From Flectonema sp. DT1601 (taxonomy: Eukaryota): a stretch of DNA of 64,000 bases. The stretch is from the NCBI GenBank assembly GCA_964019425.1, contig OZ025782.1, positions 1,488,001-1,552,000 of the forward strand, written 5' to 3'. The translations under genes and the position numbers were made by a program. The notes below the pieces were generated by a model, which saw only the letters and a list, made by a program, of their open reading frames with translations, did no database searches and was not told the DNA's origin. Below, piece after piece: positions 1-64,000 of this stretch. The first letter of the stretch is position 1. The number at the start of each line of letters is the position of its first letter.

Positions 1-546
1 TTCAGCAAATTCCTGTGAGTTTGGGATTGTCGCACTCAAAAAGACGAATTGCACTTTGTCAGGTAGAAGAATGATTGTTTCTTCCCATGCGACTCCTCTT
101 ATCTTATCACGCATATAGTGAACTTCATCAAAAATAACACATCCAACTTCACGAAGCATTTCTGATCCACGGTAAAGCATCGATCTTAAGATTTCAGTCG
201 TCATCACCAAACAATCAGATTCAGGTTTCATGGTAACATCTCCAGTCATAAGTCCAACGCTATCAAATCTCTCTGACAGTTCTCTATATTTCTGATTACT
301 AAGAGCCTTAATTGGTGATGTATAGATGACCCTCTGCTTTGCTTTCAGTGCCATAGCAATAGCATAAATAGCGACTGTTGTTTTACCAGCGGATGTATGC
401 GCTGCTACTAAGACGCTGTCTCCGTCTTCGAGAGCGTCGACAGATTCTCTTTGAAAGACGTCGAGCTCATAAGGAAACGTGATTGCTGGTTCGTAAGTCT
501 TCGCCCGCTTGACTGGACCTTCATCTTCAGAGGGTTGCTTAGACAT
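1..546 (-). CDS. MTR4: Ski2-family DExH RNA helicase MTR4, 5' part (continues beyond window start)
   Basis: Manual translation from ATG 546: [79 protein letters not shown]. Not in the ORF track because it has no stop in the window. Confidence 0.93.
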
Positions 547-796
547 GGGGAATGCCTCTTAGGAAAAATGAAATTAAAAATAAATTCAGTAAAAAAAAAT
601 AAATAAATTAAAGGCTAAGACCATCATCAGCATATAAAATAACATTTTTTAGTTTTGTGATTTTGGTTGAAAAGTAAAAGTTTTTTATTTTTTTAAATAC
701 TTCAAAGAACTAAAATTGCAACAAAAACAAAACAATGGCTAAAACACTAAATAATTTTTTTTTTTTGGCCAATGCTGAGTAACACTGAAGGCGATT

Positions 797-3314
797 CTAC
801 AACACCTGTTTTTTTTTTTTTTTTTTTTTTTTTATTATTTAAAATAAGAAGAACAGTACACCATTATTATAACACATACCTGGAAGTTTTCTCTAAATCG
901 CGATCTAAATTTAAACCAGTCAGGTGTGAGAACACCACCGACTGCAACAGCACCTTTCTCACCCTTACGGAGGACGAACTGTTATTTGTTGTTACACATT
1001 TTTGATTAGAAATAATATGGAAAAATAAGATTTGAATGCGTACCTTGTCATCACAGACCAACGACCCCTTTTTAAACCCAGATTGCCAACCATTTCCTCG
1101 AAGTTGAGAAGAAAACTTTCTCAGAGTTAACTCTCCTACATATGTAGCAGATTGTCCCTGTTGATCTTTAACAGGCATTAAAACTGGGTATTTTCCCTTC
1201 GTGGAGTCTACAGAACGGCGTTTGATAGGAGGTTGATCTGTGTCGTCTTGCACACCTTCCGAGATAATTCCTTCAACGTAAGCAGCTTTGTATTCACCGC
1301 AGTCAACAAGTCTGATTGCTGACATTAATGTGTCAGCTAGCTTTACTCTTGTGATTGTTATGTTTGAAGTAATGTCAACACGTTCTCCTCTCTTTGGAGA
1401 GAATACAGATTTTACAGTACACTCCTTGCGAACATACTCAGTGAGGTCATCAGTTAAGTCTGTTGGGGAGTTCACGACGACAAGTTTTTGTGTATGAGCA
1501 CACTTTGATTTAATTACGTGTTTTAATGTATTAGCATCTGCTAAACCTTCGAATGGGAAGTACATGATCTTACAGCGGAGTTGAATAGCAACGGATTGCT
1601 TCTCATATTTCTTAGGAATTGGAAGCTCATCGACAGTCTTTGGTCTGGCTGATTCTTGAGCTTCCCATTCTCGTACACGTCTGTCACGTTCTTCATCACG
1701 AACTAAGTCTCTGAGAACTGCCGTCGCAACGTCATCATTTTGATGTAATTTTGAAAGGATGTCGAAGTTGACAGTTTCACCGTATTCGTCCTTTTCACAT
1801 CCGTCATCTCCATCGATAAAAGGAAACATGAGATGCGCTGATTTATATGTCACGGAATCAGGTAAAAACAAACCAGGTGTTGCTTCTATAGGAGCGAATA
1901 ATGCTTTCTCCTGGTCAGGGTTTGAGTCATCATCGGAACTTTCATCGTCGTCACCATCTTTGATTTCACGGACTCGTTGACGAGCACGTTGGGCTTCAGC
2001 GACTGCACTTTCTTCATCGAGGCGTTTTTGTTCTCTTTCTCTCCATGAACGCATTTCCTCTGCTGGTAGAGGGACTTGACGCCATACGTTTACTAACATT
2101 GTTTGCCCTGATTGGTCTTGTCCTAAGTGGTCCTCAAGGATTCTTCTAGCTACACTGTCTTCAGTAGAATCATCAAAAATCATAATTAAATTTTCTTTCT
2201 CTTCACCCCATTGAAGCATTAAGTCTAAACTATATCCCAAATCCATTGAAGCTGGTGTTGCAAATATTACTTTCTTTCCTGGGATGTCATCAAGCTCTGA
2301 TCTGTTTCTACAAAATCTCATAATCCCTCGTTGTATAAAACTCATTTGATTAATTCCACGAGTTTCGAATATATGTTTTATCTTTTCAGACATGTATTCA
2401 AGACCCTGTTCTGCCATTGCAACCGTACATTCTCCATATTCACATAGAAATACGACGCTGTAAGGAGAACGATCTTCACCGTATGTATCGTACCAGTGAC
2501 CCTCAAGGATAAGGGCAAGTTCAAGAATCTTACCTGTTGCGTCGCAGGGTATCAAAACGTTTCCATCCTTACGAAGCGTATCCATTACAGTTTTCACGAT
2601 ATCATCGTCCCTGTTAGGTGCTATTGGTCTTACATCTAACGACTTCGCGCTTGTTATGCAAACCGCACTTTTATGCAATGCCGTAAGGTCTGCAGGAGGT
2701 AAATGCCTATCTGCTTTATGGTTAAAAAACGGAGCATAAGAAACATCATCTGAATCTTTAACAATATGCCAAATGCATCCACCGAGAAGATGACCAGCAG
2801 AGGCTGGTGATATGAAAACATCTCCGGTATCGTCAAGTGATGTCTTTTGAAGAATTACGGTAGTTTTTGGTGTGATCCGATGCATTTCATAAAACTTTAA
2901 AGTCGTCATCAGCTGGGCAGCAGCGTCAATACTCTCACTACTGTACGGAGCTTTCCCATTACGTTCTAGTGCATAATTCTGTATGTCGTAAAGGGTAACG
3001 TGTCCCATTGATTTTACCGGTTGAGTACAATACACCGGACATGCTAGTCCAGTATGTTCAACGAGATATGGCAAAGCTCCAATTTGTGCAAAATTCGAAC
3101 CAGATAAAAGCACGCAATCAATTTGTGTTTCTTTTACTACTCTTACCATTTCAGAGATGTCTGCAACGTCCATGGTATCTCTCCAACCACAATCCAGAAG
3201 TATGGTAAAACCTTTTTCGGTATCACTTTTTCCTAACTCCAACAAATAAGATAACGGCTCATCACCATGAACCCCGTTTATAGGAGTGAAGTAACTCCCA
3301 ACTTTGGAGCTCAT
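797..3314 (-). CDS. CPSF2: CPSF subunit 2 (CPSF100); exons 3314-1044, 978-880, 805-797 (~792 aa)
   Basis: Metallo-beta-lactamase/beta-CASP fold lacking the HxHxDH zinc motif (ILLDCGW, IGALPY, AGHLLGGCIW, GNVLIPCD, MFPF…DEYGE). Removing two GT-AG introns gives a CPSF100-like C-terminus, …LVCDDK/FVLRKGEKGAVAVGGVLTPDWFKFRSRFRENFQ/VL*. Confidence 0.9.
806..879 (-). other. Spliceosomal intron, 74 nt (CPSF2 intron 2)
   Basis: GTATGT…(A)n-CAG, followed by GTG TTG TAG in frame. Confidence 0.7.
979..1043 (-). other. Spliceosomal intron, 65 nt (CPSF2 intron 1)
   Basis: GTACGC…TTCTAAT…ACAACAAATAACAG; restores the conserved C-terminal frame. Confidence 0.85.
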
Positions 3315-3359
3315 CTTGTTTGATGATCTCTGTGATAGAATGACGAAGTTATGGCTTAC

Positions 3360-3390
3360 CTAAAAAAGGGAAAAAAAGGAAGAAAAAAAA
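3360..3390 (-). promoter_or_regulatory. Putative trans-splice acceptor (polypyrimidine tract + AG) of CPSF2
   Basis: Minus strand TTTTTTTTCTTCCTTTTTTTCCCTTTTTTAG, ending ~45 nt upstream of ATG 3314. Confidence 0.55.
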
Positions 3391-4390
3391 CAAGTTCGCT
3401 GCTGACATAAACAATCCACGACACCTACAGATACTGAATTTTTTTTCGGACGAGAAGAGGAAGACAGTTCTTGATCGCTTGTTTTTTTTATTTTTTTTTT
3501 TGCTTTTTTTTTTTTTTTTGTTGTCATACGCTACTTCTGCGTCCTTTTTTTTTTTTTTTTTTTTTTTTTTTTCTATTCCTCAATTTTTGTATTCTATTCT
3601 GTGATTGAGTAACTATTTTATTTTTTTATTTTTTTATTTTTTTTGATACGGTTTCGTTCTTCAAAAGTCGTTTTTCATTTTTATTTTATTCATATTTTTT
3701 TTTTTTTCCCGGTGAACGTTGTATGCCCGCCCTTCCTTCAACTTCTACCAAAAGTGGCTATCGTTGTAGTTTTACCGCTATTTTTTGCCCTATGAAAAGT
3801 ATGTACCTAAGAAAAATCATAATTTTTAATAGTGCAAGAAGGAAGGGGAAGAAAGGGAGAAGAAGAAACAGGAGAAGAAAAAAAAAAAGACGCACGGCGA
3901 AAGTAGGAAGAAACTGTACTACTTCTTGAAGGTCAGTAACAACAGGGGTGGATGAGGGAAAAAAAAAACCAACTCCGATATTTTTTTCCGCTTTAAAACG
4001 GGAACATTAATAAAGCAAACCAGGTTGTTCGTAACAAAGGAAAAAAGCATTCCGAGGTCGATCGTTGAGATCAAAAAACAACTCAAGAGGTAGAACAACT
4101 AACACATGCAACATTTAGCACGTATTTTCAGAAAGAACAAATCGGGTAGTAACAACTTACGGGAAATGGTTACTTTTGAGGATGGTGTGGGAAAGAAAAC
4201 AATAGTTTTAAATAAAACTCATAAATTTGGGAAAATTCGCAGACTAAAATAATTCTATTACTTTAGTCCAAGAGGAGTTTTATTTTTATAAGATCATATC
4301 ACTGCATCTAATTAAGAATGTCAGGTTGCCTTGAGTGCTATCCTACCAAGTGAGGCAGCGCTTCAAGGGGAGGAATTAAATATTTTGTAC

Positions 4391-5722
4391 TTAAAGGTTC
4401 TCACCAACCTTTCCACACCATCTGTCTCTTGGGAAGTCGTACTTGTTTTTGTGAAGAGCGATTTGGTAGCATGTGGCGGTTCCCTGTCCAGCAGCAACAA
4501 CTGACCAAGCGAGGAAGATTTCCCACATTTTGAAAAGACGGCTTCCGTATTTTGGTTCCATAGTCTCCTGGTTTGACATCCAGTTGAGGTACCACTTGTG
4601 AAGAGTGTGGGAGTAGTGTCTTCCAATTGTCTCAACAGAGTGTACTTCAAATCCAGCGAACTCCGCCTGTTCAATGTACCAGTTCAATGGAGTAGACGCA
4701 TCAGCACCAGGGAAGATGTACTTTGACATGAATAGACCCCAAGCAATATCTTGCCAGTTAGATCCTTGACGAAGACCTGCTACCTGCATTAAGAAGATAC
4801 CATCATCATCCATTAGATTCTTAACACCATTAAGGTACAATTGAAAGTTCTGAAGACCAACGTGCTCAGCCATTTCGATGGATGCAATTTTATCGAACTT
4901 GCGGTCCTTTGGAATGTCACGGTAGTCCTGACAGAGGATTTCAACATCCTTTGTGAGTCCCTGCTGTTCATTCTGCTCATTGCACCAGGCGGCTCCCTCT
5001 TCTGAAAGAGTTACTCCTGAGGATTTAGCACCGAACTTCTTAGCTGCGTGACGAGCCAGAGTTCCCCAACCACATCCGATGTCGAGGAATGTCTCACCCT
5101 TCTTTAGCTGAATCTTCTCACAGATCAAGTCCATCTTGTTTTCTTGGGCCTGCTCTAAACTCTGGTCCAATCCTCTGAATACACCTGAAGTGTATACCAT
5201 GGAAGGTCCTAAGAATGCCGCAAAGAAGTCGTTTCCACGGTCATAATGGTCGGCGATTTCTCTCTTCGTCGCTGACTTTCCCTTAAATGAACTGCTAATT
5301 CCAGGTACGAACTGCGCAAGAAGCCAACGGATCTGTCTGAAGGTGGTCTTGTAGTTTAGAAACTCATTTCTGTGGTTGAAGAGGACTTCATAGCAGTCAC
5401 CCTTCAGGTCCACCTTCCCATCAATAAAGAGCTCGTAGAACTCTGCCATTGGAATCTTTCTGTCGCAGTACCTCTTGCGAAGCTTTTCGTCTTTAAATTC
5501 GACGTACTTCTCTGTTTCTGCTGCTTGCTTTCTGTGGTATACGTAGTTCCAGAAAACGTATCCAACAGCTAATGGTGCGACAGCTCCCATATAGTCCTTC
5601 TTTGCTGCTCTGTATCCAACCCAACCAGCTGCTGATGCTAATCCCGGAATCATGGTAATCAACATAATAGGTGGATCAGTCCAGTTAGTGGACATCGACA
5701 TTCCAACCTTTACTTTCTCCAT
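4391..5722 (-). CDS. Sphingolipid C9-methyltransferase-like protein (cyclopropane-fatty-acyl synthase superfamily, SAM-dependent)
   Basis: Two N-terminal hydrophobic segments; HYDRGNDFF.AFLGP.M.YTSG, LDIGCGWG, EMAEHVG, YIFPGADASTPL, IG.HYS.TL..W, ATCYQI. Start placed at ATG 5722 (MEKVKVG). Confidence 0.8.
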   Translation of the reverse strand: MEKVKVGMSMSTNWTDPPIMLITMIPGLASAAGWVGYRAAKKDYMGAVAPLAVGYVFWNYVYHRKQAAETEKYVEFKDEKLRKRYCDRKIPMAEFYELFIDGKVDLKGDCYEVLFNHRNEFLNYKTTFRQIRWLLAQFVPGISSSFKGKSATKREIADHYDRGNDFFAAFLGPSMVYTSGVFRGLDQSLEQAQENKMDLICEKIQLKKGETFLDIGCGWGTLARHAAKKFGAKSSGVTLSEEGAAWCNEQNEQQGLTKDVEILCQDYRDIPKDRKFDKIASIEMAEHVGLQNFQLYLNGVKNLMDDDGIFLMQVAGLRQGSNWQDIAWGLFMSKYIFPGADASTPLNWYIEQAEFAGFEVHSVETIGRHYSHTLHKWYLNWMSNQETMEPKYGSRLFKMWEIFLAWSVVAAGQGTATCYQIALHKNKYDFPRDRWCGKVGENL

Positions 5723-5786
5723 TTTGTTTAGATTTGTTAAATGAGGTACTGGTGATGAATGATATTTATTAACTACGTTGAGATTG

Positions 5787-5836
5787 TTGGTGGGGAGTAA
5801 CTTGATACTATGATTAAGTATAAAGCAACTCGAAAC
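5787..5836. repeat. ~47-nt dispersed motif, copy 1 (presumed 5' UTR of the C9-methyltransferase gene)
   Basis: GGGGAGTAACTTGATACTATGATTAAGTATAAAGCAACTCGAAAC, similar to 61227-61273 and 61325-61371. Confidence 0.75.
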
Positions 5837-8800
5837 GAGCATATGAAAAGAGACCAACAAACTGTTGTGTTACTACTGAAGTGGGGGAAACTATTGAAGT
5901 AAATGCGCAATAACTATAAATTATATAATTCACACAAACGCAACGGTACGATTCCACCTCAAGAATTCAGATTGGGGGGGCAGAGGCAGGGGATACAAGC
6001 TGTCGATAAAGCGCTTTTTTTTTTTTTTTTTTTTTCTCGAATTTTTGGCAATAAAAACCTTTCCGGCAAGAATTACCCAAATTTCCATCATAACCTCTAA
6101 AAATGTGATTCCAAAAACCTGATCTTGGCTGATTTGGACAAAGGAATGAAAAAACTCAAAGCGGGGATCGTGTGGTACCTGGGGTCCACACGGTCCACAC
6201 TTTTTGAAATTTTCAAAGACTTGTTTAAGTGCCGAAGAACTGTTTCTTTGGATCGCAATCCCTATTTTTGAGGTATGTGTTGTAGTTTTTGGCTGCCCAA
6301 AGACATTGTTCTCCGAAAATATCCGAAGTGCCCAAAATCTCCGTAAAATCGATGCATGTAACCCCTCCTCCAAGGGGTAGAGGGGATGAGATGGGCACAG
6401 AGAAACGGTTCGCACAAATCTCAATTTCTGTTACGCTAAAAAGTAATGAACCAATACAACAGCTAATCGTGGTATGATTAATATCTTTGAATAAACCTTT
6501 GATCAATACTAGTTATTATTTCAGTGTACAAGACATCTGAAATAATGCATGTAATTGAGTTAAAGAAATGTAAGGGAACAGACAGACAGATGTCAAGAAA
6601 AATAAAAAGAAATAGTTGGCTACGACTACAACAACAACAATGCTAAGGCGAACACATACTCTAAAGGCTTCAGTCAATTAGTAGCACATCAAGGTTGCCG
6701 CGGATGCTGGGACATCATGAGGGAGGCAGGGATACTGTCGCAAACAAATAATCAAACGACCCGGATGAAGAAACAAAAAAAAAAAGATTTTCAACAAAAA
6801 GGTCAATCAAGCAATTTATAGGCCTTGGGACGCCAGATCAGCAGAGTTATTCTTTTTTTTCGTCTTCATCCATCTTCGTCCTGAAATAGTCGAAAGTGAT
6901 CTGCAGATTTCACGAAAGGACAGATTTTGATAGCACTCAAATACAGGACTTTAATCCAGAAATGTGTTCTGCTAAAAAGCTTGAAGTTTTATTTTTTTTT
7001 ATCATAGCAGTCTTGTTGAAAAATGGGAAAAACAAATACTCAGCAGACATTGCAACCGTGTACACGAAAGGAAAGGAAAAAAAAAAAAAAAAAAAAAAGA
7101 GTGTGGTGAAAAGTGACCATAAAAAACAAACAAGTAGATAGTTTCGCGAACTTATCTTAAGGGGACATTTCAAAAAAAAAAACTTTAAAAAAAAGTCACA
7201 AACAGTCACGATATGACCAGAGAGCTATAAAAAGCACCCAGGGAGGTAAGCTTGGTGAACACTTGTAAGAAACAAGCATTTGCAACCACTACGCTTAATA
7301 CTTTCACCTACGAGGTTTGGGCTGGGGCACAGCAAAAAACATTGCTTCCGATAGGGGCGGGGGAAAATTTATGAAAAACATAAATATACGCGCTATACTA
7401 ATATAAAAACAATTAGTAGTTTACGACGTAGGGGTCTTAATACGATCCGAAAAGATGGGGGGTTTGAAATGAATGTTGAATATGAAGAAACAAATATCTG
7501 TATTGCACCAGAGTTAACTAAAATAAAACGTTAACCGTGATACAGTAGTACTAAAGGTAATGTTAGTATAGAGGACTTTACATTATAATAAACCATGTCT
7601 CTTTTTTCCGTTTTGCTTGTGCAGTACGGAATCAAATTATTCAATTTTTTAAATGGTCGTGAGAATAGGGCGGGGGGGACTTGGATAAATAAATCAAGGT
7701 TAACACGCAACAAATTAGACATGAATCATTATAACTGGATTCTGTCCACACAAAATCGCATGCTTTAAATAAACTACCAGAGAAAGAAATGCTGTCAAGT
7801 CAAATTGACCCGGGGACCACGCACTACAGGTTGAGCATCCCATGCCCTGCAGGTCGTTACAGCTTGGGGGGGGAGGGTAAGAGGCATTTCATGCTGAAAT
7901 GAAATACCAGATTACCATAAGGTCTAATTTACCTTTTCTTTTTTTTCTTTTTTTTTTTTTCTTCCCTTTTCGCCTTTTCTTTCACAGGTCTTCTGCATTT
8001 CAAGACAAACGAAGTAGGAATTTCACGGGTTAAAACTATTCAGATTAGCCTTATATTTCGTTGAACGCAGACAAAAAAATCCTGTTTGCACAGGGAATTA
8101 AGTCATATCGGCCATAGGAAAAGTCGGCTTTCATCTCAATGGTTTATTCTCTGACTACGTTGGTATAAAAGAAACGCAAAAAAAAAAAAAAAAAAAAAGA
8201 ATCACAAGAACAAAAAAGATACGAGTAACGTATGTTACAATCGCATGAAAAAAAGTAAAAAAAATATTTAAAAAAAAAAGGGAAAAAGCTATAATTTCAC
8301 ATAAAAGTTTGTGAAATAGTCAGATCACGACCTGAGGGTGCTGAAACACCCACATCACGCAGTCAGACGTTGTGCCACCCCTCGCTCAGATCAGCATCTC
8401 TGAAAGCAGTAGGTCATCAATGGTGCGGGAACGAAGCCTTGTCTTTAGGAGCATTTGCGCTCATGCTGCTACCTGCGTCTGACAGGAGAGGGAATGTGTC
8501 ACGACATTGTGTATTGCGATCCGACATTTCAATAACATTCGCGGTGTGGAATTAGGGGTTTGCCCAATTTAAAAAAAAAAAAAAAAAAAAATTGAAAAAA
8601 CGAGAAATTCTTGGAAAAAAAAAACACAGCAAGATGTGTGTCCCAGTTGGTGGCTATTTCTCACGGTACCGCACGACAAAACGAGAAAGAGAGGGAGCTC
8701 CGCTAATAAATTAGTCGCACTGTCTGAATACTACCAGGAAATGGAGCAAATATGATGGGGATGCGGGGACACGAAAATACATGGGGAAAAGTCAAGGAAC

Positions 8801-9041
8801 CCGATATGTGATCGTTTCGTTCGTTGATTTTTGCAAACAGTCAATCGATAAGTAGAATTATCAATCGTCGTGTTTTGGTTTTTAATTTACTGCGAAAAAA
8901 AAAATATGATTAAACCCAAATAACTGATACCACTCATCTTGATTTCTTTTTTCTACATTTTCCTTTTTTTTTTTTCTTTCTTTTTTTTTGAAAAAATCCT
9001 TTTTATTTTTAATTAAAAAAAGAAAAAACGAGGGGGAAAAC

Positions 9042-9072
<31 letters not shown>

Positions 9073-9508
9073 GAGAAACTATTGACTAACGTGGTGGGTC
9101 ACTCATTTGGTTTTTTTTTTTCCAAAAAAGAACAAAAAAAAAATTTGAAGAAGAAAAACACTATGCAAATGTGCAAAGCTGACTCGTTGCAAAAAAACAA
9201 CTTTTACTGTTATTAGAATGAATATAAGAAAAAAACGTTCTCGGAAACAAGAAACAAAGGCAAGAACCTAATTTTTTTTTTTCTCCAACGTTCTGAAAAA
9301 AAAAATGGAAGAAGCGGTGAACTTGGTGCGCTTATGCCGTGTCATGACTTCCCTTCTAAATTGTAAAAAATGTAATATAATTACATACTCCTTTTACAAC
9401 CTTTCAAACAGCGAAGAGAAACTAACTAGTTGACCATATAACAATAATGGAAAGAGAAAACGATTAGGGAAAGAACAGAAACATTTCAATACAGTACACT
9501 GTGTAATA

Positions 9509-9541
<33 letters not shown>

Positions 9542-11917
9542 TGATACAGGAATACCCAATACACAATTCTTCCGTTGCTATCACGCATAACACTATTGAC
9601 AGATATAAATGCCCGAGGCATTTGGTAGGTCCATCGAGGATGCAACGAAAAGCCAGGTAGATTGTAACGCTATCTATAAGCAGGCCGCTATTTCCGCACA
9701 TATCATAAAAAAAAATAAAAAAAATAAAAATACAACTTAATTCGCTCGTTTAACTCACGAAGAAAAAATTGGGGGGAGGTCCTTCACGTACAAAAAAAAA
9801 CATGTACAAGGCACATATGGGTGATACGTAATTCAAAGCAAACACTGTTTGCCAAAGCTATTTGTTCGGACTAAAAAAGTAATTTTAAAAAAAAAAAAAG
9901 AAATAATAATAACACGAATAGAAATACTCTTTTCTTAGCGAAAAGCGTTGTGATGATCAGTCGAGGGTTAGGGTACCAACAGCCGGACTAGGTAGCTTGA
10001 ACCCTCCGAAAAACACGTCTACGAAGAGTTAAGTACCCGCCCAGTAAGCTAACTGAAGAAATCACTTACAAATCAATAAGAAAAATGTCCCACGAAGAAA
10101 GGGAGAAGGAAAAAAAAGAAGAAGAAAGAAAAGTTGGGAAGTTTTTTTTTTTTTGTCGAATCAATTTTTACACTATTCGCAAAGAAGAATATTTACCAAA
10201 AAACAGATAACAGAATATTTTTTTTTTATTTTTTTATTTTTTTTTCTCCTTGTGTCCAGCTTTGTTAGCTTCGGTAATGTAAACAGCGAAAGATTCGCTA
10301 TTTACATTTTTGATGTAATTGGGGGGTGGGCAAGTTTGATAGGGGAGGGGGGACAATTGTGAAGGGGAAAAAATAGACATAATAAAAAAATAAAAAAAAC
10401 GCAAAATGGCTGAGACGACAACGGATGTTCCCTTCGTGTGTTACAGTTGCGGCGGGGGCTGCTAGCACCTATTTTCTTCCGTACCACCTCATTGAGGCAA
10501 CTTAGATGTTAACGGGCAACTATAGGACAAACCTAAACAGATAGCGAGACAAAATATCTTTAGGGAAAGTGGTGAATGGGAAAATACAAAACAGAAGATA
10601 GCCATCTGAGACAGCATCTAAAAATAAAAAGGGAGAGAGAGGCGGAGGAATCAATGTAAACAACCTAAACAAGTCAACTACAACGTAATCAAACCTAATT
10701 AGCATTGTCACCCAACTTAGTACATCTCCATACAACCAATAGAAAAAATTAACAATCAGCTAGTGGGATGTAGTAAGTTGAGTTTTTTTTTTTCTTTTTT
10801 TTTTTTCTTTATTTTTTTTAAGAAACGAAAGGATAACACACAGTGACTTCAATAGTGTCAACAGGTGTCACTACTTTCTGAAAGTATGAACATCAGTAGA
10901 TGAACATTACTTGTAAGACTGAACAACGAACCATTAAATATCAATCACAATAAGAGTTTAGATGAAATGTTTATATGTAAGAGTACTCTTATTATTCTTG
11001 ATAACCTTATTTCTAATTGTCTGAACACCACCAAGGTACTTAGCACGAACCATAGTTCCTTACGGAGTTTTTGGTTTTTTTTGAGCTGTTCACTATCAAG
11101 GTTAATATTTTAATCATATCTGCGGGGATAACAATTTGATATCTATGCAAGGCATCAAAGTTAATACGAAGAGGAGGGGGGGAAACAGTCTTCTCAATGC
11201 TGCTCAAAATGTATCAGAAAAAAGAATTTTCAACGACAGCAGGTATCCATCGAGAGGTAGAAAAGTGGCAAGAAAAACTACTATTCTTTTTTTTAAAATC
11301 CCATCGGATTCCCAACTATTTTCTTCCTTTTTTTTTTTTTTCTCCCCGACAATAAATCGCACTCATTTACAGAATGCAATGAGAGTCGGTACGTAAAAAA
11401 AAAAAAAAAACACTAAAGAACAAAAGCGGGAACCCTTTTTAACAAGGATCAACTACCTAGACTAACGTAAAGATGTAAAACATTTTAGACATACACCAGG
11501 GAAGATGAGAAATAAAGAACCAGAGGAGTATTAAATTTAATTTAAATAACTAAGCACTCCGACAAGATTAAATCAGAACACAAATTCTGTCTTTGGAATA
11601 GTGTTCCGAGAAATATGCAAGTTTCTTCGGACCTTTTTTTTAAAAAAGAAAATTTAAAAAAAAAACTGATACTACCTCACGGAGCTCAGAATGAGTTCAC
11701 AATTTGCAATTAGATGAAAAAAATGGTAACCTACGAGGAAGCTCAAAGGAAACTGAAAAAAAAAAAAAAAAAAAAGAACGTCCCGTTGTCAAAACTTTAA
11801 TTCAAGCCGTTGCATCCTGAGTAAGGCTACTCAGACCATGATAAAAAAAAAGAGAATCATTTTTTTTATTTTTTTTTATATTTTTTTGGGCTTTTGTTTT
11901 GACAAGCAGACAAACAA

Positions 11918-12349
11918 CTAATAACTTGTTACAGTGTAATAGTAGTAAGAAGGTGAACAGGTTGTAAGACACTTTTTTATGTCATAGGCGACGGTTGTGA
12001 ATCTAGATAGCATACTAGACATCGATACCTGAATATCTCTGTTCAGTTGGTTGAAAACAACTGAGCGAACAGCTTGTAGGGGAACTTCTTCTTCTGCTCC
12101 TCCAGTTGTATATTTGATGACTACCGTCTCGGCATCCATGTCTAATGATGTGACTATTGCGTGCCACATTCCCACAAAAACTTCCGATCCTTTACACAAC
12201 ACTCTTCTGTGCGCATATCTACGAATGCCATCATGTCCAACACTACCACACTGTTCCTCTTCAACGATCTGAACTTGCGAATGATATTTTTTAGTTTGCG
12301 CTAACAGACTTAGATCGCAAGTAGGTGGGGAGATACTACCAAGACACAT
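11918..12349 (-). CDS. Hypothetical protein with possible Tudor/SH3-like segment
   Basis: 143-aa ATG-started ORF on the coding strand with non-homopolymeric composition; GSEVFVGMWHAIVTSLD…VVIKYT.GGAEEEVPL looks Tudor-like. Confidence 0.45.
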   Translation of the reverse strand: MCLGSISPPTCDLSLLAQTKKYHSQVQIVEEEQCGSVGHDGIRRYAHRRVLCKGSEVFVGMWHAIVTSLDMDAETVVIKYTTGGAEEEVPLQAVRSVVFNQLNRDIQVSMSSMLSRFTTVAYDIKKCLTTCSPSYYYYTVTSY

Positions 12350-12515
12350 ATTATATTCTGATGTGTATAACTGTTTTAATCAATAATATATTTAACAAGA
12401 AACACAAACCAACGAATCACTAATATGTTAACAGGTACAATAACTTTAAAAAGAATAAAATTTCTAAAGGGGAACAATACATCAACCCTCATTACACAGA
12501 TGTCTCTACATCACA

Positions 12516-14264
12516 TTAAAGAGTTGGTATGACGCTCGCTAATGCAACAGACGGAAGCTCATCATTACTGCAGACTGCAACTGCTAACGGGACCTTTGAA
12601 TTCGAAGGACATGTCGCAGTGAAAGTAAAATGTTTTTCTTTTACGACAGATTGAGATTGCAAATATGTGATTTTATGAGTTCTTGAGAATGTTATTTTCA
12701 CCGTATGCTGACGCTGTCGGTGATTACGAAGTATACAATGGGTTTGGGTAGAATCGAACTTGAGAAGCTGTAAGTCAACACCAGTTAACCCCGGAAGTTC
12801 CATGATCGACATTTTCACCGGCAGAGTCGTATCAGGAGTCACAGCAATAGAATAGTAGGCTGTTTTATAAGACCATGACCACCCTTTTGAAGGATTCTTA
12901 CACGACACAGCGCAGATTCGTTTGCGCTGTCGGTTTGGGGGTACGGTGGCTGTTAGTTTTTGTTCTGTATTATCGCAGAACATAGCATCTCCAAAAGGAA
13001 GTATTTGAGCATTGCTAGATCCTGTGAAATCAATAGTCAGAGAGATAGGATCCTTATTTGTGTTTAATAGGCTAAAAATCCAATCTGTGTTGCCGTCTCC
13101 TTCATCTTTCATTAAGTCGACACCTGGGCCTATGAGATGGTGTTGTGTTTCTGATCTTCCTGTATGGGGGTGCCATTGTATCTTATGATCCCACGTCCAT
13201 AGTCCTTCAGCTTCACGAAGTGCTACACATATAGATGTGATTGCTCTTTTTGAGAGTCTTACTCTGATCTCCTTCCCACTAGTCTCGTGACTAGTTGAAA
13301 TTATTTTACAATTCTTAGCCTGAGTGAAATCAATAAGTATTTGTCCATCAAGTCCACTATTATTAACTGCTTCAAAACCAATAGTAGTCTCACCCAGTCG
13401 GTATGTCAACACTTCAACTAAACTATTGGGCTCAACAGGGACCCTTGACAGCAGACTATCTTCAGACTTTATAGGAAGAAGTGATTCCATCGCTTTCTGA
13501 GGCGGTGATGGTGATGGTGACGGTGATAACGCAGGCTGAGGAACTACTTTATAATTAGCCAAATCATCACCACTCACACTAAACCTTCTCACAGAGACTG
13601 ATGGTGTCCTATCTCTTGTTGGTGTGTTTAAAGAAGGCGGGCTGTTAAAACCGTTCGGTCGGATTCCTGGAGTCCCAGATGATGTCGGAGAGTTTAAAAT
13701 AGCGTCGACTTGGGTTTGAACTGACGCATCTCGCAGTGTACTTTTTTGAGTTGGAGAGGAACTCATATTTTTTTTAGACTTTCCATTCATCGAGTTTGGT
13801 GAGAAGCTCTTAGTTATCCTAGCAGGAGGAGAGGCTGATCTTCGTTGTGGAGATCGTTGCTTTTCAACCCAAGCACTGGTTTTAGTACTTCGAACCCTCT
13901 CCATCGGAGGATACGAATATGGACCAGGAGATCCAAACGAGGGGCTTCCATAAGACATCATAGGAACAGGTGTGATAACAGGTAGTGGTGACTCACCTCT
14001 AGGAACACTACAACTTGCATTCATAAAGCATCTCATTCTCCTACTTGGATCGATAGCTTTTAATTGACATACTTCTTTCTGAACCATACCAGGAAGATGC
14101 ATTGTTATGACTTCTGGAATCACATTCTCCGATCCTCTAAAGTCAACATTGATAGTTGCAGGTGTTATTCCTCTGTTGCTTACAAAAACAACAACTCCAT
14201 TCGGAGCAGCCTGTTTAGACAGCCATACTCCACATCCGTGACTTATCTCACACCATTCTGACAT
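12516..14264 (-). CDS. Hypothetical protein with four degenerate beta-rich repeats and a Ser/Pro linker
   Basis: 582-aa ORF; recurring pattern (hydrophobic)-N-x8-(I/V)DF-x-(G/Q)(S/A)-x-N. Confidence 0.8.
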   Translation of the reverse strand: MSEWCEISHGCGVWLSKQAAPNGVVVFVSNRGITPATINVDFRGSENVIPEVITMHLPGMVQKEVCQLKAIDPSRRMRCFMNASCSVPRGESPLPVITPVPMMSYGSPSFGSPGPYSYPPMERVRSTKTSAWVEKQRSPQRRSASPPARITKSFSPNSMNGKSKKNMSSSPTQKSTLRDASVQTQVDAILNSPTSSGTPGIRPNGFNSPPSLNTPTRDRTPSVSVRRFSVSGDDLANYKVVPQPALSPSPSPSPPQKAMESLLPIKSEDSLLSRVPVEPNSLVEVLTYRLGETTIGFEAVNNSGLDGQILIDFTQAKNCKIISTSHETSGKEIRVRLSKRAITSICVALREAEGLWTWDHKIQWHPHTGRSETQHHLIGPGVDLMKDEGDGNTDWIFSLLNTNKDPISLTIDFTGSSNAQILPFGDAMFCDNTEQKLTATVPPNRQRKRICAVSCKNPSKGWSWSYKTAYYSIAVTPDTTLPVKMSIMELPGLTGVDLQLLKFDSTQTHCILRNHRQRQHTVKITFSRTHKITYLQSQSVVKEKHFTFTATCPSNSKVPLAVAVCSNDELPSVALASVIPTL

Positions 14265-14530
14265 TTATGATATTGAAGTTAAATTAAACCACAACCCAAT
14301 AGATAAACATCGAGTGTGTTCCTGTCATGAGAATGAATCCAAACGATGACATCACAAACTAATTCCATAAAATATTATCCTCCAGACTCTGTGAGTAGAC
14401 CTGTGTGGGGTTGAATGTGAAATGGTACGACCTAACATGTCAATAAAGAGGTTAATCTAAGTGTATATTTCTACTCTAAGTAAAAAGAACTAAACGAAAG
14501 GCAGTTACAAATATAACAACAAGATAACAA

Positions 14531-16378
14531 CTATCCAGAACTTAAAACAAAGGGAGGCCTTGTCGAAGGGTCGTATTGTGGAGGTGGGATCTGCGGAGTT
14601 GGCGGTAAATATCTTGAAGGAGACAACGAACGAACATCAGCATCTGTAGCTCCAAAGTCTGGAGAAAGAGACTGAACCGCTGCTATCTCTGGTGAGGCTA
14701 ACTTACCAAGAGATGCGAGACGGTTCTCAATTTCAAACGAGAAAGCTTCAAATTCAGCATCTGGTGGCACATCCCTACCTGAAGACTCCTCTCTGGTAGC
14801 TACAACTAAAACAGGAGATTCTTCTTCAGGATAGTTACTTCTGTAATACCCACGACTACCACTACTACTTATCACTTTAGCAGGACTCGGACTCACAATT
14901 GAATCACATAAACTACTTGATGGTACGAGTGGAATAGACTTCTTTGAGATTGGGGTCTCTACTCTTCCGTGTGATGTGAATTGAGCTGCCCGATCTCTTC
15001 GAAGTTGATAATTTTCTTTTGTGAGAGCGTCTAGTCTAGACCTCATGTCTTGCATGTTCATTCGATATTCAGAGAATGCCTGTTGGTAGACATCTGTTTT
15101 CTCTCTGTGTTGCTTCTGAGCATCTAACAGAGCATCACGCTCTCCAGAAACACTTGATATCCTCGACAGTAAATGTTCAACACGTTCGTGATGTTGAGCT
15201 CTCGATGATTCTTCTCTCTCTCGTATGTCTTCAACTGTGTTAGTTAGTTGTTCAATCTCAACAGCCATTTCCTTTCTCTGACGTTCAATTGCCGTTACCA
15301 AATTAGGAGATGACGTAGTCTGAGTATTATTCTGACACGCTTTTAAGAGAGTTTCAACCGATACAGTGAGATCTCCCTGGGAATCGAACTTGATGTCATT
15401 TGAAACGTCAATAGCTGGACTTTTATTTTCAAATGAGCAATCATCTCCATAACCATCCTCAATGTGACTGATTGTTCTACTCATGCTGTAACGTTCTCCA
15501 CGAAGAGCTGATGACATCGCTTCTGTTTGTGGGATCACCTGACCACATTCAGCAGCTAAGCTGCACATTTTATAAGATATCGCTAATTGGAGTTTTGATA
15601 CTTCTCTTGTTTGATTTATTTGAAATGCCATGTGTCGCAGACCAAGTAGAAGGGCTGCACCCTCACCCATTCCAGGATCGATTGTCTTTGTCTCAGCTCT
15701 CCATTGTTTTAAATCAGCCCACAGACCATGAACAAGTTTAGTATGATCTTCTAAGTCTTTTGCGGTTTCAGCTTTTGTTGCTGGTGATTCCGGGTTGGGG
15801 ATGTCAAATGGAGATGTCTTGTAAGGAGGGTTTGGTGATTGTAATCCAGCACTAACCGACTTGTCACTTGTTTCAATTGGTGTTGACTGATGAACAGCAG
15901 ATGCAGATCTTGAATTGCTGTGGTTCAATTCTGGAGGAGCAAAATCCAACGGTGACTGAGACGTAAACCATCCAGGTACATTAGTAGTTACTCTCTTAAG
16001 TGGATGAGGTTGTCTTGAGTTGCTGTGTGTTACTGAGGCATCACCTGTTGAAGAACATACGTCGCTATCAACTTTTTGATCAACTCCAGCAATAACACTA
16101 CTTCCTCTTCTTGAATTATCAACACATTCACTAACCCTTTTCTGAACATGTTGGATCTGATGTGCCTGATTTGGAGGAACGACGCTTACCGCTCTGTTTA
16201 AAGAACGTGAGCTATTCTCAACTCGATATGCAACACCTTCTCCTTCTGACATGTCTGTGTTGCGTCTTGCTCTTGTATTTCCCTTTAGCGTTGCAGCTAT
16301 TAAATGACTGCTTTCTTCTGTATCAAGAATACCCTGAATACGAGACATTGGTGTTGTCGCTTCTGAAGGAAGTGACAT
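14531..16378 (-). CDS. Hypothetical coiled-coil protein with disordered termini
   Basis: 615-aa ORF; heptad-like charged stretch at aa ~360-465; pyrimidine-rich acceptor …TATTTCTTCCTCAACACACAG just upstream. Confidence 0.8.
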   Translation of the reverse strand: MSLPSEATTPMSRIQGILDTEESSHLIAATLKGNTRARRNTDMSEGEGVAYRVENSSRSLNRAVSVVPPNQAHQIQHVQKRVSECVDNSRRGSSVIAGVDQKVDSDVCSSTGDASVTHSNSRQPHPLKRVTTNVPGWFTSQSPLDFAPPELNHSNSRSASAVHQSTPIETSDKSVSAGLQSPNPPYKTSPFDIPNPESPATKAETAKDLEDHTKLVHGLWADLKQWRAETKTIDPGMGEGAALLLGLRHMAFQINQTREVSKLQLAISYKMCSLAAECGQVIPQTEAMSSALRGERYSMSRTISHIEDGYGDDCSFENKSPAIDVSNDIKFDSQGDLTVSVETLLKACQNNTQTTSSPNLVTAIERQRKEMAVEIEQLTNTVEDIREREESSRAQHHERVEHLLSRISSVSGERDALLDAQKQHREKTDVYQQAFSEYRMNMQDMRSRLDALTKENYQLRRDRAAQFTSHGRVETPISKKSIPLVPSSSLCDSIVSPSPAKVISSSGSRGYYRSNYPEEESPVLVVATREESSGRDVPPDAEFEAFSFEIENRLASLGKLASPEIAAVQSLSPDFGATDADVRSLSPSRYLPPTPQIPPPQYDPSTRPPFVLSSG

Positions 16379-17167
16379 CAGGTGACTGTGTGTTGAGGAA
16401 GAAATATATATGTTTTTGTTCAGAGGGATTGCTTACGATAATCGATAAGTTGAAAAACCTAATAATATGAAAATATTAGATTATAATTATCTAAATAAAC
16501 TGTTGCTTGGCATGTTGAAAGCAGCGTGGTATGCATCTTTCAACATCTAAATACAAAGCAGACCCATAGGTACTTCTTGAATGAAGTTGCCCTTTGCGAT
16601 TCCCGCTCGTTATGTTTCTTTTTTTTTTTTTTTTTTTTTTTTTCATTCAAAAAAAAAGAGTAAGATTCCTTAATCTGAAGGGACACACCACTCCTTTCAT
16701 AAGGGGACGTAAACCCAGAAAGCGATGTCGCTTTTCTTATTATTCAGCCTTTTTTTTTTTTTTTTTGAGAAAAAAAAAAAACTGTAATTCATTTATCGTT
16801 TATCCGTTTGAAAGACACGAATCATGAGAAGAGCTCATATTAGGTGAGAAGAAAATAAACTACAAAAAAAAAAAAAAAAAAAAAAAAAGAGTTGGCAATA
16901 TGATTACCTTTTTTTTTTTTTTTTTTTTCCGGTTTTTTTTAGTCACATGTTCAATAAAAACTGTACGATAACGTGCGGGTTAGAAAAGACCATTGATCAT
17001 ACTTATCTTAAAGTTAAAGAAGGAAGGGAAAAAAAACAGATGGTTTGTCTTCTCACAGGGATCACTTTGACTTCCCCTTCTTGAGACACAAGTGAATACA
17101 TCGGAAGGGATCGATCCCCACAAAAAAATATCAAAGGGGAAAAAGGAGAACAAGAACACGAGCACTC

Positions 17168-18232
17168 TTATAATTTAGACACAATCAAGTTGTTACGGTT
17201 TTGGATAATAGCAGCAGCCTCTGTTACGAGTTGGTCAACAATTTCCTTAGCTGGAGCAATGCTCTTGACACCTCCACATGCCTGACCAACTAGAAGAGGG
17301 TGAGTCTTCGCGACTGACCAACGCTCTCCAGCTGCAAGAGTCCGCTTGCGGTCCCACGCGATCGGAAGCTGTCCCTCTGCAGTCAGTTCACTGATACGCT
17401 GAGGCTGAGCTTCCCATTTGTTTACGATGTCTGTTTTAATAACACGAAGAGGACGACCAGTGTAAATAAGAGTACGGACAGTGTCGGTAGCAGCGCCTTC
17501 GACGACGCTGTTCTTGTGACGAGTAGATGTCGTCGCTTCCTTTGAAGCGATAAAACGAGTGCCTACCCAAACAGCTTCAGCTCCCAGAGAAAGAGAAGCA
17601 GCGACACCTCTTCCATCAAAGATTCCACCAGCAGCTACAACATGAACTGGTCCACCAGTGAGAGGTGATGTCGCTCCCTTTGCAGCTTCAACACAAAGAG
17701 GGATGAGTGCCATAGTTCCAATCTCTCCTGTGTGACCTCCACCTTCATATCCCTGACAACAAACAATATCCATTCCAACAGAGATTGCTTTCTTTACGTG
17801 TTTTGGGTGTCCACACATATTCATACAAAGAATTCCATGCTGATGGAGTTTATCGACAACCCACTTTGGAGGGATACCAACAGCACTGATAAATAGTCTA
17901 GCTTTACTCTCAATGATTACATTAATGAGTTCTGGAAGTGATCCTTCTGTGTAGTCGTAGTTAGTCTTTCTAGCGCTTCCACCAACTTGTGGGAGAAGAA
18001 GATCAACACCGAAACAAGTCTTGTCAACTAACTGTGCCTTTAGTTTAGCGATTTCCGCTCTCAACATCTTTGGAGTTAAAAGAACACCTCCAATGCTACC
18101 AATTCCTCCTGCGTTACTGACAGCAGCAGCGAGATCAGCTCCAGAAACGTTGTTCATACCTGCTAACATTATTGGATGTTTAATCTTTAGCAAGTCAGTT
18201 AGGGACGTCTTGATAACTTGTGGGCTACTCAT
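17168..18232 (-). CDS. Nitronate monooxygenase / 2-nitropropane dioxygenase-like flavoprotein with C-terminal PTS1 (SKL)
   Basis: I.HPIMLAGM, LAAAVSNAGGIG, QGYEGGGHTG, VVAAGGIFDGRG, LGAEAVWVGTRF; ends …IVSKL*. First ATG is 18232. Confidence 0.88.
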   Translation of the reverse strand: MSSPQVIKTSLTDLLKIKHPIMLAGMNNVSGADLAAAVSNAGGIGSIGGVLLTPKMLRAEIAKLKAQLVDKTCFGVDLLLPQVGGSARKTNYDYTEGSLPELINVIIESKARLFISAVGIPPKWVVDKLHQHGILCMNMCGHPKHVKKAISVGMDIVCCQGYEGGGHTGEIGTMALIPLCVEAAKGATSPLTGGPVHVVAAGGIFDGRGVAASLSLGAEAVWVGTRFIASKEATTSTRHKNSVVEGAATDTVRTLIYTGRPLRVIKTDIVNKWEAQPQRISELTAEGQLPIAWDRKRTLAAGERWSVAKTHPLLVGQACGGVKSIAPAKEIVDQLVTEAAAIIQNRNNLIVSKL

Positions 18233-18591
18233 TTTTGTTGTTTTTGGTTTTATCCGTATCGTTTTACTGTTGGTAAAAATAATAAAGTTAATAATCAAAC
18301 AGTGCAAGCAATCATCACAATGAGTTTACTCTTTATCATCCACAACAATTATAGATGACTAGTATGTCAAAGGAGAAAATATTTCGCAAAGTACACCCAC
18401 TGACAAAGACCAGAGGATGTTTTTTTTTTTTTTTTTTTTTTTACTTTTTTTTTTTTTTTATTCGCTCGCTTATTTCTTACAAGAAGATATATCGCAATTA
18501 AAATCGAGGTGTTAAAAATATATTTATTGGGAACGTGTCAGCACTCTCATGCGAGAGAAGACAATGCCACAAGCTAGTAAAAGCCAAGGTA

Positions 18592-18629
<38 letters not shown>

Positions 18630-18638
18630 TGTCAAAAA

Positions 18639-19295
18639 TTATGCAGGTGGTTCAGCGTGTCTTACAACTACGTGATCACCGTCGTTGAGCAAGCTCACAG
18701 CGCCGTATATCTCACCAGAGCCTTGGAGGTCGGCAAATCCGGCTTTGCCTAGTTTTTTTCCATTCTTGTAGACGTACATAGCAGGTCCAGACATTAATAT
18801 CCCAATAACGTCTCCTTGCTTACATTGTTCTGCGAAATCGATATCAGCTCCTTTGTGGTAGACGTGTCCATACTTGCTGCCGTAGCCCCATGAGAATGCG
18901 GATGTTCCGAGAAAATTATCTTTCGGCATATTTTCGAGAGTTAGTCCAAGAACGATTTGTTGATTAACGGCTCTCTTCAATTTCTTAAGTGTGAACTCCC
19001 AATACTTTCTGGAACCGATTCCTACACCAGGTTTTAATCTAGCAGTGTTCCACTTTCCATCGTTGCCTACTTTTTTTAAACTCAGTCCCCCATGTGATAC
19101 TTCAAAATAAGGAGCCTTTGTAACAAATCCTCCCAACGGATCCATAGGACCCGATGCCTTTCTCGCCTTTGGGCTTTCTGATGGACTGCCTCCTGAAAAC
19201 ACAGATGTGAATGGTGCATTCGGATCAGCATTTCTACAGGCGTCCATAACATCTTGAACAGTCATACGAGAGAGTAAACCCTCGAGTGATGACAT
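18639..19295 (-). CDS. SPRY-domain protein
   Basis: KYWEF, IVLGLT, FLG..AFSWGY, GDVIGIL, YVYKNG..LG, IYGAVSL. Confidence 0.8.
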   Translation of the reverse strand: MSSLEGLLSRMTVQDVMDACRNADPNAPFTSVFSGGSPSESPKARKASGPMDPLGGFVTKAPYFEVSHGGLSLKKVGNDGKWNTARLKPGVGIGSRKYWEFTLKKLKRAVNQQIVLGLTLENMPKDNFLGTSAFSWGYGSKYGHVYHKGADIDFAEQCKQGDVIGILMSGPAMYVYKNGKKLGKAGFADLQGSGEIYGAVSLLNDGDHVVVRHAEPPA

Positions 19296-19460
19296 TTGGT
19301 TAGGTTTGTATGTAATACCTGAAGGGTGTTAGAAGTAAGTGATTATTAGTAGTAAAAATAAAAAGTTAAAAATCCATCGTAAAAGTGTAACAATGTCATT
19401 TCATTGAAGTTGTAAAAGTGACCATGAATGTGGTTGTGGTTAATTGATATCAGTAGTATA

Positions 19461-19676
19461 TTAGATCCAGGAAAGTCCTTTGGGCTCACCAGCTTTTAAT
19501 TTCTTCTCCCATAAATCACCAGATATATGACTGCCATAGCCACTCTCTTTACAACTTCCGTCATCTACCAACCCGCCTGTCACACGCCAATTCCCTGCCG
19601 GAAGCTGAAACTCTTCACACTGATGACCTGCACTGTTACGGTGCAGGCGGTGGTATGCTCCGGGTTTATCTGACAT
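19461..19676 (-). CDS. Small hypothetical protein (71 aa)
   Basis: ATG-started, coding-like composition, on the cluster strand, with …TATTTTAACAG 18 nt upstream. Confidence 0.45.
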   Translation of the reverse strand: MSDKPGAYHRLHRNSAGHQCEEFQLPAGNWRVTGGLVDDGSCKESGYGSHISGDLWEKKLKAGEPKGLSWI

Positions 19677-19815
19677 TTGTGTAAGAAGTACTTCCTGTTA
19701 AAATAGATACAAAGTATAATATATTCACATTCTTAAACATCACTAAGATGGTTGTCATTTCTAAATTCTAATGTGGAATGGAATACAAAAGAAGGTATCG
19801 TCAGGCATCTCAGAT

Positions 19816-20374
19816 CTATTTTTCTATTTGTTGGAGTAGAGCTTGAATTTGGGTAAGTTGTTTTCGGGTGTCAAAGTTCTGTTTTTCAATATTTTTTTTT
19901 TTTTTTACAAAATAATCACATCTTGACAAGCAAGTATACCTTTTGAATCCCCTTCATACAAGCAGTGAAGATGTCTTCTATGTCAGAACGAAGTTGTTTA
20001 AATGAATCTGTTGTAGCAGTTCTGTGGTCGTCTTCAAGTTGTAGTCGCCGTCGCTTAATATTTTCATGAGTTGAATTGATCGACTGTGCCTTTGATATAC
20101 ATATCGATAACTCTTTCAATTTTAATTCCAATTCAGTTGTTATACTGTTCGTCACATCATCACATTGCTGTACCGCCGTAGCCCACTTTTTTATTACATT
20201 AATTTCTTCTTCTCGATCGTTTTTTGAATTTTGTAACATCGAAATACACTCTTCTTCAACCATCGTCAACAACGACTTGCTTGTACTTATTTTCTCAATC
20301 GGCTTTGAAATTGTTTTATGTAGTAGTTTCGCCATTTGGAACAAATCTTCATCAGCGGTGGGTGTTTTAGACAT
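19816..20374 (-). CDS. Hypothetical helical/coiled-coil protein; exons 20374-19940, 19878-19816
   Basis: ORF plus a 61-nt intron giving an in-frame last exon NFDTRKQLTQIQALLQQIEK*. Confidence 0.65.
19879..19939 (-). other. Spliceosomal intron, 61 nt
   Basis: GTATAC…(A)n-TATTGAAAAACAG, phase 0. Confidence 0.65.
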
Positions 20375-20811
20375 CACGAACTAAAAACCTATAAAAAAAG
20401 AAATAAGAATAAAGCAAAAAGAAAAACGTCTGACCAATACAACATGACTAGGGGAGACGATTTCTTCCCATCAAACCAAAGCAGGTGGTTCACAGTTAGG
20501 TTAGTCTAAACTGTAACAAAGAACCAGACGATTTTTAAAAAAACGACTAACTAATACTTTCTTTGATATTAAGCATACGGCAAAACTTATGAACCGTCGA
20601 ACAAGTAGAGCCTATCCAGGGAATTCCACTACTTGCTTGTACCTCATAAAACAAAACATAAAAACATGCATCATAAACACCAACGACAGAAGCAATGGAA
20701 GTGGCCACCACCTTCCAGAAGATTCATTCACCATATCAAAAACACTGAAGGGAGAAGTAATTAAGTTTCAGATGCAATATAAAAAACATCCACAACAAGT
20801 GTTTCACAGGT

Positions 20812-21753
20812 CTACGTGACACACATTTGTTTGATCATGTGATGCGCATGCCTTCCTTCAGAGTAATAATTAAGTATGAGATCCTCACACTTGAATCCAA
20901 CTGATTCGTATAATGAAATAGCTCCATCACGAGTTGTGTCAACGTGAAGACAACATCCTTTGAGACGAGCTGATTGTATTCTTACAAACGAAGCATCCAA
21001 CAACATTCTTGCAATCCCTTGTCTTCGATGTGAAGAACTAACAGCGAGTTTGATAACGCAGGCTTCAGGTGAGGTCATCGTATAAAGTAAATAACCCACT
21101 AGTGTGTTGTTGCTGGAGTCCGTCGCTATTACTACTTTTGTATTTCTTTTACTTACTTCACGAGGCATGTCCATGATTTCATTCTTTGGAAATATTTTTT
21201 TCTCTAAAGAGATTATCTTTTGAAGCTGATCTGAAGAAACTTTTTCACAATGTTCAATTCTGATATCAGGATTTCTCTTCGTTGATGATGATGCGGTTTG
21301 CAGTAGTTTAATAATTTCACGATTACCTTTTTTGAGAGCCATTTGAAGTGGAGAAAATTTAAAAAAAGAATCAACCAAGTGAATGTCTTTAGACAAACAC
21401 CACCTGACTTGGTCGATTGATTGCGCAGCTACTGCTGCATGCAGGCAGGTACAGCCATATGAATCTAACTGGAAAGGATCGATCATCAATTGAGACGCAG
21501 CATAGTGACTCACATCAATATTATTTTGTTTCATTGAGTAAAACAGAATACCTCTTTCATTAGCATCTACGGCTGTTGGATCGTAACCGAGTTCTTTGCA
21601 TGCTTTGATCATAGCGATATTACCAAGAGAAGCATAGCAATGAATAAGACTGCAGTCGTTATCTCCTCTAAACGATGTGATGGCAGATGGAGTTTTCTTA
21701 ATTAGTTGACGAAGAGAGGTTGGCGTTTGTTGTGATACGTCAAACGATGTCAT
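20812..21753 (-). CDS. Ankyrin-repeat + GNAT (RimI-like) acetyltransferase fusion
   Basis: Ankyrin motifs (SLIHCYASLGN, GCTCLHAAV, SPLQMALKKGNREIIKLL); GNAT motifs (KLAVSSSHRRQGIA, LHVD…AISLYESVGF, NYYSEGRHA). Confidence 0.85.
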   Translation of the reverse strand: MTSFDVSQQTPTSLRQLIKKTPSAITSFRGDNDCSLIHCYASLGNIAMIKACKELGYDPTAVDANERGILFYSMKQNNIDVSHYAASQLMIDPFQLDSYGCTCLHAAVAAQSIDQVRWCLSKDIHLVDSFFKFSPLQMALKKGNREIIKLLQTASSSTKRNPDIRIEHCEKVSSDQLQKIISLEKKIFPKNEIMDMPREVSKRNTKVVIATDSSNNTLVGYLLYTMTSPEACVIKLAVSSSHRRQGIARMLLDASFVRIQSARLKGCCLHVDTTRDGAISLYESVGFKCEDLILNYYSEGRHAHHMIKQMCVT

Positions 21754-22162
21754 CCTAATAACTAAACCGTTTTTTAAAAAACTATAATTCGAAAAAAAAA
21801 AAAAAAAAAAAAAAATACTATTTTCACAAAATATTCACCAGTCTATTCATATAGTTTGTATTACCTCTGTTAGGGAACTATTGTGGTAAAGGTCAAACAG
21901 TCTTCATGTTGTAAATATCAATAGTGACTTTCTAAAACTATAGAAGACACGATGGAATATATAGATCTCAGAAGATAATTATAACCTTCTTCAAAACACG
22001 CGGCTCACATGGAAACACCATAGTACAGGGTGACGTTTTGTTGTTGTTGTTGTTGTGGTAGACGTTTGGTTTTAGCCGCTGTACCTCCTTCAGTGATGGT
22101 CAAAAAAGATCACATCAACAAACATAACTAAATAAGATTCAATTATATTAATCATGTCAAAA

Positions 22163-22701
22163 TTAGAGAACCAATCCCTCGACTTCCTCAATCTCAAGTA
22201 AAACTCCTGAAGTAGTTTTTGGATGAAAGAACAATACCGGATTACCATGTGCTCCAATTTTTGTATTTTCAGAGAGTGGTTTTAGTCCGTTTGCAATAGC
22301 TTCCTTTCGTGATTCCTGTTTTTTGATTTAATTTTGATGAATTAGAATGAAAAATTAACAGTCTAGTCTATAATACATACCTCAATATTGGCTACCTCAA
22401 CACATATGTGATGAATACCACCGACTGGGTTCTTTTTTATGAAACTTCCAACTGGCGATGACTCGCCTAATGGATGTAAAAGTTCTAACTTTGTGTTTGC
22501 CAACTCTACGAAAACGGTTGTAACTCCGTGTTCTGGAAGGTCAAACGGCTCGCTTACTTTCGCATTAAACATGTCTTTGTATGGCTGTGCTGCCTTCATG
22601 ATGCATTGCTCTTTTGGTACAGCAATAGCAACGTGTCCGAGACGACCCTTAATTGGGAGGTTGCTACTACAGAATCCCCTTCTGACGGCGTTGCGAAACA
22701 T
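22163..22701 (-). CDS. MCEE: Methylmalonyl-CoA epimerase, mitochondrial-type; exons 22701-22381, 22315-22163 (157 aa)
   Basis: LGHVAIAVP, LPEHGVTTVFV, KLELLHPLG, GGIHHICVEV; exon 2 supplies KIGAHGNPVLFFHPKTTSGVLLEIEE; Arg-rich presequence MFRNAVRR. Confidence 0.93.
22316..22380 (-). other. Spliceosomal intron, 65 nt (MCEE)
   Basis: GTATGT…TTCTAAT…AAATCAAAAAACAG; joins two conserved MCEE halves in frame. Confidence 0.9.
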
Positions 22702-23216
22702 TTTTTTTTTTTCCTGAACCAAATTATATAATAAAACTTTAATGCAAAAAAAACAAAGAAAAACAGAGAAGGCAAATGCTACGAAGCTAGTTAGTCACAG
22801 GTGGTTAATTAGAGATTTGAATATTGAAAACACCACAACTGATTCCAGTCTTTTCACGCATCGTAAAATAACTGTCGAGTAAATTCAATAAAATTAAATA
22901 TCCTTCAGAACTATAATTATCTCTAATCAGTTATTCTTCACCACAAGAGCGTCTGTCACAAATCAACATCATTTGTGAAGAAGTCTGCAAAGACAGGGGG
23001 GATGAAATTATAACTTCACACCGACATACTCAACCAAACTACCCAGCTGCCTTGACAATAGTTTGTCATGTGCTGTGGTGCATAAAATGTGATGGGGTTG
23101 GGGTTGCTCAGTTGTGAGACAGGTTAGTGAAGACAACTGGGAAACCAAATAAGACTAACCCGTCATCTGTTTGTAAATTGATAACCAACTCTCAAGTAAA
23201 TCATTTCACAGTAGTA

Positions 23217-24749
23217 TTAGATTCCCTCTTTTAGTCTCTTGACTTCTCCATAACTATCATGTCTGAGTTCCTTAACGTTGTCATCATCAGTGACAGGCGA
23301 GTCTTTCTGTGCGATCAGAGCAACATTACGAGGAGAGTACTCAGAGCTAAATATTTGCACTGCTTTGATACTATGAGCGTCAGGCAAGAATTCGTGAAGG
23401 TACAGTAATCTATCTATAAGAAATAGAGACTCAAGAGGGGGTGAAATACATTCTCGAAGCGTTGCCCAGATTAGTAAATCTCTCTTAAACGGAGCATACG
23501 TTGATTCGTATTCACTTATTTGATCTGATGAAGGAAGCTTTTCAGATACTAGTTGACGTAGTTGGAGTTCTTCAGATTCCTTGTCGCCATCTTTCATAAC
23601 ATGTCCGCCACCATCTAAAGGATGGTCACAGGTCAGGTCATCTTTTCGAATTCGCAATCTCTGTAAAGTCCAAGTAATATATTCCTCGAATGTCATTTTA
23701 CCGACAGTTCGATTACTTTTTATTGCGATCTTCTTATAAACATCTGATCCTTGTAGTAAGTCTTTTATAATCACTTCAAGAACAGCGCGTTTGAATGAAA
23801 CGTTCTTCGTCTTTTCCCAGCTGTCATCATCCATTTCATTCCATCGTTGGCTGCTTTCACACGCTAGTTGAGCAGAAACTTGTGTTAGAATGGTTTCTAT
23901 TTCTAATTTCTTGCAGCATTCCGACATAGGGAATTGCTTTGGCTTTGGCCAACTCATCTTATAGTAACAACACCCTACAACACACAATGACTTGTACTGT
24001 GGTAGCGCTGTGAACATTCCCAGAATCGACGGTGTCAAATCTCCACATGAATGCAGCCCCGTCAGTGTTAAGGCTTTCAAGTTCGATTCCGGAAGACCCG
24101 ATTTTTTTAAAATTTCACAAAGCTCTGAGCCGCATGTTGTCGGAGATAGAAACATTGGAACGTAGCAAGTCGCGATCTCGCTTTTATTTTTCTGTTTTTT
24201 GGTGAGGGCTGCCTCCCTGTTGGTCGCAGCTTTTACGTTTTCTTGCGAAGCCTCAACAGCGGCGACTCTCTTTTTGTACACGTGAGTGACAATGAGTGGA
24301 AGGTAACCCTTTCCACTGCCTATGTCAAGTACAGCACCGGAATTTGGAGTTAAGTTGCTGACTGTGCGGGCAAGTAATTCTACTTCGTGTTTTTTCTTGA
24401 CGCTGAGATCACGTGAGAAATCACCAGTGCACACTTCACTATTAATTTTAAGAGAGGTATTGTTATTCTGATGACGATTCATTCGGTAGGTTGCACACTT
24501 TGAGATGAAAGTCTTTAACGTGTCACAAGATCCAGGAGGAGCCTCTCCAGTGACAATATTTCTCAAACTCGATTCCGTACATTGTCGTAGGGTAGTCAAC
24601 CAATCGGTTGGAAATAAGTTTTCACATTTGCTCGTAAAAAACTCAACAAACCTGTGATCGTGAAGCCACAAATACTCCCTCGTTAACTCAGTAAGCTCCA
24701 GCGCATGCGCTTCCAGCTCAAGTTTGCTGCTGTCTGGAAAGACACTCAT
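23217..24749 (-). CDS. METTL25/RRNAD1-family SAM-dependent methyltransferase
   Basis: KKKHEV, VLDIGSGKGYL, LTGLHSCGDLT, VGCCYYKM, ESLFLIDRLLYL, F….SPRNVALIA. First ATG is 24749. Confidence 0.85.
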   Translation of the reverse strand: MSVFPDSSKLELEAHALELTELTREYLWLHDHRFVEFFTSKCENLFPTDWLTTLRQCTESSLRNIVTGEAPPGSCDTLKTFISKCATYRMNRHQNNNTSLKINSEVCTGDFSRDLSVKKKHEVELLARTVSNLTPNSGAVLDIGSGKGYLPLIVTHVYKKRVAAVEASQENVKAATNREAALTKKQKNKSEIATCYVPMFLSPTTCGSELCEILKKSGLPESNLKALTLTGLHSCGDLTPSILGMFTALPQYKSLCVVGCCYYKMSWPKPKQFPMSECCKKLEIETILTQVSAQLACESSQRWNEMDDDSWEKTKNVSFKRAVLEVIIKDLLQGSDVYKKIAIKSNRTVGKMTFEEYITWTLQRLRIRKDDLTCDHPLDGGGHVMKDGDKESEELQLRQLVSEKLPSSDQISEYESTYAPFKRDLLIWATLRECISPPLESLFLIDRLLYLHEFLPDAHSIKAVQIFSSEYSPRNVALIAQKDSPVTDDDNVKELRHDSYGEVKRLKEGI

Positions 24750-24865
24750 GTTATATGAAGACTGACTGAGGGAATAACTTGTGTGGATTACAACAACAGC
24801 CGCACTTAATCGCTTCACTTTAGACTAGGATAGGAGGTATATCAATTCTAGTTAATCCACGTTCT

Positions 24866-25201
24866 TTATTTTTTATAATCAGCAATAACCGCGCCGGCCC
24901 CTCTAATGTCAAATGTTTTTTTACCACACATCGAACAGCGTCCTTTCCTGTTGGCACATTCTGCGCAATATTTATTTCCGCTCATGAGTTTCTTTTTACA
25001 ACTCTTACACGAAGCTTCTCTATTACTGTTATACGGAGTAAATTTATTAGCAGATATGAGGTTAGAAGGTGATTTTCGTAGAGCTTTGTTGTTCATCCCT
25101 GGCTTTACCCCACCTCCTTGAACTGTGTTGTTGGCTCCATCTTTCCAGTTGTCACGTACAATAACGCCAGACTTGTTCTTGTTACAATCATCACAAGGCA
25201 T
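24866..25201 (-). CDS. CRIPT: CRIPT-family cysteine-rich zinc-binding protein
   Basis: MxCxxC, D.WKDGA.NT..GG, NKAL, F.PY, CxxC, YCxxCA..KG.CxMCGKK. Confidence 0.88.
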   Translation of the reverse strand: MPCDDCNKNKSGVIVRDNWKDGANNTVQGGGVKPGMNNKALRKSPSNLISANKFTPYNSNREASCKSCKKKLMSGNKYCAECANRKGRCSMCGKKTFDIRGAGAVIADYKK

Positions 25202-25628
25202 GTTGATTGTTTTTTTTTCTTATGTTGTAATATCTGTAAGTAAATTATAGATAACAATTATTTTTATTAGATTTCAATACAAACTTTGGAACTTTGGGCA
25301 CAAACACCCAAAACGATGGAAACGTACGATTTCAGGAAAATTAAAAAAAAGGATAACAATAAATCAAAACCACGCTAGCGAAGGACACAGTTGAGCGGAA
25401 GAGGGAGGAAGTACGACAACGAGAAGTAGTCACTCGCAGCACTTTATCAAATCCTAAATTGGATAATTGAAGAAGTGTGAAGTCTTTGTTGTTGCTGTTG
25501 TTGTCGTTGTCGTTGGTGTTTTCTTAAAAAGGAAGAATTAATCGGAAGAACCGTAAACTCGACTCCCCACCAATTGGGAATCGATAAGCAAATGAAACAG
25601 GTGTTGGTAGTCAAAGAGAAGAAAGACT

Positions 25629-26624
<996 letters not shown>

Positions 26625-27262
26625 TTAACTGGTGAGGAAATATATTTAAGGAAAGGCAGCAATGTGAATGGTCACTCCACGCGAATCATCAATGTGCTGC
26701 TTGTAGAGGAAAGGTAATTGTCTGTACCAGGAATATTAAACAGAAAGAAGGTCAGCAATGGGTAATTTAAAGCATGAGAATTGTAACTCTGAGTTTTTGA
26801 AAGCATCCAATTGGAGCGGGGGATTGGTTCAGTGTTGCGCCTCCCCCTGCCTCCGTTTTTTTTTTTTTTTTTTTTCCCCCTTCTCCTATCCAACACCTCA
26901 CCCCGAAACTAGGCCGACAACGTGATGCTGTTTTGCGCGGCAAAGATTGCTCAGCATGAATATCAGCCTTTTTTTTTTTTTTTTTTTCATTCTTTTTTTC
27001 TTTCCAAAAAACTGCCTAACAAATAAGGTTGGCATTCTTTTTTCTTCGCTGGGCCGACGATGTCAACTACTAAAAATCAAAAAATTAAAAAAAAATAAAA
27101 AACTGTTAAGCTATGAGGTGAAAGGAAATGCGACTTCACAACTGACTTCAATTGCATTTATGAAAAAATGCAAGGCAATGAATAACTTCATTGGTTTATA
27201 AGCCTTGTACATAAAACACCTTCAGGTGGAGTAGTTAATCAACCATCACTGCTTACTAGCGG

Positions 27263-27415
27263 TTAACGACCTTGGTGCCTACTCGACATTCTCCTCATCG
27301 GCAACAGCATCCACATCGCCTGCCGAGCTACGTACTTAAGATACGAATCATAAACTACACAAAGACATACAATTATTGTTAGTAGACTTAGGGCTGATTC
27401 CATCAAGTATTCCAT
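27263..27415 (-). CDS. Candidate 50-aa membrane microprotein
   Basis: Manual translation MEYLMESALSLLTIIVCLCVVYDSYLKYVARQAMWMLLPMRRMSSRHQGR*, just downstream of …TTTAACCAG; below the ORF-track cutoff. Confidence 0.3.
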   Translation of the reverse strand: MEYLMESALSLLTIIVCLCVVYDSYLKYVARQAMWMLLPMRRMSSRHQGR

Positions 27416-29384
27416 TTTTTGAACATCATACGCCTGGTTAAATTGTTAAGATCGTTTAATAAGAAAACAGAGAACACTTTTATTAGGAATAACGCAATCA
27501 AACCAAAACTTCTTTTTTTGTTGTTGTTGTTATTCACGTACACGACTGTCGTCCACTGAGGAACGACATTCAAAATTTAAAAAAAAAAAATATATATTTT
27601 TTTCTATTTCCACAGAAACAAGATGGGAGACTTGACGCGCATAGTATTAAAATAAAAATAAAAAAAATCGATACTTCGACATCACATTTCACTGGATTGC
27701 CAAACGATATTAAATTTTAAAAGAAAAAACAACCGCCTTACTGACCACCCACAACACACAGTCTTCTGCGGAAATTCCTGACAACACTTCGATTTCCATG
27801 AAGCAAACCCAGCGACGGTGTCGTTAAAACAGAAAACACAGAAATATAAAAGTACGTCACAATTACAGAAGACGTAATTTTGTGTATAAGGCAAAATTGA
27901 GATAAGCTTTTTTTTTTTTTTTTTTTTTTCCCCTAAGTTTTTAAAAAAAAAAAAAAAAAAATTCGTATCTATTAGCCAGTATGAAGAGAATACAACAAAA
28001 AAAAAAAAAAAAAAATATCTGATACCTTCAATCTAGCATTTCTTTTCAGTTTTTCTCTTACGAGTAGTAGAGACAGTGCCTAGATGATTGATAAGCACAG
28101 TACGCAATATAACAAAACACTACATGACTAGTAGCATTGGCATGTAAAGTTCTGAATAAGTCTCAGTAGTCGCAAAAAAACATGAACAACAACAAAAAAA
28201 AACAAAATATATATCAAACGAAAAAAAAAGCAAACCAGCTAAGGAATCCCTAAATAGTAAGAGCATTTTCATCCCACAATGGATGTTATTACAATACTAA
28301 TATTACCAGTATTATTGGAAGAGTTGTATCCAGAGCTATCAGACATCAGACCACGACTGCGGTTTCCACAGCAGAAGTCATTTTTTTTTATTTTTTTTTT
28401 TTGATAAATTCGTAACCAGAGAGTTATGCACATATATCAAAGATCGCACAAAGTTAATTAGAATTTGTGATAAAGCTTGAAAGGGTAGCAATGGGGAAAG
28501 AGAAAAATAGGGCTGGGGCGGAAAAAAGAAAAAAAACATTTCTAAAACTCCAGATACCATTATCCGAAAGACCAGATCATGGCTCCCAACATATAAATCA
28601 CCGAGAGAGAAGACCCACCCACCTCCACCTGTCGAAGATCATTTTCTTTATCGCACATAAAAATAAGCGGAATAGCGAAATAGTTAGTTAGAATTTGAGT
28701 TTTATTGTTAGATAGTTAGCGAAATACAGAACTAAATGAGACTGGTCTGGGTAGCCCGCATCAGTAAGGACCCAATCGCAAAGATTGTAATTTTATAGCT
28801 TCGACTGGAAGTGATCGACTCCCAGCTTCCACATTGCCAAGAGGCTAACAAGTTGAAAAACAACTAAAAGAAAAATAAAATTGAACGAAAAAAGAAGGAA
28901 GGAAGGAAGGAAAAGAAATTCCATTCAGATGAAGCCTTTATTATATTTTCGTTGATCACAGACAGTAAATACTGAACGCACAAGGTTGACCATGACATCA
29001 ATAACAGCTTTTAATCTGAACAGCCTTTTTCTCTAACTTCGTCGGTGTAAAAGAAAAAAAAATAATAATAAATTAGTCAAAAACTCTTTAATGCTTTCAT
29101 TAGTAGACGTCCACACGAAAAAACGGCCTTCTATTTATACATAAGGTATAAAGATATAGTCAAAGCACTCACTTTATTCAAAAGAGTTTCTCGCTGGTGG
29201 GGAAGGTGAAATAAAAATTACTTTGATAAGTAATTTTTGAGAACGAAAAAAAAAAGAGTATAAAATAAAAATATCTATAAAAAAAAATTAAATAAAAATA
29301 AAAATAAATATTCTATCCCATACCGCAGTAAATTGAGCATCCCTCTCAGCGGAGACGCCTTCAACAGAAAAACGGTAGTTGGGT

Positions 29385-32300
29385 TTATTTTTTATTTCCT
29401 TCGTGCGGTTTTATCCCCATAGACATAAGTCGATTTCTATTTAAATCTGAGAAAAGTGCATCATGGAGTCTCGACTCCAACTTCCCAGTCACTCCAATGC
29501 GTTTTAAATGAATAACATTTGTATTACTCATTGAAAGAGGATTTACAGCATTTTTTGATTGAAAAATCTTTTGTTTATTCTTGGTAAATTGTAAAACTGA
29601 TGATAAATTTTGACTACTGTGAGCTGTTCTCATCCACGACTTAACGTCAACAATAACATGTCTCAAACTACTAACTTGATCTTTAATAATATCGATAAGC
29701 AATTTCAACCTTGTATCCTTAGGTACAACACCCTGAATAAATTGAGTCACATCAAGCCAATCAACGAACAAAGTCAAACTTTTTTTTAATGTTCGAAGGA
29801 CATCCTTAGAAGAATACACATCAGGCATTCTTGATTTCAAAAATGCATGCAGCAACACAGCTGTTGGATGAGGTCCGTCGGCACATTCGAACGACGACTC
29901 TATATCTCTGATGGAGGTAGTGACGTCTAGTTCTGTGTTATTTTCAAACGACTTTACAACATCGGAACTAACTTTCGCAATGTACTGAATACTTGACAGT
30001 ATCGAGGTACCATTTTTCAAGTCTACTTCTAGGTCAGATTTGAACACATTGAAATCTTTTTGTTGTTCTTGTAAAAAATCTGCAATCGTCAAGTTCGATC
30101 CCCGGTCAGTTCCAAATCCTGGATTGAACGCAAACTCAAATCTTTTTTGAAAAGCTCCAATAAACAACATCCATCGTTCTCTCATTGAATGAATTTCTTG
30201 ATTCTTATCTTTTATTCTATTCTCGCCCGAATCATTCTTTTCTAGTAAGTCGTGTGTACTCAAAAACGAATCTTTAACTTCACAAAAAGACTTAAACAGC
30301 TTTGCAGCCAACTGTGCTGCGGGAATTAGAATTTGAAGTTTATGTTTGGCTCTGAGAGAATGAATGTAGTTTCGTTTTGTCTTTAATTGGTCTTGAGTTT
30401 TTCCAACTTCAGATTGACTGGGTTTGATGATCATTAGAAAGGTTCCTTTCTTACCTTGACGTGCTGTTCTTCCAGCTGCTTGTTGTTCTACTCTGGTGTT
30501 GATCGGGAGGAATGTACAGATGACGTGCATGCCTCCATTTTTTTCACTTGTTGAAAGTGTGGTAATATCCATTCCTCGACCTGCTAAGTTTGTTGATGAG
30601 GTTATGGTTCCTGGTCGACCAGCATCTTGAAGAATCTTATCTTCATCTTTTGACTGAATACCAGTATACAACTGACATGTATCACCAAGTGAAGAGTGAA
30701 TAAGTTCTGCGTCTCGAATGCTGTCTGAGATAACCAAAACAGGTCGTTGATTTTGTTGAGATTCCCTTCTTGCACTGGATAACACTGCGGATAACCATTC
30801 TTCTTCACTAGTACTGGCTAGTACAATTGTTGAATCAGTTCTCTTTGAAACTGATGATGGTGGAATGTAAAAGAAATTAAGACTGTAACAGACGTCAAAC
30901 TCTCTTCTGTCATCTACCTCACCTATTGTTCCTGTGAGACCAATTTTACGATTGTACAGTTGAAAGAATGCGAGAACACTGCTGAAACCTCCAGTCATAT
31001 TCTCATCTGTTACTTCAACTCCCTCTCTCACTTGAATAAATTGATGAATTCCGTTTGGTAAAACCATCGATGCTTGGATAGCTCCGGTATTCTTATTGTC
31101 AACTTTTATAACTTTTCCTTCTTTAACAAAATATTCATGTTTGTTGACTAACTCTTTACTCTTTATAGCACTTCGAACCCAGGTATCGATGTTGGTATTT
31201 ATAATATTACGAAGACCCTTGTGCTTCACGCTATGTACTGTCGGATGGTTTAAGATGTCTTGTGCTAAAGCAGCGGGATCGACAGTACCCCATTCTTGCA
31301 TTTTATTGCTAATGAGAAAATAGATCCAGTGAAGCTGTTCCATTCCTGGAATGAAAGCAGAGAGTCTCGCTGATTGACCTGTTTATATTTGTTTTTTTTT
31401 GTGTTTTTTGTTTTTGATCAGTAGATTACTTTTTATACTACCACCCTCAACAACATACCAGAATTATCAATAAGCATATTATCAACCTCGTCAATGATAA
31501 CAGTTTGGTAGGGACGACTATCTCTGTGAGTTCGATTCATGTAGACGTCTCTTATAAATGTAAATTGAAATTGAGAAACAGTTCCATAAATAACATCCGA
31601 TGTGTACGATGCTTTATTATTTTGTCTGCAATTATGATCGACCGTCACATTAAACAAAGAGAAGAATCTTGACATCTTTGACGCATCACGTTTTGCTAAT
31701 ATTTCTGAACTCGTCATCACATCAACTTTCTGATTATTGTGAAGAACCTCATAAGCTGCTGCCATTGCTATGACTATGGTTTTTCCTTCACCTGTTTTCA
31801 TGTCACCAATGTTCGATTTGCTCTCTGAAGCAACGTCTGTTAAAGATAACAATGCCAAGATTTGATAGTTATTTGGACGAAAGTGAAATGCCATAAAAAC
31901 TGCTTCTTTTATCAAATAAATTAAGAAAATCCTTCTCATGGTCTTGTGTCTTGGAGGGTATTTAAATGACAACACTTCAGATAATTTTTTTTGAAATTCT
32001 GAAACAGTTCCAACCTCATCTGGATAAGGCATCTGAGGAAGTGAGTCTTCACTATCTGGGAGAAGTGTAGAAGACAGATCAAGTGGATCTGTCTTGTCAT
32101 TAGCTTTAGCCTTAAATTCTTTATTTAACTTTGCGACGAACTTTGCTCCATTAACACGTTGTACTTCTCGATAATGATTAGCAACCGAAGCGCATAATTG
32201 TTTATTGGAATCGTTTTGGTTTCTTCTACGAAATTGTTTTAATACTTCGTCACTGTACTCCCACCTCTCTCGTGTGTCTTCTTGACATAAAAATAGAATT

Positions 32301-35300
32301 TCTGAAACCCATCTTTTTGTCGGTTGCATTGATAAGTTTCCAACAATACTGTCAATCTTTTCATTCTGTTTTGTAGTGTGTGCTAATATTGATTTTAGCA
32401 ACCTAAGACAGACCTTAACGGGTAACTTTTCTCTCAGAGCTCTCGCTCCTACTTTTGATAAAAGTTTATTTTTACAATTCCTTCTCAAAATCGAATCGAC
32501 TTCGTCATCTGCAGGTGGAGTTCCTTCCAAAAGTGGATTTAAATTTGGAAAATAATCAGCCGGAAAACCTTTTTCCGGTGCTGGAACTTTGAGACAAAGA
32601 ACAAAAACTATTCCATCAACGATACATCTCACATTATCTTCATATCCGAGTGAAATTTGATTAATACTCGGGTATGGAACCCATTCTGTACCCTTAGCTG
32701 GATCTGATACTCTAGGTATTTCGTAAGGCAGTTCTGTTATTCGTAAGGCAGCAGCGAATGATGTCTTCGAAGGGATGAAACCTTCACCAATACCATGTTT
32801 AAGTAGCCTCCAACAGCCGTTTTCATCAACCGATCTCAGAATAGTTACCTCAGCCGGTATGTACTCTACTCCTGGAAAACAAACCCATGAACTGTCTTCT
32901 TCTAACAGTGCCGGGTCGTGATGCGGCAGATGAGACGTCGATAACACGTTCAGCATATCAGCAAAAGTTTTACCTCTTCCCTCATAAAATGTTCTGTTTA
33001 GATCTGTTGGAGCGTTTTCAAGTGAATACGTCACCCAATTTATTAGTCCTCGTTTAAAGATGTGACCCTTTAGTCGTGGGAATGTCGTATAACCGAGTGG
33101 GATCTGCTCATCTAATTCGAATGGGATCCAAACGCTTGAAAATGGTATTCGATGAACGTTTAAAGGAGCTGAAGTTACTCTTGATACGTTAGCAGGTTGA
33201 ATGCAATTCTTTTTAACTTTATCACGTCTCATACACGGAATTGGAATCTCATGTGGGAAACATTCATCAGTCGGGACTGCAGCCCAATAAGTTCTGCTCA
33301 TCAGACAAAAGTGAAAATTTGTGCAATTTTCAGGAACACTTCGGCGGGAACTTCCAGTGCAGACCCAAACTAGATTAGACTCACAGCAATCTATTTGAGG
33401 TAAGCCACCTGGTTTATAATTGAAATCAATCGGGTCAGTTTCTACAACTCCCTCAGCACATCTTGCGTCTTCCAAAGGGAGAATCTTACTTCTGCTGACC
33501 ATCGCAAACGCTTCTTTGAAAGTATTTTTATATATTCTCATTTTTTCAGGAAGTTTTTCATCAGTTCCAAAGCTGAGCCAAGTCATGTCTGAGTGAGGCA
33601 ATTTTGGTAATCCAGCTGTACTGCATTCTATTTGTTTACTACTCTTTAGAATAGAACTGTAAGGATCGTTGTTTTCTTTTAGTGATTGTTGATTCTCTTG
33701 ACTAGCTGGAAGCCACAATTCTGTCGAAGGCGCATCACATCGTTCTGCCAGACACCAATAGCGATCAGAATCTCCCTTGTAAACTCTAGACGGAAGTTCG
33801 TCAAAAGGAAGAACTCTTTCTTTCTTACCGAAGTATACATACACTGCATCAGGATCAGTCGCAACTGGTAGAGATTTACAGAGACTAGAAACACCATCTA
33901 TTTCAGCAAACGGTTTTGTTTCTGCTGGATATTTACGGCCACCAAGTAAATCTTTTGCTTGAGCATCAGTTATTAGAAGCCAGTAGATCGGAACAGAATG
34001 ATCATATCTAATTTCAAAGGTACCAGAATCTGGAAGATGTTGTTTTACTAAGTAGGGATACCAATAAAGACGATGAGCTGATGCTTTCGGTAGATTTAAC
34101 GGTAACTGAGGAATGTGTTTTTCAGATTTCCAAACAGCGACAGGATTCTCAGAAGTGGCAGAGCTGGAAAAACCACTCGCAGTAGACATTGTGAGGGGAC
34201 TCAGTACCGTTGTTGACATTTGAAATTCTGACGAATCCGATGAATCGTCCAAAGAGGTTTTTTTATTACTTGAAAAGTAGATTTCACCCTCAGGAACAGT
34301 TCTCACATGATACGACTTCCATAGTAGTCCTGTATCCTTATCTCTGATCATTCCTTTACTTATTGTTTCATCTCTGTGACAGGGAATTCCTACAACATCT
34401 TTTTTAAACGGAACCCACACCATATTCTCCATCCCTTGTTGTTTAGATGCCCTCAAAACTTGTTTTGGCATTGATGTCACTTTTAGTAACTGTGCCGATG
34501 GGATTTCTCTCCCAGGATACCATATTTCCATGTCGCAGGCATTTGCTTTAGTTGTTTGCAACCAAATACCGTAACTGGTCTTAGCAAGGTTTGAAAGATT
34601 CGTGTTCAGAGGGAGGTTATCTCTAGAGCTGTAGTATATCCAACCGTTTTTTAGTGTTTTCACCATCGGAAGTGAAAGCAATTCCTGCTTGAGTACTTCC
34701 TCAGTTATATTTTTAAAACTTTTACAAAAAGGTTTAGTCTGGACTCTAAAGTTCTGAACATGAAGTAAAGCTTCTTTTTTATATTTTCGATCAATCGTTT
34801 CCGTCGCAACCCAATACATGTTTTTTCTTATTGTGAAACAAGCACCAGGAGGAATAGCGGCGTATGACTCTGCTGGGCACCAACACGCATATGATTTTGG
34901 TATATTCCCTGGTGGTTTTCTATCTATAAGAGGTGATGCTGCTTTGTATAATCTCAAACGCTCATCAACATCGACTAACCAGTATTCATTAATTCCTTTT
35001 GTTTCAACATGTTGAATGTCGAGCGTCAGTGTTGGAGGTGTTTGTTGTTTTATTGGTGAGTTTGGTTTAATTAAATGTTGATCAGGCACACTATCTAAAG
35101 CAATCCAGTATTCACCATGTCTTATAGTGTATGAAGTACCAGGAGGTATTAATCCATATCGAGGTACTGTTATCCAGTCTGCATAGTCTATTGGAAGATT
35201 GGCAGGTAGTTGAGATGATTTGTTGGACGGATCGAGTAGTTGATTTTCCCATCCTTCATCATGATCTTTTTGTAAAGCTTCATGCCACTGTAACTCTGGA

Positions 35301-35494
35301 TCATCTAAGAGCTCATCAGAGAGAATTGATGTTGGCGTTGAGGTCTCATCGTCATCTTCGCTTATTGTAATCTTTCTTCCCATTGGTGATCCCTCTTCAC
35401 TCGTCATTCCTGTTGAGGATCCTATCCCTCCATCAACCATTTCATGGATTTTTACTTCCAAATTATTCCTGTTTTCAGTTCGGCAACCCCCCAT
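29385..35494 (-). CDS. Giant SecA-ATPase-domain protein (~2,009 aa); exons 35494-31459, 31378-29385
   Basis: SecA motifs in order: DMKTGEGKT, VDVMTSSEILAKRDA, Y.SDVIYGT, IIDEVDNMLID, GIHQFIQ.REG, GLTGT, RPVLVI, AGRPG.IT.STNLAGRGMDI, GGMHVI, RVEQQAAGRTARQGKKG. An 80-nt intron joins the two ORFs (…DNSG/QSARLSAFIPGMEQL…). Confidence 0.88.
31379..31458 (-). other. Spliceosomal intron, 80 nt (SecA-like gene)
   Basis: GTATGT…CTACTGAT…AAAAAAAAACAAATATAAACAG, phase 1, frame-restoring. Confidence 0.88.
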
Positions 35495-36247
35495 CGTTGA
35501 GTGCCTTTGCTTAGGGGAGATAAATTAATTAATACCGGGTTGTGATGTTTTTTTTTTTCTTTTTTGAAAAGTGTCTTTTTTGAAAGTCAGTGAAGTCAAA
35601 ACCACTGTTACATTATAATAATTTCTTTACCTGATTAACTAAATAAGAAGTAATACATTTCACGCGATTTAATTAAAGAAGTCCACGGGGAGGTGAGAGC
35701 ACCCGCGTTACGTGCTCCAAAAAAAAGAAAGGAGCACTTCATTTCTTATGTTTTATTTATTTTTTTTTCATTTTGGGCTTTTTCTCGTTCCACAGAGGGA
35801 ATGCGAACAATTTTTTTTTTCCTCCCCCTTTTTTTTTCAAAAAAAAAAAAAAAAGGAAGGGGAGGTAAATTGATACTATATTATCAGCTCAAAGGAACAA
35901 CAATCTCTCCGACAATCTTGACTGTCAGCGGCAGCGTAGTAAATGACTGCAAATAAGTAAATAATGCCACCGGAGGCTCCATTTACCTATGCTACTAGAA
36001 AGGGGAAAAACAGCTTCGTTGTCTGTAGGCGAAGTTAATTCCCAGCCGAGTACAGTTCTTGGTGCAAAGAAGCTCGTTGAGAAGGAAAAAGAAGGGCGTA
36101 GTCACCTCCGATTTCATTTTCATTTATTCGAGTATAGCTGGTGGAATGCAGTGCTCGCATGCTGCTCTACTCGTATCCAGCTGGGGTTTTCAATTACTCT
36201 AAAAAGCAGCAGCAAAATAGTAACCGAGCGAACCACAGGTGAGCAGC

Positions 36248-36320
36248 GTTTGCTTGTGCACGAAACTGTGAACCGACTTAAACTGAGAAAGCTAAAGGAG
36301 GTTACTTGTGCTACCCAACA
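36248..36320 (+). repeat. Diverged core-only copy of the SINE-like element
   Basis: TTGTGCACGAAACTGTGAACCGACTTAAACTGAGAAAGCTAAAGGAGGTT…CCAACA; two mismatches in the core versus the 38.4-kb copy. Confidence 0.8.
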
Positions 36321-38353
36321 GAGAATGGAGCAGAAAAGAAAACGGGGGGGAAATGGGCAACACGATTAGACATTCTGGTTATCAGCTACGTACTAAGTCT
36401 CAATAACGAGTATATACAAAATAACCAAATGACCTTACGCTTTTTTTAAAAAAAAGAAAAAATAGGAGGAAAGATAAATACCAAAAGGAGTAAGTTCGAT
36501 AAGGAGAGTTTTCGCCATCTTCTTTTTTTTTCTTTTCATATACTTTAAATAAGGATTCACTGGTTTGTGAGATCCCAAAAACCCTCAATGAGGAGTTACT
36601 AAGTGGTTATAGTATTCATATTTTATTTATGCCACAGGCAGTACATCTTCAGCTACGACGTGTTTAACACGACAACAGTCAACCAGGAGAATAATTTTTT
36701 TTTTTTTTTTAAAAAGGAAAGGAGTACATGACTTTTCGCGATAGAACAACAACAAAAAAAACTGATGTTTTACTAAGTGAGAGAACTATTGGTGAATCTC
36801 AACACATTAGAAAGATATGTTTAAATTTTTATTTTATTTTAAATAATACTTTTGAAAAAAAAACAACAACAACAAAAAAAAAGAGTGATTTTGTGCCAAC
36901 AACACAATACTCGCAAATGAAAAAAAAAAACTACTAAGGTGATAAGAAGGTGTCTTTGCTAAATGAAGAAATAGTGATAGGGTCACTTACTTCCCATGAT
37001 TTTCTTTTTTTTTTTTTCTTCTCTTCTTCTTAGATTTAAAAAAAAAAAAAAAAAAAAAAAAACGATGGAAGTATAACCCGAACACAATCAACAAATAACC
37101 TCTACGGTAAGTATTTTTTTTTTTTTTTAACCTCAGCCAACACGGACAAAGTAGTACACATGTCAACTGAAAAAAAAAAAAAAAAAAAAAAAAAAACCCT
37201 GCAATGCTAACAGTGCTGCATTTATAACAACAGCATAGCAATTATTCAACTCGTGATAAATTATTTAAAAAAAATTTGAAGAGAGAGGAAGATGTCACAA
37301 CGAATCCGAAAAATGCCAAACGCAAATAATAACCTGATTTATCTATTCATGTATTGTATTCACGAAACCTAGGAAGCCAAAAAACCAGGAAAAGCTCACC
37401 AGCCAACCATGAGGAGTTTCACAGACGATAAGAAACACATGACTATATCGGTACGTAGCAAATTTGAGAAACACGTTTTTCACAATTTCTCATTTTAAAA
37501 AAAAAGTTCAGGGAGGAAAAAGCTCGCAGTAGAACGGTGACAGTTATCGATACCAAAAGAACCACCTGTGAGACTCTCACCCTCCCCTCCAAACAGTTTG
37601 AACAGTCATATATGAGATAAAAGTAAAAAACGAAATTTAACAGAATATCAATTTTTCAGGTAAACTTACGAAAGCAAAGGATTTACGTTACTGACAATGA
37701 GTAGCAAGTTGTCAAGCTGATTTTAAAAATAAATAAATGAAATTACCGCACGATTTTGGTGTCACCGAAAGTGTATATGAAGCCGATTTAAAAAAAATGG
37801 GAAGAAATGTATGAAAAACAGAACAAAAAAAAATTAAATTCGAACTTTTTTTTTTTTTTTTTTTTTTAAAGTGCTCAAAAGACCAGATCGCAACAGACCT
37901 GTCTAAAACACTTGATATACATAAGAAAAACACGACAATAGCAAAACCTGGGAGAGCTTTTACTATTCCCGCGGATTAAGGGACATAAAAAAAAAAAAAT
38001 AAAATAAAAATAAAAAAAAATGATTAAAAAAAAAAGTTTTGCTCATCAGAATGATATTATTCCATCCAGCAAAATGGGGTGGTTCGTCTGGACGTTTATT
38101 TTGTACAACTCCTCTAATGTACTTCAAACGAATAGAGAGAGAGTCAGGCCTTGTTACTGAATTCGCATATCTACATTGCAATCAGAGAGTTGCTTATTCA
38201 AAGGCAGTGCAATCTTTGATTGAAAAAAAAAAGGGGAAGGAAAAAAGAAAATAACGTCTTCATGAGTCAGGGATGTCACTGGTGAGAAGAGACCGTAGCT
38301 CATGACTGCTGGAATTACTAAATATAATTATGAGGCAGGAAACCATCAAAAAT

Positions 38354-38522
38354 AATTGGCTTTTTCTTCAACTATACAGAAAATAATGATATAACACTGT
38401 GATGTTTTGTTTGTGCACGAAACCGTGAACCGACTTAAACTGATAAAGCTAAAGGAGGTTTACGTGTGCTGCCAACATTCTTTTTTGTTCTTACAATACT
38501 TGTTAAATGCAAAAAAAAAAAA
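38354..38522 (+). mobile_element. Short interspersed element with 3' poly(A) (SINE-like), intergenic copy
   Basis: Near-identical to 51402-51571 from TATAACACTGTGATG to CAATACTTGTTAAATGC(A)n; shares the upstream AATTGGCTTTTT…AACTATA. Confidence 0.6.
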
Positions 38523-39167
38523 GAAATAATCACCACCGCTAAACGTCGACATACTACCAAGGGCAAGAGTTGTGATGTGAATAACACAATTTTTTTTAAA
38601 TCATATATTTTTTATTTTTTGATTGTACATAAAAAAAAGAGGATAAATTGTTTGATTTTGTAAAGCTACAAACTGCATAATAACGATAATGTAACATCTG
38701 TAAGTACACAGTGAACCATGGTGATGCTTTTTTGAAATAACTATTTAAGTTTCGAGAGTAATCCATATACTCTTCTCAACTTATTAATTATTATATCAGC
38801 AGTATGGGTATAGAAGTAAATCAGTCAGCTATTGAGACTGAACCACCATAAACAAGAAGGGGAAGAAGGAAGAAAGAAAAAAAAAACGGCTATGCACACT
38901 TGGCATGTGACTTCGTGCATTGTAAATAAGTAAGGTTCAATATAGAATAATATTCCTATGTGAAATAAAAAAAAGGAAAAGAACAAGAAGAAAAAATATT
39001 AGTTTTTTAATAACGTGTTGAAGTTGGAGTGGTCAAAGAAGACCCACTCACAGCAGCCTGGAATACGTCCGCCAGATCGTATTTGCCAATTCATTTAAAT
39101 CTAAATTATAATTTTGATTAAAAAAATTTTTTTTTTAGGTACTTTTTTTTTAAAGTCATTGACTATA

Positions 39168-39214
<47 letters not shown>

Positions 39215-42200
39215 AATCACAAAACCAACACTCCCAACAAAAAGGCAATCACACGAGTCTTCGGGCTTAAACCGCCGAAATACAAACATTTTGTTAATAT
39301 TATTAATTTTTTTTTTTTAGGATATTGGAATTATACCCAAAAACGGGTACGAGAGAACAGGAATAAATGTAAATTCTAAAAAAAAGGTTGTGAGAGCAAC
39401 AAGAAGTGAGTTCCTATACCATAGAAAACATTGCGCCCGGCCTTTTTATAAAATGAAAATGGCAGGCGAAGGAAACTGAAATTGAGTGCAAAAGTGAAAA
39501 AAAAGAAAAACCCCTCTCTTTCCAAGATACCCAAATGACCCAACAGGGAAAATCCCAACCAGTGAGGGCTACGGATACAGCGACAACAGGTTTTCCCTTC
39601 ACTGACCCTAATTTCCATTTTTTTTTCTTTTTTTTTTTTTTGATAATAGGCATATCAACAATACGAGAAAGGCACAAAAAACACGCGCTACAAGTCTACT
39701 CAGTTGCTGTATTAATAATATAACACAAAAAGTGAACAGCAGACCAACTAGAACTAAAGAACGGTTAAGGATAACGTACGACATTGTATTTATCGGTTAT
39801 TTTATTTTTATTTTATTTTTTTAAAATTAATTTCGTTTATAGATAGACTACTGTAATCCCGTCTGAATAAAGAAAAAAAAATGAATATCAGAATGCAATC
39901 AGCTACGGGCTGTTAAAGTAATTATTCTTTTCAGTTGGTGTTCTAAAGAAACTCCAATGAGCATGAAAAAATACAAAAAAAAAAAACAGAACCGTCTGAT
40001 CAAAGTTTTAGATCCCATCAACCGTAACAATGCGCACAATACGTCTTTTAAAAAAAGAGGAAGAGAAAAACAGCGAGAGCGAGAGAGAATATCAGACTTT
40101 TTTTTTTTTTTCCAAAACCCAAAAAAATAAGTCAATCTGAGACTCCAAAACATTCCTTAGGTATGCTAAAAAAAAATGAAGAAAAAAAAAAATGAATAAC
40201 TATGCAAAAATAAATCAAACAAAAACTCTGCCTTTACCTACTGGCCACGACAAAGACAGAAGTGGCGGAGAGAAGATAATAATTTGACAACAGAGAATTA
40301 AAACCACCACATAATTTCATGTTATAAAGTGCGTTGGTTACATTTAACAATATTTTTTTATAATTTTAAAAGGAAGAGGGAGAGAGAGAGAAAGAATGAA
40401 TATTAAAAAAACCTCACACAAGGTGAAGCAAGAATAGCTTTATCACTAACGTTTTTTTTTTTTTTTTTTAAATTAATTTTTTTTTTTTTTAAAACTTACT
40501 TATCATTTTCCTTCCTTTTAATGCAAAAACAGCTGTGCTAATCACCAGCTTCATGAACAAATTAAAAAAAAAAAAAAAAAAAAAAACTGAAGAGCGAGAG
40601 ACAACAAAATGATCACAATAACCAGCGGAGATATAAAGAGAAAAAAAAAAAGAAAATATCGACGTTGTTCTTTCCTGCGTATTAAAAACAACGATAACAA
40701 ATTTAAAGAAACTAAAAAAACACATTTTAACCTTTCTTTTTAAAAAAGAAAATAAAGAAAAAAAAAAGAAACGAGAACTACTAGATAACGAGACATATGA
40801 GATTTCGAAGAGAGCTAAAGGGAAAAGAGAAAAGAAATCCAACATACCACCGAGTACCAGTGACGCTCAAAGAGAACCAGGTAACTCTTCTTCCTACAGT
40901 CAGCACAGTGCGGTGTTTGTTTGTTCAGAGATTTATTTCATCTTGTCTTAAAATATTTATGTTGGCAACTGTCCAACTTAAAAGGTGAGGAGAAGAAGAA
41001 GAAGAAGACGAAGAAGAAGAAGAAAAATATAAAAAGGTATTTACCCATTCGCTTATCTTGCCAGCCCGAAGGCGCGTGCGTGGGTAAAAAAGAAAAAACA
41101 ACAACAACAACGAAGCTGGAAGGGTTAACATACTTGGACACGAGAAGAGACGAGACGAGACTGAGAGACTGCAATAATTCTTTCTTGCATCAAAAGCCGC
41201 AAAAAGAATATTTTCATTTTATTTTATTTTCCATTCTTTCACCAGGTGTATGCCACACTCTGCCTACCACTATCCGAACACCTTTGTAATCTGCTGGTAC
41301 GATGCAAAAGTAGGCAATTTAAAGAGCTCCCTCAACAAGGTACAATACCCACAGGATAAAAACATAAAGAACAGTACCACATAGAAACAGTAGTGCATAA
41401 AGCGTTTATGCCAAACTTAACGTGCGCTTGAAGCACAGGCGCACTGGCGATGGAAGGGAAGAAAAGTGAGAGAGAGGATACCAAACTTCTTGTAATTTGA
41501 CAAGAACACAAATCACATTTTTTTTTTTTTTTTGAAAAGAGAATGGGAAACAAAAAAGGAATATCCAAGTGTGGTTGAATTCCACCCTTGAAAGCGTTAC
41601 AAAGTAGCACTCACCCACTACTAACCAACTATTCCCTGCTTATTTGAATTAGTTGGTTTATTGACATTACGTAGTACTACATAAATTAAGCGTTACAAAA
41701 AAAAAAAAAAGAAAAAAAATAATCCGTTCTTGCTTGAGAAGGCTCTTGAGAATACGATTATATGATTAATTAGGAGGGGGTGGTAGGGGGTAAAATACCA
41801 ACTGTATAGTACCATAAAAAAACAAAAAACCATAATCTGATATATCTGTTTTAGGGATACAGTAAAATGGATGGGGGAGGGTTAGGCTACACCTAACTGC
41901 CTACCTACAGTACAATCGAGACCTTAAAATGGTCATTGTAGGTGGCAACAAAATTATTCAAACAGATGTAAGTAACGAATCGTAACCAACAAAATTGAGC
42001 TCAAGTCATCCGATACGGTTGTTTATAAGGGTGTTATTATTATTATTATTTTTTTTTTTTTTTTTTGAATAAGAAATTTTTCAAAAAAAAAAAAAAAAAA
42101 AAAAAAAACGGGAAAAAACGCAGATAGATTCCAAAAAAGGAATAGCAGAGTCAAGAAAAAATGAAAATCTTTTAATTCCATAATTGCGAGAAGGTAAGAA

Positions 42201-42289
42201 AAAGTGGGAGAACGACAACGATAGAAAAAGGGCTTACTGACTAAGTTACAAGGCAGGGAGCGTGATACTGTCCGATGACAAGATGCAGT

Positions 42290-42324
<35 letters not shown>

Positions 42325-43839
42325 AATCATATTTCTCTCACATCTTTATATATCTTTTTATACCCACAAGGGACTACGGCTCATCAGACTATCACTCGAA
42401 CAAAGCCGATTAAGTGACCACAGAGAGGAATTCAATACCAAAGCACGCGATGCCATTAACAGCAGCATACAGCGTCTATTTTTTTTAAAGAACATAAAAT
42501 ACAAAACCGTAATTCGAAACATAAACATCAAAGGGGACTCATACAGTGTAATGTCGATTGAAAACATGGTCACATAAGGTGTTTCTTGTGCATCTTTTTT
42601 TTTTTTTTTTTCTTTTTAAAAAAGGCCGAAAACAAAATACCTAGAATCTGTTACCAACGTTGCATGTAGGGTAGTAAAAACAAGAGTTTCGTTAAAAAAA
42701 CAATTTTTTTTTTATTTTTTTTTTTTTTTTTTTAGTCATCGGTGCATGTCACACTGTTTTAAAAAAAAAAAATATCAAAAAAAAAGTTGCGTAAAATGCA
42801 TAGCGATGTGTTAGTTTTGCGAGAAGAAAAAAACGGCGGGACTGCAGACAGGTGTGTGTCTTGTCAATCCGTGTGTTAAGAAAAGGAAGGGGGAAAAAAA
42901 AACAATTCTTAATTTTTTTTAACCCTCAAATTCATTGAACTTTTGTGTTTGCTTGTGAGCGTAGATAATGAAAAAAATAAAAAAATAAAGTGGCTTTTGC
43001 GCGAACTATTTTGCTTGCAATCAACGAAGAGCACTTTGGTTTGAAGAATCGGATTAGGATGATGCAAAAAATCATCTCAAACCACAAATTGATGCGTGCG
43101 CTGCCTACTTTATTTTTTTTTTTTTTTCCGTGCTTGTTTTGCCAAAAGCCACTCATCCACACGCCAATTAGGGGGGTAAAGCTGTTTGAGCATATTCATA
43201 AAGACATTCATATTGTATCCGAACAACGATACAAGTGACAAAAGGTGATGTCAATTAGACAGGGGTAAAAAAAGTTTGACGATATAGAACCCATCAATAG
43301 GGGGGTGAGAGTTATTTTCCTTAAACCATGAACAACGTTTCCAAAGAAGTCTGTCTGAATAGAGCAGTTTTTTTTTTTTTTTTTTTTTTTTTGGGAAGGG
43401 GAAAGAGAAATCGGAACAACAATTCTGAACCGATATAAGCAGTGGGTAGGCACAGAAAGTCTCGCTAGTCCATTACGAATTGAACCAAAGAAAACTTTCC
43501 TAATACTGCAGTGAATAGGTTAAACCTCATTCTGAAAGAATTATATGAGATTTTTCAAATCATAATTTCCCGTCTTTCAGTAAAGGTGACAGTCTGTCTC
43601 GGGGCTATAAACCTCCTTACCAAAACAAAACAAAAAAATAAAATGAAAAAGGGGGGGGGGAAAAAAAAACATAGCAAGAAGGCGTATGATCCAACGTTGC
43701 TGTACTAATAATAGTCTTTATTATTATTATTTTTTTATTTTATTTTTTTGCTATGACCATGGTGATAGTAATTAAGAAACACATAACAAAAGAAAAAAAG
43801 GGGAGCACCTGTATTGCCAAACATTAGACACAACCTGAA

Positions 43840-43878
<39 letters not shown>

Positions 43879-44317
43879 CGCAGCCTGACACACCTCCTTC
43901 AGTGCCAAACACCTTTTCAGGCTGCTATTCTTCACTACAGAAATCATAAACGCAGGAGATAAAGCAATACAGATATAGTACTTGGTACAGATATTTAGAT
44001 TCGGATTTTGAGGAGGGTAGAAGAAATTTTAAAAAAAAAAGGAATTGTTAAGCATTAAAGCTAGCCACAAGAAAGAAGAAGCAAAAGTCGAAAAAACGAC
44101 TAAAAGAAAAGGGAAAAAAAAACAAGCAGACACCCCCCTCCCCCCAGACTTCATAGTTTGAAGGAAGAACGGGATATCACATATGTGTATCATTAATAAC
44201 ATAAAAACCATAATTCAACATCTGTTAAGGATATGGTTAACTAGTTATTATCGGCTTGTGATATGGCAAAAAGAGGTTCCAGGAAAGAATAGGGGAAAAA
44301 AACGAATGAGTAACCGG

Positions 44318-46507
44318 CTACATCAAAGAACAGACAGCACACTGCGCCTCAGTTAGGGCAATCGAGCAAGCTGATTGACAATTACTGTTGGCGCGATGTT
44401 TTGATCTATCTCGAGTACGTCTTTTCCTTCTTTTGTCCTTTTCACTTACAAAGTAATAAGCATTATTCTTTGGTTTCGTACGCGGTGTTCTTAAAGAACT
44501 TTTTTTAAGAAGAGGCATTGTTTTACTTGACAGATGGTTTCCTGTTTTCCACCTCCAAAACCTCTGAATGACAGCAGCAGACTCATGACGATCTATCAGA
44601 ATTTCATTCTCTTTCCTTCTCGCAGATATACTAGGTGAATCCCATATAGCATTGCGATATTCAGAAGTAGCGTGTAAAACAGTGCATTGGAGGTCGAGAA
44701 CAACTTCTTTTTCAGCGCAACATGGGATTGCTTCGGCAACAGCAGCTTCAATAGTTGATTGTGGTATGGCATAATCAGCTCTGAACCATTCATGATTAAG
44801 AGATTCAAGAGCTGTGATTCTTTCTTCTTTATCAAATGTCAACATTCGACCCAGTAGATCCAATACAACAGCACGAGGAAAATCTTCTTGAGAACCTGAT
44901 TTCCAACATCCATCAATAACTTCAGCTAGATTCCTACTCGGTAACATTGTAGCTGACGGTGATAATTTCTTTGCAACCGAATCTGGTAAATCTCTTTGGT
45001 TTAATATTTTATCACGTTCACCAGCATGACAACACGATAATATTAATTCAAGTTGATGATGGTCATCTTGTCCAGGAAATAATGGAACTCCCGTCAGTAG
45101 CTCAGCAAGAATACATCCAGTACTCCACATGTCTGCTGCAGGTGTTGTTTCTCTTGAACATAATAATATCTCTGGTGCTCTATACCACTGTGTTTGTACA
45201 TAGTCAGGGGTATCTCTTAGTGTTGTTTCTGATCCCTGAGAGAGCGTTCTCGCTAATCCAAAATCAGACAAGTACAGTTTTGGTCTAGCATCTACTAGTA
45301 AGTTAGTTGGTTTCAAGTCTCTGTGAACAACACCTCTCGCATGGATGTATGCTAAGGCACTTAGTAGTTCCATGCAAAACCATTTCTTATGTTGAGGAAG
45401 TAGTTGTTGTTGAACGAGAAGGTCTTCACAAGTATATGGAACAAAAGGCATCACCAGATGAACGTCTCTTTTATTTCTATCAATAAAAACATCATTCAGA
45501 GCAACAATGTTGGGGTGGCGGAGTTGTTGTAGAATTTGAATTTCACGATATGTTCGTTGACCTAATATTTGATGTGACCAAGTGTCGTGAATTGTTTTTA
45601 TCGCCACAACTGTACCTGTATCACGCTTAATAGCTCTATGTACAATACCATAAGCACCTCTACCAACAGTAGATCCTAATTGGTAGCACCGAGCTAATCT
45701 AGGATCGGTTGGAGTGTTGTTGTTGTTGAATGGCACAGAGAAGTCTTGAATTGGCTTACGAGGCTTTGATCTATCGGGCTTTTTTTTTTGACCCAAAGCA
45801 GGTTCAACAGCCCATGCTGAAGCATCACCTTGTCTAAAGACGTGATGTCTATTAACATCAAGAAGTAAACGCATACCATCAGCTAGGTTAGCAATGGTTC
45901 GATTTCTGCTAATTAAAAGATTTTCCGATTCGTTCGGAGCAGCTTCAACACACGCAGCATACTCATACTCAATGGCCGCCTTCGCCTTTTGAGCCAAAGT
46001 CAATCCCGAAGATAGAAATGACCATCTGCTGACATCAACGTAGTACATGTGATCAGGTATGTTTTTACTAAACTTTTTAACAATTTTTGATACAGCGATA
46101 CCATTTAAATACATAAACCAAAGTATTAGTATAACATCATCATATATATTACTAAGTTGGGTTAACACGATGCCGTGTTCCTGCGATGTCGGAGAGGAAC
46201 GTACTGCACGAGCAGCTTCAAGAACACCAGCGACTCGTTGCAAACCTTTTAATTTTTGATTTACTATTTTTGATACTTTTTTTAACTCTTCTTCAAGTGC
46301 TATAACAAACGCCTCGTGGGAGTGTTGTGAATTTTGTGAGTTTGAATCTGTTCCACTACTTCCCTCATCAGGGAGGTATTCTTCTCTCTCTTCATCGACT
46401 GGTATTGTTTTTTCTAACATATTACCGAGTCTTTCATAGTTTATACTTAGTCCACTGACACCAAACTCTCCACCAACTTGTTGTAAATATGAACCAAATC
46501 CCACCAT
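44318..46507 (-). CDS. SPX-domain + MAPK-like (CMGC) kinase + IQ motif + CaaX, paralog A
   Basis: SPX: MVGFGSYL…, F..ALEEEL.KV, YLNGIAVSKIVKKFSK. Kinase: GRGAYG, VAIK, QRTYREI, HRDLKPTN, DFGLAR, DYVQTQWYRAPE. IQ: AAVIQRFWRW. Ends CSLM. Confidence 0.9.
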   Translation of the reverse strand: MVGFGSYLQQVGGEFGVSGLSINYERLGNMLEKTIPVDEEREEYLPDEGSSGTDSNSQNSQHSHEAFVIALEEELKKVSKIVNQKLKGLQRVAGVLEAARAVRSSPTSQEHGIVLTQLSNIYDDVILILWFMYLNGIAVSKIVKKFSKNIPDHMYYVDVSRWSFLSSGLTLAQKAKAAIEYEYAACVEAAPNESENLLISRNRTIANLADGMRLLLDVNRHHVFRQGDASAWAVEPALGQKKKPDRSKPRKPIQDFSVPFNNNNTPTDPRLARCYQLGSTVGRGAYGIVHRAIKRDTGTVVAIKTIHDTWSHQILGQRTYREIQILQQLRHPNIVALNDVFIDRNKRDVHLVMPFVPYTCEDLLVQQQLLPQHKKWFCMELLSALAYIHARGVVHRDLKPTNLLVDARPKLYLSDFGLARTLSQGSETTLRDTPDYVQTQWYRAPEILLCSRETTPAADMWSTGCILAELLTGVPLFPGQDDHHQLELILSCCHAGERDKILNQRDLPDSVAKKLSPSATMLPSRNLAEVIDGCWKSGSQEDFPRAVVLDLLGRMLTFDKEERITALESLNHEWFRADYAIPQSTIEAAVAEAIPCCAEKEVVLDLQCTVLHATSEYRNAIWDSPSISARRKENEILIDRHESAAVIQRFWRWKTGNHLSSKTMPLLKKSSLRTPRTKPKNNAYYFVSEKDKRRKRRTRDRSKHRANSNCQSACSIALTEAQCAVCSLM

Positions 46508-46926
46508 AATTCATACTGTTAAGATGGAAGGTAAAAAATTAATTATTTTTTTGATTACACAATAGCAACACTTCCCACAAAATAAGTTAGTATTAATAAT
46601 TAGTACTAATAATGTTTATCAGTCAAAAGAAGGGGAGAGGGCGGGAAAATTCAATCGAATGCAAAAGTTCGTAGGACAACAAACAAATAATGGTTGGTTT
46701 CGGGCTAAAATTAAAAAATCTTTCTTCGGACCGTTCCCCTTACCCAGCGAAGAAAGTAAGGGGGACACTGCGGTGTCAGGTCTGTCCTACTCATCGCGTT
46801 TGCCCTCATCAGCTGGGAGAGGAAATTAGTTAGTTAGCAAAAAAATACAAAACTGATGGCTACGAGGAGTCTGGGTTATTTATCCCATGAATGAGTTATA
46901 CTGTAGAGATGAAAGTTTTTTTATAA

Positions 46927-46957
<31 letters not shown>

Positions 46958-47861
46958 TTTGAGAATTCGCATTTCCAGAAGAAGAACAAAAAAAAAAAAA
47001 AAAATCTCAAAGCTCATCATCAAATACGCTGGCTGCCCTGGAGTTAGATAGGTGATGTCTTTAAAATAATATAAAGTCGGTTTTTTTTTTTTTTTTTTTT
47101 TAATTACAATGCACCGCTCTCGTCGCAGAGGAAAGAACAATGGACGCTCGATACAAGAACAGAGAGGGATGAGCATCATTGACTTTCACACCCTGACGAT
47201 TTGATCAGTGAAAGGGGATTTACTTACCTGTTTTTAAAAAAAAGAACGGGAAAAAAAAAAAAAAAAAAAATTCGTAACCACATAAAAAACATTCCTAAAA
47301 CAAAGAGGCAGCATAGTTTCTTCCACAGTTTTTTTTTTTTAATTTTTAATGACAGTTTTTAAGAACCTTTTTTTTTTTTAAATCAAAGGTTTTAATTACA
47401 TCGGTCAACAAAAGAATTACTTGAAGAAGAAAAAACGCCACTGAATTTGTTTACACAAAAAGGTGCGGAACATTCCACCGAAAAAAGAAGAGAAAAAAAA
47501 AGGGTTGGATGGTGGAAAAGGCAACCGACAAGGTGGAATCGCTTATTCGAACCCCACTTATGGGGCTGCGATGATTTGCTCTATTTCTTCCCCAACCTGC
47601 AAGATACTAATTACAAAAAAAAAAGAAAATGAACAAAAAAAAATTGGTTTTTAGATAACCAAATTTAAAATGCTTTCAAAAGTACCAAAACGAACTCAAA
47701 ACCAAAACAAGTACATTAGGGCTTATGTTTTTTTTTTTTTTTTTTTTAAAAGTCTATACCCCTCATTATTAAAACAGAATACAGATTCACCAATCATCCA
47801 ATACGTAGCATTCGGTGGGAAAATAAGAATAACAAGTTGCTGTGTACATTAACTAGAGAAT

Positions 47862-50051
47862 TCATTGGATGATGCAAGCAGAACCACATCCGACATCCAT
47901 ACAGTTGCTCTCAACAGGTTTGTAGCTTTTTATATCACACCTCGTGTTTGATCTGAGAGGGACAGTTGTTGTTCCTCCACGTAGCCGAAGACCTTCACTG
48001 GCGCGAGATCGACGTTGGTGAACTCTTTTAGATGCCGACCTTCCTCTATGAGGACGAGGAATGGGTTTAGAACCGTTTCTGTATTTCCATTTAAAGAATC
48101 TTTGAATTATCGCTGCAGATTCGTGACGGTCGATATTTAATTCCGTTTCTCTTCTTTTTTTATAAAAAGTTGGTCCTTCCCAAATACCGTCTTGATAGTC
48201 TTCTGTGGAGTGTAATGTTGTACATGATAGGTCAAGCTGTATCTCTACTTCTCCACAAGCTGGTTTGCTTTCCATAATCAGCATTTCAATTACATCGTCA
48301 GGTACCTCTGGGTGTTCTTTAAACCACGGATGAAACATAGCTTGTTGAGCGTCTATTCTACTACTGGGTTCGAACTGAATTAATTGTTGTAAAAGATTAA
48401 CTGCGCTATCCCTTTCAAAGTCTGGTTGAATACCTGACTTCCAACAGACGTCAAGCATATCTGAAAGTGTTCTACGTGGTAAGAGGTATGATGTATTTTT
48501 TGAAAATTTCGCAACGCTGTTTGATTCTCGTGAGATAGCACCATTACCGTTTGAAGGTATTTGATGTTCAGCCATCGATGCGGGTATTTTAAAACCCGTT
48601 TCTTGGATTATTTCTTCAGTTCCTGTTAAGTTTTGACATCCCAAAATCAACTCAACCTGATGCTGGTCATCTTGTCCAGGAAATAATGGAACTCCCGTCA
48701 GTAGCTCAGCAAGAATACATCCAGTACTCCACATGTCTGATGCGCTTGTTGTCTTTTTTGAACATAATAATACTTCAGGTGCTCTATACCACTGTGTTTG
48801 TACATAGTCAGGGGTATCTGCGAGTGATGTTTCAGTCCCGTCAGAGAGCGTTCTCGCTAATCCAAAATCTGATAAATAACATCTAGGCGATTCATCCACT
48901 AGTAAGTTAGTTGGTTTCAAGTCTCTGTGAACAACACCTCTTGCATGGATGTATGCTAAGGCTGACAGAAGTTCAATCATGAATATTTTTTTATGTTCGA
49001 TATCAAGTTTTCGTTGAACGAGTAGATCCTCACAAGTATACGTAACAAAAGGCATCACCAAGTGAACGTCTTTTTTATTTTTATCAATAAAAACATCATT
49101 CAGAGCGACAATGTTGGGGTGGCGGAGTTGTTGTAGAATTTGAATTTCACGATATGTTCGTTGACCTAATATTTGATGTGACCAAGTGTCGTGAATTGTT
49201 TTTACAGCCACTATCGTTCCACTGTCTTTTCGTACAGCTTTACTGACTATGCCGTATGCTCCTCTACCGACCATGCCACCAAACTGATAATTTCGTAGAA
49301 GGCGCGGATCTGAAACAATTACTTTTGTACTTCCCCAAAAACTGTGAACCTTACCTCCGTTGACTTGTTTTGTCGGTTTTTTTAATTTTGCTTCTGAAAG
49401 CGACGGTTCGACAGCCCATGCACTCGGGTCATTTGATCTGTACAAGTGATGACTATACTCGTCTATGAGTTCTCTCATTCCTTTAGTGAATTCAGATATT
49501 GATTGATTTCTATTTGAAAGCTGCTCATGACTATTAGGAGCTGCATCTATTAAAGCAGAGTACTCACCCTCAACAGCAGCCTTTGCCTTTTGTGCATAAC
49601 CTAAACCAGCAGAAAGAAATGTCCATCGAAGTGGATCAACTATATATTTGTGATTGGGAAGATTTTTGTTATATTTTTTTACAATTTTTGATACAGCGAT
49701 ACCATTTAAATACATAAACCAAAGTACAAGTATTACATCATCGTATGCATTCGACAGCTGCGTCAGAACAATACCATGTTCCTGAGCAAAGCTGTATCGT
49801 CTGAATTCCCTGGCTGATTCCAATACCTGTCTTACTCTGCTTAGGGCTTTTAATTTTCTATTTACAACTTTCTGAACTCTGGTTATCTCTTCTTCTAATT
49901 TTTGAGTAAATCCTGCTGCCCTATCTTTTTCTAATAGTGGTGGGGTTGGTTTTCTTATTAATATTTTCTTCAGACAATCGTAGTCTAGAGACTCAGCTGC
50001 TACACTGTGGCGGTCGCTTACCTTACGAAGAAACTTACCAAACCCAACCAT
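47862..50051 (-). CDS. SPX-domain + MAPK-like (CMGC) kinase + IQ motif + CaaX, paralog B
   Basis: SPX: MVGFGKFL…LDYDCLKKIL, F.QKLEEEI.RV, YLNGIAVSKIVKKYNK. Same kinase motifs as paralog A. IQ: AAIIQRFFKW. Ends CIIQ. Confidence 0.9.
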   Translation of the reverse strand: MVGFGKFLRKVSDRHSVAAESLDYDCLKKILIRKPTPPLLEKDRAAGFTQKLEEEITRVQKVVNRKLKALSRVRQVLESAREFRRYSFAQEHGIVLTQLSNAYDDVILVLWFMYLNGIAVSKIVKKYNKNLPNHKYIVDPLRWTFLSAGLGYAQKAKAAVEGEYSALIDAAPNSHEQLSNRNQSISEFTKGMRELIDEYSHHLYRSNDPSAWAVEPSLSEAKLKKPTKQVNGGKVHSFWGSTKVIVSDPRLLRNYQFGGMVGRGAYGIVSKAVRKDSGTIVAVKTIHDTWSHQILGQRTYREIQILQQLRHPNIVALNDVFIDKNKKDVHLVMPFVTYTCEDLLVQRKLDIEHKKIFMIELLSALAYIHARGVVHRDLKPTNLLVDESPRCYLSDFGLARTLSDGTETSLADTPDYVQTQWYRAPEVLLCSKKTTSASDMWSTGCILAELLTGVPLFPGQDDQHQVELILGCQNLTGTEEIIQETGFKIPASMAEHQIPSNGNGAISRESNSVAKFSKNTSYLLPRRTLSDMLDVCWKSGIQPDFERDSAVNLLQQLIQFEPSSRIDAQQAMFHPWFKEHPEVPDDVIEMLIMESKPACGEVEIQLDLSCTTLHSTEDYQDGIWEGPTFYKKRRETELNIDRHESAAIIQRFFKWKYRNGSKPIPRPHRGRSASKRVHQRRSRASEGLRLRGGTTTVPLRSNTRCDIKSYKPVESNCMDVGCGSACIIQ

Positions 50052-51074
50052 TTGTATGGGCTGTGAAGGAGAAATATTATTTTAACAAAGAAGAAATAAA
50101 TACAATAAAACTCTCAACTTATCTTTTCGTTGGTTTTTTTATGTTACAACGTGCGACTCTTTATTTATTGTCAGATTCTACCTAAGGAAGAGGAAGGGGA
50201 AAAGTCGGTAAGATGTATTGTTCATGTTCCCCTTCTTCTTCTTCTTATTTTTTTTTTCCTTAAAATATCTCATTTCTACAAAGGGTGAATGCTTCGAATA
50301 TTGAGAATGAAAATACTTGCCCGGAGATACAGATGAAATGTTGTTTAATCCATCTTACAACATTTTTTTCATCATTTCTTTTTTTCTAAAAAAAAAAAAA
50401 CTGACTCCTTATCGGTGTGTTTTTTTTTTTTTTTTTTTTTTCCTTTAAACTAAAGTGTGCTTTAGGATATGTTCGGAGGAACTATCAAAGTCAACTTGTG
50501 AAAAACAACAAAAAAAAATAATTTTTCCCGACGTCTTCACTATACTGTAGTATTATTTTACCTTTCAAGATTTCAAAGTAAAGAAGTAATTATTGTTAAG
50601 AAACAAAGAACGGGGGAGAAAAAGGGAAATTAGAAGAAAAAAAAAAAGGACTATCGACCAGACCCAACAGTGCAATAATATTTCACCTTATCAGTGGGAA
50701 GGGGGACTACAGCGTCTCTCACCATCGATGTTTCGCAATATTTACAGCGATATGTTATTATTATTATTAATTTTTTTTATTATCGTTTTTTTTTATTTTT
50801 CCCCCTCTGTTTGGACTGACTCACCAGATATATTCTCAGCTCAACTTAACTAAATCGAGACTACCTTTTTTTTTTTTTTTTTTGGTGAGCAGCAGATAAT
50901 ATAAAAAAGAAGGGGGGAAAAAAAAAGATGAAAAAGCCCTTCAAAAATAGGAAAGGAAAAAAAAAAAAAGTTATTTAAGTGCGATTATTATTACTTATAT
51001 AAAAAAAAGGGGAAGAAAAAAAAGAAAAAAGAGGGGGGAAAAAAAGAAATTCTTTAAAACATGTTTTTTTTTTT

Positions 51075-52051
51075 CTATCCACTGGCATTGGCTTGGAATT
51101 TGTCATAAAATTCATCGTCCTCTTCATCCTCGTCATCGTCGTCGTCAGCGTCATCGGCGAGTTCTTCAGTTTTTGTCATTATATAAACGTGATAGTGAGA
51201 CGATGGTGAGGCGTCACTTGAGAATACTGGTTTATCAATCATGCGGTGATCAACTTCCCAACACAATCTTTTCCTTCTAAAATGATCAATACGAGTATCA
51301 GCCTGTCCGTAAGACACGCATACATATTTTGCTCCCTTTTTCATTACTCTCGAGACTGTTTTTTTTTTTGGAATTTTTTTTTTTTTTTAAAAAAAAAAAA
51401 GAATTGGCTTTTTATCTTAAAACTATAACACTGTGATGTTTTGTTTGTGTCACGAAACCGTGAACCGACTTAAACTGATAAAGCTAAAGGAGGTTTATGT
51501 GTGTTGCCAACATTCTTTTTCGTTCTCACAATACTTGTTAAATGCAAAAAAAAAAAAAAAAAAAAAAAAAACCATACTTTGCTTATTAACCTGGTATGCA
51601 ACGTGGAAACTATTACTACCGCAGAGCAACGCATCAATGGTTGCCTTAATAATTACAAGGTCGAAGGTGCCTTCATTGAAATCCATTTTCGAAGCATCCA
51701 TTTTGATCCACTGCATCTTATCTAATTCTTTATAGCGATTCTTCATCTGACTTATAACAACATCACTGATGTCAACGTTGACAACGTCCTGCACTCCGGA
51801 ATCATAGAGTTGAGAGCTGAGACCTGTTTGTTTGTTTGTTTGTTTTGTCGATTTTTTTTTTTGTCAATTATACAAAACAAAAAGAATTACATACGTGAAT
51901 TACCACATCCAACAACTAACACTTTACTGTCAGGTTTCGCTAGTGGTGCTAAAATTTCCTTTAAGGGTTCGTAGGACACGTACCAATCAAAAGTTGTGTC
52001 ATTTGCTTTGTATCTTTCATCCCAATAATCGGCTTTGCCATATTCAGGCAT
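51075..52051 (-). CDS. EEF1AKMT4/METTL13-N-like class I methyltransferase; exons 52051-51895, 51823-51578, 51355-51075 (227 aa)
   Basis: Spliced translation: MPEYGKADYWDERY…FDWY…VLVVGCGNSRLS..LYDSG…NVDIS..VI.QM…MDA..M.F..GTFDLVI.KATIDALLCG…ISRVMKKG..YV.VSYGQ…HYHVYIM, then an acidic tail. Confidence 0.88.
51356..51577 (-). other. Spliceosomal intron, 222 nt, containing the SINE-like element
   Basis: GTATGG…(A)nCAG, phase 1, frame-restoring (…VNKQ I SRVMKK…). Confidence 0.85.
51402..51571 (+). mobile_element. SINE-like element with 3' poly(A), intronic copy antisense to the host gene
   Basis: Near-identical to 38354-38522; followed by a ~26-nt A tract and preceded by another A tract. Confidence 0.6.
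51824..51894 (-). other. Spliceosomal intron, 71 nt
   Basis: GTATGT…(AAAC)nAG; restores GCGNSRLS. Confidence 0.9.
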
Positions 52052-53006
52052 GTTATATTATTGGTTTTTTTTATAAAGTAATTCCTGTTATGAACACGGT
52101 TTTTTAAAGGGGAAAAAAAAAAAGGGAAGAAATTATGTATTATTATTTTTTTTTTTTTTTGTTAGACTTATGTGCCCAAAAAAAGTAAGTTTTTGTTGTT
52201 GTTTTTTTTTTTTTTTTTTTTACATTGTCAAAACGATGCGAATATTCCACCCACTGCAAACAGAAAAACAATGAGCATTAATAATGAAGATGACTGCTGC
52301 TCATCTTAACCCAAAATTTGTCAAGTCAAGGATGTGGTGATGTTTCTTTTGTTTCCCCCATTCCTTTTTTTTTTTTTTTTTTCCCTCTTCACTTTTTTTT
52401 TTTTTTTCCATCATTCCTCCGTCGTTCTAACTGAGACATCGTCGAGTCAAAATTAGTATGGAGGCGCAATTATAAGGGAAAACAAGTAACATTTTCCTTA
52501 TGCCAGTCACCATAACTACCCACATCCTGCCAGCAAGCAATCGGATATTTGTAGGCAAGGGAGGGTACAATACGAGAATATATACTTTAAAAAAAAAAAA
52601 CACACATCAAAACATAATATTCAGTGCAAAATGGCAAGCAATAATTTATTCACAGAAAAAACGCAGTGATTGATTTAAAAAAAAAAAAAAAGCGACGAGA
52701 AAGAATAAAAAAAATCATTCTCGTTGTCGCATTCTTTCAGAAGAATCTTTTTTTTTTTTTTTTCCTTTTTTTCCTTTTTTTTTTTCTTCTTTAAAATCAA
52801 CCAGTAGTGTTTTAGTGCACCGGCCTACTAGCCGGAACGATCATTTTTCCTACCAGAGTAAAGACCCCCACGTAATAACAACAACAACAAACTTCGCATC
52901 CTCAGGCGCAATCACTCAACGGTGTCGAATCAGGCAACACATGTCAGTTAAAGTCTTAAGCGACTATAAATAATACTGGAATGACCTTCGTAGTAAAATA
53001 ACATCT

Positions 53007-54300
53007 CTAATCAATCCCCTCTATGTCAGTTGTGATGGTCGGCTCCAGTTTCCGTTTTTTCTTCTCCTCTTCAAGAGTGTCCTCCTGTTGTTGTTATTGT
53101 TATTTACAAAGATTAATATGTTGTGGGAATTGAGTAAAAAACATAAAATTAATAAATAAAAACAAACCAATGAACCTGCAAACGATAACGCTGCTTCAAG
53201 TTTTTGCTTTGCGAGTACCTGTTTTTGATTTTTTATTTTTTTTTTACTGACAAACAATTAATGATCATTTTTTCTGATAACTACAACACAAGACATACCC
53301 TTTTTTCTGCTTCAGCGACTTCGGCAGCCTCGGCTGCGGATTTCTCAGTGAGGCGACGCATCTTCGCTATCGGGTCGGCAAGCTCAATCATTTCATTAGT
53401 TACTTCATCTCCTCTAGCAGCTGCTTGAATTGCGTCAATAAGCCCTTGGGTATACGGAGGAAGCATTTTTTCAGGCATGGGAAGATCTTTTTCGTGAGCT
53501 GCTTGCTCAGCTAATTGTCGCTCTCTGGCCTGCGCAAGACGAGTAGCGTCGTCTTCGGTGAAAGACTCTTCAGTGCATTTGGTGGGTAGTTTTGGTTCAC
53601 CAGGTCCAGGGGCGAGATCCTTCTCAAGAAATCGATTTAACGGATAAAAACAAACAGCTATATACCGACCATCAAATGGACGGAGGTGTAAAGCACGTTG
53701 TGCTTCATCTGCTGCAGCATCTGAGTCGAACCAAACAAACAATCGAACTGCTTCACAGTCTGGGAAGGTGGTGTCTTGAACTTCATAAGCAGTCGCCTTT
53801 CTCACTGTCCCATATTGTGTTGCGGCTGCTATTAATTCCTCTCGGAGGGTAGCGTCGACTTGTCCTCTGCCTACCATATTTCTAATTAGAATTACTTCAG
53901 ATTTTCTTTTTTTATTTGCGCGTTTTCGCTGCTGATCTTTTGCTTTACGTTGAACGGATGTTAAGACTGACCTCTCCATTGCTGATCGAAGTTGAATTAA
54001 AGACATGTATTGGAAATGTGTTTGTTGTTGTGCCTTACGAAGGTAAACAGGTATCACTTTGATCCATTCTTTTTCCATTTTTGGATTCCCTTTTAAGTTT
54101 TCTGGAGGTTCTTGCAGATCTTCAGGTGAGAAGTTCAGTCTTTTTCCAGTAGAGCCATACACCACCAATTGAGTGGGTTTAAGTTCCTCTCCTCCCGTTA
54201 TAGTGAGAGGTACTGCTGCTGGTTGTTGTAACTTCCCTCTCTCTTTATTTATTATATTGGCTAGTACCGCCTGTACGACATGGTCACCCGCATCGCCCAT
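53007..54300 (-). CDS. SPF45/RBM17-like UHM (RRM) splicing factor; exons 54300-53299, 53218-53168, 53084-53007
   Basis: UHM: VILIRNMVG.GQVD..L.EE…YG.V…EAVRLFV.F…R.FDGR.I…FY…F…DLAP. Two 3' introns give the in-frame tail VLAKQKLEAALSFAGSL/EDTLEEEKKKRKLE…GID*. Confidence 0.75.
53085..53167 (-). other. Spliceosomal intron, 83 nt
   Basis: GTTTGT…AATAACAATAACAACAACAG, phase 0. The donor choice is inferred from frame. Confidence 0.6.
53219..53298 (-). other. Spliceosomal intron, 80 nt
   Basis: GTATGT…AAAAATAAAAAATCAAAAACAG, phase 0. Confidence 0.7.
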
Positions 54301-55527
54301 CTCCGAACCCCCTTCTCCGTACCCTGTTCTCTTGTACTCTAGATTATTATGTTGTTTTTGTTGTGAAGCTTAGCTTCTTAATATCATCTATGTTACTTTA
54401 TGATGCTGTGAGGAAAATGATACGTAAAATAAGTAATTAAGGCTAAACTGGAAAAAACACAACAAGAGATTTAACTTCATTTTTTTTTAGTCTCCTATGG
54501 GATTGAAAAAAAAAAAAAAAAAAAAAAATGTACACGTGATTTCTGTTTTTTTTTTTTTCTACGATAATTGAACGCACCTCAGATGGATGAACTAAATAAG
54601 AAAAAAAACTACAATTGAAATTTTTAAAAAAAAAAAAAAAAAAAATTGCCCACCTAAATTCCAATTAAGGATTCATCCCAAAAGTTACAGCCAACAGTCA
54701 GACATAATAAAATCAAATCAAATTACTTCCCCGACAAAACACTTAACAATTTATGAGTCTGACGTGAAGTGAAACGGAGGTAGAGAGAGAGCTTAGCGAT
54801 GACCAATACACGAAAGATGATTGCTGTTGCGGTCGTTTTACAAAAATTCTTAGAAGAAAGAAAGCACAGACTGACATCACTCTTTAACTCTATTCACAAT
54901 TTACGTTTTGGGCCACTGGTCCAGAAAAAAAAAAAAGAGGGAGGGAAGAAAAAAAGGAAGAAGAAAAAAAAAAAGAACGCTTCTTTTCTTCACAATAATC
55001 AAAAATGCAAACAAACTTTAACAGTAGAGCGAATTAGCAAAGAAAAACCACTCAGATTAGCCTCATATTTCGTTCAACGTAGACAGAATCTTGTCGCACG
55101 GGGAAATAAGTCATGACCGTAAAAGAACCGTTTTCAATCTGAATAGTTTCTTCTTCGACAAAAAAGAGGAAGAAAAAAAAAAGAGCGGACAGAAACAAAA
55201 AATACAAAAATTGATAATCCTTACCACTTAAATAAATCGCAATGGAGGAATAGATGACCAAAAAGAGCGATGAACGAAGAACTCGATAAGGGGGAAGTGA
55301 GAATAGTGACCAGCTACTTGAGGCACACAAACAACGAGATACAGTGATTCAAAGAGTGAGACAATCAGAGACTCACTCATAGGTTTCACGTAATGAAAAC
55401 AAAATACATTCGCAACAGACGGTTCCAATCATTACAACTTGCCGTTGAGTCACAAGTTTTCATCCGATTTTTCGGAGGAATTCTTTTTTTTTTTTTTTTA
55501 CAAAACTGCAAATAAAATAGTTTCTAT

Positions 55528-58107
55528 TTATTCCGCAATGACAGCATCTTCCATCTCAACTATCTTTTCATCACCTGCATCGTTAAGGATGCCGGCTTCA
55601 TGAGGATGAATATAAGAGACGTGGCATATTTCTGAACGAAGGATGGGGGAGATATACTTTTCATCAAGTCTCGCAAGTCGGGACATCAAAGCTTTGGATT
55701 TATCGGGTGATTCTGACGGTGATTCTGGAGACTGATCGTTTTCAATGAGCGGAGATTCCTTATCAGAGAGTGGATCACTACCCCCAGTAAGTTGTAGTTT
55801 TGCTAGTAGATATTCAGTAAAGGCTCCCATAACCACGACAGTCAGTACGACCATCATTAATGTGGTTGAGACGAAGACTCTGGCGATGTCGACAGTGATG
55901 TAGTCGTTTGGATTTTTTGATGTTTTCTCATCTTTTTGAGCTCTCGTCAACATAATCAAAGAAAGACCAAACGCAATTGCACCTCGTAATCCAGAAAACC
56001 ACATGAAGAATTGCATGCTTCCGGTAACCTTTCCTCTTTTTCTATTTGTATTCGCCATCGCAGATAACGGAAAGATATTCAAACCTCTTGCCAATAACAT
56101 TATCAAATAAACCATTCCAATAAATCCGAAATTCCAATTATGTTTGCTAAAAGACCAAAATGCCTGTCCAAGCAATACAAAAACATACGTCTCAGCAAGA
56201 TGAGCCAAAGTTTTAAAAACAAACACAGCTGACTCACGAGCATCTTGACTAAGATTATACATAGCATGGTGTCCCTCAATTCTACCACATATAAATAGCG
56301 ACATAATACCAGAAAGGCTCAGCATTTCAGCTAAGTAGTAAGACCCAAGTGCGAATGCTCCGATGATAATGATCTCAATAGAAGGGTGGTGGGTAAAGTC
56401 AACGTGTTTTACAAACAAAGAACACAAACAACCAATTAAATAACCAATTAAACAAGAAAGAACTGAAATTTTAATAAAATCGACGGTGGCGAGCAGCAGA
56501 GATGAAGCAGTTAACTCCTGGTCAACGAACGTGATCATCACATTATACAAAACAATACTCACAGCATCATTCAAAACCGCCTCTCCGAATACTAAATTGT
56601 ACAACAAAGGTGGCTTTTTAAGATCAAATTTCTGACCTAAAACCGCAATCACCGCCACAGGATCAACTGCAGATAACAACGCTCCAAATGCAAGAGAGAT
56701 AAACGGAGCACCGGGGTGATCTGCAAGCTGGCTGAATGTAAAGCTTGATATTCCATATACCAAAAATCCAATAGTGCATGCTGAGATTAGTGTTCCAAGC
56801 ACAGCATAAAGTAAGATAGTTCCCAAATTTTTCATCACACCTTTGTGTTCAAGAGTGAATCCCGCTTCGAATATAATCGGAGGTAGGATGAATAGGGCGA
56901 ATATTTCCTCATCAAATTGAATGTGAGAATCGAGATCACCGTCAATCAGGTATTCCACTAAATACATAACTCCTCCAATGATTGCTCCGCACATAATAAC
57001 GCCAGCTGATTCTGATAAAGCTTTTACTTGTAACTTTTGTACTATCCTCACTGTAGAGAATGCCATAACAATTATGACAGTTATAAAGAAATAGTCCTGT
57101 GCGGATCCTTCTTCTTCTTCCTCAGGACGCTCGACACATATCTGATGACTTTTTACCCAAAAGCATTCTTTCTCTGCCTGACACGTAATATTTGTAAGTT
57201 GCTGCTCGCATTTGTCTTCGGGTTCTGATACTGTTGCGCAATGTTTACCAGCTGGGTTCCATTTACAATTTGATAACTTCTCACAATCAGATTGAGAGTG
57301 AATTAATGAACAGCTCTCCTCATGAGGTGTCGTGGTACAACTACTGTTTGATGAGTGCCATGTACCTCCGTGATGAATACACTTCTCTTCCTCAGAGATA
57401 CCAACACACGATGTGGTATTCCACTCGCAGTGTGAATTGGTAGTACATTCATTCTCTGTTTTTAGTTCAGTACAATTATCATTGTGGGGTTGTGTGATAC
57501 AGGATGAATTTACCCAATGACCTCCGTGGGCAGTGCAATCTTTTTCTTCAGATAATTCAACACAAGATGACGATGAGGTATTCCAATTACAATGAGCATC
57601 GAGAACACATTCAGACTTTGTTGGTAATAAAGAACAATGGTTAGAACACGAAGTATTTGAGGGAAACCATTGACCTCCGTGAGCAATGCACTCTTCTTGT
57701 TTAGATATCTCAACGCACGATGTGGTATTCCATTTACAATGAACATCACTAACACAATTTGATTCAAGTAATGACATGCAGTGGGACTGACTTGAATTAA
57801 CAACACACGAACTTACATTCCAAAGACATCGAACGTCAACTTCACATAAATTTTGAGACATCGCAGAACAGTCGAGAGAAGCAGCAATCACACAGCGATT
57901 CGATTCAAAGACACAATTTGATATTTTTACACACTCAGCAGCAGTCATGTTTACTTGACAAGGCGACGTGATACAAGACGTTACATTCCACATGCAGTCG
58001 TTATTTTGATCACAAGAAACCTTTAAATTACCACCACAGTTATCACACATTACCCCAATAGTCAACAAATTCCATAAAAATAATAATAGCAGTGCGTTTC
58101 CACTCAT
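55528..58107 (-). CDS. CPA1 Na+/H+ exchanger (NHE/NHX family) with signal peptide and Cys-rich repeat ectodomain
   Basis: LPPIIFEAGF, GTILLYAVLGT, FGALLSAVDPVAV, LYNLVFGEAVLNDAVSIVL, LSGIMSLF.CG, WFSGLRGAIAF; aa ~21-325 are C-x(n)-C-x5-C-x-W-x(n)-C repeats. Confidence 0.92.
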   Translation of the reverse strand: MSGNALLLLFLWNLLTIGVMCDNCGGNLKVSCDQNNDCMWNVTSCITSPCQVNMTAAECVKISNCVFESNRCVIAASLDCSAMSQNLCEVDVRCLWNVSSCVVNSSQSHCMSLLESNCVSDVHCKWNTTSCVEISKQEECIAHGGQWFPSNTSCSNHCSLLPTKSECVLDAHCNWNTSSSSCVELSEEKDCTAHGGHWVNSSCITQPHNDNCTELKTENECTTNSHCEWNTTSCVGISEEEKCIHHGGTWHSSNSSCTTTPHEESCSLIHSQSDCEKLSNCKWNPAGKHCATVSEPEDKCEQQLTNITCQAEKECFWVKSHQICVERPEEEEEGSAQDYFFITVIIVMAFSTVRIVQKLQVKALSESAGVIMCGAIIGGVMYLVEYLIDGDLDSHIQFDEEIFALFILPPIIFEAGFTLEHKGVMKNLGTILLYAVLGTLISACTIGFLVYGISSFTFSQLADHPGAPFISLAFGALLSAVDPVAVIAVLGQKFDLKKPPLLYNLVFGEAVLNDAVSIVLYNVMITFVDQELTASSLLLATVDFIKISVLSCLIGYLIGCLCSLFVKHVDFTHHPSIEIIIIGAFALGSYYLAEMLSLSGIMSLFICGRIEGHHAMYNLSQDARESAVFVFKTLAHLAETYVFVLLGQAFWSFSKHNWNFGFIGMVYLIMLLARGLNIFPLSAMANTNRKRGKVTGSMQFFMWFSGLRGAIAFGLSLIMLTRAQKDEKTSKNPNDYITVDIARVFVSTTLMMVVLTVVVMGAFTEYLLAKLQLTGGSDPLSDKESPLIENDQSPESPSESPDKSKALMSRLARLDEKYISPILRSEICHVSYIHPHEAGILNDAGDEKIVEMEDAVIAE

Positions 58108-60746
58108 TTTTTTTTTCTTTTCTTGTTTTTTTGTTTTTCCTGTTTACTTTGAAGAATGAATAAAAATTTGTGTTCAGAAGGTATATTTTGAAAAAAACAC
58201 AAATACCGTTCTTGAATCTGCATTTTTTTTTTTTTTTTTGTTGGTTTCATCTGGGAGAATTAAAAAATAAAAGTAAAAAAAAAATAATGTTACTTTCATA
58301 AAAGCATATTCGTATTCATATCTAAAGTTGTTGTTCAGCATCTACAAGTTAAAACAGAAAAAACTTGTCAGCCAATCAAAGGAAAAATGTGACATAAAAT
58401 TGATTTTCATTTTTAAAAAAGAAAATAAAGAAAATAGAACGGAGCTGGAAGATATGAGTTGAAACGATTTAAAAAAAAAAAAAAAAAAAAAAGAAAAAGA
58501 AAAAGAAACACCCCGTTGGCATTGATAAGAAAACACGATTATTTTAACTTTTCAATTAACGGGAAGAATGAAAGGGGAAAAAAAAAAAGAAAAAAAAGAA
58601 AAAGAAAAAGAACAATCATCAATAATAAAATTTAGCAAACTAAGTTAATTTTTGATGGGGAAAAAAGATATGTCAGGCCAGGGGGGGTCTGCCCCGCTCT
58701 TTATAAAAAAACGCTGCGACCATTTTTGGCGTAGGGGGAAAGAAGCAGAAACACAGAGAAAAAATGAAGCTCACAAACATCGTTAAGTTTTTAAATCCAT
58801 CTTTTCAACAATAAAAAAAAACAGATAAATTAGTCGGTAGGCAGTTATCCATTCCAACGTTACTGGAGACTACGAGCTCTAGCAGGGTAACTCACAGCAA
58901 CAGAGGACACAATCCGTAACCAGCAATTTAACAATTTATGAAGGATCTCATTATAACAACAACGACACGTAACACCAACTCAAAACACACAGGAAGTCGA
59001 ATATTGAACAATTTAAAAAAAAAAAAAAACCTTCCAAATAAATATCCCTGGCTGCAGATCATCCGCAGCTAAAAAGAGACATAAGAGTGAGGATAATAAA
59101 GATAAGGGGGGGAAAAAAGGGGGGGAGAAAACATAATAGAAAAACGGAGCAGAGAATATTTTTCTTTTTTTTTTCTACACACAAATCAGCACATAATCCA
59201 ACTACGAACAGGTAGTTGGTCGGACGATGCAACACAAAGAGCGGAGGATGCCATGAGTCGGGAATAAAAGAAGGGGAGATACATAAAAGGGTGAACAAGA
59301 CACACGCAATGTCATATATGAATGGGAACAAAAAAGACCAGAGATTAAGGTAATCACAAAGTGTTGACTTTTTCGCTTTAAAACAAAAGAAAATAATAAT
59401 AATAATAATAAAAGGCAAGGCTGTATACGAATGGGGTTTTGATGCGGGCTCGATGATAAGAACTTCGATGAGGATATTACCTCCCTGAAGATTCAAAAAA
59501 AAAAAAAAAAAAAAGAAACAAGAAAAAAAAAACACACACAATCAATAACACAGAAAATCGAAGCACCAGATTACCACACAAACTACAACCATTTTAAATA
59601 AAAATGAATAAATAAAAAAGAGGAAGAAAAAAGGAAGAGGAAGAATAAATATATGCCTAGGGTACACTATCTTACACGCGATGACGCTGCGCAAGACTCC
59701 CCCAAGCAATAAATAAGCCAAACTCACTTAATCTCCTCCGCAGTGACATCGTCCGTTATTTCTTAGTTTGATGAAGTGTTGGATTAGCATACAAAGAAAT
59801 AGTCATGAAAGAAAAAAAAATAAGTAGAAAATTTATTTTTTTTATTTTTTTTTTATTTATTTTTTTCGAAGTCAGGTCAAAAAATTTCCGGAGAAATTGT
59901 CTCCGATCAAAACAAATAATTTCAAAGCATCGTCTCTCTCGTGTATCTCCCAAGTGACTTGTTAAGCATGCGCGAAGTTGCTGCATGTCTTGTTAATTTC
60001 ACTAAAAAAGATATGAAAAGAGAAATCTAAATAAAAATTAAAAAAAATTCGTGTTATAATGAATTCATGAAACAAAAACGTATCCATGAGACACACATGA
60101 GTGTCGTTGAAGAAAAAAGAAAAAATCAAATTACATACTTATTTTGCGGGGTTTTCGCAATATTTTAAAAAATAAGAATACAATCTTCTGCGGGATAGTG
60201 GACGCGTCGAAGTGAAGTACGAGTGACACACAAAGCTAGTCGCTGTACAACACAAGTAGAACTAAATTAGAGATTTGCCGGTTTATTTTTTTTTTTCTGT
60301 GACAAAATACAAAACAAATTCATCGCGCTGTCATTTGGTATAAAATTAAAAAAAAAAAAAAATGAAATGAAACTTTCGGATTCCCCACATCTTTAAATAA
60401 AAGTGATAAGATATATTTTTTTTTTTTTAAATTTTTTTTTAGAAAAATAAACCAATAAAACATACATAGACCGAAAGGAACAAAAAAAACAAAGATTTTA
60501 GTGAGTTTTGAGAAACATCCAGCTGCAATAATTAACCCCACAACGCAGCAAAAATATTTTAGGAAAGTACCTCGAAACTCACAAAAGGAAAGAAGAATCA
60601 CAGTAGTCAGTCGTAAATTTAATAGCGCTGGCAGAAACCGGCGCTATTCTTTACAAGTCGACATTGAATTCCAGCTGCGACAAAAAAAGTATGGCAGCGA
60701 AAAGGTGTTGGAAATCAATACTACTCTTTAAAAAAAAGAGAGAGAA

Positions 60747-60747
<1 letters not shown>

Positions 60748-60778
<31 letters not shown>
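60748..60778. repeat. (GAAA)n microsatellite
   Basis: About seven tandem GAAA units. Confidence 0.8.
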
Positions 60779-61226
60779 GAGAATAATAAAGATGTCAATT
60801 CCTTCGGTCTACGATCTACCAAAAGATAAAAATATACCGCAAACAAGAATTATTCTCGTGAGGGAAAAAAAAAAAAAAAAGATTTTTTTTTTTTTTTTTT
60901 AATTTCCTCACGAGAATTGTTCTTTTCATTACAGTTTTTTATATGTATTTCCCTCTCCCCCAAAAAAAAAATTTTTTTTTGATATTTTTTTTTTAAAAAA
61001 GGGCAAAAAAAAAAAAAAAAACACAGTTCGATTTTTATATAAACCATGCATGCCTCGTACTGCCGTTGAAATACTCAGCGGCGGTACAGGTATGTCTGTG
61101 TTGTAATTAATTTTTTTTTTCTTTTTTTTAAAATTAACGGAGTTAAAAATAAAACGTAAATCAGATCAGAGTAATAAACAACTCTCCTAACACCAAAAAA
61201 ATAGAGAGGAAGAATACGGAACGAGA

Positions 61227-61371
61227 GTTGGGGGTAACTTGATACTAATATTAAATGGAAAGCAACTTGAAACTGGCAAAAAAACGAGAATAGGGTTCGG
61301 CCAAAACTGGTTGCAATATAAGGATTGGAGGGGGTAACTTGATACTTTGATTAAAATATAAATCAACTTGA
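61227..61371. repeat. ~47-nt dispersed motif, copies 2 and 3 (100 nt apart, downstream of the zinc-finger gene)
   Basis: GGGGGTAACTTGATACTAATATTAAATGGAAAGCAACTTGAAAC and GGGGGTAACTTGATACTTTGATTAAAATATAAATCAACTTGA. Confidence 0.75.
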
Positions 61372-61550
61372 TGTGTATTCACTTTTTTTTTTTTTTTAGA
61401 ATTTGCTTTTTTCCTTAAACTAAGGATGTATTCTGTACTTACTTAATTTCAATAAATAAAAAAATTCTTACAAATAAACTAATTAGACACCGACGGAAAC
61501 AAGAACCAAAAACAAGGAAGGGGGTCATCCCCTTTCCAACAATAATTACA

Positions 61551-62018
61551 TTAATAGCCAACAATACTGTATCCTTGAGCAACATAAGGATCATGTCTGT
61601 ATGTCAGTGTTGATATTGGTGTCAACAAATCCGATATCTCCCCGTCACTGTTGCTCGATGTGTCACTTTCACTACTCTGAACAGATAAGCATTGTGAAAT
61701 ACTGCTTCTACTGCTGCTTTCTAAAGAACGAGTTTCGCTGTTCTTGGAACTTTTAACATTATGAAGCTCAGATTTCAAGGACTCTCTTCCAGTCGATCCT
61801 CTTGTCATAATATGAGGATGCTCGCAGTCACCACCTTTTGTACATTTTCCTTTATAAAATAACGAACACTTGATGTGTAATTCTAATTTTGTGTACCAAA
61901 AAGTTCCGCAAGCTTTGCATCGAAGACAGACTTTTGCTTTGCTTACTTTTCTTACTTTTTCCCACATATTATGGCTGCATGGTCTTTCTATGATTTTTGA
62001 TTCTGCCTCGACTGCCAT
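61551..62018 (-). CDS. Small zinc-finger protein (C-x-H…C-x2-C module + CCCH finger), putative RNA-binding
   Basis: PCSHNMW…LRCKACGTFW followed by C-x7-C-x5-C-x3-H (CSLFYKGKCTKGGDCEHPH), Ser-rich tail, YRHDPY. Start ATG 62018. Confidence 0.75.
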   Translation of the reverse strand: MAVEAESKIIERPCSHNMWEKVRKVSKAKVCLRCKACGTFWYTKLELHIKCSLFYKGKCTKGGDCEHPHIMTRGSTGRESLKSELHNVKSSKNSETRSLESSSRSSISQCLSVQSSESDTSSNSDGEISDLLTPISTLTYRHDPYVAQGYSIVGY

Positions 62019-62764
62019 GTTTTGGTTTTTACTATAAAAAAACTGAATGGGGAAAAAAAAAAAAAAAAAAAACATAAATAATCACAGTGCAGATCACAAA
62101 ACATAAGACACTATGAATTATCACTCAACTGTGAAACAAGAAACGTTAATAAATAAAAGATACCATCCCGACACAACTAGTATAGAAGAACAGAAAAAAA
62201 ATGGGGGAAGAAAAAAAAAAAAAAAGAATATAATATCACAACAGCTAAATCTAAAGGGGGAGATAATCAGTTGATCACGTAAAAAAAGGAGAGGGGGGAA
62301 AAAATACAACCTGTTATGGATACAGTGCACTATGGCGATGCCTAGCCTTAACTTAGCCTTTTGAAGCAACTTATTAAGTTTTCGAGAATAATCCATAAAT
62401 CTAAAAGGGGAAAAGGGAGAAAGCACTTGATAAAACAACCACTTTCTCACTAAACTATGGCACTGCATGGCGGAGCTTTATCTTCCTTGCATCATTTAAA
62501 AAAAAATAAAAAAAAAAATAAAAAATGAAAAACTTAAACTCACATAGAGAGAAGGGTCACAACACAACTTCAACAATTGTTGGAATTTTTTTATCTTTTT
62601 TTTTTAAATTTTTTTTTTTTCCCTTTCTCCACTCTCGTCTTATTAAGTGCTTCTCTAATTGGAATACGAAGGGGAGACCAGGGATGAACAGGTGGAGAAG
62701 AATACAGACGAATGGTATAAAATACGAAACTATAAAGTTGCCACGCTGGTGGTAATCTACTCAG

Positions 62765-64000
62765 CTACTGTCTTGCAAAAGATGATCTGATATTATTAGT
62801 TGAGTAAACTGTTTCTATCGGCTGTATAGTTGAGCGAGTCTTTCGTGCAACAGGTGTAGTCGTTCTGAGAGGCTTTGCCTCATCCTCTACTCGAAATGAA
62901 CGAGTTTTTGTTGTTATCGGAGGTGCCCAAGGTTGGGGCTTCATTGCTGATCTAGTACGTCGGTTGTCACCGCCTTCAGACTGTAATGCCTTTTTAGACA
63001 GCCGAGGTACGTGTGGCTTTCGCATACGGGCGGGGTCAAAGTTCAGAGACCTGGGAGAAGTAGCTTGGAGGTTAACAGGTTTCTTTATAACACCAGTACT
63101 ACTTCTCCCCCGACCAACTGCAACTCGACCTCGACCACTAACAGGGCTGGTTGCCGTCGGCTGTGGGACGCATAATCTCGGATTTGGTACCGGACTTGGT
63201 GAAGAGTCAACTGATCGCGGGGTAGGTAGTGGACTGGGACTCCTTTCTTCTACAGCATTCATCCTGTCAGCGACAGGTCCCACGAGAGACATGTTAAGTG
63301 GAAGTAGTTCAGTATTGGTCATTAAACTATCATCACGAGATACTTCAATAGTTGATCCAACTTTAACTGGATTCATAATTGGACTCATACTAACTCTTGT
63401 CGGTGATTTGAATTCTGACAATGGACTGACTTGACTCGGAGTCGATAGCGGTGCTGGAGATCCATCGCTTGGAACTCTGACAGTGGAGTCAGTCAGATTG
63501 TGATATTCAGGAATTGGAAGTCTTGCTGCTTCAACAGTTGTTGTAGTTGTTGGTAATCTTGTTTGTAACTCACGTGCGATAGTTTCACTGATATCTTGAA
63601 CAGTAGTAGAGTTCAGTGTGTTGGGTAAGGTCGCAGGTGCTGTTTGATTTCGCAATCGAACTTCATATTCCGAAACAAACTGAACATCACTTTCACCAGA
63701 CTTTGTACCTAACGGCCGAGTATCTTCACTAACAGCCTTCACAGGAACTGGTAAGTCTCTCGGTAAAGGAGCAATAGAAACTTTCACAGGCGACGGTACT
63801 TTTTTCGGTGATATTCTCTCTGATTCTTTAGCAAGTTGACGACTTGGATGAGGTGGAGATACGAGTTCCGAATCATTCCCGAGATTTAAGTATGCCACAG
63901 TTGACTGAGGAACTGGCTGAGGAGGAGGAATTCCTGCTAACTGACCTGTAGCACGCATACGACCTATTGTTTTATCATAAGGCTGAGATAATATTGATTG
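62765..64000 (-). CDS. Pro/Ser/Thr-rich hypothetical protein, 3' part (frame open to window edge)
   Basis: 397-aa ORF; the frame stays open upstream of ATG 63958 to position 64000 (QSILSQPYDKTIGRM…). Confidence 0.75.
   Translation of the reverse strand, partial: QSILSQPYDKTIGRMRATGQLAGIPPPQPVPQSTVAYLNLGNDSELVSPPHPSRQLAKESERISPKKVPSPVKVSIAPLPRDLPVPVKAVSEDTRPLGTKSGESDVQFVSEYEVRLRNQTAPATLPNTLNSTTVQDISETIARELQTRLPTTTTTVEAARLPIPEYHNLTDSTVRVPSDGSPAPLSTPSQVSPLSEFKSPTRVSMSPIMNPVKVGSTIEVSRDDSLMTNTELLPLNMSLVGPVADRMNAVEERSPSPLPTPRSVDSSPSPVPNPRLCVPQPTATSPVSGRGRVAVGRGRSSTGVIKKPVNLQATSPRSLNFDPARMRKPHVPRLSKKALQSEGGDNRRTRSAMKPQPWAPPITTKTRSFRVEDEAKPLRTTTPVARKTRSTIQPIETVYSTNNIRSSFARQ

Follow-up and report, generated by a model that had tools for sequence, protein, structure and literature searches.

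Adenine-rich cis-intron acceptors contrast with presumed trans-splice acceptors in a diplonemid gene cluster

Several described systems come close to the splicing signals considered here. In D. papillatum a spliced leader (SL) is found on essentially all mRNAs and genes lie in polycistronic clusters (PMC10161547). The canonical GT-AG introns of D. japonicum carry poly(A) in place of a pyrimidine tract (Thakur et al. 2025, PMC12621601). According to the available part of that paper, this A-rich species has U2AF1/2 and a U2 spliceosome, evidence from junction reads, lariats and U2 snRNPs is published for six relatives, and in five of six other diplonemids C is preferred before the cis acceptor, S. 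specki having a C/T tract. Further afield, trans acceptors of Schistosoma mansoni are described as richer in U than cis-only ones (PMC5832876), and purines are reported to weaken the trypanosome trans-splice tract (bioRxiv 10.64898/2026.10.18.760011). Three other papers (PMC12699882, PMC6221363, PMC8061765) offer, in their available parts, only background to the cis/trans acceptor question.

At issue is how the leader is kept off the many intron acceptors of a cell in which every mRNA is trans-spliced. Kinetoplastids avoid this conflict by having almost no introns.

The window (the whole stretch of DNA analysed, 64 kb) has 21 gene models, which form a same-strand cluster: every one is on the minus strand. 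The DNA is diplonemid nuclear; two proteins encoded in the window are 85% identical to those of Flectonema neradi, and the host is a marine single-celled diplonemid of a lineage near that species. CPSF100 is 51% identical to its D. japonicum counterpart. An earlier note on this DNA had inferred a polycistronic, trans-splicing euglenozoan, correctly. Rfam gave no matches across the window at the gathering threshold. A metagenome scan with a CPSF100 alignment returned 289 pattern matches and no relatives; with cathepsin, 80 of 157 loci were retained, with a top identity of 50% and no close relative, and these loci were left out of the further analysis.

Nine introns had been proposed in the earlier note. 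All were recovered at their coordinates, starting GT(A/T) and ending AACAG, and eight measured 61-83 nt, as claimed. GT...AG ends and a CAG acceptor were present in all nine; the donor was GTATG in six and GTACG, GTATA and GTTTG in one each.

806..879, minus strand: CPSF100 cis intron 2 (74 nt; donor GTATGT, AACAG preceded by a 25-nt A run)
979..1043, minus strand: CPSF100 cis intron 1 (65 nt; GTACG donor, AACAG)
19879..19939, minus strand: predicted cis intron of a coiled-coil gene starting at 20374 (61 nt; sequence only)
22316..22380, minus strand: methylmalonyl-CoA epimerase cis intron (65 nt; homology to PDB 3rmu)
31379..31458, minus strand: cis intron of a SecA-domain gene (80 nt; exons collinear with SecA)
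51356..51577, minus strand: methyltransferase gene cis intron (222 nt; of ordinary size but for a 141-nt dispersed repeat within it)
51824..51894, minus strand: further cis intron of the methyltransferase gene (71 nt; homology to PDB 2pxx)
53085..53167, minus strand: SPF45-like gene cis intron 2 (83 nt; GTTTG donor)
53219..53298, minus strand: SPF45-like gene cis intron 1 (80 nt)
53007..54300, minus strand: SPF45/RBM17-like gene (U2AF-homology motif, UHM, at residues 132-230; match to the PDB SPF45 UHM, E 7e-15)

Protein homology supported seven of the nine introns to the exact junction and one by collinearity only, and one was without a homologue. Removal of both CPSF100 introns gives 792 aa, the length of F. 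neradi transcript protein P0020, with a match to the last residue; the F. neradi isoform P0001 departs at the position of intron 1, as a retained intron would. The spliced SPF45-like model and F. neradi P0022, each of 376 aa, gave a gapless alignment with 313 identities; NCBI names the model's D. papillatum relative DRT111. In the epimerase, residue 106 of exon 1 corresponds to 3rmu residue 88 and residue 11 of exon 2 to residue 100, which leaves neither gap nor overlap between exon 1 (107 residues) and exon 2. Exon 1 of the methyltransferase stops at 2pxx residue 54 and exon 2 begins at 56, the split codon being 55. Without the 222-nt intron the spacing of 2pxx residues 128-151 is kept, as compared by eye; the repeat inside this intron (51424-51564) is 95% identical to 38390-38529. 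The SecA-domain exons match up to SecA residue 216 and resume at 284 (exon-2 residue 61), which is not residue-exact. For the coiled-coil gene, the homologue search gave only the window's own unspliced call; another GTATG donor, at 19959, leads to an immediate stop. In the 21 coding regions, inspection by eye of the 60-nt windows lowest in GC showed no further in-frame introns. The automatic gene calls in the window run through the introns, and gene prediction is affected in that such introns are missed here.

From -20 to -4 the nine cis acceptors contained A 0.77, T 0.12, C 0.09 and G 0.02. Their earlier description as A/C-rich has to be narrowed to A-rich, C being below its background of 0.18, and the branch-like motifs reported with it were not significantly above chance (YTRAY in 6/9 introns, where shuffles predict 3.7; P=0.10). 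The lack of a polypyrimidine tract was borne out (pyrimidine fraction, Y, 0.21; longest run 1-5 nt). Such a tract before the AG is typical rather than universal, and for want of it the introns were filed as a variant of the major (U2-type) kind. In all nine, A occupies -8 and -14, and a T-rich sequence switches to an A-rich one at a fixed position near -30, the 5′ part having T 0.56 against 0.38 in the T-rich background of the transcribed strand.

The T-rich 5′ part would suit an arrangement in which the A-rich 3′ half pairs with a U-rich 5′ half, as in euglenozoan non-canonical introns. The 222-nt intron does fold better than its shuffles (z -2.5); in its fold a stem made of a U run and an A run encloses the inserted repeat. 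The eight short introns, however, gave z from -1.6 to +1.1, and cognate ends paired no better than swapped ends (permutation p=0.16) or intergenic DNA, so that a hairpin in the short introns is largely refuted. With GT-AG ends in 9/9 and no specific end pairing, the introns lack the features of the non-canonical class, and we regard end pairing as hardly credible.

A-tracts are also common outside introns. Of 151 intergenic A6+ runs just one is followed by CAG, and A-tracts by themselves thus carry no mark. The combination is rarer: AGs ending AACAG number 23/1192 in intergenic and 57/2157 in coding DNA, and 16 of 241 intergenic CAGs are at least as A-rich as the weakest intron end, only three of them also being AACAG. 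The transcribed strand has 13 A-rich AACAG sites, of which nine are the intron ends and only three lie in all intergenic DNA. Avoidance of A-rich AACAG on this strand is weak (4/185 against 21/325, p=0.03; p=0.38 at the level of CAG).

Such an abundance of runs (109 A8+ and 130 T8+ in intergenic DNA on the transcribed strand) would fit the A-tract having arisen by lineage-specific drift, through a relaxed need for U2AF65 on short introns and slippage in an AT-rich genome, with no anti-trans role and the upstream donor alone deciding. The tract varies widely among relatives that share SL biology, and the classical rule makes an acceptor without a donor a trans substrate (as described in PMC5832876). 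Yet the switch to A is fixed in position and one-sided in all nine introns on a T-rich strand, which speaks against drift since simple drift would yield T runs as often as A. We consider this account rather doubtful.

The six pyrimidine-rich AGs quoted in the earlier note as lying upstream of ATGs are all present. They were hand-picked (mean Y 0.74), and as a description of AGs before ATGs generally their richness was overstated. Taken over all 21 genes, the AG nearest to the ATG on its upstream side had Y 0.59 against a background of 0.53 (p=0.057 in one test and 0.085 in another), the most pyrimidine-rich AG had Y 0.74 near ATGs against 0.70 near random intergenic anchors (P 0.09), and a longest-AG-free rule gave P 0.26 for a pyrimidine excess. 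A blind rule, taking the last CAG within 60 nt of the ATG, found a site in 18/21 genes, and here a mild enrichment survived (Y 0.62 against 0.53, p=0.014), together with depletion of G (0.07 against 0.19, p=1e-5); A and T were 0.31 and 0.42, compared with 0.28 and 0.35 at background CAGs. Moreover, 16 of 21 genes have a CAG within 40 nt of the ATG, where 29% were expected (p=9e-6). The pre-ATG acceptor class is statistically real and, as chosen by the blind rule, G-poor and only mildly pyrimidine-rich. Donor-like motifs 45-110 nt upstream occurred at 3/18 of these CAGs against 19% in the background; with no donor excess, we rejected the idea that they end ordinary-sized 5′ UTR introns. They are likely leader acceptors.

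556..590, minus strand: presumed trans acceptor of an Mtr4-like helicase (ATG 546), AAG at 558
3330..3389, minus strand: presumed trans acceptor zone of CPSF100 (ATG 3314), with the pure-pyrimidine TAG of the earlier note at 3360 and a CAG at 3330
5749..5778, minus strand: presumed trans acceptor CAG of cyclopropane synthase (ATG 5722, 26 nt on), found by the blind rule; A 0.41, Y 0.59
12358..12400, minus strand: A-richer pre-ATG CAGs of an unverified 142-aa ORF, at 12358 and at 12371 (ending AAAACAG); A 0.53, Y 0.41
16386..16415, minus strand: presumed trans acceptor CAG 7 nt before ATG 16378; Y 0.71, G 0
18267..18296, minus strand: presumed trans acceptor of nitronate monooxygenase, 34 nt before the ATG; AACAG end, U-rich tract, T 0.59, A 0.29
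19319..19348, minus strand: presumed trans acceptor CAG of a SPRY gene, 23 nt before the ATG, after a 157-nt AG-free stretch; Y 0.76
26629..26658, minus strand: presumed trans acceptor CAG of cathepsin (ATG 26603, 25 nt on); Y 0.65, G 0
35510..35539, minus strand: presumed trans acceptor AAG of the SecA-domain gene, 15 nt before the ATG
46516..46545, minus strand: presumed trans acceptor CAG of kinase paralogue 1, 8 nt before the ATG; Y 0.76
50061..50090, minus strand: presumed trans acceptor CAG of kinase paralogue 2, 9 nt before the ATG; Y 0.71
52085..52114, minus strand: methyltransferase gene, AACAG ahead of the ATG with a tract of mixed composition; Y 0.41, A 0.47

The two AAG sites (558 and 35510) were assigned from the letters alone and the CPSF100 zone from sequence and statistics. 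Four more AGs follow the TAG at 3360 before the CPSF100 ATG, which is itself backed by the F. neradi N-terminus. Five of the 18 blind-rule CAGs end AACAG and three have A of at least 0.47, the A-rich ones being at 12358, 52085 and 54324. Judged by sequence, the mixed-tract AACAG at 52085 weakens the two-class picture, and the sites at 12358..12400 are a possible counterexample to it. The 142-aa ORF concerned (at 12349) has only Atlas leads below 0.9; a missed cis intron linking it to the gene at 14264 was rejected, as two homologues stop at that gene's end and do not match the ORF.

These A-rich sites would be expected had the presumed acceptors been misplaced, the real SL sites lying elsewhere or being as A-rich as the cis ones under a single A-tolerant 3′ code. 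The 5′ UTRs of D. papillatum, at ~70 nt (PMC10161547), also exceed the median CAG-to-ATG distance of 23.5 nt found here. Nevertheless, CAG frequency and G depletion peak right before the ATG, both kinase paralogues have a pyrimidine CAG in like placement 8-9 nt before it, and three intergenic A-rich AACAGs are too few for 21 genes. Misplacement is, in our judgement, very improbable.

Under blind selection the cis and pre-ATG sites differed strongly in A (0.77 against 0.31, p=3e-5), and in a strict subset of seven cis and 14 pre-ATG sites there was no overlap (p=3e-4). This contrast between cis and presumed trans acceptors is strong, for one window and nine introns, with a trans class presumed from sequence. 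Avoidance of G and use of CAG are common to both classes; avoidance of U is confined to cis. Because the compositions barely overlap, the question of leader avoidance becomes directly testable. A-rich cis acceptors in diplonemids are already published for D. japonicum. Our literature search found no diplonemid comparison of cis with trans acceptors; the supplements of PMC10161547 and PMC12621601 may bear on this.

The earlier note had gone further, proposing that A-tracts mark cis acceptors through a non-standard recognition route. The contrast on which it built survives blind selection, but A-tracts are not required for the separation, as in other diplonemids the cis acceptors are rich in C or carry pyrimidines. 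In its full form the proposal holds that there are two 3′ codes: U2AF65 would be kept for U/C tracts and the SL only, and the A-tract with AACAG would be read positively by another factor (a diverged U2AF65 paralogue, possibly an SPF45/RBM17-type UHM protein, or some other A-binding protein), giving a genome-wide U2AF65-independent cis route that insulates introns. The invariant AACAG, the fixed A at -8 and -14 and the short pyrimidine runs are in keeping with it, and human short introns with truncated tracts are described as using SPF45 in place of U2AF (PMC8363638). An SPF45-like UHM gene lies in this window, itself with two A-tract introns. Against this, SPF45-like proteins also occur in D. 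papillatum and humans, so their presence is not specific, and the gene's position in the window is a coincidence until proven otherwise; D. japonicum has U2AF1/2 (PMC12621601), and the A-tracts outside introns count against it too. A dedicated second route is possible but unsupported, and the two-code proposal as a whole seems unlikely to us.

We favour, at about an even chance, a reading in which the ordinary major spliceosome removes U-poor cis introns, the U/C-richer pre-ATG CAGs take the SL, and lack of U keeps the leader off. Short introns would be defined from their 5′ side, by U1 at GUAUG and a U-rich 5′ part, and could do without a uridine tract. The stretch leading up to the AG would have to avoid G, which could create a stray AG, and U, which could mimic a trans acceptor; in an AT-rich genome this would leave A. 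The invariant AACAG probably serves as a positive signal, and the A tract would be read mostly by exclusion. Trans acceptors, which have no upstream donor, would rely on a uridine tract of the U2AF65 type, and the leader would not be attached at intron ends because they offer no U. The code would then be U-poor versus U-rich on one spliceosome rather than two machines, and it is likely that U-poor cis acceptors are poor leader acceptors under that single spliceosome. Against this reading, the pre-ATG pyrimidine excess is small and non-significant under three of the four rules. The verified intron 1 of the SPF45-like gene contains a U-rich CAG that is skipped, 28 nt before the acceptor, so U-rich CAGs are tolerated there. 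If true, U avoidance would account for the poly(A) tract that has been published, but left unexplained, for D. japonicum introns.

Lastly, we compared the locus with known systems, as the available parts of the sources describe them. It resembles D. japonicum, also of the Diplonemidae, in its GTATG donor, its CAG acceptor, A outnumbering every other base over the final 20 nt, a branch motif that is weak at most, and short introns. It differs in lineage, in its invariant AACAG and in having introns of 61-83 nt where the D. japonicum median is 41; the available text of that paper (PMC12621601) makes no trans acceptor comparison and does not contain 'spliced leader' or 'outron'. With human SPF45/RBM17-dependent introns it shares short length, a truncated pyrimidine tract and an encoded SPF45-like UHM protein, but those introns are a subset, not defined by A-tracts and with no link to trans-splicing (PMC8363638). 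Polycistronic same-strand genes and an AG near the ATG, with a tract that may be U-rich and purine-poor, recall kinetoplastids (PMC11613528; bioRxiv 10.64898/2026.10.18.760011), whose cis introns, however, number only three and have pyrimidine tracts; the pre-ATG tracts here are weaker than kinetoplastid SL tracts and broken by A. In S. mansoni the trans-used acceptors are richer in U, and have longer pyrimidine tracts, than cis-only ones on one spliceosome (PMC5832876), and the presumed trans acceptors here are likewise the U-richer class. The S. mansoni classes both carry pyrimidine tracts and differ in degree, whereas the cis acceptors of this window lack a tract altogether and consist of A to 77%.

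On protein similarity the window is nuclear DNA of a diplonemid near Flectonema neradi, because two of its proteins are 85% identical to F. neradi counterparts. One is CPSF100 (protein at 3314-797), whose closest relatives are from F. neradi (85% identity), Diplonema japonicum (51%) and Lacrimia lanifica (46%); the second gene matches F. neradi at the same level. All 21 gene models with a start inside the window are on the minus strand, and 17 have Pfam or homologue support. The partial ORF 62768-64000 was excluded because its upstream region is absent from the window. D. papillatum is reported to have its genes in same-strand clusters and to carry a spliced leader on essentially every mRNA (available portions of PMC10161547), and therefore trans-splicing is expected, and presumed, here too. 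Two stretches, 5870-11920 (6.2 kb) and 35500-44320 (8.8 kb), contain no recognisable gene and are T-rich on the transcribed strand. They may be very long 3′ UTRs, like those described for D. papillatum.

The nine introns proposed in the earlier note sit where it put them, all on the minus strand, starting with GT and ending in AACAG (9/9). Homologous proteins support seven junctions exactly and one as collinear; intron 19879-19939 was placed from sequence alone, no homologue having been found to check its junction. Without its two introns CPSF100 comes to 792 residues, as many as the F. neradi transcript protein has, and the C-termini match; the last exon (797-879 region) encodes two residues and the stop. 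One F. neradi CPSF100 isoform departs from this model at the first junction, which is what a retained intron would produce. Both this isoform (P0001) and gene call P0004 diverge at 979-1043, which resembles intron read-through, and the intron position appears to be shared. The exons of methylmalonyl-CoA epimerase abut exactly on PDB 3rmu, as does the first methyltransferase junction (51824-51894) on 2pxx; at the second (51356-51577) the spliced model preserves the 2pxx spacing, as compared by eye. For the SecA-domain gene (intron 31379-31458) the exons are collinear with SecA, without reaching residue-exactness. The product of this gene (29388-35494, minus strand) has 2009 residues, with a SecA-like ATPase at the C-terminus, unusual in a plastid-lacking eukaryote, and a long N-terminal region without a Pfam match. 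Seven of the nine introns fall within the final, 3′ third of their gene. Another gene was missed by Pfam and is clear against PDB:

53007-54300, minus strand: SPF45/RBM17-like UHM splicing factor gene (PDB match, E 7e-15)

Two introns with A-tracts sit close to the 3′ end of this gene; without them it encodes 376 residues that align gap-free to a 376-residue F. neradi protein.

The cis acceptors had been described as A/C-rich; A-rich they are, C-rich they are not. Positions -20..-4 of the nine contain A 0.77, C 0.09, G 0.02 and T 0.12, against A 0.28, C 0.18, G 0.19 and T 0.35 at 232 intergenic CAGs (p=5e-7 for A). The 5′ part of the introns is T-rich (0.56 vs 0.38, p=0.007), and the switch to A falls near -30 (A 0.24 at -50..-41, 0.69 at -30..-21). 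AACAG terminates all nine introns and 23 of 1192 intergenic AGs; the transcribed strand carries 13 A-rich AACAG sites in all, nine of them intron ends, and just one of 151 intergenic A runs of at least 6 nt is followed by CAG. The branch-like motifs seen earlier do not exceed chance (6/9 introns vs 3.7 expected, P=0.10). Pairing of the two intron ends, as an explanation of the base order, is extremely improbable: the 222-nt intron 51356-51577 is the sole one to fold well, and the short introns give no support (permutation p=0.16). That intron is one of ordinary size with a 141-nt dispersed repeat inside. The repeat occurs at 51424-51564 and 38390-38529 (95% identical), with a 72-nt partial copy at 36249-36320, begins at a T run of the transcribed strand and has no Rfam match at the gathering threshold. 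In the intron, where U and A runs flank it, the repeat could be looped out.

The six pyrimidine-rich AGs offered earlier as trans-splice acceptors had been selected by eye (pyrimidine fraction 0.74 at -30..-4). Under blind rules the excess is milder. Taking the last AG ahead of each ATG (n=21) gave 0.59 vs 0.53 (p=0.057), and when three selection rules were set against resampled random intergenic anchors, P was 0.085, 0.26 and 0.09; choosing the best-pyrimidine AG yields 0.70 at random anchors vs 0.74 near ATGs. Stronger signals came from CAG. In 16/21 genes a CAG occurs no more than 40 nt from the ATG (29% expected, p=9e-6), and a limit of 60 nt raises this to 18/21; the genes starting at 546, 21753 and 35494, which have none within 60 nt, are absent from this comparison, and two of them own the AAG sites of the earlier selection. 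The last CAGs before these 18 ATGs are depleted in G (0.07 vs 0.19, p=1e-5) and mildly enriched in pyrimidine (0.62 vs 0.53, p=0.014). Placement and G depletion are thus clearly non-random. Donors upstream of these CAGs are not in excess (3/18 vs 19%). We infer that most are leader acceptors; that the trans sites are misplaced is very unlikely. Two tandem, intronless protein kinase paralogues (44321-46507 and 47865-50051, minus strand; DNA 75% identical over 1.15 kb) both have a pyrimidine CAG 8-9 nt ahead of the ATG. In the 20 nt preceding the ATGs of all 21 genes, which are presumably 5′ UTR, A makes up 0.44-0.49; this A-rich stretch comes directly after the U-rich acceptor zone, the opposite of the intron-end order. 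At 3360 and 47228 (minus strand) an intergenic AG directly abuts GTAAG, combining acceptor-like and donor-like features (AG at 47228, AAAAACAG). Such 7-mers number six on the minus strand and three on the plus; these two sites may serve in recursive or UTR splicing, or may have arisen by chance.

Compared directly, cis and pre-ATG CAGs differ in A (0.77 vs 0.31, p=3e-5), T (0.12 vs 0.42, p=6e-5), longest pyrimidine run (1-5 vs 2-24 nt, p=0.001) and AACAG ending (9/9 vs 5/18, p=6e-4), but not in G. In a strict subset of seven exact introns and 14 sites from the 17 supported genes, A ranges are 0.53-1.00 and 0.24-0.47. The A-richer pre-ATG sites 12358, 52085 and 54324 (A 0.47-0.53) blur the split, and AAAACAG 21 nt ahead of the ATG of the ORF at 12349 counts against a clean one. 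This 142-aa ORF (11921-12349, minus strand) is a putative gene with weak Tudor-like leads (Atlas scores <0.9); its reading as an overlooked exon of the gene upstream was rejected. The contrast is driven by the unusual introns, the pre-ATG class being close to T-rich background minus G. The earlier note was largely right on the introns and overstated the trans class. We think it quite likely that the contrast holds genome-wide, and, as a contrast within one genome, it is cheap to test.

The two sequence classes are observed; what follows on mechanism we infer. Most likely, one major spliceosome performs both cis and leader splicing. Short introns are defined from the donor side, and U2AF65 prefers U. 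The short introns here, if so defined, would not need a uridine tract; their spacer to the AG would avoid G and U and, in an AT-rich genome, A would therefore remain. Leader acceptors, having no donor, would depend on a U/C tract of the U2AF65 type. Whether lack of U makes intron ends poor leader acceptors is an even bet, and chances are about balanced that the function of the contrast is to protect introns from leader addition. It is unlikely that the tract drifted neutrally and that the donor by itself settles the choice between cis and trans. A dedicated A-tract reader, giving a second recognition route, is decidedly doubtful; in its favour, the SPF45-like UHM gene at 54300 is present, and SPF45-dependent short introns in human provide a precedent (available portions of PMC8363638).

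For a relative, the cis side of this contrast is already in print: the sections available of Thakur et al. 2025 (PMC12621601) describe D. japonicum introns with GTATG donors, CAG acceptors and a tract in which A is the most frequent base. The same sections describe weak A in L. lanifica and R. humris, a preference for C in the remaining species, and U2AF1/2 in D. japonicum. A comparison of diplonemid cis and leader acceptors was not found in the literature, though Additional file 1 of PMC10161547, outside our scope, might have one; the A-rich intron end is thus known, and the within-genome contrast appears unreported. Kinetoplastid cis introns have pyrimidine tracts (PMC11613528, in the part available), whereas those of the window have A-rich ends instead. 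In Schistosoma mansoni, acceptors used in trans carry more U and longer tracts than those used in cis only (PMC5832876, likewise in part), just as the pre-ATG CAGs of the window are T-richer than its cis ends.

Follow-up and report, generated by a model that had tools for sequence, protein, structure and literature searches.

A diplonemid member of the giant SecA-domain clade carries a new Trp/Pro repeat array and is a candidate SecY-independent polypeptide-threading ATPase

The stretch of Flectonema sp. DT1601 DNA analysed here (the window, 64,000 nucleotides) carries a gene for a giant protein in which an array of Trp/Pro repeats, a new and uncatalogued domain, lies ahead of a SecA-type motor. 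As judged from its sequence, the protein is not a canonical SecA, nor in all likelihood a plastid one; it is one of the deepest branches of the known eukaryote/endosymbiont giant SecA-domain clade. In bacteria and plastids alike, SecA is generally seen as a motor that depends on SecY. For the window protein, a role as a cytosolic, often lipid-anchored ATPase that threads polypeptides independently of SecY has about an even chance of being correct. The gene is laid out as follows:

31459..35494, minus strand: exon 1 (codons 1-1345 plus base 1 of codon 1346)
35474..35494, minus strand: Gly2/Cys4 start, predicted myristoylation and palmitoylation signal (pattern in 3/6 diplonemid orthologs)
35249..35434, minus strand: acidic, likely disordered linker, aa 21-82 (17 D/E versus 3 K/R)
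32558..35248, minus strand: eleven Trp/Pro repeats of ~75 aa, aa 83-979 (repeat comparison; no Pfam match)
31940..32557, minus strand: linker into NBD1, aa 980-1185 (nothing in Pfam below E 0.1)
31460..31939, minus strand: first half of NBD1, with Q1211, Walker A (31778-31801), DEVD (31481-31492) and Gate1 Asp1343 (31466-31468) (Pfam, motif alignment)
31379..31458, minus strand: intron of 80 nt, GT..AG, A/C-rich, directly after the DEVD helix (junction identical in Flectonema transcript P0002)
29385..31378, minus strand: exon 2 (through residue 2009 and the stop)
30981..31378, minus strand: preprotein cross-linking (clamp) domain with stem, aa 1346-1478 (Pfam below cut-off, identity, model)
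30420..30980, minus strand: end of NBD1 and NBD2, with motifs III, V and VI and Gate1 Arg1641 (Pfam, motif alignment)
30255..30395, minus strand: 47-residue helix (aa 1674-1720), predicted to be the scaffold helix (model)
30012..30203, minus strand: helix-loop-helix, predicted equivalent of the two-helix finger (IRA1), aa 1738-1801, with no wing domain before it (model)
29625..29993, minus strand: TPR-like helices (aa 1808-1930) that share homology with the TPR region found in the rest of the family (model; profile match probability 96%)

The gene consists of two ORFs (31433-35524 and 29385-31382) which, once joined, give one frame of 2,009 residues starting with MGGC at 35494. Among 19 in-frame GT..AG joins listed by a script, the one chosen (31458-31379) reproduces the junction of P0002, a transcript-derived ortholog from Flectonema neradi, letter for letter (35/35 residues around it), and this junction also aligns gap-free in the remaining four orthologs. 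By this comparison the 80-nt intron joins both ORFs into one gene, as had been claimed in an earlier note on this DNA, which described a spliced, intron-containing nuclear gene of ~2,009 codons with an MGGC start. The neighbouring genes are eukaryotic and lie on one strand, and orthologs are known from three named diplonemids (Flectonema neradi, Lacrimia and Diplonema papillatum).

The full set of SecA NBD1/NBD2 motifs reported in that note is indeed present and in order, from the Q-motif (Q1211) through MKTGEGKT (1232), DEVD (1335), LTGT (1493) and TNLAGRGMD (1608) to motif VI (QAAGRTARQG, 1645), and the search for SecA domain profiles that it had proposed returned SecA_DEAD in exon 1 (E 2e-30) and P-loop_SecA in exon 2 (E 1e-14). 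Equivalents of Q87, K108, D209, E210, D212, R509, Q570, R574 and R577 are kept in all six diplonemid proteins and in both other repeat carriers, while R220, R342, R347, R572 and D185, which are invariant in canonical SecA, are lost in the window protein. The Gate1 pair (D217-R566 in E. coli; 10.1101/2021.01.18.427065), which couples preprotein binding with the ATPase (PMC3101351), is represented by Asp1343-Arg1641 and is kept throughout (6/6 diplonemids, 56/56 family rows and 22/22 canonical rows). The clamp domain, at 131 residues versus 154 in E. coli, is matched by Pfam SecA_PP_bind under the cut-off (E 4e-4) and is the block best conserved with Flectonema (90% identical). Going by sequence, the motor is likely to be an active ATPase.

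With respect to its origin, full-length P0002 scores only 208.7 and 209.7 against secA family cut-offs of 800 (TIGR00963) and 814 (PRK12904; overall range 800-862), with scores of 82.5 and 124.3 for the two exons of the window and 1127 for a control (P0076). In trees, a branch with a support of 100 separates the window protein from canonical SecA, grouping with nine canonical SecAs is rejected by the AU test (p 4e-76), and both models place it in a 59-row non-canonical clade that also holds proteins from insects, ciliates, Daphnia and Wolbachia (SH-aLRT 99; support 100/99 in a careful 37-row tree). These trees contained no authentic plastid or cyanobacterial SecA; of three rows selected by motif as stand-ins for them, two grouped with a Ktedonobacteria SecA. 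Monophyly of all eight repeat carriers is not found in the best tree and is not rejected either (p 0.31). The phylogeny against bacterial and eukaryotic SecA-like proteins, for which the earlier note had asked, together with peptide-handling parts that are predicted to be kept, supports its proposal of a repurposed, non-plastid SecA-type polypeptide motor. Its remark that large SecA-domain proteins are sporadic in eukaryotes did not hold, since the family is widespread and its clade of protists, animals and endosymbionts has been on record since 2013 (PMC3639933).

Members of this clade include Wolbachia wBol1_1091/1092, phage WO SecA and proteins of Amoebophilus, Tetrahymena, Daphnia and insects (PMC3639933, PMC5062602), and they share with the window protein the type of motif VI, Gate1 and a homologous scaffold-hairpin-TPR C-domain (profile match probability 96.1%, E 3e-9, for the helical region with TPR). 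The window protein, which belongs to the deepest-branching part, differs in having the Trp/Pro array and in lacking the membrane hairpin, the long tail and a fused peptidase. A literature search found no functional test of the clade, and the literature on DUF3638, by title, held nothing on this topic.

An initial reading, in which scaffold and finger were absent, was overturned by the AlphaFold model of exon 2 (pLDDT 85.6). Residues 1-458 of the model align with residues 217-774 of B. subtilis SecA (6itc; Z 20.8, 431 residues, 3.8 A), and the fit to four SecY-bound structures (3.3-3.9 A over 418-431 residues, TM 0.46-0.52) exceeds that to free SecA (TM 0.26-0.42), with Z-scores tied between open and closed forms. 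The clamp domain, scaffold helix and two-helix finger are therein predicted to be arranged as in substrate-engaged SecA. Because a profile-profile comparison of the C-domain with canonical SecA gave no significant sequence match (E 0.09-0.3), the finger assignment depends on a single AlphaFold model, in which a bias towards SecA shapes learned in training is possible; the finger loop itself varies in length and sequence among orthologs. SecA_SW (PF07516) had no match in the window exons or in five orthologs. In comparison with canonical SecA and SecA2, NBD1, the clamp domain, NBD2, Gate1 and the predicted scaffold helix and finger are common to both, at ~20% identity in structure alignments and far below the family cut-offs, whereas the window protein has no wing domain, no SEC-C tail and no known SecY partner, and carries a 1,180-residue N-terminal extension and a TPR-like tail.

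Repeat-carrying proteins end 332-364 residues after motif VI, where many relatives continue into a Gly-rich hydrophobic hairpin and a long tail. A hairpin profile (at least 20 bits) matched none of the six diplonemid proteins, neither of the two other repeat carriers and none of 23 canonical SecAs, versus 28/28 seeds and 29 of 60 other family members; the 31 non-seed members without a match include truncated ones, and the hairpin with its tail is a clade trait by our own count, not by a published criterion. The missing hairpin had been overlooked in the earlier note. Without hairpin or tail, the window protein likely works on other proteins, and no convincing transmembrane segment was found in it (the best being a single 19-residue window in the last repeat, with a hydropathy of 1.67). 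Giant proteins of Omnitrophota and actinobacteria likewise contain SecA-like domains (10.1101/2023.11.21.568195; PMC8195603), with a SecA motor and clamp and, as here, no recognisable wing or scaffold Pfam domain, but they cross the membrane with many segments, and it has been proposed that they mediate their own export.

The array filling residues 83-979 had also gone unremarked at first reading. All six full-length matches among 1.84 billion representatives have Trp/Pro repeats ahead of this SecA-like motor. The order of the repeats is kept across orthologs, and among the family members compared the array occurs only in six diplonemid proteins and two others. P0197 and P0198 were dropped as carriers, being low-complexity noise. 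With the repeat profile, Pfam gave no match (0/11 members) and the PDB none better than E 0.38. Only the window protein and P0002 came up when the repeat region was used in a word-indexed search, and an atlas search gave no usable match for the repeats or for the C-terminal region. The structure model of the repeats is poor (pLDDT about 47; 47.4), and its best hit among 48,161 chains (VIA Z 4.2) and empty Foldseek search (E 0.001) are uninformative on the novelty of the fold. The occurrence of the repeats only beside this motor points to a coupled function, for which picking or holding a client would be a guess.

The MGGC start fits the Gly2 myristoylation pattern, with Cys4 nearby. Such a start is found in three of the six diplonemid orthologs (the window protein, D. 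papillatum and P0005) and is missing in the closest ortholog (Flectonema), Lacrimia and P0004, where the starts of P0002, P0124 and P0004 were those of the protein sequences alone; it is missing as well in both non-diplonemid repeat carriers (P0194 and P0196), and is therefore not a defining feature. On the other hand, MGxC recurs in two of five orthologs whose N-termini cannot be aligned (residues 1-82 being 8-16% identical with three distant orthologs), and with the sister sequence left out its presence in two of four has a p of 5e-6 from composition, or 5e-4 when a tenfold enrichment is allowed. The putative dual-acylation N-terminus proposed there is thus partly supported: the pattern stands for this protein, while its apparent absence from the closest ortholog would keep it from characterising the family; the acidic stretch behind it and the lack of anything presequence-like at the N-terminus are as described in the earlier note. 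Among dually acylated euglenozoan Rheb paralogs, the signal was likewise gained and lost between paralogs and lineages (PMC5869587); they share Gly2 and a nearby Cys with the window protein, which is unrelated and for which acylation is predicted only.

The preferred reading is a likely active SecA-type ATPase with a predicted ability to seize unfolded protein chains and thread them. It would act on other proteins, probably at the cytosolic face of a membrane, and do so in the absence of a bacterial SecY channel. Picking or holding the client would fall to the Trp/Pro repeats and TPR helices, upon which the chain entering the clamp would open the Asp1343-Arg1641 gate and start ATP turnover. 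The finger would then move the chain in repeated cycles, either extracting it from a membrane or complex or unfolding it, while N-terminal acyl groups, where present, may stand in for the hairpin membrane anchor of the relatives.

A cell-autonomous defence ATPase, in which the repeats would recognise a ligand from a microbe or virus and the motor would strip or unfold proteins on the invader or its vacuole, is an unlikely alternative that finds its arguments among the relatives. These are fused to peptidases of the OTU (P0014, P0030), Ulp1/RickCE-like (P0010, P0017) and UCH (P0095) types and have multiplied to many copies per organism in Daphnia and ciliates; the best bacterial matches are from Legionellales, Rickettsiales, Chlamydiae and Wolbachia, with six above-cut-off SecA_DEAD matches in frames of 1,200-2,900 aa in one Legionella genome (besides the housekeeping copy), and SecA-like domains are listed among the Amoebophilus effectors (PMC3482391). 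The diplonemid form, however, has no effector domain or tail and, with one protein per named diplonemid among the sequence matches and a conserved repeat order, looks like a stable gene.

It is rather improbable that the protein is a genuine translocation motor, bound to a channel of the host such as Sec61 or another organellar pore and driving proteins across the membrane in the way SecA does with SecY. The model is closest to SecY-bound SecA, with scaffold helix and finger predicted to be kept, but ribosomes or BiP are the usual driving force at Sec61 in eukaryotes, the surface of the C-domain has diverged past sequence detection, five TPR-like helices would follow the finger where the channel should sit, and the wing domain, which is implicated in SecYEG contact (PMC4452313), is absent. 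That the protein is a superfamily-2 helicase or translocase on RNA or DNA, as weak Pfam matches (DEAD, ResIII, Helicase_C) and RecG (E 0.058) could suggest, is very unlikely, given the SecA-specific clamp domain, Gate1, scaffold and finger, and given the fit of the model to SecA structures (Z 17.6-21.3) versus nucleic-acid helicases (Z at most 15.7, over about 140-200 residues). Finally, a plastid, endosymbiont or contaminant SecA, to which the database name of the matches ('Protein translocase subunit SecA') would lead, is largely refuted and hardly conceivable in view of the intron and eukaryotic neighbours, the ~210 bits of the full-length Flectonema ortholog, the missing SecA_SW match, the trees and the fact that diplonemids are not known to have a plastid.

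What is new here is the Trp/Pro repeat array, the peptide-handling fold that the model predicts to be kept, and the missing hairpin and tail, whereas the clade itself was already known. Beyond the SecY-independent threading ATPase as such, it is tentatively conceivable that repeat array and SecA motor form an ancient SecY-independent eukaryotic threading machine, comparable in its role with the AAA+ extractors but derived from SecA. This would be an early form of the giant family, of which later members may have gained the membrane hairpin and cargo tail and become self-translocating conflict proteins traded with endosymbionts. Since the peptide-handling parts appear to be kept, the hairpin and variable tail are lacking, and an ortholog (KAJ9462513.1) exists in D. 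papillatum, a taggable species, the repeat-carrying subfamily would provide a clean way into the giant SecA-domain clade.

The window gene is real and the window DNA is eukaryotic, with 22 of the 23 frames of at least 150 aa on the minus strand and with CPSF100, a papain-family protease and protein kinases as eukaryotic neighbours. The earlier note had joined two open reading frames into one spliced gene, and this holds: across the exon junction the protein is identical over 35 residues to its nearest relative, the transcript-derived P0002 of Flectonema neradi (1,997 aa), the ortholog match on which the predicted splicing rests. The features of the gene are:

31458-31379, minus strand: 80-nt intron (GT..AG), linking the two frames into a 2,009-aa protein
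residues 83-979 of the protein: eleven repeats of ~75 aa, each containing several Pro and a pair of conserved Trp

The intron (31379-31458, minus strand) and the region upstream of 35494 (minus strand) are A/C-rich on the coding strand, and a polypyrimidine tract is absent before the intron's AG. Other orthologs are P0124 (Lacrimia lanifica), P0003 (Diplonema papillatum), and P0004 and P0005 from two further assemblies; judged by these relatives, the host is probably a diplonemid. Three other loci in the window stand out:

44318-46510 and 47862-50081, minus strand: tandem protein kinases, MAP-kinase-like as we read them, that both begin with an SPX-like region scoring under the Pfam SPX cut-off (E 2.5e-5 and 0.0062), possibly for phosphate/inositol-pyrophosphate sensing
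55528-58143, minus strand: Na+/H+ exchanger whose long N-terminal region, with Cys-rich repeats, weakly matches PSI and Paramecium surface antigen
20812-21834, minus strand: GNAT acetyltransferase fused to ankyrin repeats

All eleven repeats outscore all 500 shuffles when scored with a profile from the other ten, the tightest margins being 8.5 vs 7.7 and 9.0 vs 8.4 bits, with repeat boundaries that were set by a profile including all eleven. The orthologs carry 8-11 copies in unchanged order. Among 1.84 billion proteins the eleven-repeat profile matched nine: window exon 1, three orthologs, P0194, P0196, P0195 (333 aa, short contigs) and two low-complexity sequences, which were discarded. P0194 and P0196 are divergent (best motor identity 37-38%) and combine nine repeats with a motor, as well as TPRs in P0194; from these architectures, the repeats directly precede the SecA-like motor in all six full-length matches. 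The repeat is absent from all the other proteins compared. Its structural model hints at small three-stranded sheets, too weakly for structure comparison.

The dual-acylation N-terminus proposed earlier survives in part, as a predicted signal. Gly2 and Cys4 start the proteins of the window, D. papillatum and P0005, which are otherwise only 12-16% identical at their N-termini, and are absent from those of Flectonema, Lacrimia and P0004. This recurrence is well beyond chance, but either the signal is dispensable or the latter three starts are mis-called. The myristoylation pattern occurs in 3 of 83 other family proteins. Dual acylation that was gained and lost is documented for euglenozoan Rheb (PMC5869587).

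On balance, the window protein is best read as a cytosolic, often lipid-anchored ATPase that would thread polypeptides independently of SecY, a reading to which we give about even odds. A defence role is unlikely by comparison, and a function as motor for a host channel somewhat more so. The exon-2 model (pLDDT 85.6), built from a 40-row alignment without canonical SecA, is predicted to contain the clamp domain, NBD2, a 47-residue helix, a helix-loop-helix and TPR-like helices. Its residues 1-458 align with B. subtilis SecA 217-774 (6itc; Z 20.8; 431 residues; 3.8 A), an alignment that covers the scaffold helix and two-helix finger and in which the wing is absent. Four SecY-bound SecA structures fit the model best by rmsd and TM-score, while open and closed SecA forms tie in Z-score. 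By sequence, the C-domain has no significant match to canonical SecA (E 0.09-0.3), although the comparison lines Trp1748 up with the first helix of the finger; scaffold helix and finger are predictions.

That the putative polypeptide-threading ATPase is instead a nucleic-acid helicase is quite improbable. The complete SecA motif set is present and, as had been claimed, in order, and the catalytic residues of E. coli SecA are retained in all six diplonemid proteins. The Gate1 pair (D217-R566 in E. coli; Asp1343 and Arg1641 here) is conserved in 6/6 diplonemid, 56/56 other family and 22/22 canonical rows; rows were chosen for showing the patterns of Walker A and of motif VI, and of 101 rows, 3 without these were excluded. 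The SecA-like motor has lost R220, R342, R347, R572 and D185, residues that never vary among the 22 canonical rows. The clamp domain (131 aa vs 154 in E. coli SecA) is the block most conserved with Flectonema (90%), at 45-54% with the other orthologs.

A plastid or contaminant SecA is hardly credible. In trees of 98 rows under two models, which included neither authentic plastid nor cyanobacterial sequences, the six diplonemid proteins form one clade (100) within the non-canonical group. An AU test rejects placing them with nine canonical SecAs (p 4e-76). Full-length orthologs score ~200 bits vs secA cut-offs of at least 800. The sister group of the diplonemid clade comprises 53 giant proteins from ciliates, rotifers, insects, Daphnia, fish, other sources and intracellular bacteria, and it is the repeat carriers that branch deepest within the giant clade. 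Among the matches listed, the best bacterial ones come from Legionellales, Rickettsiales, Chlamydiae and Wolbachia. This non-canonical giant SecA clade is described in PMC3639933, and PMC5062602 and PMC3482391 mention it. A literature search, outside which most subscription papers fell, returned no paper on SecA in Diplonema papillatum, although supplementary annotation tables of diplonemid genome papers may list the gene; PMC8321541, which matched on SecA and diplonemids, has another subject.

Several observations concern the wider family. The SecA-like motor is repeatedly fused to an OTU, Ulp1/RickCE-like or UCH peptidase (P0010, P0014, P0017, P0030, P0095). SecA_DEAD matches number eight in a Legionella genome (G001, via L004) and seven in a chlamydial one (G002, via L010), mostly in frames of 1,200-3,500 aa alongside one housekeeping SecA. 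Loci L008 and L009 hold giant SecA frames of the eukaryote/endosymbiont type; their contigs are short, come from assemblies that bear the labels Saccharibacteria and Methanobrevibacter, and are possibly mis-binned. Many of the relatives P0006-P0178 and loci L001-L022 and L081-L082 have a Gly-rich hydrophobic hairpin between the TPR region and a variable tail, which suggests self-insertion or self-translocation; our literature search found no paper describing this hairpin in giant SecA-domain proteins.

Most other family members extend ~700-2,000 aa past motif VI, with a hydrophobic segment within. Such a segment occurs in 57/69 proteins and 17/20 locus frames, sets that share one protein and contain many related members, vs 1/6 diplonemids and 0/23 canonical SecAs. 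By pattern, the hairpin is found in 29/56 rows, at a median of 354 aa after motif VI, and the diplonemid proteins stop 332-364 aa after it, i.e. at the hairpin position elsewhere. A hairpin profile scores at least 20 bits in 29/60 non-seed members and in 0/8 repeat carriers. Hairpin-bearing members may insert into a membrane and move their own tail; the repeat-bearing subfamily, having neither hairpin nor tail, would therefore have to act on other proteins. The window protein belongs to a family that is known but unstudied.
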